64,000 nucleotides of DNA, taken from positions 62,001-126,000 of the forward strand of contig NIVC01001794.1 of NCBI GenBank assembly GCA_002269645.1, read 5' to 3'. Of the stretch, positions 1-64,000 are shown piece after piece. Source of the DNA: Macrostomum lignano (lineage: Eukaryota). Under the pieces are notes generated by a model. It was not told the DNA's origin, searched no databases, and worked only from the letters and a program-made list of their open reading frames with translations. A program made the position numbers and the translations under genes. Each line of letters opens with the position of its first letter. Within the stretch, counting starts at the first letter, position 1.

Positions 1-201
1 CATGGTACCCAACCCATTTTTATTGAAAGCGTTATTATTTTAAGTCGCCATATGCCCAAGTAAATAAATATTTGCATGATTTGTAGGCATTCAAGCAGGC
101 GCACAACCAACAGTGACTGTGAGGCAATTCTGCTCATTCAGCTTTCTACTAACTACGCTCGTATTTCTGGTTTAAGTGACCAATTAATTACAGCAACTTA
201 C

Positions 202-792
202 AGACTCCGACGCGAACGGAGATAAGCAGAGAAACGCGGGCAGAAAAGACAGCCGTTCGAACAGCACCGGCACCTCAGTATTGTAATTCCAGTTCTCCAT
301 CTGAAGCAGGAATCTGGCAAATACTCGGACACCATCAATTTGCAATTCGACCAATTCAATAATCATCTGCAGGACAGCTTTGTAGAAAGTCTCAGTCAGT
401 CTTTGACGCTTCATCAGCGTGTGCAAATCGGTGAATAGCCGGCTAAAGACCTCGGCTCGGACGTCAGCTGGCAGCTCTTGCCACAGAACCGTAACCAGGC
501 CAGAGTCGCCAGACTCGAGCAGATGTGGCGTCAGCGGACTCAAGGCCGACATTGGCGCAGTGAAAGTGCCGGCAGCCAGCAGGCCCAAGTAGTGAACAAG
601 GATTGCCCGGACTTCGGTCGGATGCGACCGGGACAGCAGCTCGGAGATGTGAGTAACTCCGGCTACACCGTGGACTCGAAGGCCGCATAAGGGGCGGCCA
701 GCAGATAGAAACTGACTGCTTGGACCGCCCACCTGGCTAGCAAGGTAATCTAATGCAGAGTCAGCATCTCGCAGCTCTATGTTAGTGCTCAT
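202..792 (-). CDS. UBE4B: Internal exon of ubiquitin conjugation factor E4 B (Ufd2)-like gene
   Basis: ORF 184..792(-): VRAILVHYLGLLAAGTFTAP...FYKAVLQMIIELVE...FERLSFLPAFLCLSPFASE resembles, from memory, the UBE4B segment ending [26 protein letters not shown] donor at minus 201-196 ends the exon at 202. The 5' acceptor is uncertain (732 or further upstream). The rest of the gene was not located. Confidence 0.75.
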
Positions 793-974
793 GTCTTAGC
801 CAAGTACTGTAGCACATGAAATTTTAATATAGTTAGTTATACCAATTAACATATAGTGGACACATTATATAGTGCACAAGTAACTTCCACATTACTACTT
901 ATATCTAGTAATATGATGAAAGTTTCATCTAGATTTTAGACTGTTAAAAGATTATGGTAATAAATACTACCCAA

Positions 975-1279
975 CAGTGGCGGATCCAGAGTTTCATTTG
1001 GGGGGGGCGGTCCAAGTTTGGGGCGCCAACATGAGTGTAAGGGGCGCCAATTTTTAAGCTAGGGGGCGCAAAAATGCGTGTAGGGGCGAAAAATCAAGCT
1101 TAGGGGCGCTAAAAAGGCGTTTGGGGGCGAAAAATCAAGCTTAGGGGCGCTAAAAAGGCGTTTGGGGCGAAAAATCACGTTTAGGGGCGCAAATTTAGGT
1201 TTTTTGGGGGGCGCAATATGTTTGGTTAAGCTATTTTGGAGGGGGGGGGGGCGGCCACTCCCCCCAAAATCCGCCCCTG
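975..1279. mobile_element. Non-autonomous hAT-type MITE
   Basis: Imperfect TIRs CAGTGGCGGAT...ATCCGCCCCTG, exact 8-bp TSD CTACCCAA (967-974 and 1280-1287), internal repeats of a TAGGGGCG motif. Confidence 0.85.
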
Positions 1280-3899
1280 CTACCCAATTAAAAATGCCAA
1301 ACTTGAACACAATTTTATTTAAAACTATAGTGACTTCAAAACTATTTCTAAGCAAAATGCAAATGCACTTTTGTCTATTTGCTAACAGTTTTATATTGAT
1401 CATTTGTAATAATTTAAATGTCAATTAAACAGTTTTTAAAAAATAACTTTAGGAAAATTTTAGCTATCAATAAGTATGTTTATAGAAAAAATGACTATCT
1501 ATTGCTAGATGGATCAGTTTCAAGATGGAAGGATAGAACAGCCTAGGACAGGTTGCCACATGTTTGTGACTCTTTGCCAAAACTACCCTCAATAATCTAG
1601 ATAAAGACTATTGAATAGCAATCTAAGGTGTTTAAGAGGCTCAATATTCCACAGTTGACCATTCACTAAAGCCATGGATTATGAATCAGCATTGATGCTG
1701 GTCATCACACTTTTCTAAGCAACACTTAAATGTATATATATGGTTTTTGGCACTCAAAAAAGGAGGGAATAAAAAGCAATGAAGCTAAAACCGAAGTCTG
1801 AAATATTTTGCTATTTTAAAAGGCTTAAATTTTTTTTAGTTTTTCTATAAACATATTTTTGTCAAAGTAGCCTACAAAGAAGTTTGAGTGCATTCAATCA
1901 AAAGTACTTTTTGCTACTTTCTGCTATATTTTTGTTTATAACTTTTGTTTCCATTGCCTATTTTAAAATATATTAAATTTAATATGAAGAAGAGAGTTGC
2001 TACTATAAAATGGTACAACATATTATTTGGACCATCTTAAAAAGAGATATAATCAAAAGTGCCATTAATTTTGACAAGGTTTTTATTGAAATTTTAATAG
2101 TTTTGCAACTTGAATACCAAAACAAAGTACCAAAACTTTGTCTTAGCCAACTTTGTTTTTATTGAAAGTTTGATAGTTTTGCAACTTGCTTGAGTACCAA
2201 AACAAAGTCAAGGCTAGTGTAATTTCAAATTTTACACTTTGCTCTAAAGAAAATATTTGCAAAAATCTCTTAAATATGAGTTCTTTTTAGTCAGAGGATA
2301 TGTCTATGCTCTAGGAAGCCAGTCAATAGCAGGGTGCCAGATTGCAATAAATTTCACAAATACATGTTTAAGTACTTTTTAATTAGCAGTTCTTTAAAAT
2401 TAGAAAGGACCAGTAATAGAAGTACTAAAAGTTACTTTTTTAAAGAGTACCAGTACCAGAACAAGTGCCAGAAGTTATTTTCCTTGGAAGTAGAAATTAC
2501 TTAACTGAAAATTACTTTTTCAAAGTAACTTGTCCAACACTAGAAATAGACACAAGCTATTACAATCAAAATAATGCAATGCAAAGTTAAATTGAGATAG
2601 TGCTAAAAAGCTAGAAACCTTTTGGTCATTGTTAATGCCATACTGGAATATATAGATTAGTGATTATTAGTTAGCAGTGTCTTGACACTCAGGTACCAAA
2701 GCTACCAAGGTAAATTGTATTGACAATGGTCTATATATAGTTAGTAAAAGATTTGTACTAGAGATAAAAGGATTATAATTGTTTTGGTGACAAGACATTT
2801 TGGTGACAAATGTTTTGATAAGAAGAAAAATATCCTTAGGTAATAGTTATTTTGTTTTTAGTGTCTAGTAAATATCTCTGCTTTTCTTGTAGTTAACATT
2901 TCAAAAGGATTCTCTATAGGTTTATGGTTTAGATGTCTGAATATTCTAGGAAAATTCAAAATGATCTGCATAGAAAGAATACCATATAATTAGTATGACT
3001 TTTTTATACATATTAATATTTTGATAGAATTTTTTAAATATGAATGAAACAAATAATTACAAGCTAATTAATATTATTACGCACCTGTCACTAACTAAAA
3101 AATTATATTTCTAATTTCTTTAACTTTTATCAATAACAAATTGTGTCTATAACAAAAGCAACTTGCTTCTAGGTTCTAATCAATTTGTCATCCAAATGAC
3201 TAGTACCTAGATAAAGTAAAGTCAAGTAAATAATTTTATAATGGAAACTTGATAACAATTGTAAAAAAAATTGCTTGGACAAAATTAGAAAACCTACTAC
3301 AATTGATAGTTAAATTGTTAATTGTAAATTGTTGATTAAACAATAGTACAAATATACCTATGCCAACTTGGTAGTATCTGTAGGATTTTTCATAAGCTTA
3401 GAAAAGATTATATTAACACTGTAACAACTTGGTAACATTGTTAGTATTATATAAGATAAAACAAAGCCCTTTGTAACAAATTAATAAGATTTAATTTTTT
3501 TATAGACCAAAATATTGAGTATGAAATCAGTGGTCCCACTCAGCTGCACCGATTTTTTTTGTGCCTGGTACTGAATTTCCGCGCCTGACAGTGTTGGCAT
3601 ATTTTTGAGTTGTAAATCAGTGTGCATTAAAAAATTCTATACTTAATCCTACATACTAGTAAGGCCTACATTATTGTGAAATAAACTAATTTTATGCAAA
3701 TGCTTGTAGATAAAGATATTACAAACTTACAAAAAATGAAACCAAAGCTAAGTGTCAACAAAAAATTTCCAAAAATGCCTCAATTCCTCAAATGATTTGT
3801 TTGAGGAATTGATTGAGTTAAAACCTGCTTCAATGATTAAAAAATATGTTTATTTTGCAAATAGAATAGCAAGCAAATACAAGATCGCGAGCATCCTTA

Positions 3900-4560
3900 A
3901 CATTCCACTTGTTGCTCTCTTTTTTTAGTAGCTTCTCATGCTGCCGCCTCAACTCATCTAGCTCTTTCCCTTTAGACTTTGAAGCTTTATGTACCTTTTC
4001 TAGCAGCTTCTATGCCAATTCTTTCCTTTCTAATATGCGCTCAATTTTCTTTTTTAAGTTCTCAATAGCCTCTTCCAAGTCTTTGAATGTCTTGCTTGAT
4101 TTTTTTTCAGATGAAACTTCAAGCCAGGGTGACTCTTCCAGTTGCTTTTGCTGCGCCACTTCTTCCACCTTTCGTTTGTCTTTCAAGCACTGCCTATAAG
4201 TGGCATTGGCACTAATGTATAAATTGAGCAATCTAAAGAAGACTGGTAGTGTTGCCGCTGTCTAGCCCTTGACTTGAAGACATGGGGCTGCAACAATCAA
4301 AGAATTGATTGTCATAAGAGCCAAACTTCTAGGTTTATTTGTCATGACGTTGTTAAGGTTGCTAAAGATCTGCTCCACTTTGGCATTGCCATGCGGAAGC
4401 AGAAGCACCAATAATGCTATGCTCTAACCAGGCAAACAAGTAGTTTCCTGTTGCTTGCTTTCTTAACAGCGCTTCAAATTCAATGACTATTGGTTTATTG
4501 GCCACAATCTGAGCCTGGTCAATGGCATGCCAATGTAGTCGCATCTCAACCTCAAGACTG
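3900..4560 (-). pseudogene. Decayed hAT-like transposase C-terminus
   Basis: Minus strand ~4410-4365 reads ALLVLLLPHGNAKVEQIF, resembling the hAT dimerisation motif (LPHxNAxVERxFS). It is followed by a charged coiled-coil tail (ORF 4010..4231). Broken by frameshifts and stops. Confidence 0.6.
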
Positions 4561-5860
4561 CAAACATCTTTTATTCAAACAATAGTTCTGCCTTGGCTGA
4601 GACTTTCTTAAATTAGATTTATTTTGGATACATGAAACTAAAACAAGATGTACAAGGTATGAGTGTAAGATGAAAAAGTTACTGCTTTAAATACAAATTT
4701 GAAAAAAAAACAATGGTGCAAAAATTCACAAGGCTGTAATTTGCGCCTGGCCTCAATATTTGCGGATTTGCGCTTCTTTCATAAATTTTAGTGCTTGGTG
4801 CGAAATTTGCACCATAGTAAGACCATAGGCCTAGTATGAAATTAAGAATATAACATTAATTAACATAGAAGATATAGCTAACATGTTTTGAGAAACTGAA
4901 ATCAACAAAAGCTTCATTTTGCTAAAAATTCAAGTGTGAGAATATTTCTTAATAGGCCTTGGCCCTAGGTCTATTATTAAACTTAAATAAAGGCAAAGCT
5001 AAAAACGATTCTAAGGATAGGTTATAGATAGGTAGCATAAAATTTGTAGACAATAAAATACTCAATAGGCCTAAAGCCTAAAAGAAAAATTAAATATTAA
5101 TTTAATGTCAATGGCAATTGACATTGTCAAGTTCCATTGGCATTTGTTAAATTATTTTGACTCTAGAAAAGTCTACAAACTATTTTAAGTATAAATAAAG
5201 ATTTTAGGAGACTTAAGCCTGATTAAGCACTCTTACCTAAACTTAATGAGATATTACTATTACTAAGTAAATGTGAAAAGTAAAAGCATTTTTTATTTGC
5301 ATACACATAGTAGGCTTACTTTGTCTTAAAAAAACAAACTATGCTGTTATAACTTATGGTAGGCCTATGCTAACACTATCAGTTAGAAATTGTTCAAGCT
5401 TTCATTAAGGCATTGCAGTAGAACTGATAGGCCCTAGGCCACATATAGACAGACTGTACTGTCTGTACAGAACAGTAACAAGCGAACAGAATAAAAGGCC
5501 ACAGCCACACGTTGATGCCGCCGCACCTTGACGGCATAATTTGCACTTTAGTCGAAACAAGTACTCAAAAAACAGTTTCAGCCCTTGGACAGGTGTACAC
5601 TTTATTTTTATGCTTACGATATATGTTTTGTGTGTTAATTTTTTCTGATATTAGGCTTATTATTCGTTTATACACCTAAATTTAGAAGATCTGCTTCACT
5701 ATTTGTTATACTTGATAGTAAAATTAGTGATATGACGAAGTTATAACCCTCCCAGTTTTAACGTGTCAAGCACATGCTGCAAGTACTGATACGGACGACC
5801 CCTCTCTTTTGAACGTAACCCCACCCCTTTTCTTAGCGGATTAAATCGCGGCTTGGTAGG

Positions 5861-5868
5861 TGACGTCA
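5861..5868. promoter_or_regulatory. CRE/ATF-type palindrome TGACGTCA in a CpG-richer island
   Basis: Exact TGACGTCA in a locally GC/CpG-rich patch; may belong to the upstream region of the UBE4B-like gene (inference). Confidence 0.25.
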
Positions 5869-6564
5869 CTTGGCTGATAGCAACGCCGCTGTTAGAGCTA
5901 CAGATCTCCGGCCGGGCCTCTTACGAGAACGAGAACCTATGCAGAAAACGCAGAATTCAACATAAAGTTAGGCTTAAAATCTCCGGTGCTCTGATGGTCA
6001 TACATGTATAATATACAGAGTCAATGAAGTTATTAATTTGTTGAGACATTATAGCCCTTTGAGGTCGTTACAGCATGTATGCTATGTACATGTACAAAGT
6101 GCTTAATTTTCAAAGAGTTCGACACTAATAGAATTCACTACATGCCTTGTATCGTTATGCGAAATGCCACTTGGCCCCACTATGACTGTTTTATTACGGC
6201 AATTTTTTTACACAGCCCCGTACTATATATATGTACGTACACGATCAGTTTAACGTGATTACTATAGTCTGGCCGACCGTACGTACCCGCGACGCCTATC
6301 GACGTCGATGATAATGTGCTTTTGACATTTTACATTGACGGATAACGTCAACAATTCATACGTCGGCCGAATTTCGATGTAATTTAAAAATACTATTCCG
6401 TTTTCTGTAGACGAGTGAAACATACTGTGTAATTTTTGTCTAATAGAATGCTCTGGATAGAGACTAGTAGACTTTGATAGCTTTGTGAAAAAAGAGATAA
6501 TTTTCGTGAAGCCAATGGTCAGTCAAATTACTAGTATAGTGACAAAGTGAGAATTATGAATGCG

Positions 6565-7012
6565 TTTCATGAGAAGTTGTGACAAATTGACAAGTTACAG
6601 GTGACAAGTGACAATAATTGTCTAGCGCTATCCTGGCCGATCTGCTTATAAACATACACTACGCTCTTGCGGATCTATGGTGTACGCAGTATTAAAATAA
6701 AATTTGACAAGCGGTCCGTGTACTTGTCAAGTATGCTCAAGACGAGGATCGACGGTCTTTGTAGCAGACTGAGAGCCGGGCTAACAAACTTAATTAGCAC
6801 GGTCTTTGTAGCAGACTGAGAGCCGGGCTAACAAACTTAATTAGCGAAAATACGCCATTCGGCCAATAGACTTGGAATTTTGAGCGAGCTACTTTTGAAA
6901 ATTGTCAAGCATTTTGTAAAAGCTGAATGAAACAGAAGAAACTACAATTTGTCACTTGTCACACTTATCACTTGTTAAATTGTCACTTTTCATTTGTAGT
7001 TTTCTCATGAAA
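6565..7012. mobile_element. Degenerate inverted-repeat (MITE-like) element with internal 47-bp tandem duplication
   Basis: TTTCATGAGAA...GTGACAAGTGACAA (6565-6614) is mirrored by TTGTCACTTGTCAC...TTCTCATGAAA (6949-7012). Exact 47-bp direct duplication at 6752-6798 and 6799-6845. No TSD recognised. Confidence 0.45.
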
Positions 7013-8339
7013 TACACCCTGCACTGTTGGTCTTTTTGATATAGGAATGTGATCACAGTAGGGCCGGATACCAGAAGCCGGAGATCCTAAAACAAACCTT
7101 GAAGTCTCAGGGGTGGGGAGATCAGAAAGTACCATCGTGATAACAAAGCAGCTATCATTTACCGACCCGAACAATTTAGGACAGGTTGGTACCCCTTTGC
7201 TTGTCTAGCCAGCGCGTTGCCTCGTGTTTTGTCTTTGTTACTGTGTAGGCTTTAGCCAAGTAATTTCCAAAGTTCCTTACTTGTTGCTTATTCAATTTAA
7301 TTTCTCCTCAATAAGCAGTGATATGACAAAAGGATAAGGTCAGAACCAATTCGAACTGGCCTACCTCGTGAAAACCGATTAGCCACTTCTATACTTAATT
7401 ATGCCCAGCCATATCCATATGGCAACTCTGTCGTGCAACTGAAGCCACCAGAGATCAACAAAGGTGAACGGTCGTGACGACTGTGCATATCGGCACTAGA
7501 ACCCAGGGTCGCATTACCCATTTTGTCCTATGCTTCAGCTAGGCCTATGTAATAACCAACCCAGTCAGCAATGCAACAGTTAGGCATCAAACCAAAAACA
7601 GTAAGAGACAGAGAAGGTTAAGTAATTTTGTACAGCAAATTAGTGAGCTTTAGGACCGTGAGAAAATACAAGTAAGATTTATTGTAACGAGTGTGTGCTC
7701 ACTGCTTATGTTTTGTTTACCGCGGTGACAGCCACACATTTTAGACTGTAAGAGCAGAGTAGCCCTGTACTGCACCGAGGGCCAGCCCGCCTCATTTTTC
7801 AGTCTCTCCACTCCACATTGTCCGATGCACTCAGCCTGCTGAATTTCCATGTACTACAAACCCTAATTGTCTCAGGCTGCCAGTCCTAGTGACGCTTTGC
7901 AGGACTTTTAAGCTCCACTCGACCAGTCCACTTTCTCAGTCTGGTTTTGCACCTGCGAACCCTATAATTTAGAATTGCATTGTACGTTTCTCATTGGTCA
8001 TTGGAGCCTCAAAAGCCTCAAGAAGGGTTTGAATAGTTGAATATAAAACTCATCGCATAAAAGCCGCGAAATGAAAATTGGTGGCACACAAAACCACAGA
8101 CTTTTATCCCAGCTTTGCTCAGTTTAACTATAGCCATAGTCTCGTCTTCTAATAAGTTCGGTGAGTGAATTAGCGATCATGCTCACTATCTGCATGCATA
8201 GTGATTGTTACTGTATTGCTCAAGGTTTTCAGCTTGAATAATCTTGAAGTTTAAAAAATAAAAGGTATCTATCTTGCCCCTCGTTATCTACGAAAGTTAT
8301 GTATAGTTTTGAATGTTATTTTCTGGGCTCCCACAGCAG

Positions 8340-9235
8340 TGGCTGAGAGACAGGGGCACCCACCTATAGCTGAGACAGGGGCACCCACCTATAGGAGACA
8401 GGGGCACCCACCTATAGCTGAGACAGGGGCACCCACCTAGGAGACAGGGGCACCCACCTAGGAGACAGGGGCACCCACCTATAGCTGAGACAGGGGCACC
8501 CACCTATCGCTGAGACAGGGGCACCCACCTATAGCTGAGACAAGGGCACCCACCTAGGAGATAGGGGCACCCACCTATAAGAGACAAGGGCACCCAAACT
8601 AAGAGACAGGGGCACCCAACCTAGGAGACGGGACACCCACCTATAGGAGACAGGGGCTCCCACCTATAGGAGACAAGGGCACCCAAACTAGGAGACGGGG
8701 GCACCCACCTATAGGAGACAGGGGCACCCAACCTAGGAGACGGGGGCAGTGGGGGCACCCAACCTAGGAGACGGGGGCAGTGGGGGCACCCAACCTAGGA
8801 GACGGGGCAGTGGGGGCACCCAACCTAGGAGACGGGGCAGTGGGGGCACCCAACCTAGGAGACAGGGGCAGTGGGGGCACCCAACCTAGGAGACGGGGCA
8901 GTGGGGGCACCCAACCTAGGAGACGGGGCAGTGGGGGCACCCAACCTAGGAGACAGGGGCAGTGGGGGCACCCACCTATAGGAGACAGGGGCACCCAACC
9001 TAGGAGACGGGGGCAGTGGGGGCACCCAACCTAGGAGACGGGGGCAGTGGGGGCACCCAACCTAGGAGACGGGGGCAGTGGGGGCACCCAACCTAGGAGA
9101 CAGGGGCAGTGGGGGCACCCAACCTAGGAGACAGGGGCAGTGGGGGCACCCAACCTAGGAGACAGGGGCAGTGGGGGCACCCAACCTAGGAGACAGGGGC
9201 AGTGGGGGCACCCAACCTAGGAGACAGGGGCACCC
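8340..9235. repeat. GC-rich minisatellite (GGAGAC(A/G)GGGGCA(GTGGGG)GCACCCAACCTA-type units, ~20-32 bp)
   Basis: Directly visible tandem array that shifts from short GGGGCACCCACCTATA units to longer units containing GCAGTGGGGGCACCC. Confidence 0.95.
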
Positions 9236-9580
9236 ACTAAGAGTCAAGGGTGCTCATCAAGAGACAGGGAGCGCCCACAAAAACAACAAATTGTGGCACC
9301 CCTAAGGGTTGCGGCCCCTCCAATTCAAATCTATGCGTATCCCTAGCTACGATTTGTACATTAGCTGGTGCCTCTTATTTATTAAGGTTGCTAATTACTT
9401 TCCAATTTTTTAATTTCTAACTGTTTACAGAAAAATTTCTTTTCTAAAGAAAGCAAATTTATTCGGTAAACATTTCACAGGCTCAAGTAACTCTGCGCTA
9501 TAAACTTGCCGATAGTTTTCTAGCGAGAATAATGCAATTATTACATATGAAAATGAACACAAAATTTTAGTTTCACAAAA

Positions 9581-12500
9581 ATGGCAGGCGCCATGCTGGG
9601 ACTCTGGCTGGTGCTGCAGCTGCTGCTAACCGGACCTCAAGACGTATTGGCGATTGGAAATTGTTCGGATGCAGTAAGCGATTGACTGACTCACTGGCTT
9701 ATGTAGAATTGCAGTGGCGTAGCTAGGATTTTGAAATGGAGAGATAACTGAAAATGTCGAAGCCATAGTCAAATAGAATAGGGTTTTTGTAATTTTTGCT
9801 TTACGTATGCATTAAAAAAGTACCTTTATCATTACTAATAGGCTAAAAAACTTTCTTAACTTTCTAAAAAAACTGAAAAAGCCGTCAGACATCTGCCCTG
9901 TGACTACGGCATTTTGGGAACTCAGGATTCGCGAAAACATCGTTGTATCCCCCACCCCAGCGACGCAACTGTAGAATTGTTACATTATAAACATTTCTTA
10001 AAAATAATGCTTAATTACACCGTAAAATGTGTCAGTTTGTGCACGTTCTATGAATTACCTCATTACCTACACTGGGGTGCAAAGAACTCAAGAAAAAAGT
10101 TTAGCGTTTAACAATGGAAGGGCCCGTCGACTCTATTCGCTATCAGTTAAGCCAACAAATCGCATGATTCATGCAAACATGGACATGTAAAAGCCGTGTG
10201 ATCACGTGTATTTTAATCATTTTTATGCTGTCTTAAATTATCATAAAAAGTTACAAGTACGCAAGTCATTTACAAAATTAATGCATCTCGGGTGTGTGGA
10301 AAGTGCTCTCGGGTGTCAACACTTAAAAGTTAACTTGGAGTGAACCAGTATGTCTCTCTATTCACCAAGTAGGCCAAGGATCTGCTAGATTCGTAAAATC
10401 ATGTAGGAAAATAAACATCCGCAGTCCTGAACATAACTGTTCAGTATAACAAATACGAGCCAGCACAAAAAATTAAGCGCAAGCTTTAAATTACTTTACA
10501 CAATCAATACCTCAGTGTTTTTAAACATGTAAAAATATTAAAGCGGACGCAAAATTTTAGACTCAAATGTACTGCCCAACAACGAAATTCTGCAAAACTA
10601 TAGAGATCTGCATCGAAGAACTTCAAACCATCGAAAAAAACTGTTCCGAACGAAACATGGTAAGCATGAGGATGCATGTCTGATTCTAATCCCCGAGAAG
10701 TGACTCATGCGTTCAAAAATTAAAACACACTTTCCGCAGAACTTCTGTCCGAAACAAGGATTCTGCTACAACCGAACGCTTTACCTGCCTTGGTCCACTT
10801 GTGACTATGCGAGTGAGAGATGCGACAATTTTACAGACTCAAGCGAGCCTGTCGAACTGGGCCGCTGCTATGGTGGATTCAACTTGTGTCTGGAAAAGAA
10901 GCAGTGCGACCAGGTGTCAGCGAAGAGGTCGTGCCCAAACAACAAGACTATAATCACATCGGTCTCGCCGACTAACTCCTGCTTCGTGCCTGCGACGCTG
11001 AATGTTCGCTTCACCGTTGTGCAGCAGGTAGGTCCACCAGTGATGAGACTCGGGTCCCACCGGCTCGACAACAGCCGCATCGGTCAGGAGATTCAGCTCA
11101 ACAGATTACTCGACAACAACAGCTGCGTGAGCGCAGACGCACTGGGAATGTCTAGCTACGCTGGCTACAATGCGACAATTTCGTGGGTTACGCTGAAGAT
11201 GCGCTTCGTCGACAAGGACAACAACTTGGTTGCCGAGTGTCAGCCTACCTACGGATTCCTGGTTCCGCCGAAGCCAGTACCATCAATTGGCTTCCCGACA
11301 GTGGTAGTGCGAAAGAACGGCACCGCCACTATGTACGACTATCTGTATCCGGGAAATATTCTGAACGCTACTATCGACAAGTCGAATGCATCCGCACCGT
11401 GGTGCGACAGTCTCGGTCGCTCCGAGTTTCCTGGACCCGGACCCAATGACCAGATTCGTCGGCTATGCCGAGAAGGGCCGAGGAAAGCCGCCTACTGCTA
11501 TATTGAAGCACCGAGACTCTATACCGCCTATTCGTTCTACACCTACTCTTATATGGTGGCGCTCCTACCAAACAGTTTGGCTCTGGATATCTCCTGTTAT
11601 CGATTGAAAATGTGCGCATGAGTTTGCACCTCAGACAGCCAGGCGATGCGAATCTGACATGCAGATTGTGGAACGGACTGCTGCCGATGCGCGACACGTC
11701 TCCGGCTGACAGAAGCTACTTTGGAGACGAGATTCTCCGAGTCGAGTACAGGCTAGGCTGCTCCTACGGCTACGAGCCCTGCCTTGTAACTAAAAACTGC
11801 GTCCGAGTTGGAAGTCCTTGTAGAGAGCAGCTCAATTGCAGCATGGTGAGTCTTGAATTTTGTGCACAATTTAAAATTTAATTATTACAGTACTTTCAAA
11901 GTATTGGTTAGAGCTAACTTGCAAATGAAAATGCTATGCTTTTCAGGGAACGATCGACTGCCCAGCGGCGAATAGCTGCGCAAACATCAGCTCGTGCATT
12001 GACAGTATGATTGCGATGGAGAAGAACTGCGCAGCAATCGACCAGGCAAGTACAATATTTATACCTTTTAATTACATGGTTACATACAATTGTAGAGTAA
12101 GCCTAGCGCGTTACATACGTTTCGCTAGTTGGCCTAGAAAATTCAGTGATATACTCGTATACATGTCTAGACGCATTGAAACACACTTTCTACAGAAATT
12201 CTGTCCGAAACAAGGATTCTGCTACAACCGAACGCTTTACCTGCCTTGGTCCACTTGTGACTATGCGAGTGAGAGATGCGACAATTTTACAGACTCAAGC
12301 GAGCCTGTCGAACTGGGCCGCTGCTATGGTGGATTCAACTTGTGTCTGGAAAAGAAGCAGTGCGACCAGGTGTCAGCGAAGAGGTCGTGCCCAAACAACA
12401 AGACTATAATCACATCGGTCTCGCCGACTAACTCCTGCTTCGTGCCTGCGACGCTGAATGTTCGCTTCACCGTTGTGCAGCAGGTAGGTCCACCAGTGAT

Positions 12501-15500
12501 GAGACTCGGGTCCCACCGGCTCGACAACAGCCGCATCGGTCAGGAGATTCAGCTCAACAGATTACTCGACAACAACAGCTGCGTGAGCGCAGACGCACTG
12601 GAATGTCTAGCTACGCTGGCTACAATGCGACAATTTCGTGGGTTACGCTGAAGATGCGCTTCGTCGACAAGGACAACAACTTGGTTGCCGAGTGTCAGCC
12701 TACCTACGGATTCCTGGTTCCGCCGAAGCCAGTACCATCAATTGGCTTCCCGACAGTGGTAGTGCGAAAGAACGGCACCGCCACTATGTACGACTATCTG
12801 TATCCGGGAAATATTCTGAACGCTACTATCGACAAGTCGAATGCATCCGCACCGTGGTGCGACAGTCTCGGTCGCTCCGAGTTTCCTGGACCCGGACCCA
12901 ATGACCAGATTCGTCGGCTATGCCGAGAAGGGCCGAGGAAAGCCGCCTACTGCTATATTGAAGCACCGAGACTCTATACCGCCTATTCGTTCTACACCTA
13001 CTCTTATTATGGTGGCGCTCCTACCAAACAGTTTGGCTCTGGATATCTCCTGTTATCGATTGAAAATGTGCGCATGAGTTTGCACCTCAGACAGCCAGGC
13101 GATGCGAATCTGACATGCAGATTGTGGAACGGACTGCTGCCGATGCGCGACACGTCTCCGGCTGACAGAAGCTACTTTGGAGACGAGATTCTCCGAGTCG
13201 AGTACAGGCTAGGCTGCTCCTACGGCTACGAGCCCTGCCTTGTAACTAAAAACTGCGTCCGAGTTGGAAGTCCTTGTAGAGAGCAGCTCAATTGCAGCAT
13301 GGTGAGTCTTGAATTTTGTGCACAATTTAAAATTTAATTATTACAGTACTTTCAAAGTATTGGTTAGAGCTAACTTGCAAATGAAAATACTATGCTTTTC
13401 AGGGAACGATCGACTGCCCAGCGGCGAATAGCTGCGCAAACATCAGCTCGTGCATTGACAGTATGATTGCGATGGAGAAGAACTGCGCAGCAATCGACCA
13501 GGCAAGTACAATATTTATACCTTTTAATTACATGGTTACATACAATTGTAGAGTAAGCCTAGCGCGTTACATACGTTTCGCTAGTTGGCCTAGAAAATTC
13601 AGTGATATACTCGTATACATGTCTAGACGCATTGAAACACACTTTCTACAGAAATTCTGTCCGAAACAAGGATTCTGCTACAACCGAACGCTTTACCTGC
13701 CTTGGTCCACTTGTGACTATGCGAGTGAGAGATGCGACAATTTTACAGACTCAAGCGAGCCTGTCGAACTGGGCCGCTGCTATGGTGGATTCAACTTGTG
13801 TCTGGAAAAGAAGCAGTGCGACCAGGTGTCAGCGAAGAGGTCGTGCCCAAACAACAAGACCATAATCACATCGGTCTCGCCGACTAACTCCTGCTTCGTG
13901 CCTGCGACGCTGAATGTTCGCTTCACCGTTGTGCAGCAGGTAGGTCCACCAGTGATGAGACTCGGGTCCCACCGGCTCGACAACAGCCGCATCGGTCAGG
14001 AGATTCAGCTCAACAGATTACTCGACAACAACAGCTGCGTGAGCGCAGACGCACTGGAATGTCTAGCTACGCTGGCTACAATGCGACAATTTCGTGGGTT
14101 ACGCTGAAGATGCGCTTCGTCGACAAGGACAACAACTTGGTTGCCGAGTGTCAGCCTACCTACGGATTCCTGGTTCCGCCGAAGCCAGTACCATCAATTG
14201 GCTTCCCGACAGTGGTAGTGCGAAAGAACGGCACCGCCACTATGTACGACTATCTGTATCCGGGAAATATTCTGAACGCTACTATCGACAAGTCGAATGC
14301 ATCCGCACCGTGGTGCGACAGTCTCGGTCGCTCCGAGTTTCCTGGACCCGGACCCAATGACCAGATTCGTCGGCTATGCCGAGAAGGGCCGAGGAAAGCC
14401 GCCTACTGCTATATTGAAGCACCGAGACTCTATACCGCCTATTCGTTCTACACCTACTCTTATTATGGTGGCGCTCCTACCAAACAGTTTGGCTCTGGAT
14501 ATCTCCTGTTATCGATTGAAAATGTGCGCATGAGTTTGCACCTCAGACAGCCAGGCGATGCGAATCTGACATGCAGATTGTGGAACGGACTGCTGCCGAT
14601 GCGCGACACGTCTCCGGCTGACAGAAGCTACTTTGGAGACGAGATTCTCCGAGTCGAGTACAGGCTAGGCTGCTCCTACGGCTACGAGCCCTGCCTTGTA
14701 ACTAAAAACTGCGTCCGAGTTGGAAGTCCTTGTAGAGAGCAGCTCAATTGCAGCATGGTGAGTCTTGAATTTTGTGCACAATTTAAAATTTAATTATTAC
14801 AGTACTTTCAAAGTATTGGTTAGAGCTAACTTGCAAATGAAAATACTATGCTTTTCAGGGAACGATCGACTGCCCAGCGGCGAATAGCTGCGCAAACATC
14901 AGCTCGTGCATTGACAGTATGATTGCGATGGAGAAGAACTGCGCAGCAATCGACCAGGCAAGTACAATATTTATACCTTTTAATTACATGGTTACATACA
15001 ATTGTAGAGTAAGCCTAGCGCGTTACATACGTTTCGCTAGTTGGCCTAGAAAATTCAGTGATATACTCGTATACATGTCTAGACGCATTGAAACACACTT
15101 TCTACAGAAATTCTGTCCGAAACAAGGATTCTGCTACAACCGAACGCTTTACCTGCCTTGGTCCACTTGTGACTATGCGAGTGAGAGATGCGACAATTTT
15201 ACAGACTCAAGCGAGCCTGTCGAACTGGGCCGCTGCTATGGTGGATTCAACTTGTGTCTGGAAAAGAAGCAGTGCGACCAGGTGTCAGCGAAGAGGTCGT
15301 GCCCAAACAACAAGACCATAATCACATCGGTCTCGCCGACTAACTCCTGCTTCGTGCCTGCGACGCTGAATGTTCGCTTCACCGTTGTGCAGCAGGTAGG
15401 TCCACCAGTGATGAGACTCGGGTCCCACCGGCTCGACAACAGCCGCATCGGTCAGGAGATTCAGCTCAACAGATTACTCGACAACAACAGCTGCGTGAGC

Positions 15501-18500
15501 GCAGACGCACTGGGAATGTCTAGCTACGCTGGCTACAATGCGACAATTTCGTGGGTTACGCTGAAGATGCGCTTCGTCGACAAGGACAACAACTTGGTTG
15601 CCGAGTGTCAGCCTACCTACGGATTCCTGGTTCCGCCGAAGCCAGTACCATCAATTGGCTTCCCGACAGTGGTAGTGCGAAAGAACGGCACCGCCACTAT
15701 GTACGACTATCTGTATCCGGGAAATATTCTGAACGCTACTATCGACAAGTCGAATGCATCCGCACCGTGGTGCGACAGTCTCGGTCGCTCCGAGTTTCCT
15801 GGACCCGGACCCAATGACCAGATTCGTCGGCTATGCCGAGAAGGGCCGAGGAAAGCCGCCTACTGCTATATTGAAGCACCGAGACTCTATACCGCCTATT
15901 CGTTCTACACCTACTCTTATTATGGTGGCGCTCCTACCAAACAGTTTGGCTCTGGATATCTCCTGTTATCGATTGAAAATGTGCGCATGAGTTTGCACCT
16001 CAGACAGCCAGGCGATGCGAATCTGACATGCAGATTGTGGAACGGACTGCTGCCGATGCGCGACACGTCTCCGGCTGACAGAAGCTACTTTGGAGACGAG
16101 ATTCTCCGAGTCGAGTACAGGCTAGGCTGCTCCTACGGCTACGAGCCCTGCCTTGTAACTAAAAACTGCGTCCGAGTTGGAAGTCCTTGTAGAGAGCAGC
16201 TCAATTGCAGCATGGTGAGTCTTGAATTTTGTGCACAATTTAAAATTTAATTATTACAGTACTTTCAAAGTATTGGTTAGAGCTAACTTGCAAATGAAAA
16301 TACTATGCTTTTCAGGGAACGATCGACTGCCCAGCGGCGAATAGCTGCGCAAACATCAGCTCGTGCATTGACAGTATGATTGCGATGGAGAAGAACTGCG
16401 CAGCAATCGACCAGGCAAGTACAATATTTATACCTTTTAATTACATGGTTACATACAATTGTAGAGTAGCCTAGCGCGTTACATACGTTTCGCTAGTTGG
16501 CCTAGAAAATTCAGTGATATACTCGTATACATGTCTAGACGCATTGAAACACACTTTCTACAGAAATTCTGTCCGAAACAAGGATTCTGCTACAACCGAA
16601 CGCTTTACCTGCCTTGGTCCACTTGTGACTATGCGAGTGAGAGATGCGACAATTTTACAGACTCAAGCGAGCCTGTCGAACTGGGCCGCTGCTATGGTGG
16701 ATTCAACTTGTGTCTGGAAAAGAAGCAGTGCGACCAGGTGTCAGCGAAGAGGTCGTGCCCAAACAACAAGACCATAATCACATCGGTCTCGCCGACTAAC
16801 TCCTGCTTCGTGCCTGCGACGCTGAATGTTCGCTTCACCGTTGTGCAGCAGGTAGGTCCACCAGTGATGAGACTCGGGTCCCACCGGCTCGACAACAGCC
16901 GCATCGGTCAGGAGATTCAGCTCAACAGATTACTCGACAACAACAGCTGCGTGAGCGCAGACGCACTGGAATGTCTAGCTACGCTGGCTACAATGCGACA
17001 ATTTCGTGGGTTACGCTGAAGATGCGCTTCGTCGACAAGGACAACAACTTGGTTGCCGAGTGTCAGCCTACCTACGGATTCCTGGTTCCGCCGAAGCCAG
17101 TACCATCAATTGGCTTCCCGACAGTGGTAGTGCGAAAGAACGGCACCGCCACTATGTACGACTATCTGTATCCGGGAAATATTCTGAACGCTACTATCGA
17201 CAAGTCGAATGCATCCGCACCGTGGTGCGACAGTCTCGGTCGCTCCGAGTTTCCTGGACCCGGACCCAATGACCAGATTCGTCGGCTATGCCGAGAAGGG
17301 CCGAGGAAAGCCGCCTACTGCTATATTGAAGCACCGAGACTCTATACCGCCTATTCGTTCTACACCTACTCTTATTATGGTGGCGCTCCTACCAAACAGT
17401 TTGGCTCTGGATATCTCCTGTTATCGATTGAAAATGTGCGCATGAGTTTGCACCTCAGACAGCCAGGCGATGCGAATCTGACATGCAGATTGTGGAACGG
17501 ACTGCTGCCGATGCGCGACACGTCTCCGGCTGACAGAAGCTACTTTGGAGACGAGATTCTCCGAGTCGAGTACAGGCTAGGCTGCTCCTACGGCTACGAG
17601 CCCTGCCTTGTAACTAAAAACTGCGTCCGAGTTGGAAGTCCTTGTAGAGAGCAGCTCAATTGCAGCATGGTGAGTCTTGAATTTTGTGCACAATTTAAAT
17701 TTAATTATTACAGTACTTTCAAAGTATTGGTTAGAGCTAACTTGCAAATGAAAATACTATGCTTTTCAGGGAACGATCGACTGCCCAGCGGCGAATAGCT
17801 GCGCAAACATCAGCTCGTGCATTGACAGTATGATTGCGATGGAGAAGAACTGCGCAGCAATCGACCAGGCAAGTACAATATTTATACCTTTTAATTACAT
17901 GGTTACATACAATTGTAGAGTAAGCCTAGCGCGTTACATACGTTTCGCTAGTTGGCCTAGAAAATTCAGTGATATACTCGTATACATGTCTAGACGCATT
18001 GAAACACACTTTCTACAGAAATTCTGTCCGAAACAAGGATTCTGCTACAACCGAACGCTTTACCTGCCTTGGTCCACTTGTGACTATGCGAGTGAGAGAT
18101 GCGACAATTTTACAGTCTCAAGCGAGCCTGTCGAACTGGGCCGCTGCTATGGTGGATTCAACTTGTGTCTGGAAAAGAAGCAGTGCGACCAGGTGTCAGC
18201 GAAGAGGTCGTGCCCAAACAACAAGACCATAATCACATCGGTCTCGCCGACTAACTCCTGCTTCGTGCCTGCGACGCTGAATGTTCGCTTCACCGTTGTG
18301 CAGCAGGTAGGTCCACCAGTGATGAGACTCGGGTCCCACCGGCTCGACAACAGCCGCATCGGTCAGGAGATTCAGCTCAACAGATTACTCGACAACAACA
18401 GCTGCGTGAGCGCAGACGCACTGGGAATGTCTAGCTACGCTGGCTACAATGCGACAATTTCGTGGGTTACGCTGAAGATGCGCTTCGTCGACAAGGACAA

Positions 18501-21500
18501 CAACTTGGTTGCCGAGTGTCAGCCTACCTACGGATTCCTGGTTCCGCCGAAGCCAGTACCATCAATTGGCTTCCCGACAGTGGTAGTGCGAAAGAACGGC
18601 ACCGCCACTATGTACGACTATCTGTATCCGGGAAATATTCTGAACGCTACTATCGACAAGTCGAATGCATCCGCACCGTGGTGCGACAGTCTCGGTCGCT
18701 CCGAGTTTCCTGGACCCGGACCCAATGACCAGATTCGTCGGCTATGCCGAGAAGGGCCGAGGAAAGCCGCCTACTGCTATATTGAAGCACCGAGACTCTA
18801 TACCGCCTATTCGTTCTACACCTACTCTTACTATGGTGGCGCTCCTACCAAACAGTTTGGCTCTGGATATCTCCTGTTATCGATTGAAAATGTGCGCATG
18901 AGTTTGCACCTCAGACAGCCAGGCGATGCGAATCTGACATGCAGATTGTGGAACGGACTGCTGCCGATGCGCGACACGTCTGCGGCTGACAGAAGCTACT
19001 TTGGAGACGAGATTCTCCGAGTCGAGTACAGGCTAGGCTGCTCCTACGGCTACGAGCCCTGCCTTGTAACTAAAAACTGCGTCCGAGTTGGAAGTCCTTG
19101 TAGAGAGCAGCTCAATTGCAGCATGGTGAGTCTTGAATTTTGTGCACAATTTGAAATTTAATTATTACAGTACTTTTAAAGTATTGGTTAGAGCTAACTT
19201 GCAAATGAAAATGCTATGCTTTTCAGGGAACTATCGACTGCCCAGCGGCGAATAGCTGCGCAAACATCAGCTCGTGCATTGACAGTATGATTGCGATGGA
19301 GAAGAACTGCGCAGCAACCGACCAGGCAAGTACAATATTTATACCTTTTAATTACATGGTTACATACAATTGTAGAGTAGGCCTAGCGCGTTACATACGT
19401 TTAGCTAGTTGGCCTAGAAAATTCAGTGATATACTCGTATACATGTCTAGACGCATTGAAACACACTTTCTACAGAAATTCTGTCCGAAACAAGGATTCT
19501 GCTACAACCGAACGCTTTACCTGCCTTGGTCCACTTGTGACTATGCGAGTGAGAGATGCGACAATTTTACAGACTCAAGCGAGCCTGTCGAACTGGGCCG
19601 CTGCTATGGTGGATTCAACTTGTGTCTGGAAAAGAAGCAGTGCGACCAGGTGTCAGCGAAGAGGTCGTGCCCAAACAACAAGACCATAATCACATCGGTC
19701 TCGCCGACTAACTCCTGCTTCGTGCCTGCGACGCTGAATGTTCGCTTCACCGTTGTGCAGCAGGTAGGTCCACCAGTGATGAGACTCGGGTCCCACCGGC
19801 TCGACAACAGCCGCATCGGTCAGGAGATTCAGCTCAACAGATTACTCGACAACAACAGCTGCGTGAGCGCAGACGCACTGGGAATGTCTAGCTACGCTGG
19901 CTACAATGCGACAATTTCGTGGGTTACGCTAAAGATGCGCTTCGTCGACAAGGACAACAACTTGGTTGCCGAGTGTCAGCCTACCTACGGATTCCTGGTT
20001 CCGCCGAAGCCAGTACCATCAATTGGCTTCCCGACAGTGGTAGTGCGAAAGAACGGCACCGCCACTATGTACGACTATCTGTATCCGGGAAATATTCTGA
20101 ACGCTACTATCGACAAGTCGAATGCATCCGCACCGTGGTGCGACAGTCTCGGTCGCTCCGAGTTTCCTGGACCCGGACCCAACGACCAGATTCGTCGGCT
20201 ATGCCGAGAAGGGCCGAGGAAAGCCGCCTACTGCTATATTGAAGCACCGAGACGCTATACCAATCATTTTTTTCACGTGTACTCTTACAATGGTGGCGCT
20301 TCTGTCAGACAGTTTGGCTCTGGATATCTCCTGTTATCGGTTGAGAATGTGCGCATGCATTTGCGGTTGGGTCAGCCAGGCAATGTGAATCTCACATGCA
20401 AATTGTGGAACGGACTTCTTCCTGTGCAGGACACGTCTCTGACTGACGGCAACTACTTTGGAGACGAGATTCTTCGAGTTAAGTACGAGATTGATTGTAT
20501 TTCAGGCTTGTACCCGTGTCTGTCAGCTCCAGCCTGTCTTCCAGCTGGCACCTCGTGTCGAGAGCGCAAGAAGTGCACCTTGGTAACTAGTTGGACTTTA
20601 TTGTTTCGGAATACTTCCCAAAGCAAATTTAGAAACAATTTTGTTCGGCTAGAACTGATGACGCATTTGTATTTAATCACAGGGTGAGTTCGACTGTCCT
20701 GCTGTTAATGGCTGCGCAAACATGAGCACCTGTTTAGAACGTCTCATGGCTTTGGAGGAGCAGTGTTCTTTAAATGGATTGGTGAGTGCTTGTTCGTTTC
20801 TTGTTTTATGTTACAGATATGTGTATTAAAATATCTTTATGTGCATCTACGGCGTTCGTATACATTTTAAAAAATATACTGAAGGAAGTGTAACACATAG
20901 CTACCAATGATCATATATACACAAGAAGGGCCACTCATTAGCCACTTATGTGGCCATAGAGGCTAATGTAAAAAAATTGAGACTCGCGATAGCGACAAAA
21001 TCAACTACTGAACTCTGTTTCGTTAGCAGTCTCTGCAGTGTATGGATAATTCTTAGTTTGATTGAGTATCTTTTTATTCAATTCATGAGAAGTTCTATTA
21101 AATTCTCAAAAAAAACGTTTATGTCGCAAAGCTACTGAACTCAAATTTATAAGCAACCCTGTCGGCTTTTTCGTACAAGTGACGAAAAACAGCGCTTGCA
21201 CTTTCCCTATTACCGCCATACAAAGTGGCCTACCTGGTATCTAGGGAATATAAGATCTATGATAGCTACCCTTAGAGAAATCATTTTTAGTACATACACT
21301 CAGCAACATTGAAAAGTTTCCACCCTAGCGCGCGAGGGTCAACGTTTTGGTGGGTGGAAATATTCGTGGTTTGAGCCATAGACAAATATATAATCCGGAT
21401 TCGAACGAGGCAAAGGAACAGCAAAGAAACAAAGTACGCGAGCATGGGTGACAACTTGCCCAGAACAGGGTCAGTAACGCGTATAGCAGCCACGTGCGTC

Positions 21501-24500
21501 CAGCAGAGCGCTCACTCTCCGGGGCATCCCCAGAAACAGGCGTCGCAGAAAGTCTTGCCGTAGTTGTTGCCATGCAGTAGACAGTGATTCGCGCAGTTGG
21601 GCAACGTTTTGCGGCGGATTTTCGCGCCGAATCGAGCGCTTCAGGTAATCCCAGCGTCCAGCATGCCAATGGCGCGCGCTCGTTCCAGGTCGGTCATTTG
21701 GCGAAGCATTGCGTTCGGTTGCGAACATGGATTTTAGACTCCTGTAAGCTGCTGCTGTCTGCTCCATGTGACTGTTTTCTTCGACCTGTCTGGCGTCTAT
21801 TACCCAAGTTTTTGTCTATGGCCCAAGTGCGTGTTGACGAAATCATCAATCGTCTATGGCACAAGTCTGGCGACAAAACCAGTTTTGAAACTCTTTGGTA
21901 ATTTTGGTAACTTTGGTGACTTTTCAATTTTGCTGAGTGTATGAGGACTATAGCAGTCTACTGGTTCCCTCGGTTTTTAATAAACTACATGTAGCTTCTC
22001 GCCCCTCAGCCTTGACGCCTCAGCATTCCCCCCAGCAATCCTTGACATCTCAGCAATTCCCTCCGTCAGCCTTGAAATATCAGCAATTCCGTCAGAAGAC
22101 CTTGACATCACAGCAATTCTTTCCAAGAGTCACAGCATTGAAGCAATTCCCCCAAGCCTTGACATCGTAGGTATTCCAAAATATTTACTTGAATGACGAT
22201 TTTAATCAAAAAATTACGCGACTAAGATTTGAACCACTAAGCTAGGGACGAAAATTACTTATGTTAACCCTTAAAAATAAAAGCACATTTTCTTAAAAGC
22301 ATTTTGTCTTCAGTTTTACAAATCATTTTATTCCATTAAAATTATCAGGACAAGGAGTTTTGCTATAAATCTCTTTTTATTGAAAAAAACAAAAAAACAA
22401 CAAAAGAAAGTTGAATAGATAAAGATAAGAAGCATTCCCCCCCAATAGTAAATAACGCAATACTAATTTACGCTTAATTAGAAAGTTTAAGGCTTAAGAC
22501 CTTTAAAAAGTTCGTGCATAAATAAATAGTCCGAACCTCGCTATGAATATTAGATTAATAGCCGAAACAATTCTGAAATGATTTGCTCGATTTTCGATCC
22601 AAGAAGCCAGAAATGTCAGCAATTTGATGCACTCGCTCCTTAAAGTGTCAAAAATTGCAGCAGAAAAATCTTATCTGTAATATTTTACACATACTACCAT
22701 GCGAAAACTATTGAAAACTAACAGTTCTGAGGGCATTGCCAGCATCTAGAGATCTTTGAAAATAGGAATTCTAATAAAATGATACTCATTTCATGCTAAG
22801 GTGATTCTTTAGATTTGATCTCTCCAAAGCCTTTCAATCTTACACCTCTCCAATATTCAGAAATCGTGTACAAAACAAGGAATCTGCTACAACAGAAGTG
22901 TTCACATGTCTTGGGACGACTGCAATTACATGAACAGCCCGTGTGACAATGCCACCAGCACCAGCACTGATCCTCTGATCCGATGCTATACCGGATACCA
23001 CATGTGTCTAAGACAGATACAGTGCGATGAAGTGGAGGCAAAGAGGTCGTGTCCCAACAACAAGACCATCATCACGTCCGTGTCGCCAACAAACTCCTGC
23101 TCCATTCCTCCGCGTCTGAATTTTCGCTTCACCGTCGTGCAGCAAGTGGGTCCTCCAGTGATGAGAATCGGATCCAACAAGCTCGACAACAGCCGCATCG
23201 GACAGGAAATTACACTCGACAGGCTTCTCGATAACAACAGCTGCGTGAGCGCAGATGCTCTGGGAATGTCCAACTACGCCGGCTCCAATGCGAGTCTATC
23301 GTGGGTAAAGCTGAGGGTTCGCTACTTCAACAAGGACAACAAGGTAGTCGCCGAGTGTCAGCCTACCTACGGATTTCTGCTTCCGCCGAAGTCGCGACCG
23401 CCACCAGCTGGATTTCCGACAGTCGTGGTAGAAAAGAACGGCACTGGATCCATGTATGACGATGTCTACCCAAATAATATTTTAGGTCCAGTATTGAACC
23501 AGTCTACAGCCTCTGCCCCGTGGTGCGACAGTCTCGGTTTGCCCGAGTTTCCCGAATCCGCTCTCAACGACCACGTTCGTCAGCTGTGTCGAGAGGCGCC
23601 GAGCAAGGCTGCCTACTGCTACATTGAGGCGTCGTCGCTCTACACCGAATATTCGTTCACGCCTACTCCTACTATGGCAGTGCTCCTGTCAGAAAGTTTG
23701 GCCCAGGATACCTATCGCTTTCTGTTGACAGCTCTTACTTTAATGTGCAACTCAGACAGCCAGGCAGTGTGAATTTTACATGCAGACTGTGGAACGGACT
23801 GCTGCCGGAGCAGGACACGCCTCCGACTGACGGAAACTACTTTGGCGACGAGATTCTCCGAATTCAGTATTCATCCATCTGCTATCCTGGATATGTTCCC
23901 TGTTTGGCTTCAAAGACTTGTATTCCTTCTGATAATTTGTGCGAAGCGCCGACAATTTATCCTCGTACAACAATCGGTCCAGAAACTACAAATGATCAGA
24001 TTACTACAGAGAAGCCTAAGGATTGCCGATACAAAGTGGGTACAAGCAACTTTATGATTTATTCGAGTCGTTCCAACTTCATGAAACCCATTGCTGTCGT
24101 TTTGCACAGGTTTCCTGCCCACCCAGCGGTCAACTACTCTGCAAGGCTGCTTGTGTGCTGTCTCTTGTCGATCAGGGTGCACGGTGCAACGCACAAGGCA
24201 AGGTAGGTATCAAAATGGCTGTTTTTTTAGCTTTTTAGCTTCTTTAGCTTATTTTTCTCGACAATACGAGCTTCGCTCGTATCTGTGAGAATGCTACAGC
24301 TGGGTCAAGCTTCTGTGCGTCTCTGCCTCAAAATTTCACGATATGCGAGGGCGCCAATGAGGTAAGCAACAGAATGCATTCTACTGAATGCCTACTAATT
24401 TTTTGAGTTACATTCGTAGCAGGTAAAAAAGCTCATTGTTTGTATTGCTAATGCGCGGTGACGAGATTGCTTCATTCAAAATGCTCATCCTTAGACTGCC

Positions 24501-27500
24501 TGTCCTCACGCATTCGGTGCCTGCTTGGACTTTGCCAATTGCCGTCAATTGTGTCCTCGCCCTCATCGGCTTTTGCCAGCTGCTCAGCTCGTTTCTGGCT
24601 TCAAGGGCTTGTACAGGGATGCTCCGGACCCCGGCGTCTGTCGCACAGGTCACCTTCTTGGCGCTGCGTCTGCCGCACGCATCAAAGTAATTTTTGTTAG
24701 CCCGGCATCCGGTACTGAGATGGAGTTGGATGGTCGCAAAATCAACGTCAGCGGAAGTCCAGAGCCGATCAGACCCGACAGTTGCTTCCAGCTTCTCTTA
24801 CACGGCGCTCAAAATGTACTCATCAATCTCACGTACTCGCTGCTACTTCCGGACGGATCGGAATGCGTTATGAGAAGCTTCGTGCTCCTACCTCCGAGAG
24901 CTTTACCTCCCAATGTGACACTGAATAAATCCAGCCTCAGCGTCATGGACACCTCTGTGCTGGATGTGTCTCTCTCCACAGTGCTGGTGTTGAGTCCAAA
25001 CGGTTTCCCGAGCAGCAGCGTGTGCGATCTAAGACTTAACAACGTAATTGATCTGCACTGTGAGCGAAGTCTCTGCAACATGCGCTCAAGGGTTGAGTTC
25101 TCGACTGTCGGTGGCGTGTTCTGCAAGTACATGGTGCAGCCAGTGTGGTAAGTTTACTCCTGCTACGAAGGTAGAGGCGGCACATTGCTGCCAGAACAAT
25201 GTAAGAAATGTAACAAGAACCGAAACATAAATAGATTTTTCGGTTTAATACTTGAAATAATGGAATAAAAGGAGAATGAAAAATATCTCATGTGAATTGT
25301 TTTGGTTCAAGTATTATACTTCAGTATATACATAAATATAGTGTAAACGTAATTTGTGTAACTTCCAGGTCTGACATCTACGGAAACCTGACGTTCCGAA
25401 GTGGAGTCACGACAAGCGGTATCAACGAGTACATGAGAGGCTTTCTCGTTCCGAGTCCAAGCCAAGCCAACATCCGATTCGAACCAAATCGCAATGCCGC
25501 TACCAAGACCTTCGTTCTGATGTGCCAGGCTTGGAGTGGACTGCCGCCTCGCTTCAGCTACACCAGCTCTGGTTCCCTTGTTCCATCCGTCCTTCCTTTT
25601 ACAGCCATGGGTGGGATAGTCAAAGTCACAATCAGCGTGCTGCACAAGGAGCAGCCTCCTCTTGTGAATAAAGATTTCTTCTCTGTTGGTGTTCTCAAGG
25701 ACAGGGAGAACGAGTACGTGAGTCAGAAATTACAGCGAGAGCGAGGCTTCATGCTGCAACGGCATGGAGAAAACTACGTCACTCAGATTCGGGTCGGCGA
25801 CATGGTTTCACTGTTCTTTTGTGACGATAATACATTTGAGTTGGGCGCTCTCGTTCTACAAGGCCTCGGCGACGATGCAAGTGGTGTTCTGGAGTACCAG
25901 CTGCCGAACTCCATGTCCTGGCAGACTCTGAATGTATCCGCTGACAAGCCTGCGTTTAAGCAGTATCGCATGCTCTCGCGTTTTAAGGACTCGGCAAAAA
26001 CTTCGGATGCCTTTTCAACCATCCAGTGTTTGGGAAGCATCTCATCTACATCTTCCTCCACGCTGCAGCTCTCTGACTTCCTAGCAAATGGCGTCAACGG
26101 TACGGGGCCTGTCACAGCGATGTTCCTCCCGGCCAACGCTACGATCCGATTTCGGCCAACCGTCCCGGCGTCCTGGTCCCGCAGTCGCGCCATCCTTGCT
26201 TTTACAGCCGCAGAGAAGCTGGTCGCCCAACAACAAGTCTACATCAATCCACTCGTTGTCAGTAGCGTGGTCAACAAAAGTGCAGCTGCTGGATGGGCAG
26301 TTGTCCGTCCAGTGACGGTTGGCTGCGACAATCAGCCATGGTCAGGTCTCCAGACTGATGTCTGTAAAATCTGTGGTGGAAATGGTCGCTCATGCATCGA
26401 CTGCAACGGTGATGCAAATGGCACAGCGATCTGGAACGACTGTGGCAACTGCGTTGGTGGAAGAACTGGCAAAGCCATGCGTTATGGAAAGGACTGCGCT
26501 GGTCGATGCAACGGATCTTTTGTCTCGCCAATGCCTGGCCTGTGCTACAATTCCAGTCGATTTGCGACTGCTGATGAGTACATCAGATCGGTGTGGTGCG
26601 ATGGTAAAGTGAACAGCACTGCGCGCATCAATAAGTGCGGCTTCTGCACCGAGGGAAGCACCGGAAGAGCGGCCAACTTCGGCGTAGGACCCTGCGGCTG
26701 CAGCAACGACACTTCCTGTATCACAGGCTGTGACAGTGTCGCTGAGCCATCGTTGTCGTCCCGAAAGACTTACGATAAATGCCGTCGTTGTCTGCTGCCC
26801 AGCGACCCGCAGAGAGACATCTGTGCTCGGATCCACTTCACGATTACCCGAAACGCTTGCGTGGGGTCATACGCTGCTTATCAGCAAGTGACAATCAGCA
26901 GCAGCAGCATCAACCTTACAATCAGCTCAATCACTCTGCGCCTGCTGAAAGTGACCGATTGGGTAAGACATCAATTCCATTTTTGCAATAATATAACTAA
27001 AGGCTCTTTTACGTACACCGCTATCAAATTGCACAAATGTAAATTACACGACGATGTAAAACGCGGCGAAAAAAATAGTACAAGCCGTTTATCCTGATAG
27101 TGACGATTAATGGCCTAATTTAGTGGCAACGCGCCTAAAGGTTTACTTACAGATGTATTTACAGATGTAGATTTAGGCGATTATTAGCAAAATAGATAGC
27201 AAGTCCAGCAATACTCAAAATTTATAAGCTTCAATTGATAACTTTGTAATTTACGTTGATAAAATACAAACTACTTCTTCCGCCCTCACATTGACAGTCG
27301 CTCTACACGGAGCTTCAAGCAATATCCATCGATGTATCTTCTGGTCTGTTCCGCTTTTCTGTGCCCTCGGGTCTCGTTGCTCGCGAGTACGCTCTACAGG
27401 TTAAATACTTGACCGCTTCCGGTGCTACAGTCATCGAGGACGTTTCCGGTGGAACCTTGACTGTTTTTGGAGCTCCCAGCTTGTCCAGCTTGAGTGTCGG

Positions 27501-30500
27501 GAGCAGACTCACGCTAGAAAATCCCGTTTACTCTCTGCCAGTGAGCGGACAGGGATTCGTCAACACGCCCGATCTCGTCTGCCTTCTCTACTGCGACGAT
27601 CTTAGCCGCCACACCCGATGCGACCCGCGCACTGGCTTTCTCACTGTGCCGGCCAGATTCGACAGCGCGACAAGCGTCACCTGCAATATCTCTGCGCTGG
27701 CCGAAGTCCGACAGTCGCTGCAATGGAAGCTCAGCGTCATGAACTGCAAGCTGCAAACACTTAGCTACGATGCATATGCGGTGTTCAAGTGAGTGGTTTG
27801 TTTTTATTGCTGCAAGTATGAATGCAATGATTTACACCAAGTGACACATCGGTTACACCTCTTGCAATCACCGACCAGGCACAACTCTCTGCCGTTCTCG
27901 ATCCGCTCGAGTAAGGGTCCGGTGCTGCTCTCAGCAACTGATGACGCTAGTGGCTACCACCTGTATCTCCAGTTCGACACAAACATCCAGCTGCGACAGA
28001 CGGCGTGCTCGGCCATCTTTGATGCGTCGACTTTTGCGCTGGCCCAAAGTGCTACGCGAGGGCAAACGCTCTCATCGTGTGGAAAGGACGTGGCGCAACA
28101 ATCTGCTCTGGCTCTCGAATCAGCATCAATTCGAATATCATTTATGTGGGTGGCAGCGACATCAGCCTGGCCACCAGTTCCAGTGTCAGCACCGCTGTTG
28201 TGAATGCAAACGGTCGGAAGCCACCTGTCATCTTTTTGGCCGGAGTTCAATCAGATGCCAACCAGGTGGCCACCGTCGGACTCTGTGACTCGTTCAACCT
28301 GTATGCCACCATCAGAGGATCGATGGTGCAGCAGATCACTTGGGACATCCGGTGTGCTGCAGGCTCAGCTTGTCAAGCAACTGAGCTGGCCGCATTCCAG
28401 TCAAAGTTTTCCACAGAAGTCACTTTCTACGCCGGAAAGGATGTTAGTGATCTCAAGCGCTTAAGTCAGAAGATATTACTCAAAAAAAATTATAATATTT
28501 ACAGTCTCAAATCTTGCTTTATTCTTCAGATTCCGCCTGGGGAGTCATACAACATCACGGCTTCTGCCCAGAACGAATGCGGAACACAGTCGAATACGGC
28601 GAGCATCATAGTTAAACGACTCGTTGAAAAAACGCCATTTAGCATTAGTATCTTCGGACAGCAAAAGTATGTGAAGCCCGATCTTTGGTACAGCGCTGTG
28701 CTTTTTGTACGACCGTCATTTTGCTATACCAAGGCTATCGGCACTCTGAGTGTAAGTAACAGTACTCTGAGAACGCTTATTGTATAAATCATGCATCATA
28801 GTATGATAAGAGAAGCAAAATTTGCAACAAAATCTCAATGAGCATATCTCTGAAATGTCTTAGCTCGTACTATCGAATATAAAGTACACCTGCTGTCTGC
28901 TATACAATAGTATACCTTTAGGCTCTTGCACCTACACTGCCATCAGGCGTGATTCTCCACATTTTAATTTTGCAGTACAAGTGGAAGATCGTCGGTGGCA
29001 CCAGAGCCATCAATGTGGACCAACAGGCGATCACAGGTAAATTCTTCCGACTGAGATCTGGAGTCCTGCAAGGAGGCCAGTCCTACAACCTGAGTGTCTG
29101 CGCTTCCATGCCGACTTGGCCCAACGTGGCGTGCGGCTTTTTGCTTCTGGAGACGATCAGCCGCCCTCTGGTTCTCATGTTCGTCCGCGGAGGTCGCTCT
29201 GATCTCGGCGTCAGCGATGCACTGCAGGAATCCGTGTACATCATCGATCCAGACTACTCGACTGAGACGACATTTTGCACCTTCTATCTGACCAAGTGGG
29301 CCAACGGTGAGGCAATCTACATGCGCAACATACACACTGGGACCATGCTTCTTCGGTTCGGATGGAACTCAGACATCATCGAACAGTATCCAAGTGCCTT
29401 GGCCGGATCCCAGTGTATACGAGCTACCCTCAGGCTTCATGAACCTCACTGTGAGTTGTCAGCGGGGTCAGCGACGGTCCAGTCGTACAAAGCTTGTGCA
29501 GATTTTGTCTCGTCCGCCTCCATCAGTCCGGATCTTGACCGAGCCGAGCAACAAACCAATCAATCCAAACGCTGCTGTCCCGGTGACAGCTTTAGTGATT
29601 TCCAGTGAGATCACTCAGACTCAATGGTCTGTGGATACTCAAGAGACTGGCTTTGGCTCGCTGTCGCTTCAGCAGTGCTCAGTAGGACCGCCGCTGACCG
29701 ATACATGCGTACCCAATCGACGCTGCTTCATCACTTTGGTTCTTAAGCCAGGACGAAGCTGCAGCTTTGCTGCCGGTGTCTCCTACCGACTGCTTTTGAT
29801 CGCCAGCGCCAGTTCCGGGACCGCTCAGGCCCAGTTCGACTTCCGCGTGAATGCATCACTGTCTGTGACTCCCAGTCAAGGAGCCGCTCTGGAGACACCC
29901 TTCACGCTCACCATATGGCCGAATATCACTGACGATTCCGACGTGTCCTTCAGTTACAGCGCCATGTGCTGTCGCCAAGATTCATCAAGCCAGTGCGTCA
30001 GCGTAACTAGTGAACCAACACCCGCTAGACTGCTCACCACTCGTCTACCTGGAGGAAACTGGATCTGCAAAGCTTCAGCCATCGACTCTAACGGAGCAGG
30101 CTCCGATTGGTTCTCATTTACTACTGTAATTCAGGTGCAAGCGAAGCAGCTGACGCTTGCCAAGCTCGACGATTTACTAAACAACTTGAACAATATTTCA
30201 AACAGCTGTGAGGGCGATTAAGTTAGCTCGTATTTCCTATTTCTATTTAGCTTCGAATTCAAATTAACTAGGTATCCATTTGATATATTGTATTGTAGTT
30301 GACGGTCCAGCACTATGCGGAATGATCCTGAGTGAGCCAGATACTGGCCTGTCGTCCGAGGAAAAGAACAAGAAGAATTAGCTGGTGCAGGAACTGGTGA
30401 TTCGGGATCTTCTGACTTTAGACACAAGGTATATAAGTCATGCTAAATAGTAATACACTTTTTTAACAGAAAACCAACCTGTCAATAGTGTAAAATAACT

Positions 30501-32930
30501 AAAGGGCAGTATTATATTCAAACTTTATCGATAATTTCAGTGTGCCATCGGTTTCCTGTCTCAGGGCTGCAACAAGCTGTCAACTGTTTCGGAAAACGAG
30601 AGCCAACAGCCAGTATATAACTAACTTGGTACTGAACACTCTTAAAAAGTGCCTTGATGCGTTTCATTCTCAGTCGTTTTCACCAGCTTCGCCAGACAGC
30701 GCAAAAAGAAGGCGAAGGCGCAACGCGTCGGGATCTCAGCGTGGAACAACAAGCAAAATAACTGCCACTGAAGTGAAGTCCGTCCTCGACATCGCATCCG
30801 GAGTCTATCACTCCACGCTCGATTCGACAACAGCTGCTGATATCCAGGCTACAATTCTTAACACCGTTCCTGCCTTCTGCAACAGTCAAAATCCGAACTC
30901 GCTAGCTCAGGCGGCAGCATCCACAATGACCGTTGTACGCGTGTACAAGACGTCTTTCAACTCAGTCGGTTCAGCCAATCTGGAGATGGGATGTGACTCA
31001 GGAAGCACCGACTGTCTATCCAATTTCACAGTCCGTCAACAGGTTGCACTTGGTGCCGATCTCGAGCAGCGCTACTATAACTGGTCATGTGGCCAGACTG
31101 ACTGCTTCCAGGACGGTGCCTGCATCGGAACCATCCTGCTGGACAAGGATCTGCTCACTCCACAGGCCAAAGTGGCTTCTCCGACGATTCCCCCGCGACG
31201 CAGTCCTCTGGCCTACGTAGGAATATTTCACCCGAGCGACGGTGCGAACCAGAATGTTTCACGCCTCAGCAATGGTGTGACTATCACCACCAACATCAGT
31301 GGCTCTGTGAATCTTAGTAGCATCAGCCTCATCTGCCGTAGCTGGAGCGGAGCCGACTGGACCCCGGATAACTGCACGACTCGCGCGCCATTCCAGACCG
31401 ACGATGGCATCTGGCACGTAACGTGTGTGTGCCATGACATATCTTCATTTATTGGCGTTTTTGAGGGACCACCAGGCTTCCAACCGGAGACAACCATCGC
31501 TCCATCTACCACCGAAAGTGAGATTGGCCAGGCAAGGACGACGTTTGAAACAACACTTGAATCTCGCTTAACGACTACAATTTCGGAGATGCATACCTCA
31601 TCTGTGTCTTTTTCGAGTACCATCACTTCTACTCAGGCACCCAGTAGTACGTCTGCGACACTTTCGAAAGCGCCGAGTTTGTCTAGCACTTCTCAGAGTA
31701 CGATCACTTCTACTCAGGAATCCACTAGTACGTCTGCGACGCTTTCGAAAGCGCCGAGTTTGTCTAGCACTTCTCAGAGTACCATCACTTCTACTCAGGA
31801 ACCCACTAGTACATCTGCGACACTTTCGAAAGCGCCGAGTTTGTCTAGCACTTCTCAGAGTACCATCACTTCTACTCAGGAACCCACTAGTACGTCGGCG
31901 ACACTCTCAGAGACGCAAACTTCAGCTGCAACGCTTTGGAACAGCATCACGACGACTATATTACCCCGTGTAACGGCTCCGACACTCTCAGAGACGGACA
32001 CTATAGCTGTGGCACTCCAAATTAGGGTCACAGAGTCATTCTCTAACGTCGTTACAGACGAAAGCCGCCTTCAAGGCCACCTGACGAGTCAGCTTGCGCG
32101 TCAGCTAAGGCTCGCTGAGTCGCAACTAACCGACATGCAGTTTGCAAATGGCAGCGTTCTTATCAGTTTTACCGTCAACAGTCAGTCTGGTGCCAACACT
32201 AGTGCTTCCTTCGCTGTTTATTTGCTGGTGCAGCTCATGAACAACCGCCAGCTCGTACTACTTGGCCTGAGCAACAGCAGCCTGACGGTCTCCTGGGAGT
32301 ACCTGCGGGTGCTGGACGTAAAAACAGCTATGCAGCCTACTGTAAGGACTAGCAGCAACAACACCAACATTATTTCCATCTCTGTTGGTGCTTCGGTTGG
32401 TGCCCTTTGCCTAATTGGGACTTTTATAGTAGTCCTTCTGCTTATGCGAAGGAGCAACCGAAACTCTAAAGTCCCAGAAGAACATGAGAGCAACTTAAGG
32501 AATGATTGGAATACGGTGCGTGACCCGAGAGCAACGGATACAAGTTGGCCGGTCGGTGTTATTCCAGTCAAGTTTGCACCACCCCGTTGGAAAACGGTAA
32601 GGAGCTCTTTCGGTGGGCTACATTTTTTGTTTGCGAGCGAAGCTGTACGTAGTAGGGACTTTATTGCACACACTGTTCTATAGGGTTTGGTCTTCATATT
32701 AAAAACTATGCGACTCAATCACAAATGAACGTGTACTCGCTCACAAGTAAAAAAAGATTTCTTAGTGATATTTGTTCTGAGAAATTGATTTTAATATTTT
32801 TCATTACTTGCATCAACGCGCACCCGTGTCCTTCCTACGACAGGAAATTCTCAGGGAGACGGGTCCATCGCAAAGTCGAGAGTCGAGAGCTGAGCGAGTA
32901 AGGGAATGGAGCAACTTGAAATACTATTAA
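9581..32930 (+). CDS. Giant multi-exon type I membrane protein: tandem Cys-rich modules + DxCGxCGG repeats + REJ/GAIN-GPS-like region + mucin stalk + SEA-like domain + 1 TM
   Basis: Exon 1 9581-9673 encodes signal peptide MAGAMLGLWLVLQLLLTGPQDVLA (donor GTAAGC, phase 0). Module exons start at 10740, 12196, 13652, 15108, 16564, 18019, 19476 and 22861, each followed by a small exon. Further exons: 24110-24202, ~24249-24362, ~24493-25148, ~25369-26962, ~27298-27789, ~27879-28442, 28530-28752, ~28977-30207, 30299-30428, 30541-32596 and 32844-32930 (ends NLKYY*). Splice phases are consistent throughout. TM at ~32370-32445 (IISISVGASVGALCLIGTFIVVLLLM-RRSNR). Contains several 1-nt indels and one in-frame TAG. 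Confidence 0.75.
9712..9971. mobile_element. Non-autonomous hAT-type MITE in intron 1
   Basis: Left end CAGTGGCGTAGC, right end GCGACGCAACTG (2 mismatches to the perfect TIR), exact 8-bp TSD TAGAATTG (9704-9711 and 9972-9979). Confidence 0.8.
10740..20781 (+). repeat. Coding tandem array, ~1456-bp period, 7 units (1107-bp exon, 101-bp intron, 99-bp exon, 150-bp intron)
   Basis: Large-exon starts 10740/12196/13652/15108/16564/18019/19476 give spacings of 1455-1457. Exons and introns are near-identical up to ~20250. Confidence 0.97.
21297..21939 (-). mobile_element. Internally deleted Tc1/mariner element
   Basis: TIRs CACTCAGCAA(C/A)ATTGAAAAGT at both ends, flanked by TA (21295-96 and 21940-41). 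Minus ORF ends WDYLKRSIRRENPPQNVAQLRESLSTAWQQL...MPRRVSALLDARGCYTRY (Tc1 C-terminus). An N-terminal HTH-like fragment remains; the DDE core is missing. Confidence 0.88.
21995..22170. repeat. Short degenerate satellite CCTTGACATCTCAGCAATTCCCC
   Basis: About 5-6 imperfect copies; reverse complement of the array at 51870-53610. Confidence 0.8.
31619..31905 (+). repeat. Coding 81-bp (27-aa) Ser/Thr mucin-like repeats
   Basis: TITSTQ(A/E)(P/S)(S/T)STSATLSKAPSLSSTSQS three times plus a partial fourth copy, between the GPS-like motif and the SEA-like domain. Confidence 0.9.
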
Positions 32931-34454
32931 GAAACTACTATTATTGGATAGACTAGATGAGTTTACTGCTAGTGTAGCCTTCTAGGTGTAGTGAGTGTTT
33001 TAGCAAGAGCTGTAAGACCAAAAATGATCTGACTACTTCTACACGTAGAACTATATTTTTTGTTACTCTGTCAGATTTATACGCAAATCGGTATATGTAC
33101 GCACGCAGTAGATTTTAGTATTTTTTTTCTAGTTGAGCCATTCAAAAGTTCTCCGTATTTCGAAAATATTGGCATTAATGTTTAGTGGGATGGTTCAGTG
33201 CAGCTGGATCGTCAGTCACGTACAAAGAGTGCGAGCTATCAAGGTCACCAGACTATGAACTCCATACCTTCAATTAATGGCGCTCGGCCCAGGTGGATGC
33301 ACTCGATGCACTCTAAGAGTCCATCTTGCCCTCACGTCATAAATAAGAGGGCATTTTGATCCCTATCTTTTAAGCCTTTTCGCCAGCTAGATACGGAGAA
33401 TTTTTCAAGTGGCTTTTAGTTTTTAGACACAATGCTTTTATTGAAGCAAAATTTACGAACAAATAATACCTTTTATTTATGTAGTAATTGCTGTGTGACA
33501 GTGTGATTCGTAGAAGCGTGTATCGTATTTCTTTATTTTCATATGCATACCGTATTCTTTCATTTATTTCAACAATATTCGTACGTATTATTATCGCGCT
33601 ATTTTTACTGTTAATTGCTTTGTTTTTGTAGCCTCGTATGTATGTATTCTATTATTTGTATTTCATTCATATCGTTATTATTTCTCGTAAAGTAGTTCTA
33701 CCTATGTACATGTACTGACGCGATGTTATTCTTGCACGATATATATTATCGATTAATTTGTACATGTGCATTGCGCGCCGCGTGGGGGGGTTTTTGTCTG
33801 GGTTTTGGATTAAGGGTGTTGTTGTTATCTGTTTACCTTTAAATATATGCTTACACTGCAGTCAGCAGCCGCTCTCGCCCTTCCCCTTGCTTCGCTTCTC
33901 GACCTAGGCTCGCTAACCCTTAGCTGTGACGCTGTCTGGCCTCCTTACACCAACTCTTCCGCCGTCTACCTTGGCACACCAATTAGTTAACCAAGTGATC
34001 CAGCAATTTTAAGTAGCACTAGCAAAAGTCTTAGGGTTGAAGCGGCTTGCCGATCTGCTAACTAATCGTGAACTATCTAAATTAACCGCTACACAAATCC
34101 GTCTTATTCGCCTTATTCGTCACAGCTGTTTTCCATATTCGTGTTGATGCTAAAAATTACTGAGTGATTTTAGACAAACTCACTTGCTTCTACTTTATCT
34201 ATTTGTATTCGAAAAAACTGTTTCCTTTAGACGACGTTAACATCTCTTATCGAATCTACGAGTGCTTAGAACTTTTTTCTTAGATATGAACTTCTCTGGT
34301 GACTTAAATTCAACCCGATGAAAGAAATAAACTTTTGGACTCAAAATGGCTTGCCAGCTATTCAAGATTCAATTTTTATATTCGCTCGGTTGCTTGTTAA
34401 CTATATTTTTTCATTTTATTCAAACAGAAAGAATAAAAAACCAACAAACAACAT

Positions 34455-34500
34455 TTGTAAGTCGACGCGTTTCGCACTCCGTGGTACATCTTCAGGGGTG
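34455..34500 (-). ncRNA. Minimal type I hammerhead-ribozyme-like motif (Penelope-like-element style)
   Basis: Minus strand CUGAAGA-U-GUAC(CACGGA)GUGC-GAAA-CGCG-UC: full catalytic core, 4-bp helix II, palindromic ACGCGU mini-helix III and a GUC cleavage triplet. Helix I pairs poorly. AATAAA lies ~45 nt downstream. Confidence 0.55.
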
Positions 34501-35012
34501 AAACAGCATGAAAACACTGCTGCAGAGTGTGTAATGTGACTACAATAAACTATCTAACCTGTACACAGTGATCGCTACACGAACCATGAGTGCAACAGAT
34601 GACGCACACACAATAAAGCTGAACAGATTTCTTTCAGCGGAAGCAGGTGCAAAAAGCATTAAAATTAATAAAAAAAGTTACTTCACTAACGGATGCCGCG
34701 TCATCTGGTTGCTTCAAGCTCAATGAAGACATTTCCGGACTAAATCCATCTGTATCTCTTGTATTTCCTGATCGGATTGCTTTTACAGCCTGTGAAAATC
34801 TCAGACAAGCTTTCTAGTTCGTACTTTTCAACTACGACTAAATAATATTGCACTTGAATTTGCGCTAAACTTTAAAGGTACGCTGCATTAAAAATGACGG
34901 GTAGATTAATTTCGGAATGCTCGTCGTAGCTTTAGCACCCGAGATTTTGGGTGTCCAAAGAGAGTAAATGGCGTTCCTTTTGCTGGCACCTCCTGCACTC
35001 TGCTGACATTCT

Positions 35013-35210
35013 TGGCGTCCCTGGCACTGGCGTCCCTGGCACTGGCGTCCCTGGCACTGGCGTCCCTGGCACTGGCGTCCCTGGCACTGGCGTCCCTGGC
35101 ACTGGCGTCCCTGGCACTGGCGTCCCTGGCACTGGCGTCCCTGGCACTGGCGTCCCTGGCACTGGCGTCCCTGGCACTGGCGTCCCTGGCACTGGCGTCC
35201 CTGGCACTGG
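35013..35210. repeat. 15-bp minisatellite (TGGCGTCCCTGGCAC)n, ~13 copies
   Basis: Perfect tandem array; it explains the low-complexity ORFs at 34865-35249. Confidence 0.97.
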
Positions 35211-35483
35211 TGCCCCTTCATGGTAGCTAGTCAGATAAAATGGCGCCAATTCAAATGAGATAGCGCATTTTTGCTCAACTCAATTCATTACGCGTCTAGT
35301 TCTGTCTCCGCATGAAACTGAAGCTACAGGGAATAAGTAGCGAACCAATCATAGCCTTCTTCTGCAGTGAAGCAAGCCTGAGGCATTAAGTAAACGTTTC
35401 GATGCCGTACGAACTACTTGCATAAAAAGGGGCAATAAGACGCTTCATCAGGCATTCGTTCGATACGGTTGACTTGCAACACA

Positions 35484-38400
35484 ATGCTTTTTATTGTTGC
35501 AAAGTGCTTGTCTAGTCTGGCACTTGCAGTCGTCCTCACTGCATCCTTCTGCCAGGATGTACAGGGCTCACCAACAAGTTCCCACCTGAGTACGGTGGAC
35601 TACAACGGCTCTGAGTACACCTTTAATCTGGAGGAGTTCGCTGGCACAGACATGGACTATCTGGAACAGAGACAGGCGTGTTTTACCAAAGAGATGAACG
35701 GGTTGAAACCGTTTCGCATAGCTGACAGCGCCGAGTTCCTGGCACCCCTGATTCGGCTGGTCTCCGTCAAGTGAGTGGCCCTTCTCTGTTCCTATCAATA
35801 GTATATTTTTGGGCTTTCTTTACTCGAAGCGAATGGTGCCCCTGTTGTTGGCACCTAGTGCAGTCTGAAGTTCAAGTCTGTTTCATCGGCATGTCGACAT
35901 GTGCCTGCATCATCTCAGACTCCGGTAGCCACTGGCCTTTGCCTAAGCAGAGCTCCCAAACCTTCAAATATTCTTGTTCGAGAATGAGCGCAACAGAAGG
36001 CGTCCTCGAAGTTCGTGGTCTGTGTTCGAAGTGTTCTTCTGGCGCATTTTTTACTTTAGAAATTTCTTCAATACCATAATACAGATATTATATAACTAGG
36101 CTTACCTTGCGCAAAGCGTTTGTTATTTTGCAAGGCAGTGATTTTTTCAATTTCAACAGCACTTCATTTGCGGTTTGGCTCTCTGGCGTAACCATGACAA
36201 CGGATATCGAGCACAGGGCTCAGGCTCCGCACATTCCACTGCTGAACGGCAGCAGCCTCAGATGGGGCTTCACCGGTCAGCTCCTGAACGTTGGCTGGCT
36301 GAACGAGAACCTCACCAGCATTCCCTGGGCTGCCGAGGGCAACGCCTATGCGACTGGTGGCGGCGCGGGCAGCCTGGTGGCCATGCGGCTGCTTGCCTGC
36401 AGCGATTTCAACGGCACAGCAGGCGACAGCAGCGATGGCGGTGGCGGAAACTCCAGCTGCCAGTTCGAGTTCGTGCTGACCCGGCACTGGGAGCTGGTGC
36501 ATCCAATCTGCTGGACATCCACTGACTGCACGTGTAAGACTTTCACTGATGATATTTTCTTACAGGCTTTTGTGCGACATTGTTGTACTCTTTAGGCTAC
36601 TCACTTACTCAGGTAAGGCCTAACAGTGTACCCGGATATTCGATTCGAATCAGACGGACGGAATGCTTTGTAGCTTTGAATAAATATTCTTGCTGCTATA
36701 TTTAGACCAAAAGATATTGCTTTCATCATTCATTCGGGGGCTGAACATAATTTCATTGAAGAATTTCCTTAAATAAATTGCGGCAGTTATCCGTTCAGGA
36801 CTCAATTAGTTGCTATGAAACGAGACTGAATAGAACATTATCCTCGCCATGACGCACTGCAGCCAGTGAAAACCAGACCTGCGTGTCCAGCAGCTATCCG
36901 GGCGCACCAGCTGCCTGCCTCTGCCTTCGCCGCAGTCAGATCTCTATCGAGACTCTGCTTGATCAACTGCTGATCAGCTGCCTGTTGCCGAAATTGGATA
37001 CGCCCGAGTTAGCGGACACCTTCGTGTGAGTTTGCTGGGCGAACCCACTGAAAAACGGGGTGTCGTGGGTCACAGTATCGCAACCTCAAATGTTAGAATT
37101 TGAGAACCGCAAGAGGACACTAGAGAGACTATTTGTTCTAAAAGCGTACTTCTAGATGGGTTTAAGGATAAGTACTTTTGTGAATCGTGATGCTGTTATC
37201 ATAGAAATGGCTTCAAAGGTAAGTACAGTGAACAAAGAATAAAGTGTCAGCTTCAGATTCGCCCTTTTACGAGCGTAGATGCTGGAATCGGGCGTGTAGC
37301 GCATACAAAACTCCTAGCAAAAAAGATAGATTGTCTGATTGAGGTTTAATGAATTGTTTGCTCAGCTTATTCTTCTATTTATGTTTCTAGAGTTTATGCA
37401 GGATCCAAGCCTGGAAAAGCCCAGCAACGATGGTCCATCACTTGTTATAAATTACTCGTATTTGTTTATTCTTTAGCCTGAACTTAAAGAAATGATAAGT
37501 GGGGGAAATCACGCGCAAATTTCGAAAAAGGTTGGTTCATGACATTTCTTGAAGAAAAATTCGAAAATCTCCCCATACCGGATTGAGGTCAGCTCAATGC
37601 TAAACGCGTCTCGACTCTCGCGCCTCGACCCCTCGTTCGATTCCGTGCGTGGTCACTGGTCACGTGTATTTTTGGCTTGTGCGCAAAAAATTGTCGGGAG
37701 CTGTGCAATTCAGTTCCATGAGGATCAACCCTCAAGGCACAGAGACTGTAAAAGCCTGACGATTAGAAAGCCAGGGCCGCTGTACATCCTGTGGGAGCAT
37801 CAGCGCTGGTTGTGGGACAATGTCACCAAAAGCTTTGCACCAGGGTGCCCGGCACCCTTCTGCAGTTATTATTATTGTTATTACTACTATTATGATCGAT
37901 TGACAATCGTAATGACTTCAGATCCCTGCTGAGCGAAGTGCCATCGGGTTACAGTGGTCACTTAGTTTCGATTCTGCTAATTCAAAGCGACTATCTGACA
38001 GTTCATGGAGGCGGCGATGTACAGTCCGCTGGCTACAAGGACATGCTGGAGTTCAACACAGGTCTAAGAAAACCCAAGTATTGGTTTGACGACTACCAGC
38101 TGGTGCAGAAGAGTGACGCAACCAAGGCCTATCGCCTCGTGTTCGCGTACAACGTTAACGGAGTGCAGCTATCAAGGAGGCTGGTCACTGCTGGCGATGT
38201 AGCATTTTGCGTTGGTAAGCCCTCTTAAATCTGTTACAATTCTCGGAGATCTCAATTTTACTGTTCTCCGGAACTTATTAGAATATTGTTGCATATTAGA
38301 AGCTGAAGAATCTTTTAATCCCATGTCGTGAATTTCAGCAAAGAGATGCCTACAGCCTCACAACGACTCTTATTTGCTGGGTCGCGGCCTGGTGGCCTTA

Positions 38401-41400
38401 AACAGCTCGCAGGACTCGCGCTATCTGGTTAATGCAGTGAGTCTCTCTAAATTAATGCCGAATAAATGCCGCAATGCTTGTCTAAAATGAGCCGGGAGTT
38501 CTACTGCGATTTTCTTTTACTGTTCTTTATGTTGTTTAAAATCGACAATAAAGTCATTCCATAAGTACAGGCAATTATTCAAGTATTGCATTTCACTTTA
38601 GCTGAGATTTTTTCGTCCCGTTGAAGCTTTTCATCCCGGTACGCTCGTAGTGTAAAAAACTATCCTCTTGTCCTTGCCGACATAAAAAACTTACAGACGA
38701 TCCAAAATCCACTATTTTTTACATTCCAGAACTCCCAGTTGACATTCCTGTATAGCTGCCAGACTGGCTATGAGTACACTTCCGCGGCGCAACGTTTTAC
38801 GAACTTCACTCGCCGTTGCAATGCCGCGGGTTCTTGGCAACCGGTTGAATTTCCGATCTGCCTGCCAAAATCCTGCGCTTTCCCTGACAGCGTCCCGGAT
38901 GGTGCGGTTCCGACGCTGCAGATGTCCAGCTATACACCCCAGGGAACGGTAGCTGTTCAGAGCTATTCTGATCCACAGAGTCTGCTGGTTCCCTTCAAAT
39001 CCAAGCTGCTGTTCAACTGCTCAGACTCTGGCAGGATTGGCTACATGCAGTGCGGCCATAACGCCATCTGGGACGCCAGCGGGCTGAACTGTAGCTGTTC
39101 GAATTTCACTGTTTCCGAGGCCTCCTGCTGCATACCTGTGGTGCCGAATGCGATTCTCATCCAGCCCACTGGTCTCGGTGTCTCTGAGAAGCCTTTGAAT
39201 TTTACGCATCAGTGCTTAGAAAACTACTCAAGTCCCTTGAACTCCAGCCTTACTGTCGCGTCTGGCACGTGCAACATTCTTGCAAACGGAAGCCAGGGGC
39301 AATGTCTCTGCGAAGCAGCAACGCTAGCTGGCGGATATCCGTTCAGCTGTGAGCCGAGCCCCTGCACTGAACCGCCACCTCAAGTGAACAATTCCATGGC
39401 AACGGTGCTCTACGGGGACACCGCTAAGCCGCTGACGCTGCCGCATAACTCGGCCTTCCCTGTTGGTCAGGTTGTGCGATACGCGTGCGACATTGGCTAC
39501 AAGCCGGTCAGGTTGGATAACGAAACAATTGTCGGGACATTCTTGGAGGCCACCTGCGAGATCGGCAACCGTTGGTCTCCGATCCGCTTTGAGTGCTCCT
39601 TAGTCACCTGTCCCGGGGTGAAGTCCTACTCATGGGTGGACTACTATAAAGTCTTACCTAACGTCACCGAACAAAACTTTACAGCTTCAACAACCGAAAC
39701 AAGCCAGGTACTTCCATACAAGACCCAGCTGCGGTGGTTTTGTCACGGAGATCACCTTAAAATTCCTGGCGCCTCCGATGAGCAAGAGTGCACCGAGTCT
39801 GGAGAATGGTCGTGGCTCGGCAAAGGCAAAAGAGCATTTTTCTGCGTCCGTAAGTTAAACAGTTTCTTTGATCTTGTCACTTTACCACTATTATCACTGC
39901 TTAGTAACGTCAGTTTCTATGTGAATATTTCTTGGAAATTTTTATGATAATTTTTGAACTGGAGATGTTTTGAACTTTAATTTTAAACCCCAGCTTAAAA
40001 GGCAATAAATTTGTTACTACCTTCATAGGAGCTTGCAGCAACGCCGTCCTCAGAAACAGCATCTCTGGAGACAACGGCTTGGTGCTTTTTTCTCCCTACT
40101 CAACCAATTTGCTGTCACATTGGTTCCGATTTCATTACCCAAACAACCATGCATCTCTGGTGTGCAACTGGACTACCAGTTTGCTGCATGGAATTCCGAT
40201 GTCTCCCAGCTTGGTCAGTTACAACTGGACAGTGAATTGCAATGTATATTCCAATAATGCCAACTGGACGAGTGACTTTGCACCGGACATGAACGGATTG
40301 CAACTCTGTCCGCAGCACAACTGTTTTAATTTAAGCATATTTGTTGAAAATGCCTCAATAACGAGTATCGGCAACCCGATGGAGATGTTCGTCACCGTCA
40401 GCTGCCTGCCCGGGCACACAATTCGAAGCCCGGTGGTGGCGAACAAGACAACCATTGCCTGCAACCGGACTACCGGGAAGTGGAACGCCACTGCAATCTG
40501 CGAGCCAGTCACGTGCGACAATCTGCCTTTCAATGCATCAGTTTCCGGGTTGATGAACCTAACTGCACCTTTCCAACTCAGCCAGAAGGGTGAAATATTG
40601 CCAGTGCATTGGAATGCCACCGGATTTTCACTCTACTCCAAGGTGCATTACCTATGCCAGATTCTGTCTGTTGTGAATGACAGCAACACGTGGAGGCCTT
40701 TTCAGTGCAGGATTGGACGTGATGGCCTCAGGGGTAGCTGGGAGGATGTGAACCCCTCGTCATCGTTCACTACTCTGAGCTGTTCACGTGAGTATGTGTG
40801 CAGTAAGATTATCTTGGAACATCAGGTGAGGCAGAAAACACTATTCTTTCAGACTACTGCCGAATATCAGCTCTAACAAGTGTAGTCGGTCCAGGAAACG
40901 CAACCTTCCGTTCACTCATCACAAGCACAGGCTATGTCGAGGGCTCAGCCGAAGCCACAGTGCAGTGCTGGGCGGGAAACTACTTCACATTCGCTCGTGG
41001 GAAGTCGTACAAGTCAGCTGGAACTGTCAATTGCAAAGAGGGCAGCTGGGACATAGAAGATGCTCGAAAAGCAAATGCTAGCGTCGAGCTCTGTCGCAAG
41101 CTGCCTTGCGAGCCGCTGACGAACTTGACGAACCTTGACCTGTTCAGTTTGACGTCAAGTGAAATCCTCAATAAGGCGACACGCCACGAGCCGGGCGCGG
41201 AAGTGTTGCTGCAGTGCCACCCGATGTACTATTTCGAAGCGATCAATGAAACTAAAAAGACAGCAACCTGTCTGAATAACTCAGTCTGGAGTTTCGCCAC
41301 AAACTGCCAGGCCCAGCTGTGCCCGGGTCTGCCTCTGGCAAATGAAACTGAGGCAATCGCGGCTCGAGGTCTGGCGCCGCACTTTCCCAACAGTCCGGGC

Positions 41401-42848
41401 TCGACCGAACCCAGCGCACTGTCCGGCCAGCCCCCGGCTACTCTGGTTGGCTATGCGTGTCGAAGCAGCCTGCTGGCCCAGCTGGAGATCGAGTCAAACT
41501 CTGCGGCGCTGTTCAACTGCACGGACACAGCTGGCCCAGGCATAGCCGGTTGGTCCGGCTCCCTAGCCCGGAACTGGAAGGATATCATTTGTCCCGGTGA
41601 GACACTAGCAAGCTGTTCTTTCTGCAACATGGCTTGATAAATATGGCTTGCTTAGACTGAACACACTGGCCGATTATTCTTAGTCCGGATTTACAATCAT
41701 CTGGCTTCGTAGATCTGGTTTTGGTGCGGTTCTGGTTTAGTCCGCTTGCAGTTAAGCTGCTCTCCCCTCTTTTGAGCGAAAACATTTTTCAGCAGTGGCG
41801 TAGCCAAGGCTTCGGCGGATCAATAAAGTTTTGAATTTAAACTTTAAGTCAACAAAAAAGCCAGTAACGCTAAAATCTCGCTGGCGGCCCTAAATTGCTG
41901 CGGAAATATTTTGCTTAGTGATGACTCATGACTCTGGCTCGTGACCTCTCAGATGAAAATCCACTGTTTTTCAAGCATTAATTTTTCGGTATAGCATAAC
42001 TTTGTAAATAACAGCTTCAGAAAAACACACACCATTGTATTGCACGCAGTGGTAGCGTGGTGAGCGGTTACAAAATAAACAGATCCAGATACTGTGTGTC
42101 TCAGTTTCTCCCCCAGGGTAGTGCGTTACATGCTACTGTTGTACCATCGTGCCCTTTTTTCTCGCGCCCTGCCCCACCCTTCCAGTGTTCTCGCATGTAC
42201 TTACAAGCGTCAATATGGAATCGTATGATCTCCGTCATCCCCACATCTGGCCCCCTTAGCAGACAAGCAAAAACTGGCAAACGCACTTTGCAGAGCATTG
42301 CTCCAGCCAAATTCTGCTTGACGCTTTCCACAACGGCTCGGTGACTTTCGAGGCCGAAGTGTTCCAGGCGGCCAACGTGTCCCTGGTAGGCAACGGGTCT
42401 CTCGCAGCCGTGAACTGCAGCAGGCCTGGCTCTGGTGGGACCCAAGCGTACCTCCACAGTGATAGCTGGGTCAACACTAGCGCCGAGTTCTCGTCCACGG
42501 CAGCAACGATGCGCTGTCTAAACGGCACCTGGCAGGTGCTTGATGCTTCCTCTCACAGCGGCAGCGAATCGAACCGCGTGCCCAGCTGCCAGGAGCTTCC
42601 GTGTCATCCACTGTCCAACTTGACCATCGCCAGCGTCAACGGAATAGCCAAAAACGGCAGCGCTCTGCTGGAGCCGCTGTCGAAGTCCGTGCGTCATGCA
42701 GTCGGCAGGCGAGTCGAGTTGCGCTGCCCGACAGGTTATCGATTCGCCAGCCTGGGCGCAGAGGCTGCGAGCGCGGTTTGCCTCAGCGGTCCACAGTGGA
42801 GCTTTGCCGAGGACTGCCAGCAGTGGAACGGGACCGCTTCTGGTCAAG
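35484..42848 (+). CDS. Secreted multi-Sushi/CCP-domain glycoprotein with a possible N-terminal C-type-lectin-like region
   Basis: ATG 35484, signal peptide MLFIVAKCLSSLALAVVLTASFCQDVQG. Phase-consistent exons: 35484-35770, 36139-36533, 36863-37025, ~37991-38214, ~38339-38436, ~38730-39850, ~40029-40788, ~40850-41597 and 42294-42848. Repeated CCP motifs (YSCQTGY...CNAAGSWQPVEFPIC; YACDIGY...TCEIGNRWSPIRFEC; LQCHPMY...TCLNNSVW; LRCPTGY...VCLSGPQW) and many NxS/T sites. The 3' end is unresolved. Confidence 0.75.
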
Positions 42849-43989
42849 GTGGGTTCAGAGAGTCGCTTTCCCAGATGTCAGTATTTTTCTCAATATCACA
42901 AAATTATTGATACTTTTGTACTGTTTAACTCCTTTATATTTGTACTAGCGACGTCAGCTCCCTGTTGGGAAGGCAAGACAAAAATATTTTTGAGAAACTT
43001 CACACGTAAAAGCCTGCATGGCCCAGTCACTATCGCTGGTTTCGTGAAATTTTGATGTTTAATGCATAACGCAAGTACCCTGATATCAAGCTTTCAGCAA
43101 AATAAGATATCAGCATCCCCTCTTCGAGCCTTGGCATTTTAGAAACTCCCCCTTGAGCCATGGTATCTATATAGCGAAGAATACTCGTATGCTCACTTTT
43201 GCCTTTGAAGTCAAAATTAGGCCTTTAAAAATTTTTATACAGTTTTGCGCAGCTTTGCATTCTAAAAGTGTAACACGTCCTTTTGGTGTTCCTATACTAA
43301 AAGATGATTGCATGTACAAAACCAGAATATGGTAAACGTACAACATGAGATTCATTGCAGCTGTAATTGACGCTTGAGTGCATGCAAAACCTGATCAAGA
43401 AACTGCAACTGAGGAAGCTTGTCATGTCAAGAAAGATCACGCGCTCCACTTGGGTAAGCATGCAGCCATGCATTTTTGCAATTGTCTTGCCAAATTGCCA
43501 TTTCAAGCGTAAATACTATCCAGTAAGTTTCTATTCAAAGGAGTCACTAAGCGCAGCATGTGGTAAGTGAAGGTAGGATCGAACAATGAGAGTTCTCCTC
43601 AGCATTTTTAGCGCTTTTTCTCTCTCGGACGTGACAGCTCCGTTTTCTGTCCCTAAATGTCTGTCTGGCTACCCCAACAGCCAAACACCTCGCTTTTTGA
43701 TTGCTGATTGCTCGTGTCTGTCAGTTACATGTAGCAGCAATATTTTGGACGATGTACCCTCTCTTTGAGGAGAATCGCACAATCAGCTATCATGCTAAGC
43801 CTGTATGCAGGTGCAACCAGCTCAGAATTTTCTCACGCGGACGCATTTTTAATTCAAATAAAAATTTCTGAGGCGACTGAAAGTTTACTGTTTATCGATT
43901 TTGACTCGTTTTCTGGTTTTGTTATTTATGCTGTTTGAGATACGCCAGCTGAGTTGCAAAATTAGCCACGATTTAGGCTCCCGAACGTC

Positions 43990-46225
43990 TAATTTGTCTA
44001 GCTTTACATTACTGCATGAGACTTGTCTAGCTTTACATTACTGCAGGAGACTTGTCTAGCTTTACATTACTGCAGGAGACTTGTCTAGCTTTACATTACT
44101 GCAGGAGACTTGCCTAGCTTTACATTACTGCATGAGACTTGTCTAGCTTTACATTACTGCAGGAGACTTGTCTAGCTTTACATACTGCAGGAGACATGTC
44201 TAGCTTTACATTACTGCCGGAGACTTGTCTAGCTTTACATTACTGCATGAGACTTGTCTAGCTTTACATTACTGCAGGAGACTTGTCTAGCTTTACATAC
44301 TGCAGGAGACATGTCTAGCTTTACATTACTGCCGGAGACTTGTCTAGCTTTACATTACTGCAGGAGATTTGTCTAGCTTTACAGTACTGCAGGAGACTTG
44401 TCTAGCTTTACATTACTGCAGGAGACTTGTCTAGCTTTACATTACTGCAGGAGACTTGTCTAGCTTTACATACTGCAGGAGACATATCTAGCTTTACATT
44501 ACTGCAGGAGACATGTCTAGCTTTACATTACTGCATGAGACTTGTCTAGCTTTACATTACTGCAGGAGACTTGTCTAGCTTTACATTACTGCAGGAGACT
44601 TGTCTAGCTTTACATTACTGCTTGAGACTTGTCTAGCTTTACATACTGCAGGAGACATGTCTAGCTTTACATTACTGCCGGAGACTTGTCTAGCTTTACA
44701 TTACTGCAGATTTGTCTAGCTTTACAGTACTGCAGGAGACATGTCTAAATTTACATTACTGCTTGAGACTTGTCTAGCTTTACATTACTGCAGATTTGTC
44801 TAGCTTTACATTACTGCAGGAGATTTGTCTAGCTTTACAGTACTGCAGGAGACTTGTCTAGCTTTACATTACTGCAGGAGACATGTCTAGCTTTACATTA
44901 CTGCAGGAGACTTGTCTAGCTTTACATACTGCAGGAGACATGTCTAGCTTTACATTACTGCAGGAGACTTGTCTAGCTTTACATTACTGCAGGAGACTTG
45001 TCTAGCTTTACATACTGCAGGAGACATGTCTAAATTTACATTACTGCTTGAGACTTGTCTAGCTTTACATTACTGCAGATTTGTCTAGCTTTACAGTACT
45101 GCATGAGACTTGTCTAGCTTTACATTACTGCAGGAGACATGTCTAAATTTACATTACTGCTTGAGACTTGTCTAGCTTTACATACTGCAGGAGACATGTC
45201 TAAATTTACATTACTGCTTGAGACTTGTCTAGCTTTACATTACTGCAGGAGACTTGTCTAGCTTTACATTACTGCAGGAGACTTGTCTAGCTTTACATTA
45301 CTGCAGGAGACTTGTCTAGCTTTACATTACTGCCGGAGACTTGTCTAGCTTTACATTACTGCAGGAGATTTGTCTAGCTTTACAGTACTGCAGGAGACTT
45401 GTCTAGCTTTACATTACTGCAGGAGACTTGTCTAGCTTTACATTACTGCAGGAGACTTGTCTAGCTTTACATACTGCAGGAGACATATCTAGCTTTACAT
45501 TACTGCAGGAGACATGTCTAGCTTTACATTACTGCATGAGACTTGTCTAGCTTTACATTACTGCAGGAGACTTGTCTAGCTTTACATTACTGCATGAGAC
45601 TTGTCTAGCTTTACATTACTGCAGGAGACTTGTCTAGCTTTACATTACTGCTTGAGACTTGTCTAGCTTTACATACTGCAGGAGACATGTCTAGCTTTAC
45701 ATTACTGCCGGAGACTTGTCTAGCTTTACATTACTGCAGATTTGTCTAGCTTTACAGTACTGCAGGAGACATGTCTAAATTTACATTACTGCTTGAGACA
45801 TGTCTAGCTTTACATTACTGCAGATTTGTCTAGCTTTACATTACTGCATGAGACTTGTCTAGCTTTACATTACTGCCGGAGACTTGTCTAGCTTTACATT
45901 ACTGCAGGAGACTTGTCTAGCTTTACATTACTGCAGGAGACTTGTCTAGCTTTACATTACTGCAGGAGACATGTCTAAATTTACATTACTGCTTGAGACT
46001 TGTCTAGCTTTACATACTGCAGGAGACATGTCTAAATTTACATTACTGCTTGAGACTTGTCTAGCTTTACATTACTGCAGGAGACTTGTCTAGCTTTACA
46101 TTACTACAGGAGACATGTCTAAATTTACATTACTGCTTGAGACTTGTCTAGCTTTACATTACTGTATGAGACTTGTCTAGCTTTACATACTGCAGGAGAC
46201 TTGCCTAGCTTTACAATACTGCCGA
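43990..46225. repeat. 29-bp satellite GAGACTTGTCTAGCTTTACATTACTGCAG, ~75 copies
   Basis: Direct tandem array with 26-29-bp variants. Confidence 0.97.
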
Positions 46226-46706
46226 GCTAGATATATCTACCTTCACTAGACTTACATACATGTAATTGCCAAAATTGCATGTCTAAAGCTTCCAACGAAC
46301 TGTTAACAAGCCTAGAGGCAGAGTGCGTCAGAGCTTGACATTAGGGCGACAGAAAGGCAACTGTTTAACTTTCTTTTAGGCTATTGAATGGTTACGAACT
46401 GGCACATGATTGGCAAACTCAACTTTTTACCAAAATCGATTCAAACGTCGTGTTTACAGTTATGAAAATCTCATAGCTAGTTGAATTAGTTTCCTCTGTA
46501 ACTCTTTTGCTTATGTCCTGTTATGTTATGTCAACATATCTACTAACAAATAATATTGTGTGCATGTCACAATTTCGGATTAATAAACGGCGGACGGTTA
46601 TCAACGTTTATTCTAACCCAGAAATAGTTTAATGATGGTTTAATACTTTTTCAAATGACCAATTTGCTTAGAGGATGTCAGAAAGAGGAGAACGAAAGAC
46701 AGCTAC

Positions 46707-47697
46707 GTTCATGCTTGAGAACTAGGATGTGCTGGGGTCACCCAGATATGAAGGAATGCATAAACCACGCACGAGAACTACATGTAGGATGCAGAGTTCA
46801 TGCTTGAGAACTAGGATGTGCTGGGGTCACCCAGATATGAAGGAATGCATAAACCACGCACGAGAACTACATGTAGGATGCAGAGTTCATGCTTGAGAAC
46901 AGGATGTGCTGGGGTCACCCAGATATGAAGGAATGCATAAACCACGCACGAGAACTACATGTAGGATGCAGAGTTCATGCTTGAGAACTAGGATGTGCTG
47001 GGGTCACCCAGATATGAAGAAATGCATAAACCACGCACGAGAACTACATGTAGGATGCAGAGTTCATGCTTGAGAACTAGGATGTGCTGGGGTCACCCAG
47101 ATATGAAGGAATGCATAAACCACGCACGAGAACTACATGTAGGATGCAGAGTTCATGCTTGAGAACTAGGATGTGCTGGGGTCACCCAGATATGAAGGAA
47201 TGCATAAACCACGCACGAGAACTACATGTAGGATGCAGAGTTCATGCTTGAGAACAGGATGTGCTGGGGTCACCCAGATATGAAGGAATGCATAAACCAC
47301 GCACGAGAACTACATGTAGGATGCAGAGTTCATGCTTGAGAACTAGGATGTGCTGGGGTCACCCAGATATGAAGGAATGCATAAACCACGCACGAGAACT
47401 ACATGTAGGATGCAGAGTTCATGCTTGAGAACTAGGATGTGCTGGGGTCACCCAGATATGAAGGAATGCATAAACCACGCACGAGAACTACATGTAGGAT
47501 GCAGAGTTCATGCTTGAGAACTAGGATGTGCTGGGGTCACCCAGATATGAAGGAATGCATAAACAACGCACGAGAACTACATGTAGGATGCAGAGTTCAT
47601 GCTTGAGAACTAGGATGTGCTGGGGTCACCCAGATATGAAGGAATGCATAAACCACGCACGAGAAATACATGTAGGATGCAGAGTTCATGCTTGAGA
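46707..47697. repeat. 89-bp tandem repeat, ~11 copies
   Basis: Unit GAGTTCATGCTTGAGAACTAGGATGTGCTGGGG...ACTACATGTAGGATGCA; period 89 (46707 to 46796). Confidence 0.97.
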
Positions 47698-47719
47698 AAT
47701 AACGGATGTGGTCTGGAGG

Positions 47720-48000
47720 TCCCGCATGAGAACTGAGCACATAGAGACGTCATGCATGAGAACTGGGCACACTGTGAGGTCACGCATGAGAACTGGGCAC
47801 ATGGTGAGGTCACGCATGAGAACTGGGCACACTGTGAGGTCGCGCATGAGAACTGGGCACATGATGAGGTCATGCATGAGAACTGGGCACATGTTGAGGT
47901 CACGCATGAGAACTGGGCACACTGTGAGGTCACGCATGAGAACTGGGCACATGGTGAGGTAACGCATGAGAACTTGACGGATGTGGAAGTCACGCGTGAG
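47720..48000. repeat. 30-bp minisatellite GAGGTCACGCATGAGAACTGGGCACACTGT, ~9 copies
   Basis: Direct tandem array abutting the 89-bp array. Confidence 0.95.
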
Positions 48001-48521
48001 AACTACAACGCACTAAATAAATAAAAGTAATGCATTGCTATAAAAATAAAGAATAAATTATGAATGACATTATAGTCTTTTTTTCTTCCTAGCACAAGCA
48101 ATTAAAAGCAGATTCACTGGTCAAGAGCGCACATCTGTATATTTATAGGCTTAACAAAGTGATAGGAACAGGACAGCAAATGTTCTAATAGCATTAGAAC
48201 ATATCTTGTTGTTTGTTTAAAAGAGCGGTGGATATAAGAAAGATTGACTCGGGAATCAATGGGCCCAATAGGGCAAACCTTGGATACAAAAGAGTGATAA
48301 AATGAAATCCCGGAGAAACAATTCATACTATTTTTAGCTGCATGTACAAGCGAACGCAGCATATTTGGGAAATCAATCATCAAATAACTATTCAATAGCA
48401 GAGATTAGTTGGACATTTCTGAGATTTTCCGTTGCAATTATGAAAAGCCAGACTTTCATCTTAACTCTTCCCAATATTAACAATCTGGAAAATTTTGACC
48501 CTTAGCCACAGATACTAGAAA

Positions 48522-48944
48522 AACTAGATGGGCCACTCAGCACATTTGCGTGTAAGCTACTTTCAGTTCAGTAGCAAGTTAAACAGAAGCATTTTAATGT
48601 ATTTTTAAAGCCAAGGCTTATTTATTGGCTCTTAACCCCCCCCCCAGCTTAAACCCTCCAACCGCGCCTTTCCACACTACCCCACCCGCCCCACCCTAAT
48701 TTTATTGCCTTTCTCGGAACTCCCGCCTAAAGCTGCCATGCACATTTCAGTGGACTGGCCAATGTACATTATTGCTGAACCAATTAGCAAGTTGTAAACG
48801 CCTGCAAGCTTGGGCTTCTCAAACTTATCAAAGGCACTTCAGCTTCCTTTTTTAATAAAATAGATTATGTATACTTCTTTGCTACTGAACTGAAAGTAGA
48901 CAGCTGTCTTACTAAGCATATATGCCTGAGTGGCCCATCTAGTT
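48522..48944. mobile_element. MITE-like element with perfect 19-bp terminal inverted repeats
   Basis: AACTAGATGGGCCACTCAG (48522-48540) and CTGAGTGGCCCATCTAGTT (48926-48944). Superfamily and TSD unclear. Confidence 0.6.
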
Positions 48945-49180
48945 ATTGTAGGTATCTGCCCATAGCAAAGAAAGGTACTATGAATACCGTTCAGCAAAGA
49001 AATTCTATTAAATTGAACCTACTTGAGATAATAAAACACAGAATATTTATAGATATCATCTCTGTAAATGAATGGCATATTAATAGTGATACAGATGACG
49101 GGGATGTGACAGTTTTGGCACTGAATACAATTTTAAATGAAACCGATCATGTCGCCATCAGGTCACCGTATCGCTACTTC

Positions 49181-49487
49181 CTAACCGGAAATCAGGTGCT
49201 CATCGTCCTCATCTGACAGGCCGCCCACCTGCTGGTAGCGTCCGTTGCTGCTGTCGCCGCCTCCGCCGCCGCTGCGGCACACGAAGTCGCAACCGTCGGC
49301 CAGACAGTCGCCGAATCTTCGCCAAACGGTGTAGTTCGGAATGGATTCGAGTCCGCGACGCTTGAATACGAATCGTTGAATTGCGGCGCCAATCAGCAGG
49401 TAGGAGATGAACAGGCTGAGCAAAACAATCAGCGCGATAGCCGAGGCAGGCAGGCCGCCCTGCGGCTGCTCCAGGCTGCACAGGCGT
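49181..49487 (-). CDS. M6PR: Cation-dependent mannose-6-phosphate receptor, last exon (TM + cytoplasmic tail)
   Basis: LCSLEQPQGGLPASAIALIVLLSLFISYLLIGAAIQRFVFKRRGLESIPNYTVWRRFGDCLADGCDFVCRS...DEDDEHLISG* matches the CD-MPR hallmark (FW..LG.LVADGCDFVCRS). Acceptor TTTCCAG at 49488, phase 2. Confidence 0.9.
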
Positions 49488-49509
49488 CTGGAAATCAATT
49501 GCGGCTTGG

Positions 49510-50160
49510 GATGCTGATGGACACAGTGGGGATATTGGGGGCTGCTGATGGACACAGGGGGATATTGGGGGTTACTGATGGACACAGGGGGATTTTGGGG
49601 GTTACTGATGGACACAGGGGGATATTGGGGGTTACTGATGGACACAGGGGGATATTGGGGGTTACTGATGGACACAGGGGGATTTTGGGGTTACTGATGG
49701 ACACAGGGGGATATTGGGGGTTACTGATGGACACAGGGGGATTTTGGGGGTTACTGATGGACACAGGGGGATATTGGGGGCTGCTGATGGACACAGTGGG
49801 ATATTGGGGCTACAGATGGACACAGGGGGATATTGGGGGCTACTGATGGACACAGGGGGATATTGGGGGTTACTGATGGACACAGGGGGATATTGGGGGC
49901 TACTGATGGACACAGGGGGATATTGGGGGCTGCTGATGGACACAGGGGGATATTGGGGGCTACTGATGGACACAGGGGGATATTGGGGGCTACGATGGAC
50001 ACAGGGGGATATTGGGGCTGCTGATGGACACAGGGGGATATTGGGGGCTACTGATGGACACAGGGGGATATTGGGGGCTACTGATGGACACAGGGGGATT
50101 TTGGGGGTTACTGATGGACACAGGGGGATATTGGGGGCTGCTGATGGACACAGGGGGATA
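49510..50160. repeat. 30-bp G-rich minisatellite ACACAGGGGGATATTGGGGGCTACTGATGG (M6PR intron, 3' side)
   Basis: About 22 tandem copies starting ~20 nt from the splice acceptor. Confidence 0.97.
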
Positions 50161-50400
50161 TCTAATCTAATCTTCTAATCTTCTAATCTAATCTAATCTA
50201 TCTTCTATCTAATCTATCTAAAGTAGCAACCCCCCCTCCACCGGCCCTGTCTGTCTGTGGGTATGTAACAGGTTATCTCCCAAAAGGCTCAACCGATTTT
50301 CTCCGTTTCTTCGCCAAAAGATGTCAAATGTGCCCGGGACGGTACATGTAATTTTATTAAGCTCTAGCTCAATGCTAAGGGGATTAAATATTCGAAAAAC
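50160..50400 (+). mobile_element. Possible Helitron/HINE(DINE-1)-like element head
   Basis: (TCTAA)n start, CTGTCTGTCTGT microsatellite and GGCTCAACCGATTTT motif, a layout typical of Helentron-associated elements. No terminus confirmed. Confidence 0.35.
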
Positions 50401-51869
50401 TGTTTTAAATGGCCTTTTTAGTGTATTTTTTTATCAGCCTGCGCGCAGCGAGAAACTTCACAGCCAATTTTAATGATTGCGCCAGAGCCAACTGATAAGA
50501 AAATTCACTTTGCCCCACTGCCCAGATAATTACTCTATTTAACTTGCGTAACCAATTAAGGGGGGGTATAATGAAAATTCTGGATGCTTCCAATATACTA
50601 AAATAAATATACTAAAAATCAAAACTTCCATTCCAATATACTAAAAATCAAAACTATGTACCTATAGGAACCTTCGTGTAACTTGGCTCTACATGGTCGG
50701 AATTTCGCGGGGTTTTCTGCATTCGATGCGTATTGATGGCGCGCTGGTACACGAAATTTTGCTAAGAAATTGCTTCATTTTTTCGGGCTTAAATATTCGA
50801 AAAACTCGATTTTTGCCCCGCATTTTTAAGTTCAAACAGTTCTTTCCAATTGAGAAGCATTCTGACTGCCGATGGAATTGTATTGCATCATAACTCAGTG
50901 CCAACTATAGCATTGGTTCTCTACACTGGCGTAGAGAGCTATAAGCGTTGAAAGGTTGCGCAACACCTTTTAGTTATTGAATTGAGGGGCGGGTATTGCC
51001 ATTCAATGAGTCCCGGGCATTGGCTTGGTTGTGAATTTCAATGCATCAACTGCAGGCCTCTCACTGTAGCTGGCGCTGAATGTACACCTTTATGAATTTG
51101 ACTGCTTTAAAGCAGGAATATCAAACCGTTGTTTGTGCTTCGAGTTTTTCACTTTCAGAAGAGAGCCTTGTATTGCTGGAAAGAGCTAGAAACGCTGAGT
51201 TCGAGAATATAATCTGTTTGCTGAGATTTGAAAAATTAAAAGCACAGCATAAAAAAGAAATTTCTATACTTTTTACTCTATATTCTCATTGTACGCTCTC
51301 TCATATCGCAAACCCCTATTTATCGCAACTCCACTATTCAAGCCAGCGCCATTAGATCTAAATTTAGATTGCGTAACCATATTGTTGACTTTAATTGTTG
51401 ACTTTATTAATTGAAACTGATATTGACTGCCTGAGAAATTGATTACGTCGTAACTGCTTCGAGTGATTTCTACTCTATGCTGGGAGTTTTCAAAGTGTTG
51501 AAATATATAAGTGCTACAATTCATGTTATCAAAACGATGAGAGCTAGCCTAGAGGTAAACAGACTGAACTGCTAATGCAGCGACGTGGGTTCGAATTTTT
51601 AGAGTGTTGAAGTTTTTTATTAAAAAAATTAATTTCAAGAAAGCTAAAGGAATCTTAAAAATGTCAAGTAAATCAGGTAAAAGAGAAGAAGCTACGAGCG
51701 TTCATGTAGTATAATCAAAAATTTTATTCAACTTTAAATTTTGAAAAGTTTTAAAAAGGACTATTCCAATAGATAAGAAATTAATTATTGTAATAGCTGA
51801 CGAAATTGTTTCACAATCTTGCTGGGGGTACTTTCTATCAGGGAATGCTTGCTATCGGAAGGACGCTTG

Positions 51870-53610
51870 CTTTTGGGAATGCTTGCTCGGGGGAGATTGC
51901 TAACTGGGGGAATCACTGAGATGTCAAGGCTTAGTGGGGAAATTCCTGAGATGTCAAGTCTTAGAGGGGGGAGGGAATTGCTGAGATGTCAAGGCTTAGA
52001 GGGGGAGGGAATTGCTGAGATGTCAAGGCTTAGAGGGGGGAGGGAATTGCTGAGATGGCAAGGCTTAACAGGGACTTGCTGAGATGCCAAGGCTTGGTGG
52101 GGAAATTCCTGAGATGTCAAGTCTTGGTGGGGAAATTCCTGAGATGTCAAGTCTTGGGGGGGGAGAATTGCTGAGATGCCAAGGCTAAAGAGGGACTTGC
52201 TGAGATGCCAAGGCTTAAGAGGGACTTGCTGAGATGTCAAGGCTTAAGAGGGACTTGCTGAGATGCCAAGGCTTAAGAGGGACTTGCTGAGATGCCAAGG
52301 CTTAAGAGGGACTTGCTGAGATGCCAAGGCTTAAGAGGGACTTGCTGAGATGCCAAGGCTTGGTGGGGAAATTCCTGAGATGTCAAGTCTTAGGGGGGGA
52401 ATTGCTGAGATGTCAAATGCTTAGAGGGACTTGCCGAGATGTCAAGACGTAAGACGGAATTGCTGAGATTTCAAGGCTTGGGGGGAATTACTGAGATGCC
52501 AAGGCTTGAGGGCGAATTGCTGAGATGTGAAGGCTTGGGGGAATTTCCGAGATGTCAATGCTTGGTGGGGAAATTCCTGAGATGTCAAGTCTTAGAAGGG
52601 GGAAATCTGTGAGATATCAAGTCTCAGGGGGGAATTGCTGAGATGTGAAGGCTTGGGGGAATTTCTGAGATGTCAAAATCTTAGGGAAGGGAATTGCAGA
52701 GATTTCAAGTCCTGAGGGCGAATTGCTGAGATGTCATGTCTTTGGGGGGAATTCTATGGATTGGGGATTCTTTGAATGAGGGAGGGTGCTTCTAATATAT
52801 ATCTTTGGATAGTGATTCATTGGGGAATTCCTTCGTTGGGGGATTACTAAATCGATGAAAGGTTCTTTGAATGGGGGATTCTTTAGCTGAAGGCTTCTTT
52901 CTATAGAGTGATCCTTTGGATATGAGATTATTTGGGGGGGATTCTTTATGAGGGGATTCTTTGGATGGGGAGTATTTCGACGGTGGTTCTTTAGATGAGG
53001 GGATTCTTTGGCCAATGATTCTTTTGATGGGGGATTATTTGAATGGGAGATTCTTAAGAGGGGGATTCTTTGGATAGGGGTGGATGGGGGATTCTTTGAA
53101 TAGGGATGGATGGGGGTTCTTTGGATAGGGATGGATCTGGGGTTCTTTGGATAGGGATGGATGGGGGTTCTTTGGATGAGGGATTCTTTGAACGGAGATT
53201 CTGTGGAGGTCAAGTCTTAGGGGGGGGATTGCTGAGATGTCAACGCTTTTGACTAGGAGAAATTGCTAAGATGTCAAGATTTACTAGGGGGAATTACTGA
53301 GATATAAAGACTTACTGGGTGAATTACTGAGATGTCATTGCTTAATGGGAAATTCCTTAGATGTCAAGTCTTACAGAGGGGAATTGCTGAGATGGCAAGA
53401 CTTACTTCGGAAATTACTGAGATATAAAGGCTTACTGGGGGAATTTCTGAGATGTCAAGGCGTGGGGGAATTTCTGAGATGTCAAGACTTGAGACGGGGA
53501 GAAATTGCTAAGATGTCAAGTCTTAGGGGGGGGGTAATTACTGAGATGTCAAGGCTTAAGGGTAATTTTTGAGATGTCAAGTCTTGGGGAGGGGAATTAC
53601 TGAGATTTCA
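51870..53610. repeat. Degenerate ~30-33-bp satellite GGGAATTGCTGAGATGTCAAGGCTTAGAGG
   Basis: Blocks at ~51870-52740 and ~53210-53610, including near-perfect 29-bp runs at 52190-52340. Confidence 0.9.
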
Positions 53611-54530
53611 AGGCTTGGTAAGAATGATTCATTGGGAACTTCTTTCGATGGGGGATTCTTTCGATGAAGGGTTCTTCCGATAAAGGGATCTTTTGGATTG
53701 GATTGGATTTGGATTGTTTGGACGGAGATTATTTGCATGAGGGGATTCTTTAGATGGGGGTTATTTGGATGGGTGTTCTGTAGATGAGGGGATTCTTTGG
53801 CCAAGGATTCTATTTGGATGGGAGATTCTTTGGATTCTTTGGATGGGGGGTTCTTTGGATTCTTTGGATGGGGTTTATGTTAATGGGGATTATTTGGATG
53901 TGGATTCTTTAGAGGGGGGTTTTCTGGAGGGGGATTCTTTGGATTCTTTGGATTGGGATTATTTGGACGGGGGTTCTTTAGATGAGGGGATTATTTTGTC
54001 AATGATTTTTTAGATAAGGGATGATTTGGATTTCAGAATCTTTGGATTATTTAGATGGGGATTTTGTGGATGGGGATTATTTGGATGTCGATTATTTAGA
54101 TGGGGATTCTTTGGATAGGGATGGATTTGAGATTCTTTGGATGGGGATTCTGTGTATGGCGGATTCCTTGGATAGGAAATTCATTGGATGGGGATTCTTC
54201 GAATCAGGATTCTATCAATGGGGGGCTCTTTGAATGGAGGATTCTTTGGATATAGGATTCTTTGCATGTGAGATTCTATGGATGGGCGATTCATTGGATG
54301 GGGAATTCTTCAGATAGGAGGATTCCTTTAGTGGGGAATTGTGTGGATTGTGTGGAGTGGGGAATTGAGTGGATTCTATCGATGGAGGTTCTTTAGATGG
54401 CGGATTCTTTGGATAGTGAATTCTTTGCATGTGAGATTCTTTGCATCAGAGATTTTATAGATGGGGGATTTTTTGGATGAGGGATTCTTTGGATGTGGGA
54501 TTCAGTGGGGTGAAATTTTATTGCGTGGAA
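52740..54530. repeat. G/T-rich degenerate low-complexity repeat (GGGGATTCTTTGGAT-like)
   Basis: Blocks at ~52740-53200 and ~53620-54530, interleaved with the previous satellite. Confidence 0.85.
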
Positions 54531-54587
54531 AAACTGTGATTGGAGTTTGGACGGAAAGCCCCAACGGGGGTTGGAATTGGCTAGTTG

Positions 54588-55760
54588 GGGGCTACTGATG
54601 GACACAGGGGGATATTGGGGGCTACGATGGACACAGGGGGATATTGGGGGCTGCTGATGGACACAGGGGGATATTGGGGGCTACTGATGGACACAGGGGG
54701 ATATTGGGGGCTACTGATGGACACAGGGGAATATTGGGGGCTGCTGATGGACACAGGGGGATATTGGGGGCTACTGATGGACACAGGGGGATATTGGGGG
54801 CTACTGATGGACACAGGGGGATATTGGGGGTTACTGATGGACACAGGGGGATATTGGGGGCTACTGATGGACACAGGGGGATATTGGGGGCTGCTGATGG
54901 ACACAGGGGGATATTGGGGGCTACTGATGGACACAGGGGGATATTGGGGGCTACGATGGACACAGGGGGATATTGGGGGCTGCTGATGGACACAGGGGGA
55001 TATTGGGGGCTACTGATGGACACAGGGGGATATTGGGGGCTACTGATGGACACAGGGGGATATTGGGGGCTGCTGATGGACACAGGGGGATATTGGGGGC
55101 TACTGATGGACACAGGGGGATATTGGGGGCTACAGATGGACACAGGATATTGGGGGCTAGTGATGGACACAGGATATTGGGTGCTAGTGATGGACACAGG
55201 ATATTGGGTGCTACTGATGGACACAGGATATTGGGTGCTAGTGATGGACACAGGATATTGGGTGCTACTGATGGACACAGGATATTGGGTGCTAGTGATG
55301 GACACAGGATATTGGGTGCTACTGATGGACACAGGATATTGGGTGCTAGTGATGGACACAGGATATTGGGTGCTACTGGACACAGGATATTGGGTGCTAG
55401 TGATGGACACAGGGGGATATTGGGGGCTGCTGATGGACACAGGGGGGTATTGGGGGCTACTGATGGACACAGGGGGATTTTGGGGGTTACTGATGGACAC
55501 AGGGGGGTATTGGGGGCTACTGATGGACACAGGGGGATTTTGGGGGCTACTGATGGACACAGTGGGGATATTGGGGGTTACTGATGGACACAGGGGGATA
55601 TTGGGGGCTGCTGATGGACACAGGGGGATATTGGGGGCTACTGATGGACACAGGGGATATTGGGTGCTACTGATAGACACAGGATATTGGGGGCTACTGA
55701 TGGACACAGGGGGATATTGGGTGCTACTGATGGACACAGGGGGATACTGGGTGCTACTGA
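54588..55760. repeat. Same 30-bp minisatellite as 49510-50160 (M6PR intron, 5' side), with 27- and 24-bp variants
   Basis: About 40 copies in the same orientation, ending ~60 nt from the splice donor. Confidence 0.97.
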
Positions 55761-55822
55761 TGGACACAGTGGTGGATGCCAGGAAGCAGTACAAAGAATT
55801 GAGCAATTCCCCCGCTCCGCAC

Positions 55823-56173
55823 CTGTGCAGCAGCTCGAACAGCGAGTAGCAGCCAGACCCGTTGCCCATGGCAACCCGGCCGATATAACGGAAACTACCA
55901 CTGCGCTCGGTGGCATCGCAGATGAGCATCGTGTGAGCTGACCAGCCCACTGTGCTGCTGCAGTTGCCATCGGCCAAGTCCTCGGCACTGGCCTTGCCGC
56001 CCATGTACACCAGCTCCACCCAGCCGCGACCGGCAGTGGCATAGAACTGGCCCCAGCGACCGAGCACTCGATTGCCGGCAGCTTTGTCCAGCTGGACCAG
56101 GCCAGCCCCAGCCAGACTCGAGTCCGCGTCCGAGCACAAGCCGAATGCAAACTGGCCAGATGAGTCCTTCACC
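55823..56173 (-). CDS. M6PR: Cation-dependent mannose-6-phosphate receptor, luminal MRH-domain exon
   Basis: FAFGLCSDADSSLAGAGLVQLDKAAG...WVELVYMGG...TMLICD...CYSLFELLHR resembles CD-MPR (GAGLVQINK, WIMLIYKGG, CFYLFEM). Acceptor CTCAG at 56174; donor AG/GTGCGG in phase 2 matches the last exon. Confidence 0.88.
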
Positions 56174-57384
56174 CTGAGCAGTGATAGGCCAGTGAGATTA
56201 TCAAGTTAAGAATTGAGTTCATTGGATTGAAATCACCAAAAGCCTGTCTGCCCCCTGGTTCTCTGTCTGTGACCCCCTACTAATTTGTACTAATATTTGA
56301 TTTTGGAGCTCCTCAAAAACTTTGCTTGAGTTGAGTTAATTTTGTTGCTTAATTATGATTTTTAAGTTAAAATACATTTAGACATTAAAAAAATTCTGTA
56401 TGTGATTCATAAATACCATATTAATTTATACTTGATACTTACTTTAGTCCAATAAGATCCTTGAGGATTCCTTTTTCCAAGTTATTGAAGTATTGCTCAC
56501 ATGACAATGAACATACAATGTGGGCCATACTACTTAAAAATGCTATTGATATGAGTAGCTTCATTTGTATTTGAAAATAAAGTAATTCAAAGCTGAAATA
56601 CAAGGTTTTGAACAAATGCTATTTGTGTAAAATATAAACTTTTAGCAATAAGAAAAGACATTATAGATTGAACCATTAAGAATATAAATAATTACCTAAT
56701 ATTACTACTTGAAGTTGTAAAATACACTACAGCAAAGAATTAATAAAATATAAACATTGCTTATACTATAAAATAAATATATACCATAGCTAAACAAATG
56801 AGTGTAAATTATAAAATGATAATTCATCTTTCTATTCCAATAGGTTTATTTTACTTATAAATAATACAATTATTAAAATATTAGATCCTACATTTAGCCA
56901 AAAAATTAAAATTTTATTATATAATTTTATTAGCCTTAAAATTAATGTTTATATAGAGAGCCTTGAATATTGATGTTTTATTATACTTGGTTTTATTTCA
57001 AATAATTAATAAATAATAAAATAGTCAAAGACCACTGAAGTCACTTAAGCGCAGCCCTTGAAATGAGTGCAGTACAGTTGCGCAATGTTTGAATTAGTTG
57101 AAAATTTGAGCATTTTCAGCTAGACTTTTGGCTACTCCAACACAGAATTGAATGGCCTGGTTATGTCATATTGCCACACAAACTTATATAATAGCAGCAG
57201 TTTGGGTGCCCTTGGATTAGAAGAAATTATGTGCAATGTGCCCTCCCATCAATAGCCCCCCCCACTCTGAAATATGTTCCGACACTACTGGCTTGAGCTA
57301 CAGTACATTTACATGTAGTCTAGGGGAGTCCTGCAGTCCAAGGCCAGCTTAATGTATAGCTGACTGCTAGAAGACAGCGTTGTT

Positions 57385-57490
57385 CCAGGCAAGGCGGTGA
57401 TCGAGACTGTCCTGCTGTACACTGTCAAGACCTAGACGCTAATGAAGTCACTCGAGCAACAAGTTGATGCGGTGCGTGTACACTGGCCTA
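57385..57490 (+). mobile_element. Degenerate LINE (RTE-like) reverse-transcriptase 3' fragment
   Basis: Reads KAVIETVLLYTVKT*TLMKSLEQQVD, resembling the RTE-clade motif VESVLLYGxETWTLTKxLExxLD, with the Trp codon mutated to TAG. Confidence 0.55.
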
Positions 57491-58260
57491 CTGTACGCTG
57501 CTTTCAAGTTAAGTTTGCCTACGCGAGTAACCAACGCGGCTTTTGTATCACCACGCCGACCTGTTCCATCCAAGTGACCTGCTGCGAAGTCATAGATGAC
57601 CACATTCATGTATGTAATGGCTTGATTTGGAATGCTTTCTATATGTATGTTTTGCAAATAGAGGACCTGGCCACTTAAAGCATTATTTTTGGTCCGGGTA
57701 CTCCTCAACTACATGTACTACTTCTTAATTAACTTTTGCATTCAAAATTTAACATATACAAATGTGTAACATAGGATGTCAACCCCGTCATGCTGCACAA
57801 ATTTCAAACATGAGCACATTATATTTTGTTAGTATATGTACAAGCATATAATAGAGATGCATCGATCAAAAGCTGGCAAATATTGGAGAAGGGTATAAAT
57901 ATTAATTAGCCTGTCAACTTAGTCATTTCAGGGTTCAGTTTTATCTTTTTGCGGCTGCTGGGGGTAGTTTATTAGCAGTTGACGAAGTGACCAATGCTGG
58001 AACACTTCTTGTTGGCCAGTTGATGAAGTGACCGAGGTTTGAGATCCCTTCATTGGCTAGTTGACGAAATGACCAGTGATAAAACAGAGTTGATGAAATG
58101 GCCAATTGACAAAATTCCAGTTGACGAAATGACTAGGGCCTAGGACCTTTGAAAACCAACTAAAAAAAGAAAATGGCAAAATAATGGTAGGCCAAAACTA
58201 AAATGTTGTCCTCTTTTGCTATAGCCTATACAGTATACTATAAATTAAATGTCTATTTTT

Positions 58261-58945
58261 TAGAGCTGTCAAAATTAGAGATTTTATTCGAGACGAGATT
58301 CGAGACGAGAAAGGCTTATAAGTCGAGAATTTCGAGACGAGACAAGACAAAGTAAATCTAAAAAATATATTTCAGAATTGCATCTTGTCTTGCTTTTATC
58401 TTGCCTTATCTTGTCTTAAATTTCTTGATAAAATACAATTCTAAAAAAATATTTTTTAGATTTTCTAGAATACTTTCTTAATTCTAGTTTTAATTCTTTG
58501 CTATTTATTCATAAGAATTTATGCTTGTAGCATATAGGCCCTTGGCCCTACTATGTCTATTACTAATTTGTCAAAAGACCTGTGCAGATTATCTTCAAGT
58601 CTGCTATGATACACCTTGCTGCAGAACTGAAATGATAACTAAAAGAGCACATATGCAATGCAAACTCGTATATAACAACGTTCGTTAAATAACTGCTCAA
58701 CATTGGCTAGATTTTACCATTTGAAAATTGCCCTATCAAGCATGTTACAACAAACAGTTGTATTTATATGAAAATTTGCTCCCCTTTTTATATTTTATCA
58801 CTTAAAAGCTTTTGAAAAAAGGTATCGGAAAAATTCTTGAATCTCGTCTCGAATTTCTTGACAAAATTCGAGATTTCTCGAGACGAGAAAAAATGTCGAG
58901 ATCTTGTCTCAAATCTTGTCTCGTCGAGATCTCGTGACAGCTCTA
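58261..58945. mobile_element. Non-autonomous hAT-type MITE
   Basis: Perfect TIR TAGAGCTGTCA...TGACAGCTCTA, exact 8-bp TSD CTATTTTT (58253-58260 and 58946-58953), subterminal GAGACGAGA motif clusters at both ends in inverted orientation. Confidence 0.9.
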
Positions 58946-61900
58946 CTATTTTTTAACTTATAGGTCTACTTTATAGGTACTTTATAGGTCTACAACTAAA
59001 TTTTATTTTGACCAAAAAATAATCACAAAAAATTTGCAAAATAGGCCTAGCCTATGAAAATTTAAACTGGTTATTTATATCAAATATTAGGGTCTTACAA
59101 TAGTCAATAGAATAATAGATTTGAATATTTTTTTAAAATTCATTTTAGCCTAGGTCTTTTGTCCCTTAGGATATATTAGATAAAGAACTACATTTTCTAT
59201 AAAAATTTTATCAATTTGATTTAATTCCAAATATTCCAAATAAATAGGCCTATGTCCTATCTCTAGATAATAGAACAGCCATGTCTATGCCCAATGCATA
59301 AAAAGATATGTGGTCATTCTATCATTTGGCCATTTGCATTTAATCACAAAAACCCAATGCATCTCAGATTGGTCAAAATTTAAACAAACATTTGTCTTGA
59401 TGGATAAAAACTAGTCAAGATACAAGAAATTCAAGAATAACTAGGAAAATTGAAATTTGCCTCCAAATCATGCCAATGCCAATGGTCAATGCTTTGGGTC
59501 TAAAAACAAAAAAGATGTCCTCCATTGTTTTTACGTTTCGTCTCATAACAGCTCGATCAGTGCAAGGGACATCAGCATGCAGTGCTGAAGAAGATTAGGA
59601 GACGTACTGTCTGTACATACGTCTGTAACATAGGTGGGTCGTTCTCAAAGCTAGGTCACAACTTTTTGTTATTGCAAAAAAAGTTTATACATCGACCAAT
59701 AATCGTACAAAAAAAATTATTTCGACAATTTCTGTAAGAAGCTGCTACTAAAACCACAAGAAAACTTGAAATTGAGAAGAAATCAAGGCTATTTGTTATT
59801 CTTTGTTGCGGAAAATAAACGACAAAAATATTAAAGAGAAAATAAAATTTTCTTCTATTTTTATTTTAAATATGCAGTTAAATTTCTTTTGCAAAAATAA
59901 AAGAACAAGAAATTGACAAAGGAAATGTTTTTGAGCACAGCATTTTGTTACTCTGCTCTAAATCCCAGACATTTAAAATTATCGTGTGCGAAAAAGTGCG
60001 AAATTATTATAGCATGCACTCGAAAGGACTTCGATCAGTTTAACTAATCACTGAATTAAGAAGTCTAAATAAGTCTTGAAAAGTTGAATTAAAAATCAAG
60101 TTTTCACTATGTATCTTTTCAAAGTCAAGATGATTCGACAAATAAAGAATGTTCATTTTTACGGTGAATAGAATTGTTCATTTTTACATTAAATATAATA
60201 AAATCTAACTAATAATAGAAAAAGTCAGGGAACTATCCTTGAACACCAAAAAGCACATTGTGGATTTAATATCAACTGCATGTTCCTTAATAAAGGAATT
60301 CGGATTCTAGTATATATTTGATTATTTGTAGCATAATTTCTGAAAACTATAACTTGCTTGATTTTACTTTAAGTACTTATTACATTAATACTTATACCAA
60401 AGCTGCATGTACTTAAAATAAAAAATTATAGTTACTTATTAGACATTTTACTCCAATTAACTTAAAATAATTCAAATTTATTTTAATCAATTCATTTTTT
60501 GAAACTTTTTGGAAAATAGACAAAATTGAATTATTTAATTACCAAAAACCTACTAGCTTAACTAAAATAGCAGTTAGTCTTTAAAAAAAGATTTCACTTG
60601 TTAATTGAGAAAAATGAGGGTGTGCGAGGTGTAAAAATGCGAAAGAGCATGCAGGAAACAGAGACAAACAAAAATGTAGGTAAAAGACACTGCACATGCA
60701 CATAATATGATAACCAGACATAATGCGCACACTGAAACACCAGTAGCAATGACGCCCAAGCTTTTGATGATCACAAGCGAAAAGGCAAAACCCAGCCATC
60801 AATCAAAGAAGTAGACTATAGCACGCATCTTGAGTGCATCACGCATTTTTTGCAGAGAAGCTCGAAAATTAACATTGTATTCTGTGCACAACCACCAACT
60901 GCGACAGGGTCTGCCGGGGGATTTGTGGGCACGCGGTCGCGGATACAAATCGGAGGAGTCGCTGACCATTCTGAAATTACTAGCTAGTACATGTAATTTT
61001 GTGTATTAATATATTTAGCCCGCTTTATTTCTATGCTCTCGTCCGCCTCTCGTTAATGCATCCCCAGACTCATGGAATAATCAAACTTATGATCGAACTA
61101 TGCATGGCTTCCGTCCCTCGCTTTGAATCTCTCACCTCCCCATAGTTCCATCAACCTTACCGTAGTGGCTTCCTATGCAAAAATCATCCCTCCGCATCTT
61201 ACACAGGCTACTTCAGGCTGTAGACTGTACTACACTATTAATTAGTTGCGCTAAGGAATCTACATGTATTTTGCTCGCAGCGCAACGCGCTGCTCAAAGA
61301 AGTTTAGATCTATCTAGATATTCTAGTAATTTCAGGTTTGTCCATAGACTAGAGCTCATGAGATGAGAATTCCATTAACTAGTACATTTAATATGAATGA
61401 ACTGCGTGTGTGTGTGCTGTGCATACATATGTATAATATACGAGTAGTTTATGGGCCAAATTATTGTGTGGCACAATTCTTGGCATCACTCAGCAGGCAC
61501 AAGATGCAGTTAAGCAGCGCACGAAAATTCTACAAAAGAAATTGAGCCTGGTTGAGGTGATGCGAGGAGGCAGATCCACACAATCTCAGTGAATACACCA
61601 GACTGCACCAGATACGAGTCCAGTCGAATGTGCGCACTGGTCTAAGCAGCACACGCATGTCCTTCTGACAATGACGGCACCTAGCTTCGTCCAAGCCTTT
61701 GCCAGCGTCACTGACAGCGTCAATACTACCATGCAGTGCCACCTGCAGCACCGACAACGGCAATTCCTCCAGTTAGCCCACAACAGTGGCTAAACTGAGG
61801 GACATGGAACCTACCCGCAGAAGACACACACATACACACACAGCACCGGCAGCAGCACTCTGACAGCATAACCTAAAGCTCCATGAGCTCAGTTTTCAAG

Positions 61901-63585
61901 CATTGAAGAAGCAGAAGCAGTCATCTTGAATCCAGGGATCAGGAAGAGTGTTGCATGTCCGACATGTGCTGTTTCCGTGGCAAAAGGTGATGGAGCAAAT
62001 TAATCAACACTTACTATCTAGCTCGTATTAAGACTAAAAAACTGAGGCAAGCTGGGATTAAACCAAAGAAAATTTTTTACTATACTTTTTTACCATGTAC
62101 TTTTACTATACTTCTATAGTATAGTAGAGAGGTACTCTATTTAAATGCAGTAAGAAGTGAAACAAATTTATATATTTAATTATTAAAATTAAATTAATTC
62201 AAGGTAAATAACTAATTTAACCAATTTATTAGAAGTATTTAATATTTTAATAAATTGATTTTTATACCTTACACGAAATAAGCTCTACATTCATTTCTTA
62301 GCTTGGGGCCCATCTGTATAAGGTCAGTTTCTTCAAAATGCTGATTAATTAATTAAGGCCTGTTGTCTTTACTTAAATTTATAAGGGCATCTTAGAAGTT
62401 AATATTACTATATAATACATGTATAATATTATTACTATATTATAATAATATAGTTGCAATTTTAATGACTATTGAATAAGTCTAAATGCTTCCCCTATTG
62501 ACTCTAAATATATGGTATCTTTACCTTCAGAAAAAATTAGCATAGAATGACTTGATGAAAACAAAAAAAATCATTTCGAGATACACATTTGCTGATCATT
62601 CAGGTCAAATTTCAAGGTCCAGTTTTGCACATGTTTCTCTGTAGCTTGGTTACAAGGATTTTAATAAAAATATAATAAATATGTCCAATGTACTAACTGA
62701 TACATAGCCAAATTGAAGTATTTTCAAAAACAAAAAAAATCATTTGCTCAGTTTACTTTACTGGATATCTGTGTAAAATTTCAGCTCAAAAGGTGCTCCA
62801 TGGAGAATGCTAGTGTGGTTACAGGATATTTATTTTGTGCTTCAAAGTAGGAGTTTATTGCGATGCATGGTTGCTTTTAATTATTTTTATCAACAATAGT
62901 GCTCTATTTCATAACAATTTTTTACAAAAAGATAAAAAGACATGTTTTTCTAATTATCTGCATCAAAATGTATCATTTTAAGCGCACATTCTAGACGTCA
63001 GCTGAAAAAATACATTTTGTGAGACGCAAAGAGGCTATCCCACCGGAAATGCTAGGCGTACAGTTAAGCGTCTATAAAATCATTTATAGTGCAGTTTATT
63101 GAGCTTTAAAAAAATCTTAAATTAAATTTATATAAGCTTTAATTTTAAATGTAATATAGCAAGGTTTCAACACAACAACAACTTTTTTTTAGCTACAGAC
63201 ATCTTGTAGTACCAAAAATTAACATCGGTGAAATGATTGAATTTGAATTTTTTCATCGCTAATTATCGCTTAATACCGCCAGATGATTAAAAAACACTTT
63301 TGCATGATAAAGTTTAACCCAAAAATTATCTTTATTCACAGATAAAAGTGTCCTATTATTTTCAATATGGCAGTAACAATAGTAAATGTTCGGAAAATTG
63401 TTAAAATTTTTGCTCCTCCTAGAATTTGCGAACGACCCAGGTAGGTAGGTAGGACCTGTTTTAACGCCTCGGATTTGCCAATTTAAATTGGACACGAATT
63501 ATTGTACTTTGCGACATAACAAAAAGTGGAAACAACTGGTCCGTTGATGTGAAATACAATACATAGTCTCAACAGAAGCTGAGGG

Positions 63586-63960
63586 CAGAGGTGGATTTAG
63601 AAATATAAACTAAAATGAGGGAGATGGATTTTAACTTCGAGATTGGGAGGGGGTGCCATAATATACACTAGAGGGGGCCGCCATAATGTTCACTAGATCG
63701 GGGCGCCATACTGAGCAAACTGAGGGTTGTGGTGAGGACCTTTTTTCTTTTTGATGAGGACCTGAGCTTATAGTATGAAGTTACAGAGGGGCAACTTCTA
63801 TGCTTGTGTTTTCTGGCAGTCCTGTCTTTTTTCTGTTTGTTTTGGATATATAATAGTTCAGAATATTGATAATATTTGGGACTGCTACCCCAAAGGAAAA
63901 TTAAGGGGCGCCATCATCGCCAGACACAATGGGCCCCCCAGCTGAGCAGGGCCCCAAAAG
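63586..63960 (+). mobile_element. Possible left end of a hAT-type MITE
   Basis: Starts CAGAGGTGGATTTAG (similar to the TIR of 975-1279), followed by GGGGCGCC/GGGGCC motifs. Right end not seen. Confidence 0.3.
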
Positions 63961-64000
63961 AAAAAAAAAATTCAGGTTTTCATTGAATCATTGGCATATA

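What the first reader, a model, noticed from the sequence alone, without database searches (positions are those of the whole stretch)
9581..32930. Giant polycystin-like single-pass receptor/adhesin with an unusual domain order
Seen in sequence: phase-consistent exons link a signal peptide (9581) to a TM helix (~32400) and a stop at 32930, about 5,600 aa by hand count. The order is 8-9 Cys-rich ~400-aa modules, DxCGxCGG repeats (GCDNQPWSGLQTDVCKICGG, NDCGNCVGG, NKCGFC), Ig/IPT-like and REJ-like beta-rich segments, a GPS-like motif, an S/T stalk, a SEA-like domain, one TM and a short tail. Established: REJ+GPS proteins (PKD1 family) continue into multi-TM channel regions, and adhesion-GPCR GPS motifs continue into 7TM. 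Inference: here the GPS is followed by a stalk, SEA and a single TM, suggesting a lineage-specific surface receptor or adhesin built on a polycystin-like chassis.
Basis: partly seen in the sequence, partly recalled or inferred. Interest (0 to 1): 0.8.

Follow-up and report, generated by a model that had tools for sequence, protein, structure and literature searches.

The report
Decaying giant flatworm REJ surface-protein gene
This is a 23-kb gene of the flatworm Macrostomum lignano for a ~5,700-residue single-pass surface protein from a widespread but unstudied invertebrate family, which joins a polycystin-type REJ-GAIN ectodomain to a mucin-type stalk-SEA-membrane anchor; this copy carries frameshifts and a stop codon and is probably a recently disabled duplicate.

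Summary
One plus-strand gene (9581 to about 32893) can be spliced into about 5,690 codons. In order it encodes:
- a signal peptide;
- eight 402-aa Cys-rich modules, six of them 99.2-99.9% identical 1,456-bp tandem units;
- a CGxCGG Cys-rich region and an IPT-like segment;
- a REJ domain (Pfam REJ on a 93%-identical paralog);
- a GAIN fold (Foldseek to BAI3 GAIN, E=2.5e-9), an S/T stalk, a SEA-like βαββαβ domain with G|SVLI, one TM and a short tail.

Three points change the interpretation.
The 10-nt deletion, the 14-nt deletion and the TAG recur in a second, non-identical M. lignano sequence, so they look real. The 1-nt deletions look like long-read assembly errors. This copy is probably a young pseudogene.
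- The REJ-GAIN-stalk-SEA-1TM chassis is not lineage-specific. Collinear homologs occur in an annelid, bivalves, amphioxus, krill and horseshoe crab, all uncharacterised. Only the N-terminal modules are Macrostomum-specific.
- REJ+GPS with a single TM is already known (sea urchin SpREJ1).

The canonical GPS H-L-T/S triad is absent, whereas the SEA G-S motif and a furin-like polybasic site are conserved.

The parts
9581..9673 (+). Exon 1: start codon and signal-peptide-like sequence (31 codons), donor GTAAGC, phase 0
   Evidence: Sequence read; start of the DP gene model. No signal-peptide predictor was run.
10561..10659 (+). Exon B0: first 33-codon four-Cys mini-exon (TQMYCPTTKFCKTIEICIEELQTIEKNCSERNM)
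   Evidence: Acceptor and donor read; same length, phase and Cys spacing as the repeated B exons.
10740..20781 (+). Tandem array of seven units of ~1,456 bp. Each unit is an A exon (1,107 nt), a ~101-nt intron, a B exon (99 nt) and a ~150-nt intron. A exons start at 10740, 12196, 13652, 15108, 16564, 18019 and 19476. Copies 1-6 are 99.2-99.9% identical, introns included. Copy 7 is identical over its first ~775 nt and then diverges.
   Evidence: The splice junctions A|B|A are matched exactly by M. lignano protein P0004.
11551..11551 (+). 1-nt deletion (TT->T) that frameshifts module 1
   Evidence: Alignment to the intact copy 4.
12599..12599 (+). 1-nt deletion (GGG->GG) that frameshifts module 2. 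The same deletion occurs at 14055 (module 3) and 16967 (module 5).
   Evidence: Among copies 1-5, indel sites (4) outnumber substitution sites (2), which points to long-read consensus errors.
20782..22860 (+). 2.08-kb phase-0 intron between B7 and module 8; holds a GC-richer insert around 21300-21900
   Evidence: The two small exons that the DP placed inside it were rejected as spurious.
22861..24035 (+). Module 8 A exon (diverged copy, ~67% aa identity to copy 4), with a 1-nt deletion at 23659
   Evidence: Both L001 and P0008 read through this site in frame.
24110..24361 (+). Exon B8 (24110-24202) and Cys-rich exon X1 (24248-24361)
24495..25147 (+). Exon X2: Cys-rich start followed by a beta-rich segment. 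An alternative acceptor at 24588 is not excluded.
   Evidence: P0008 includes the 24495 start.
25369..26962 (+). Exon X3: beta-rich segment, then a CGxCGG Cys-rich region (26321-26824) carrying the motifs GCDNQPWSGLQTDVCKICGG, NDCGNCVGG and NKCGFCTEG
   Evidence: There is only a motif-level, non-significant match to the ADAMTS5 Cys-rich domain (E=0.17). The region is conserved in Dimorphilus and Branchiostoma homologs.
27298..27788 (+). Exon X4: IPT/Ig-like beta segment (fold not tested)
   Evidence: Collinear with P0007 residues 1-100.
27879..28751 (+). Exons X5a (27879-28442) and X5b (28530-28751), the start of the REJ region. A 10-nt frameshifting deletion lies at 28040/28041 and an 87-nt intron at 28443-28529.
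   Evidence: P0008's gene model skips X4 and X5a to dodge this lesion.
28976..30207 (+). Exon X6: REJ region. A 14-nt frameshifting deletion lies at 29346/29347 and a 15-nt in-frame deletion at 29855.
   Evidence: P0008 contains the junction reading TMLLRFGWNSDIIEQYPS that the deletion creates. Pfam PF02010 REJ is on record for the 93%-identical P0007.
30299..30428 (+). It has an in-frame TAG at 30379-30381 where the paralog has GAG.
30541..32612 (+). Exon X7, carrying:
- a helical segment with the polybasic KRRRRR site (30704-30721);
- the GAIN-like domain (30755-31471), whose GPS motif lies at 31424-31465;
- the S/T stalk (31472-32005), with 81-nt repeats at 31615-31958;
- the SEA-like domain (32006-32317), with G|S at 32147-32152;
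- the TM helix (32375-32461);
- the start of the cytoplasmic tail.
The 3' end (donor) is uncertain.
32844..32893 (+). Terminal exon (NSQGDGSIAKSRVES*), stop TGA at 32891-32893
   Evidence: Homologous to the last exon of P0007 (NTQGGGSIEMSRVEN*). The phase of the preceding donor is unresolved.

Best explanation
**What it is.** The window holds one copy of a Macrostomum lignano gene from a conserved, uncharacterised bilaterian-invertebrate family of giant type-I membrane glycoproteins. The family core runs in this order:
- a CGxCGG Cys-rich region and an IPT-like domain;
- a REJ domain;
- a helical linker with a furin-type polybasic site;
- a GAIN domain whose GPS lacks the canonical H-L-T/S triad;
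- an S/T-rich mucin stalk;
- a SEA domain with a conserved G|S(I/V)(I/L)V motif;
- one TM and a short tail.

In Macrostomum the core is preceded by eight 402-aa Cys-rich/beta-sandwich modules. These are encoded by a tandem array that is being homogenised at the DNA level, introns included.

**How an intact member would work (inferred).**
- The protein is exported and heavily glycosylated.
- It may be cut by a proprotein convertase in the exposed RRRRR loop.
- It may be self-cleaved in the SEA beta2-beta3 hairpin. The huge ectodomain would then be held on a small membrane stub non-covalently and could be shed under mechanical load, as in SEA-anchored mucins.
- The GAIN domain would act as a structural, non-cleaving module rather than as a tethered-agonist device, because no 7TM or 11TM body follows it.
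- The N-terminal modules would provide ligand or adhesion specificity.

**State of this copy.** It is probably a recently inactivated duplicate. It carries a 10-nt deletion, a 14-nt deletion and a nonsense codon, all of which are also present in a second, non-identical sequence of the species. It also carries five 1-nt deletions that are more likely assembly errors.

**Shown:** exon structure, repeats, lesions, homologs, and predicted folds with motif positions.
**Inferred:** the cleavages, shedding, function and pseudogene status.
For: **Gene model.** One 5,689-codon path has consensus splice sites, and every intron in the module region is phase 0.

**Species and paralog.**
- The module hits only M. 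lignano proteins and four unnamed short-contig proteins.
- The IPT+REJ query hits M. lignano P0007 at 93% identity, with Pfam REJ.
- The P0007 locus, L001, is collinear with window 22805-32501.

**Lesions.**
- They are listed against L001.
- P0008 (UniRef A0A1I8FVC6) differs from the window by clean substitutions (99% and 98.5% identity in long blocks).
- P0008 nevertheless contains the deletion-junction peptide, skips X4/X5a and skips the TAG exon.
- The 1-nt deletion at 23659 is absent from both P0008 and L001.
- L001 and P0008 have private frameshifts elsewhere.
- Among repeat copies 1-5 there are 4 indel sites against 2 substitution sites.

**Past constraint.** Divergence between the window and L001 is 4.2%, 2.65% and 6.7% at codon positions 1, 2 and 3, and 9.2% in introns. 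The rough dN/dS is about 0.4, and constraint is no weaker downstream of the first lesion.

**Folds.**
- The AF2 model of exon X7, built with a 17-sequence alignment, has pLDDT 85-93 over the GAIN-like and SEA-like parts.
- Foldseek matches BAI3 GAIN 4DLO (E=2.5e-9, prob 1.0), latrophilin GAIN 4DLQ (E=4e-6) and CD97 8IKJ (E=1.8e-4).
- It also matches the EpCAM/Trop2 membrane-proximal domain (prob 1.0, rmsd 2.4 Å over 116 columns).
- The GPS turn lies between the last two GAIN strands, and G536-S537 lie in the beta2-beta3 hairpin of a βαββαβ domain.

**Family.**
- There are 24 HMMER hits from annelid, bivalve, amphioxus, krill and horseshoe crab.
- The alignment is collinear over window aa 3870-5320 (E=1e-66 and 2e-65).
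- Each full-length homolog has a single C-terminal TM.
- The polybasic site, the GPS Cys/Trp residues and the GSI(I/L)V motif are conserved.
Against: - No RNA or read-level data were available. Neither the single-transcript model nor the reality of any lesion is directly verified.
- P0008's source may be an older assembly built partly from the same reads as the window. The 'independent' confirmation of the three large lesions is then weaker than it looks.
- Coding constraint (dN/dS about 0.4) is just as strong downstream of the lesions. That fits either very recent inactivation or a functional gene with a faulty sequence.
- Sequence profiles do not support the SEA or GPS assignments. Pfam lists only REJ for P0007, and the profile-versus-PDB search gives only weak BAI2/BAI3 GPS hits (E=0.026 and 0.38). 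The SEA call rests on a predicted fold, on motif position, and on EpCAM/Trop2 matches rather than canonical SEA structures.
- Cleavage at the furin site, the SEA site or the GPS is untested.
- The module fold remains unidentified (pLDDT 62).
Confidence: 0.6

Rival explanations
1. The gene is intact and functional in the animal. On this view all eight lesions (seven frameshifts and the TAG) are assembly or consensus errors, or belong to one defective haplotype, and the worm makes the full ~5,700-aa receptor from this locus.
For: - The 1-nt deletions behave like long-read errors. They are private to each assembly, and indels outnumber substitutions among near-identical repeats.
- No other in-frame stop occurs in 5,689 codons.
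- dN/dS is about 0.4 and is not relaxed downstream of the lesions.
- The paralog locus L001 also has a frameshift although it is annotated as a gene.
Against: - Deletions of 10 and 14 nt and a G->T substitution are not typical long-read consensus errors.
- All three are reflected in P0008, whose sequence differs from the window by clean substitutions.
- No intact protein from this locus was returned by any search.
Confidence: 0.25
2. The lesions are real but the locus is still expressed as a truncated, secreted product. Translation would run from 9581 through the eight modules, the Cys-rich region and the IPT-like domain, and would stop soon after the 10-nt deletion (f0 stop at ~28201). The result would be a ~4,300-aa secreted module protein without REJ-GAIN-SEA-TM.
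For: If the 1-nt deletions are errors, everything upstream of 28041 is open. The first real lesion lies after the Macrostomum-specific part.
Against: - The stop would lie far upstream of many exon junctions, so by general knowledge the mRNA should be a target of nonsense-mediated decay.
- The downstream exons show no relaxation of constraint.
- There is no expression evidence.
Confidence: 0.08
3. There are two or more separate genes. The tandem module array (9581 to about 24200) would be its own secreted-protein gene, and the REJ-GAIN-SEA-TM gene would start downstream, as in the database model P0007, which starts in the IPT-like exon.
For: P0007 begins with a Met inside the IPT-like exon. No transcript evidence links the two halves.
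Against: - P0007's locus is cut by a contig end and has module 8, B8 and X1-X3 homologs upstream in the same order. Its start is therefore an annotation truncation.
- The core has no signal peptide of its own.
- All junctions from B7 through X2 are phase 0 and open.
- P0008's model joins modules 7-8 to the core.
- Homologs in other phyla carry long N-terminal Cys-rich repeats and the core in a single protein, with one N-terminal signal and one C-terminal TM.
Confidence: 0.07

Closest known systems
Polycystin-1 / PKD1 family ectodomain (human PKD1, PKDREJ; sea urchin SpREJ3)
   Same: A REJ domain is followed directly by a helical plus beta-sandwich GAIN domain ending in a GPS-type Cys/Trp motif. 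The ectodomain is very large, modular and glycosylated (PMC1934368).
   Different: - There is no 11-TM body, no PLAT/LH2 domain and no channel-like region. About 300 residues of stalk and SEA separate the GPS from the single TM.
- The canonical H-L-T/S cleavage triad is missing.
Sea urchin SpREJ1 (suREJ1), the sperm receptor for egg-jelly fucose sulfate polymer
   Same: It has REJ plus GPS and only one TM. It is a heavily glycosylated surface receptor and a precedent for a non-channel REJ protein (PMC1934368).
   Different: - SpREJ1 is 1,450 aa with EGF and C-type lectin domains, and its GPS sits just before the TM.
- It has no mucin stalk, no SEA domain, no CGxCGG/IPT region and no 402-aa module array.
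- No direct sequence comparison was made here.
SEA-anchored transmembrane mucins (MUC1, MUC3/12/13/17, MUC16)
   Same: The C-terminal cassette is the same: an S/T-rich stalk with a VNTR, a βαββαβ SEA-type domain with a G|S(V/I) motif in the beta2-beta3 turn, a single TM and a short tail. The proposed working principle, a non-covalent heterodimer that can be shed under force, is taken from these proteins (established knowledge, not tested here).
   Different: - The mucin part is a short stalk (~175 aa), not the bulk of the protein. The ectodomain is a folded multi-domain array.
- No significant sequence match to canonical SEA domains was found. The structural matches were to the divergent EpCAM/Trop2 domain.
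Adhesion GPCRs that combine SEA and GAIN (ADGRF5/Ig-hepta, ADGRF1, ADGRG6)
   Same: Both autoproteolysis-type modules occur in one ectodomain. Ig-hepta is cut at both (Abe et al. 2002, as cited in PMC13197933). The GAIN fold match is to aGPCR structures.
   Different: The order is reversed, GAIN then SEA, and the SEA rather than the GAIN abuts the membrane. There is no 7TM, so no tethered-agonist target.
Unnamed predicted proteins: Dimorphilus DgyrCDS10766/10767, Branchiostoma lanceolatum Hypp4289, Mercenaria LOC123548613, Potamilus CHS0354_018147, Mizuhopecten LOC110461915, Tachypleus LOC143237318
   Same: They share the same collinear core and the same C-terminal cassette. The furin-like site, the GPS Cys/Trp residues, the GSI(I/L)V motif and the single TM are all conserved. 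This is the true family of the window's gene.
   Different: The N-terminal regions are lineage-specific: other Cys-rich repeats in the annelid and clam, and a mucin-like region in amphioxus. None has the Macrostomum 402-aa module. None is characterised.
Abalone VERL (tandem ZP-N repeats homogenised by concerted evolution), recalled from memory and used only as an analogy
   Same: A surface glycoprotein whose N-terminal tandem repeats are kept near-identical within a species.
   Different: No homology was shown. A ZP relationship for the module could not be reproduced.

Membership tests
PKD1 / polycystin-1 family | REJ domain | tested here: met
   Pfam PF02010 (unmarked, so E<=1e-5) is on record for P0007, which is 93% identical to the window's REJ exons. 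Several homologs are named 'PKD/REJ-like domain-containing' by UniProt.
PKD1 / polycystin-1 family | GAIN domain with a GPS immediately upstream of the first TM | tested here: not met
   The GAIN fold is present (Foldseek to 4DLO E=2.5e-9, to 4DLQ E=4e-6). The GPS, however, is separated from the TM by a ~175-aa stalk and a ~105-aa SEA-like domain.
PKD1 / polycystin-1 family | PLAT/LH2 domain after TM1 and an 11-TM body | tested here: not met
   There is a single hydrophobic segment with KD >= 1.9 (aa 5584-5615) and a tail of at most ~80 aa. Each full-length homolog likewise has a single TM near its C-terminus.
Adhesion GPCRs | GAIN domain followed by a 7TM | tested here: not met
   The GAIN fold is met, but there is no 7TM.
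Autoproteolytic GAIN domains | Canonical H-X-S/T (H-L-T/S) triad at the turn before the last strand | tested here: not met
   The window and P0007 read C-V-C-H-D-I-S-S-F, with D-I|S at the triad positions and the His displaced by one. Most homologs read L-G|Y or P-G|Y. Cleavage itself cannot be tested here.
SpREJ1-type single-TM REJ proteins | REJ + GPS + one TM | tested here: met
   SpREJ1's features are taken from PMC1934368. Its EGF and C-type lectin domains were not looked for here.
SEA-anchored membrane mucins | SEA fold (βαββαβ) with G|S(V/I)xV in the beta2-beta3 turn, next to a single TM and preceded by an S/T-rich region | tested here: inconclusive
   - The predicted topology and motif position fit (pLDDT 83-94).
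- The motif is conserved in the family.
- Foldseek hits are to the EpCAM/Trop2 membrane-proximal domain, not to canonical SEA entries.
- There is no Pfam SEA hit on P0007.
- Cleavage was not tested.
Bilaterian REJ-GAIN-stalk-SEA-1TM family (unnamed) | Collinear homology from the CGxCGG region to the TM | tested here: met
   phmmer aligns window aa 3867-5311 to Branchiostoma residues 795-2203 (E=1e-66) and aa 3874-5283 to Potamilus residues 299-1688 (E=2e-65). There are separate SEA-TM matches to Potamilus, Dimorphilus, Mizuhopecten, krill and a short Logan-contig protein, but not to Branchiostoma.
ZP-module proteins (lead from the UniProt name of P0008) | ZP-N/ZP-C fold or profile match | tested here: inconclusive
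   There is no ZP hit by phmmer or hmmsearch against PDB. Foldseek of the low-confidence module model gives only generic Ig-like matches with TM about 0.15.
Intact protein-coding gene | Uninterrupted reading frame across all exons | tested here: not met
   There are seven frameshifting deletions and one in-frame TAG.

The most novel reading that the evidence does not exclude
The REJ-GAIN-stalk-SEA-1TM proteins may form a distinct, ancient class of bilaterian surface proteins that is undescribed in the literature I could search. They occur in flatworm, annelid, molluscs, arthropods and amphioxus; no vertebrate sequence was among the named hits (10 of the 24 had their source looked up), and vertebrates were not searched specifically. 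In this class a polycystin-type ectodomain has been uncoupled from any channel or GPCR body. The GAIN domain has lost its catalytic triad, and a membrane-proximal SEA domain together with a conserved furin site has taken over the proteolytic 'mechanical fuse' role. In Macrostomum the family would have acquired a fast-homogenising array of 402-aa modules of a new fold, for example for gamete, mate or substrate recognition. The window would then show one duplicate caught in the act of decay.
Probability: 0.3. Interest if true: 0.6.

Novelty: new variant of a known kind. Interest (0 to 1): 0.4.

Why it matters
- **GAIN biology.** If the family works as proposed, the REJ-GAIN ectodomain of polycystin-1 is a portable module that evolution has also mounted on a mucin-type SEA anchor. 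That would provide a natural 'GAIN without a tethered-agonist target' for testing what REJ-GAIN does by itself. It would also add a second proteolytic logic (furin plus SEA) to the PKD1/aGPCR world.
- **Macrostomum biology.** The 402-aa modules are a species-group-specific protein part of unknown fold under DNA-level concerted evolution. That pattern is typical of recognition or adhesion proteins.
- **Genome annotation.** The locus shows how tandem repeats, long-read indels and true lesions together fragment gene models. Three database proteins (P0004, P0007, P0008), carrying three different 'domain-containing' names, are fragments or distorted models of this one gene family: P0008 models this locus, P0007 its 93%-identical paralog, and P0004 another paralog.

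Tried and rejected
- **Word-index protein search.** The search with the GAIN/GPS region returned nothing, and the search with IPT+REJ returned only P0007. The exhaustive HMMER search later found P0008 and 22 remote homologs. The earlier 'no homolog' result was therefore a tool limitation, not biology.
- **PDB sequence searches.** Single-sequence phmmer of the C-terminus, X3 and the module gave nothing significant. The only hit was an ADAMTS5 Cys-rich motif match at E=0.17.
- **Module fold.** AF2 with a 9-row alignment gave pLDDT 62. Foldseek returned only generic tandem Ig-like hits with TM about 0.15. The profile-versus-PDB search returned only a weak LDLa-like hit at E=0.4.
- **ZP and disintegrin leads.** These came from UniProt names and could not be reproduced.
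- **First DP gene model errors.**
  - It put two small exons inside the 2.08-kb intron.
  - It 'spliced' around frameshifts with 44-47-nt pseudo-introns.
  - It skipped B0 and jumped from 30207 to a cryptic acceptor at 30687.
  - All of these were replaced after comparison with intact repeat copies and with P0007/L001.
- **Skipping the TAG exon.** This was considered as a rescue and rejected, because the exon is 130 nt long (phase 1 in, phase 2 out), so skipping shifts the frame.
- **The two large deletions cancelling out.** Their sum (-24 nt) restores the frame, so this was considered. It was rejected because the shifted frame hits a stop at ~28201.
- **Restricted tools.** P0008's DNA could not be retrieved.
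- **RNA genes.** tRNA and Rfam scans of the window found nothing.
- **Literature.** Searches for Macrostomum + REJ, for Mlig013328, and for GAIN + SEA + REJ found no description of this family.

Full report
**What is in the sequence.**
- The region is eukaryotic, with short introns. A stop-free scan of the plus strand shows a chain of long open segments from ~10.7 kb to 32.7 kb.
- I built a splice-aware dynamic-programming model and corrected it by hand, against intact repeat copies, and against a paralog. The result is one plus-strand gene of 29 exons from the ATG at 9581 to a terminal exon at 32844-32893.
- Exon 1 encodes MAGAMLGLWLVLQLLLTGPQDVLAIG... and ends at a GTAAGC donor.
- A Kyte-Doolittle scan finds one strong hydrophobic segment, aa 5584-5615.
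- The predicted product is therefore a type-I single-pass protein with 275 Cys and 123 N-glycosylation sequons.

**The module array.**
- A 33-codon four-Cys exon (B) and a 369-codon exon (A) alternate eight times, and every intron is phase 0.
- Seven units form a 1,456-bp tandem array at 10740-20781. Copies 1-6 are 99.2-99.9% identical, introns included. Copy 7 is identical for ~775 nt and then diverges.
- An eighth, diverged module lies behind a 2.08-kb intron.
- Identity that extends through the introns means homogenisation at the DNA level by unequal crossing-over or conversion, not protein-level selection.
- The B-exon donor is GC (CAG|GCAAGT) in the homogenised units.

**Organism and relatives.**
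- The module hits only Macrostomum lignano proteins and four unnamed short-contig proteins at 52-57% identity. None has a Pfam domain.
- M. lignano P0004 spans A-end | B | A-start exactly at my splice junctions.
- The IPT+REJ part hits M. lignano BOX15_Mlig013328g1 (P0007, 1,396 aa, 93% identity), whose only Pfam hit is REJ, PF02010.
- Its locus, L001, lies at the end of a 56-kb contig of GCA_002269645.1. It is collinear with the window from module 8 to the TM at 90-93% nucleotide identity, but not downstream of the gene. It is therefore a paralog or homeolog whose model is truncated by the contig end.
- An exhaustive HMMER search with exon X7 found P0008 (UniRef A0A1I8FVC6, M. lignano, 2,438 aa), which is a distorted gene model of essentially this locus. 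It also found 22 more distant homologs at 23-35% identity.

**The reading frame is broken.**

| Position | Lesion | Reference |
|---|---|---|
| 11551 | 1-nt deletion | intact repeat copy |
| 12599, 14055, 16967 | 1-nt deletion, the same GGG->GG | intact repeat copy |
| 23659 | 1-nt deletion | L001 |
| 28041 | 10-nt deletion | L001 |
| 29347 | 14-nt deletion | L001 |
| 29855 | 15-nt in-frame deletion | L001 |
| 30379-30381 | G->T change making a TAG | L001 |

- Skipping that exon shifts the frame. The two large deletions sum to -24 nt, but the shifted frame between them stops at ~28201.
- I separate two classes of lesion.
  - The 1-nt deletions look like long-read consensus errors. Among repeat copies 1-5, indel sites (4) outnumber substitution sites (2). 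The 23659 deletion is absent from both L001 and P0008. L001 and P0008 each have private frameshifts elsewhere.
  - The three larger lesions look real. P0008 differs from the window by clean amino-acid substitutions (99% and 98.5% identity in long blocks). It still contains the peptide TMLLRFGWNSDIIEQYPS created by the 14-nt deletion, jumps over X4/X5a around the 10-nt deletion, and uses the same cryptic splice that avoids the TAG exon.
- Divergence from L001 is 4.2%, 2.65% and 6.7% at codon positions 1, 2 and 3, against 9.2% in introns. The rough dN/dS is about 0.4 and is not relaxed downstream of the lesions. Inactivation, if real, is therefore recent.
- My reading is a young unprocessed pseudogene or decaying duplicate (about 0.6). 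The main alternative is an intact gene behind a poor sequence (about 0.25).

**Domain tests.**
- REJ: supported by the Pfam hit on the 93%-identical paralog.
- GAIN/GPS and SEA:
  - I aligned exon X7 with 16 trimmed homologs (alignment A3) and predicted its structure.
  - Residues 70-317 have pLDDT 85-93 and form two long helices plus a beta sandwich.
  - Residues 489-592 have pLDDT 83-94 and form a β-α-β-β-α-β domain.
  - Residues 612-640 form a TM helix, and the stalk (318-475) is disordered.
- Foldseek against the PDB gives these matches:

| Target | Domain | E-value | Note |
|---|---|---|---|
| 4DLO | BAI3 GAIN | 2.5e-9 | prob 1.0, 319 columns |
| 4DLQ | latrophilin GAIN | 4e-6 | |
| 8IKJ | CD97 | 1.8e-4 | |
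| 4MZV, 7PEE | EpCAM/Trop2 membrane-proximal domain | about 8e-3 | prob 1.0, rmsd 2.4 Å over 116 columns |

- The motif C-V-C-H-D-I-S-S-F sits in the turn between the last two GAIN strands. G536-S537 of NGSVLISF sit in the beta2-beta3 hairpin of the second domain, which is where SEA domains self-cleave.
The caveat is that the SEA call rests on predicted fold and motif. Pfam sees no SEA or GPS on P0007, and the profile-versus-PDB search gives only weak BAI2/BAI3 GPS hits.
- The canonical H-L-T/S triad is absent. Window and paralog have D-I|S, and most homologs have L-G|Y or P-G|Y.
- The alignment also shows, conserved across the family, the SEA motif GS(I/V)(I/L)V and a polybasic R-x-K/R-R site. 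The latter is KRRRRR at 30704-30721 and lies in a low-confidence loop.
- The CGxCGG region is real and conserved in homologs. Its resemblance to the ADAMTS Cys-rich domain is only at motif level (E=0.17).
- The IPT-like segment was not tested.
- The module fold could not be identified.

**Distribution.**
- The homologs come from the following taxa, and all are unnamed or 'PKD/REJ-like domain-containing':
  - the annelid Dimorphilus gyrociliatus;
  - the bivalves Potamilus, Mercenaria and Mizuhopecten;
  - amphioxus (Branchiostoma lanceolatum);
  - the krill Meganyctiphanes;
  - the horseshoe crab Tachypleus.
- Window aa ~3870-5320 aligns collinearly with the Branchiostoma and Potamilus proteins (E=1e-66 and 2e-65).
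- In Potamilus, Dimorphilus, Mizuhopecten and krill the SEA-TM cassette matches separately. Each full-length homolog has one TM near its C-terminus, and those that keep an N-terminus have a signal-like segment.
- The N-terminal thirds differ by lineage.
- The chassis is therefore an old bilaterian family, not a Macrostomum invention. The core never carries a signal peptide of its own, which supports joining the Macrostomum modules and the core into one gene.

**How it most likely works.** For an intact family member, all of the following is inferred.
- The protein is a secreted, heavily glycosylated type-I protein.
- A proprotein convertase cuts the exposed polybasic loop.
- SEA self-cleavage leaves the ectodomain non-covalently attached to a short stub of SEA beta strands, TM and tail.
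- The ectodomain can be released under mechanical load, as in SEA-anchored mucins.
- The GAIN domain is a non-cleaving structural module.
- The N-terminal repeats confer binding specificity.
- The short tail has no recognisable domain, so adhesion, protection or recognition is more likely than enzymatic signalling.

**Comparison with known systems.**
- The gene shares REJ+GAIN with PKD1-family proteins but fails the TM/PLAT criteria.
- It shares REJ+GPS+1TM with sea urchin SpREJ1 (PMC1934368), but adds a stalk and SEA and lacks the lectin/EGF head.
- It shares the stalk-SEA-TM cassette with membrane mucins.
- It combines SEA and GAIN as ADGRF5/Ig-hepta does (cited in PMC13197933), but in reverse order and without a 7TM.
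- I found no paper describing this family.

**Verdict.**
- The feature is real and the domain order was correctly read.
- The 'unusual architecture' belongs to a conserved but unstudied family that is already present in databases as unnamed predictions.
- This copy is probably non-functional.
- I rate it a new variant of a known kind, with moderate interest (0.4).

Noticed in passing
window 49181-56172, minus strand: This is a cation-dependent mannose-6-phosphate-receptor-like gene. The MRH domain lies at ~56172-55780 (PDB 1C39/1KEO, E=6e-8). The TM plus an acidic tail (…DEDDEHLISG) lies in the ORF at 49181-49675. Between them are kilobases of short tandem repeats reading PQYPPVSIS, which explain the strong GC skew at 52-56 kb.
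   Followed up: partly
window ~36107-42910, plus strand: The neighbouring gene has multiple sushi/CCP-like units (C1r, MASP-2 and DAF CCP matches, E from 2e-5 to 3e-3).
   Followed up: partly
window 8347-9232: Two minisatellites lie ~350 bp upstream of the gene's ATG. One has 23-25-nt units. The other has a 31-nt unit in 17 copies at 94% identity.
   Followed up: no
window 12046, 13502, 14958, 16415, 17869, 19326: The B-exon donor is the non-canonical GC (CAG|GCAAGT) in all six homogenised repeat units. B0, B7 and B8 use GT.
   Followed up: partly
window ~20250-20330 (module 7) versus P0008 residues 1-100: The switch from 'copy 1-6 type' to 'copy 7 type' sequence lies ~20 codons further 3' in P0008 than in the window. 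Two near-identical versions of the locus therefore have different conversion or crossover breakpoints.
   Followed up: no
window 31615-31958: The stalk contains an 81-nt (27-aa) S/T-rich repeat in 3.6 copies. The paralog P0007 lacks it and has a much shorter stalk, so this is a mucin-like VNTR.
   Followed up: partly
window 30704-30721 and alignment A3 columns ~92-98: A polybasic furin-type site (KRRRRR; RKKR, RRRKR or RRSKR in other phyla) is conserved across the family. It lies in a low-confidence loop between helices upstream of the GAIN beta sandwich.
   Followed up: partly
L001 ~4794-4800: The annotated paralog locus has its own -2/+1 frameshift in exon X3, where the window is intact. This may explain why its database gene model starts only at the IPT-like exon.
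   Followed up: partly
window 21300-21900, inside the 2.08-kb intron: A GC-richer stretch has ORFs of 105-114 aa on both strands. It may be a transposon fragment or another insert.
   Followed up: no
window 32500-32612: The last intron's only good donor (GTAAGG at 32598) is phase 0. Homology of the terminal exon to the paralog requires phase 1. Either there is a further 1-nt indel or the tail has diverged.
   Followed up: partly
tool behaviour: The word-indexed protein search missed P0007 and P0008, although they are 88-99% identical to the queries. Negative results from that tool were unreliable for this locus.
   Followed up: partly
window 184-792, minus strand: A 202-aa ORF (MSTNIELRDADSALDYL...) lies at the window's left edge and is probably an exon of another gene. 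It was not examined.
   Followed up: no

Follow-up and report, generated by a model that had tools for sequence, protein, structure and literature searches.

Two questions are raised by a tandem array of near-identical two-exon modules in the flatworm Macrostomum lignano: what kind of gene carries the array, and how has the array grown? We analyzed a window of 64,000 nucleotides (GCA_002269645.1, NIVC01001794.1:62001-126000), in which positions are counted from the first letter and all of the features described lie on the plus strand. The array region is the 5' half of a gene encoding a type-I membrane glycoprotein. Taken together, the results make it likely that the module array of this membrane-glycoprotein gene is frame-neutral and recently amplified, and that the deletions found in it are errors of the assembly.

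Gene structure and encoded protein

In order, the encoded protein has a signal peptide, eight modules and probably a degenerate ninth, an REJ domain, a motif resembling GPS, a mucin-like repeat, and a single transmembrane helix. Exon 1 (9581..9673, 93 nt), which was located by tblastn with the N-terminus of the paralogue P0006, contains the start codon and the signal peptide MAGAMLGLWLVLQLLL and ends in phase 0 at the donor gtaagc. The REJ domain (Pfam PF02010) is encoded by exons at 28976..30206 containing a GT-AG intron of 40 nt (29394-29433). The spliced sequence matched profile positions 176-428 of 452 with 42.8 bits (39.1 bits otherwise; cut-off, 25) and an E value of 3.6e-11. The last exon (30503..32683) encodes the GPS-like motif, S/T-rich (mucin-like) repeats of 27 amino acids (31615-31958), the transmembrane helix (approximately 32378-32446), a short tail, and the stop. 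The motif, CRSW..W..C...CVCHDISSF, was spotted by eye, lies approximately 300 residues from the helix, and gave no Pfam GPS match. The C-terminus thus comprises one hydrophobic helix, approximately 75 residues, and the stop, and a Pfam scan together with the hydrophobicity of the protein revealed neither a PLAT domain nor an 11-transmembrane body. No Pfam match to C-type lectin, EGF, or PKD repeats was obtained in the ectodomain. The homologous-protein search with the REJ region returned nothing, and the PDB sequence searches with the REJ and GPS regions gave no match.

Each module consists of a four-cysteine mini-domain of 33 residues and a cysteine-rich, heavily N-glycosylated, β-rich domain of approximately 369 residues. 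The module had no Pfam match. Its AlphaFold model was mediocre (pLDDT 61.7), and Foldseek searches with this model retrieved only generic pilins and adhesins with two β-sandwiches (TM <0.2). Comparison of the module profile with the REJ region using hhalign gave a probability of 0.1%, which indicates that the modules are not detectably derived from REJ. Only seven matches to the module family were found among 1.8 billion representative proteins, and a metagenome scan with the module alignment gave no confirmed locus. Judged from these searches, the N-terminal modules appear to form a Macrostomum-restricted family. Literature searches for REJ, egg-jelly receptor, or polycystin proteins of this kind in Macrostomum yielded nothing relevant.

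Anatomy of the module array

Eight modules, each comprising a small exon of 99 nt and a large exon of approximately 1107 nt, follow the signal-peptide exon. The first-pass annotation had placed the start of the array at 10740; the true start is one small exon earlier, at s0 (10561..10659), which is preceded by exon 1. This 99-nt exon is old and diverged, encodes four cysteines, matched the small-domain HMM with an E value of 4e-19, and shares a CPTT signature with the first small domain of the paralogue. The first seven large exons (L1 to L7) recur every 1455-1457 nt, with starts at 10740, 12196, 13652, 15108, 16564, 18019, and 19476. The young homogenized block (10740..20254) extends from L1-s1 to L6-s6 and includes the first 775 nt of L7. 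It amounts to 9.5 kb (approximately 10,743-20,254), or 6.5 units of 1457 nt, which are at least 99.4% identical including the introns. On its 3' side lie the old 3' third of L7 (20255..20582), the diverged small exon s7 (20683..20781, 99 nt, GT donor), and the old large exon L8 (22861..24035), whose 1175 nt correspond to 1176 minus 1.

The near-identity described previously for units 1-6, introns included, was confirmed, with differences at just 14 of approximately 1460 aligned columns. Unit 7 is indeed identical only in part, with 99.7% identity up to 20,254 and an abrupt drop to 72.8% nucleotide identity to the young consensus thereafter, and unit 8 is clearly diverged as described (74% identity in the 5' part, 66% in the 3' part, and approximately 72% overall). 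The first six units (U1-U6) are separated by just 10 substituted columns, and every indel among them is a homopolymer deletion. U2-U5 are the most homogeneous core, being identical save for indels and one substitution. U1 and U6 have diverged slightly further and hold private substitutions, and both edges of the block are unique junctions. Against the young consensus, dS was 0.51 in the L7 tail (dN/dS 0.57), reached 0.85 in L8, and was saturated in the possible ninth unit. The old units are under purifying selection (dN/dS 0.26-0.57).

The consensus unit contains 1107 + 99 nt = 1206 nt, or 402 codons, and both of its exons are in phase 0-0. With such consensus units, the reading frame would be kept at any copy number, which supports the earlier description of the ectodomain units as frame-neutral. 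Every small exon has a length of 99 nt, and all of the splice junctions in the exon table of the array fall between codons, as had been claimed. The claim that every large exon has 1107 nt is contradicted by the sequence as assembled, in which L1, L2, L3, and L5 have 1106 nt and L8 has 1175 nt. The intron following a young small exon (for example, 12046..12195) is a GC-AG intron of 150 nt with the donor gcaagt; it is free of stops and its length is a multiple of 3. The same GC donor recurs after the other young small exons, at 13502, 14958, 16415, 17869, and 19326.

The proposed ninth unit

The first-pass annotation had regarded an exon downstream of L8 as a very old ninth unit in phase 0 at both ends. 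Mapping with P0007, a near-identical copy of the gene, placed this exon at 24495..25147 (653 nt), with a phase-0 start and a phase-2 end; a W codon is split across the following intron, and the phase-0 end assigned earlier is incorrect. The local and profile tests of homology were all negative. The module gave no tblastn match in 24495-25148 of the window, hhalign of the module profile against the exon gave a probability of 0.2% (E 0.32), and hmmsearch --max with an HMM of 16 module sequences gave no match to the exon at E ≤10. Smith-Waterman alignment with shuffles gave z values of 1.2-1.4, which were not above those of control exons, and the homologous-protein search with the exon returned nothing. 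The AlphaFold model of the exon alone was unusable (pLDDT 32).

In semi-global alignments, free end gaps let the two sequences slide apart. When 24495-25147 and the initial ~110 codons of the next exon were together aligned globally and colinearly with the module, the score was 300, with nine Cys-Cys columns. The maximum among 89 natural or reversed control windows was 134.5, and none of 300 shuffles reached 300. These ~110 codons (25369..25705) are colinear with module residues ~255-360 (hhalign E 0.068; LMCQAWSGLPP against LTCRLWNGLLP), and they probably make up the remainder of a degenerate ninth module. The global alignment is suggestive of a remote homologue that continues in the next exon, with a phase-2 intron dividing it. 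A candidate for the ninth small exon (24110-24202) was not matched by the small-domain HMM and was rejected.

Related sequences and recurrence of the amplification

P0007 (UniProt A0A1I8FVC6, M. lignano) is 98-99% identical to the gene over the unique exons, and the hybrid junction of its last array unit is located 20-29 codons further 3' than that in the window. In the older paralogue P0011 (A0A1I8J2W3), an old module (M1) and a hybrid one (M2) precede M3-M6, which are 100% identical to one another and of a different module type; the amplified block of this paralogue sits behind an old N-terminal unit. L8 is nearest to M2 of the paralogue (87% / 78% at the amino acid level, against 68% / 59% for the units of its own gene), which indicates that the two genes have each amplified a module type of their own. 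Contigs from other samples contain a 99-nt small exon and intact exons in phase 0 with lengths of 1152, 1128, and 1110 nt, and one of these contigs (L001) closes on itself with a period of 1714 nt. A look-up of contigs encoding P0006 or P0007 found none on record. The existing gene models are truncated or frame-patched, and Pfam reproduced none of the automatic names (ZP, EGF-like, disintegrin, GON, and ShKT) for P0006 and P0007, the two models scanned.

The near-identity of the units including the introns points to recent unequal crossover or gene conversion. A single module type was probably amplified very recently by one of these homologous processes, which left the 6.5-unit block with older module parts on either side. 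The same process has operated independently in the paralogue, on another module type and at another position, and probably in another species. A recurrent, frame-neutral amplification is supported by the four identical modules of another type in P0011, the self-closure of L001, and the shifted hybrid junction of P0007.

One-base deletions and the status of the reading frame

Intact 1107-nt exons had been reported previously, and five frame-breaking deletions were overlooked. Five of the eight large exons (L1, L2, L3, L5, and L8) each carry a one-base homopolymer deletion, and the intact large exons as assembled are only L4, L6, and L7. The deletion in L1 is TT to T at 11551..11552 (tattat to tatat), with the first in-frame stop at 11619. 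That in L2 is GGG to GG at 12598..12601, which also occurs in L3 (~14056) and L5 (~16968), and that in L8 is CC to C near 23655. As assembled, the spliced coding sequence ends prematurely at codon 358; with one base restored at each of the five sites, it stays open for 3487 codons without a stop.

These deletions are most likely uncorrected homopolymer errors of long reads in a repeat that short reads were unable to polish. One published M. lignano assembly, Mlig_3_7, was built from PacBio reads with Canu and polished with Pilon (PMC5730564), and 93% of the read pairs place at several sites in the M. lignano genome (PMC10733133). Exact look-ups of ten ORFs of the window, both intact and frame-shifted, found none of them in the short-read assembly collection. 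The GGG to GG deletion in three units could be a real, propagated mutation.

The deletions might instead be real and the copy a pseudogene, that is, a homeologue in decay since M. lignano recently duplicated its whole genome, with the array as a relic. The stop at codon 358 and the out-of-frame state of five of the eight large exons agree with decay, as do the identical deletion common to three units and the distribution of frame-breaking indels, with five in the ~9 kb of large exons in the array and none in ~6 kb of unique exons. Redundancy is also available, as approximately 70% of Mlig_3_7 is in three paralogous copies that are ~98% identical (PMC10733133). However, all of the indels are one-base homopolymer contractions, and there are no insertions, larger indels, or nonsense substitutions; the substituted columns among U1-U6 are as few as stated above, and all of the splice sites are intact. 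Furthermore, P0007 is intact at the L8 site yet broken elsewhere where the window is intact, and this difference in the disrupted sites suggests independent assembly noise. The short-read contigs from other samples also have intact exons. We therefore consider a decaying homeologue possible but unlikely, and favor assembly errors in a gene with an intact frame.

Direction of growth and reality of the array

The first-pass annotation had proposed a polar age gradient, in which the membrane-distal N-terminus gains the new modules. In this gene, the distance from the young consensus does climb monotonically membrane-ward, from the L7 tail through L8 to the possible ninth unit near saturation, and this part of the proposal stands. 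Addition at the N-terminus is not supported, as the block has the old small exon s0 on its 5' flank, and the identical M3-M6 of P0011 come after the old M1 and the hybrid M2, which are nearer the N-terminus. Moreover, L8 is nearer to the amplified type of the paralogue than to the units of its own gene, U2-U5 are the most alike with U1 and U6 both slightly diverged, and a monotonic order of four lineages is expected by chance in approximately 1 of 12 cases. Directional growth is thus quite improbable. A homogenized core with older edges is the usual pattern and matches the relation of U2-U5 to U1 and U6.

An array or copy number over-expanded or assembled as a mosaic from this neopolyploid, repeat-rich genome is also improbable: U2-U5 are nearly free of substitutions and paralogous regions do occur in collapsed, expanded, and mosaic form in the published M. 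lignano assemblies (PMC10733133), but U1 and U6 have private substitutions, both edges are unique junctions, an array of this kind is also present in independent gene models of the paralogue, self-closure is seen in an unrelated short-read contig, and the array of just ~10 kb is within the length of long reads. The two-exon module array is real and very recently amplified.

Comparison with known systems

The array is probably an ordinary unequal-crossover array of the human LPA kringle type. As in LPA KIV-2, a two-exon module is repeated head to tail, and the exons and introns are near-identical; the flatworm consensus unit would likewise keep the frame at every copy number. A homogeneous array also lies amid older single-copy modules in both cases, namely KIV-1 and KIV-3 to KIV-10 in LPA, and s0 on the 5' side and the L7 tail, s7, and L8 on the 3' side in the flatworm gene, with P0011 showing the same arrangement. 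Unequal crossover as the origin is a further likeness, which we infer for the flatworm array. The KIV-2 units are 5.5 kb long, have exons that measure 160 and 182 bp, and number from 1 to >40 (PMC4378929), whereas the flatworm unit is 1.46 kb with introns of 100-150 nt and a module of ~402 residues. The flatworm exons are each in phase 0-0, whereas those of LPA must be taken in pairs to be frame-neutral. LPA has documented copy-number polymorphism; in the flatworm array, the only indirect sign that copy number may vary is the different hybrid junction of P0007.

In regard to the membrane-proximal half, the protein resembles suREJ1, polycystin-1, and PKDREJ in having an REJ domain and a large modular ectodomain, and a Cys/Trp motif that looks GPS-like follows the REJ domain. 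Like suREJ1, the sperm receptor for egg jelly of sea urchins, the flatworm protein combines an REJ domain with a single transmembrane helix. Unlike suREJ1, its ectodomain has no Pfam C-type lectin or EGF; unlike polycystin-1, it stops after a short tail and has no PLAT or 11-transmembrane body; and unlike the REJ family, its GPS-like motif is parted from the membrane by the mucin-like repeat.

Coding minisatellites or mucin-type VNTRs and tandem exon-duplication arrays, such as the SRCR repeats of DMBT1, are also comparable in their repeated extracellular modules, concerted evolution, and protein length set by copy number. The flatworm units differ from VNTRs in that they are whole folded modules of ~400 residues over two exons and not short, low-complexity repeats in a single exon. 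The gene also holds a VNTR-like short repeat, at 31615-31958.

Biological implications

The architecture suggests that the protein may function as a long, length-variable extracellular stalk for recognition or adhesion. More specifically, it might serve rapidly evolving gamete or partner recognition in this hermaphrodite, with its length tuned by unequal crossover (copy-number polymorphism) and regulated skipping of the symmetric exons; we regard this proposal as speculative and improbable. If it were true, frequent unequal crossover would produce copy-number polymorphism between individuals and homeologues, and the weak GC donors and in-frame, stop-free 150-nt introns of the young small exons would be part of the regulation.

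The present results flag the locus as one at which current assemblies and gene models are unreliable. If the gene is intact in the animal, it would be a clean invertebrate counterpart of LPA KIV-2, in which modules of ~400 residues are gained and lost in frame; two paralogues would have expanded independently, with signs of ongoing conversion between neopolyploid homeologues. The apparently Macrostomum-restricted extracellular module is unannotated, and it is joined to an REJ-domain protein. The REJ-domain family is otherwise linked to sperm-egg signaling and polycystins, and the gene is a concrete candidate for research on reproduction or adhesion in Macrostomum.

Organization of the module array

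The window is of eukaryotic character, with short GT-AG introns, numerous minisatellites, and a GC content of 29–52%. A repeat search of the window gave seven unit copies at 10.7–20.6 kb with a spacing of 1455–1457 nt, and an eighth, diverged copy 3.4 kb further along. Exon 1 (9581–9673, 93 nt, forward strand), located via the N-terminus of a paralogue, carries the ATG and the signal peptide and is followed by a diverged small exon, s0 (10561–10659, 99 nt, forward strand). Each of the seven array pairs, as read from the DNA, consists of a large exon (L), a 100–101-nt intron, a 99-nt small exon (s), and a 149–150-nt intron, and the last large exon, L8 (22861–24035, forward strand), is separated from the last pair by a 2079-nt intron. 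The encoded order is a signal peptide and then eight repeats of a 33-residue four-Cys mini-domain plus a domain of approximately 369 residues.

The donor behind each of the six young small exons is GC (gcaagt), which gives GC-AG introns (12046, 13502, 14958, 16415, 17869, and 19326), whereas GT donors occur at s0 and s7 and on the homologous contigs from other samples. The sharing of the GC donor by all young small exons indicates that the amplified unit brought a weak donor into every copy. The 150-nt intron behind each young small exon (12046–12195 and its equivalents) is stop-free and a multiple of three, and its retention would add 50 residues in frame; about 9% of such introns are expected to be stop-free by chance. 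A minisatellite of 22–31 nt (approximately 17 + 17 copies) occupies 8347–9232, some 350 nt ahead of the ATG of the gene.

Units 1–6 (U1–U6) are near-identical, introns included, as the first-pass annotation had stated: 14 of approximately 1460 aligned columns differ. Its descriptions of unit 7 as partly identical and unit 8 as clearly diverged were also confirmed. L7 matches the consensus at 99.7% as far as position 20,254 and drops abruptly to 72.8% thereafter, and the identity of L8 is 74% over its 5′ part and 66% over its 3′ part. Towards the 5′ end, high identity sets in only about 20 nt ahead of L1, and the upstream intron and s0 are old. These two edges delimit a young block of 6.5 units at approximately 10,743–20,254. 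The dS values were 0.51 (consensus against L7 tail), 0.85 (consensus against L8), and 1.12 (L7 tail against L8), and the dN/dS values of 0.26–0.57 over these comparisons indicate that the old units diverged as protein-coding sequence.

One-base deletions and the reading frame

The module exons had been described as 1107 and 99 nt long and in phase 0 throughout. All array splice junctions indeed lie between codons; in the assembled sequence, however, five of the large exons are frame-broken. L1, L2, L3, and L5 are 1106 nt, and L8 is 1175 nt (1176 minus 1). A T is lost from TT near 11551 in L1 and a C from CC near 23655 in L8, and the GGG to GG deletion is common to L2, L3, and L5. The assembled spliced coding sequence meets a stop at codon 358 (position 11619), and five single-base repairs give 3487 open codons.

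The five deletions are most likely consensus errors that escaped correction. All inter-unit indels, including two in introns that are both homopolymer contractions, are one-base deletions within runs, and only ten columns are substituted. The near-identical M. lignano gene model P0007 (UniProt A0A1I8FVC6) is uninterrupted at the L8 deletion site, yet broken at other places that are intact in the window. Moreover, the published M. lignano assembly Mlig_3_7 was made with Canu from PacBio data and polished with Pilon and short reads (PMC5730564), and 93% of read pairs have multiple mapping positions in that genome (PMC10733133). The main rival explanation is a real, decaying homeologue. P0007 is 98–99% identical to the unique exons of the window. 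This fits either the window locus itself or a subgenome copy, of which M. lignano has roughly three at ~98% identity (PMC10733133). Neither the intact nor the broken open reading frames had an exact match in the short-read assembly collection.

A REJ-domain membrane protein

The downstream exons encode a REJ domain (PF02010), which scored 39.1 bits in the raw open reading frame and 42.8 bits after splicing (cut-off 25). A 40-nt GT-AG intron at 29394–29433 is needed to join two frames in this region and agrees with P0007; introns as small as 40 nt exist in the M. lignano genome. The last exon encodes a GPS-like Cys/Trp motif, recognized by eye and not detected by Pfam, followed by S/T-rich repeats, one hydrophobic helix, a short tail, and the stop. 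The Ser/Thr-rich tandem repeat (31615–31958; 81 nt or 27 residues, approximately 4 copies, 94% identity) lies between the GPS-like motif and the transmembrane helix and is a second, mucin-like length-variable element of the same gene. Neither a PLAT domain nor a multi-pass body was found, which indicates a single-pass REJ-domain membrane glycoprotein. The layout is closer to that of suREJ1 than to that of polycystin-1, although lectin and EGF modules are absent from the window gene. After repair, the product has 197 Cys and 86 N-glycosylation sequons in its first ~3300 residues. Long open, coding-looking stretches at 27298–27788 and 27793–28048 (e.g. PSLSSLSVGSRLTLENPVYSLPVSGQGF) lie inside a stretch that P0007 models as a 1087-nt intron.

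The module family

The module matched no Pfam family. When 1.84 billion representative proteins were searched exhaustively with the module profile, seven matched: four M. lignano gene models, two open reading frames on short environmental contigs (P0003 and P0005), and one marginal match (E 6.5e-04) that is an unrelated repetitive protein. Truncations or frame-shifted stretches affect several of the family's gene models. The automatic names given in UniProt to the M. lignano models P0007, P0006, P0004, P0009, and P0012 (ZP, EGF-like, disintegrin, ShKT, and GON domain-containing) are unrelated, and Pfam reproduced none of them on the two models scanned, P0006 and P0007. AlphaFold predicted a beta-rich large domain with moderate confidence (pLDDT 61.7; below 50 at the Cys-rich ends). 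Foldseek with this model returned only generic two-beta-sandwich adhesins with TM below 0.2, and no fold was assigned.

Short-read contigs from three other samples carry intact phase-0 large exons of 1152, 1128, and 1110 nt, followed by a 99-nt exon wherever the contig reaches. One such contig (Logan SRR28338156, 1–1744) carries one large and one small family exon, and its protein is 57–60% identical to the window module. Its ends overlap by exactly 30 nt, which indicates a collapsed tandem repeat with a period of 1714 nt. Neither the module family nor its connection to a REJ-type receptor has been described, as far as our literature searches show.

The proposed ninth unit

A very old ninth unit had been proposed in the exon following L8. 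This exon failed to align with the module profile, the outcome that the first-pass annotation had itself named as a refutation: hmmsearch --max gave nothing at E≤10, hhalign gave a probability of 0.2% (E 0.32), tblastn gave no match, and the Smith-Waterman z values of 1.2–1.4 resembled those of control exons. A single-sequence structure model had a pLDDT of 32, too low for a structural comparison.

A weak hhalign match, colinear and correctly spaced, was nevertheless observed between the C-terminal part of the module and the start of the next exon, and a true global alignment was therefore run with seven module sequences, each cut so as to begin at the first conserved Cys motif, against 24495–25147 spliced to the first ~110 codons from 25369. 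The summed score was 300 with a sharp peak at offset 0, compared with −89 ± 75 for shuffles (0 of 300 reached 300) and a maximum of 134.5 among 89 natural or reversed control windows. Nine Cys-Cys columns were aligned, a count reached in 6 of 300 shuffles. On balance, 24495–25147 and the start of the next exon are probably a very old module, which extends beyond the exon originally proposed. The phase-2 intron (25148–25368) inside this candidate means that the exon does not end in phase 0 and that the candidate is no skippable phase-0 unit. The original description of the array was largely right, apart from this phase-2 end, the five frame-broken exons, the GC donors, and the upstream s0 and signal-peptide exons.

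The stretch from L8 to the exon at 24495 holds two candidate small exons, one at 24110–24202 (93 nt, four Cys, good splice sites) and one at 24300–24361 (62 nt, out of phase, with FC..NFT..C resembling the beginning of a large module). Neither is part of gene model P0007, and the former was not matched by the small-domain HMM.

Other features of the window

A 30-nt minisatellite in the long s7–L8 intron (22006–22119) is reverse-complementary to the unit repeated 28 times at 51906–52753, 30 kb downstream; the latter 30-mer also occurs at 49514–50161 and 54585–55769. A 12-kb tract (43994–56000) consists almost entirely of minisatellites, including 29 nt × 78 and 89 nt × 11 (99% identity), and the GC skew reaches +0.5 at 52–56 kb. 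A 15-nt repeat (TGGCGTCCCTGGCAC) occupies 35013–35210 (13.2 copies, 100% matches). A second gene (38625–42910, forward strand) contains Sushi/CCP-domain exons (PF00084; E 3e-9, 0.008, and 0.001).

Direction and mode of array growth

New copies had been thought to appear at the N-terminal tip, and this view was not borne out. The older paralogue P0011 (A0A1I8J2W3) begins with a signal peptide and s0 and continues with the old M1, with M2, whose 5′ part is 91% and whose 3′ part is 100% identical, and then with M3–M6 (100% identical). This order places the young block behind old N-terminal units, an arrangement opposite to that of the window. The old s0, which shares a CPTT signature with the s0 of the paralogue, caps the window's own young block on the 5′ side. 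Within the block U2–U5 are most alike, and U1 and U6 each carry private changes.

L8 is 87% and 78% identical to the amplified type of P0011, compared with 68% and 59% to the window's own units, which indicates that the two genes amplified different module types after separating. Furthermore, the last array unit of P0007 changes from core to tail type 20–29 codons further 3′ than that of the window, a shift that points to separate events of conversion or crossover at the edge of the array. Together with the contigs from other samples, these observations support recurrent local amplification and homogenization of an internal unit, the same pattern as in the KIV-2 (kringle IV type 2) array of human LPA (PMC4378929). 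The suggestion that the ectodomain behaves as an accordion is supported only where it concerns frame-neutral, recurrent unequal crossover.
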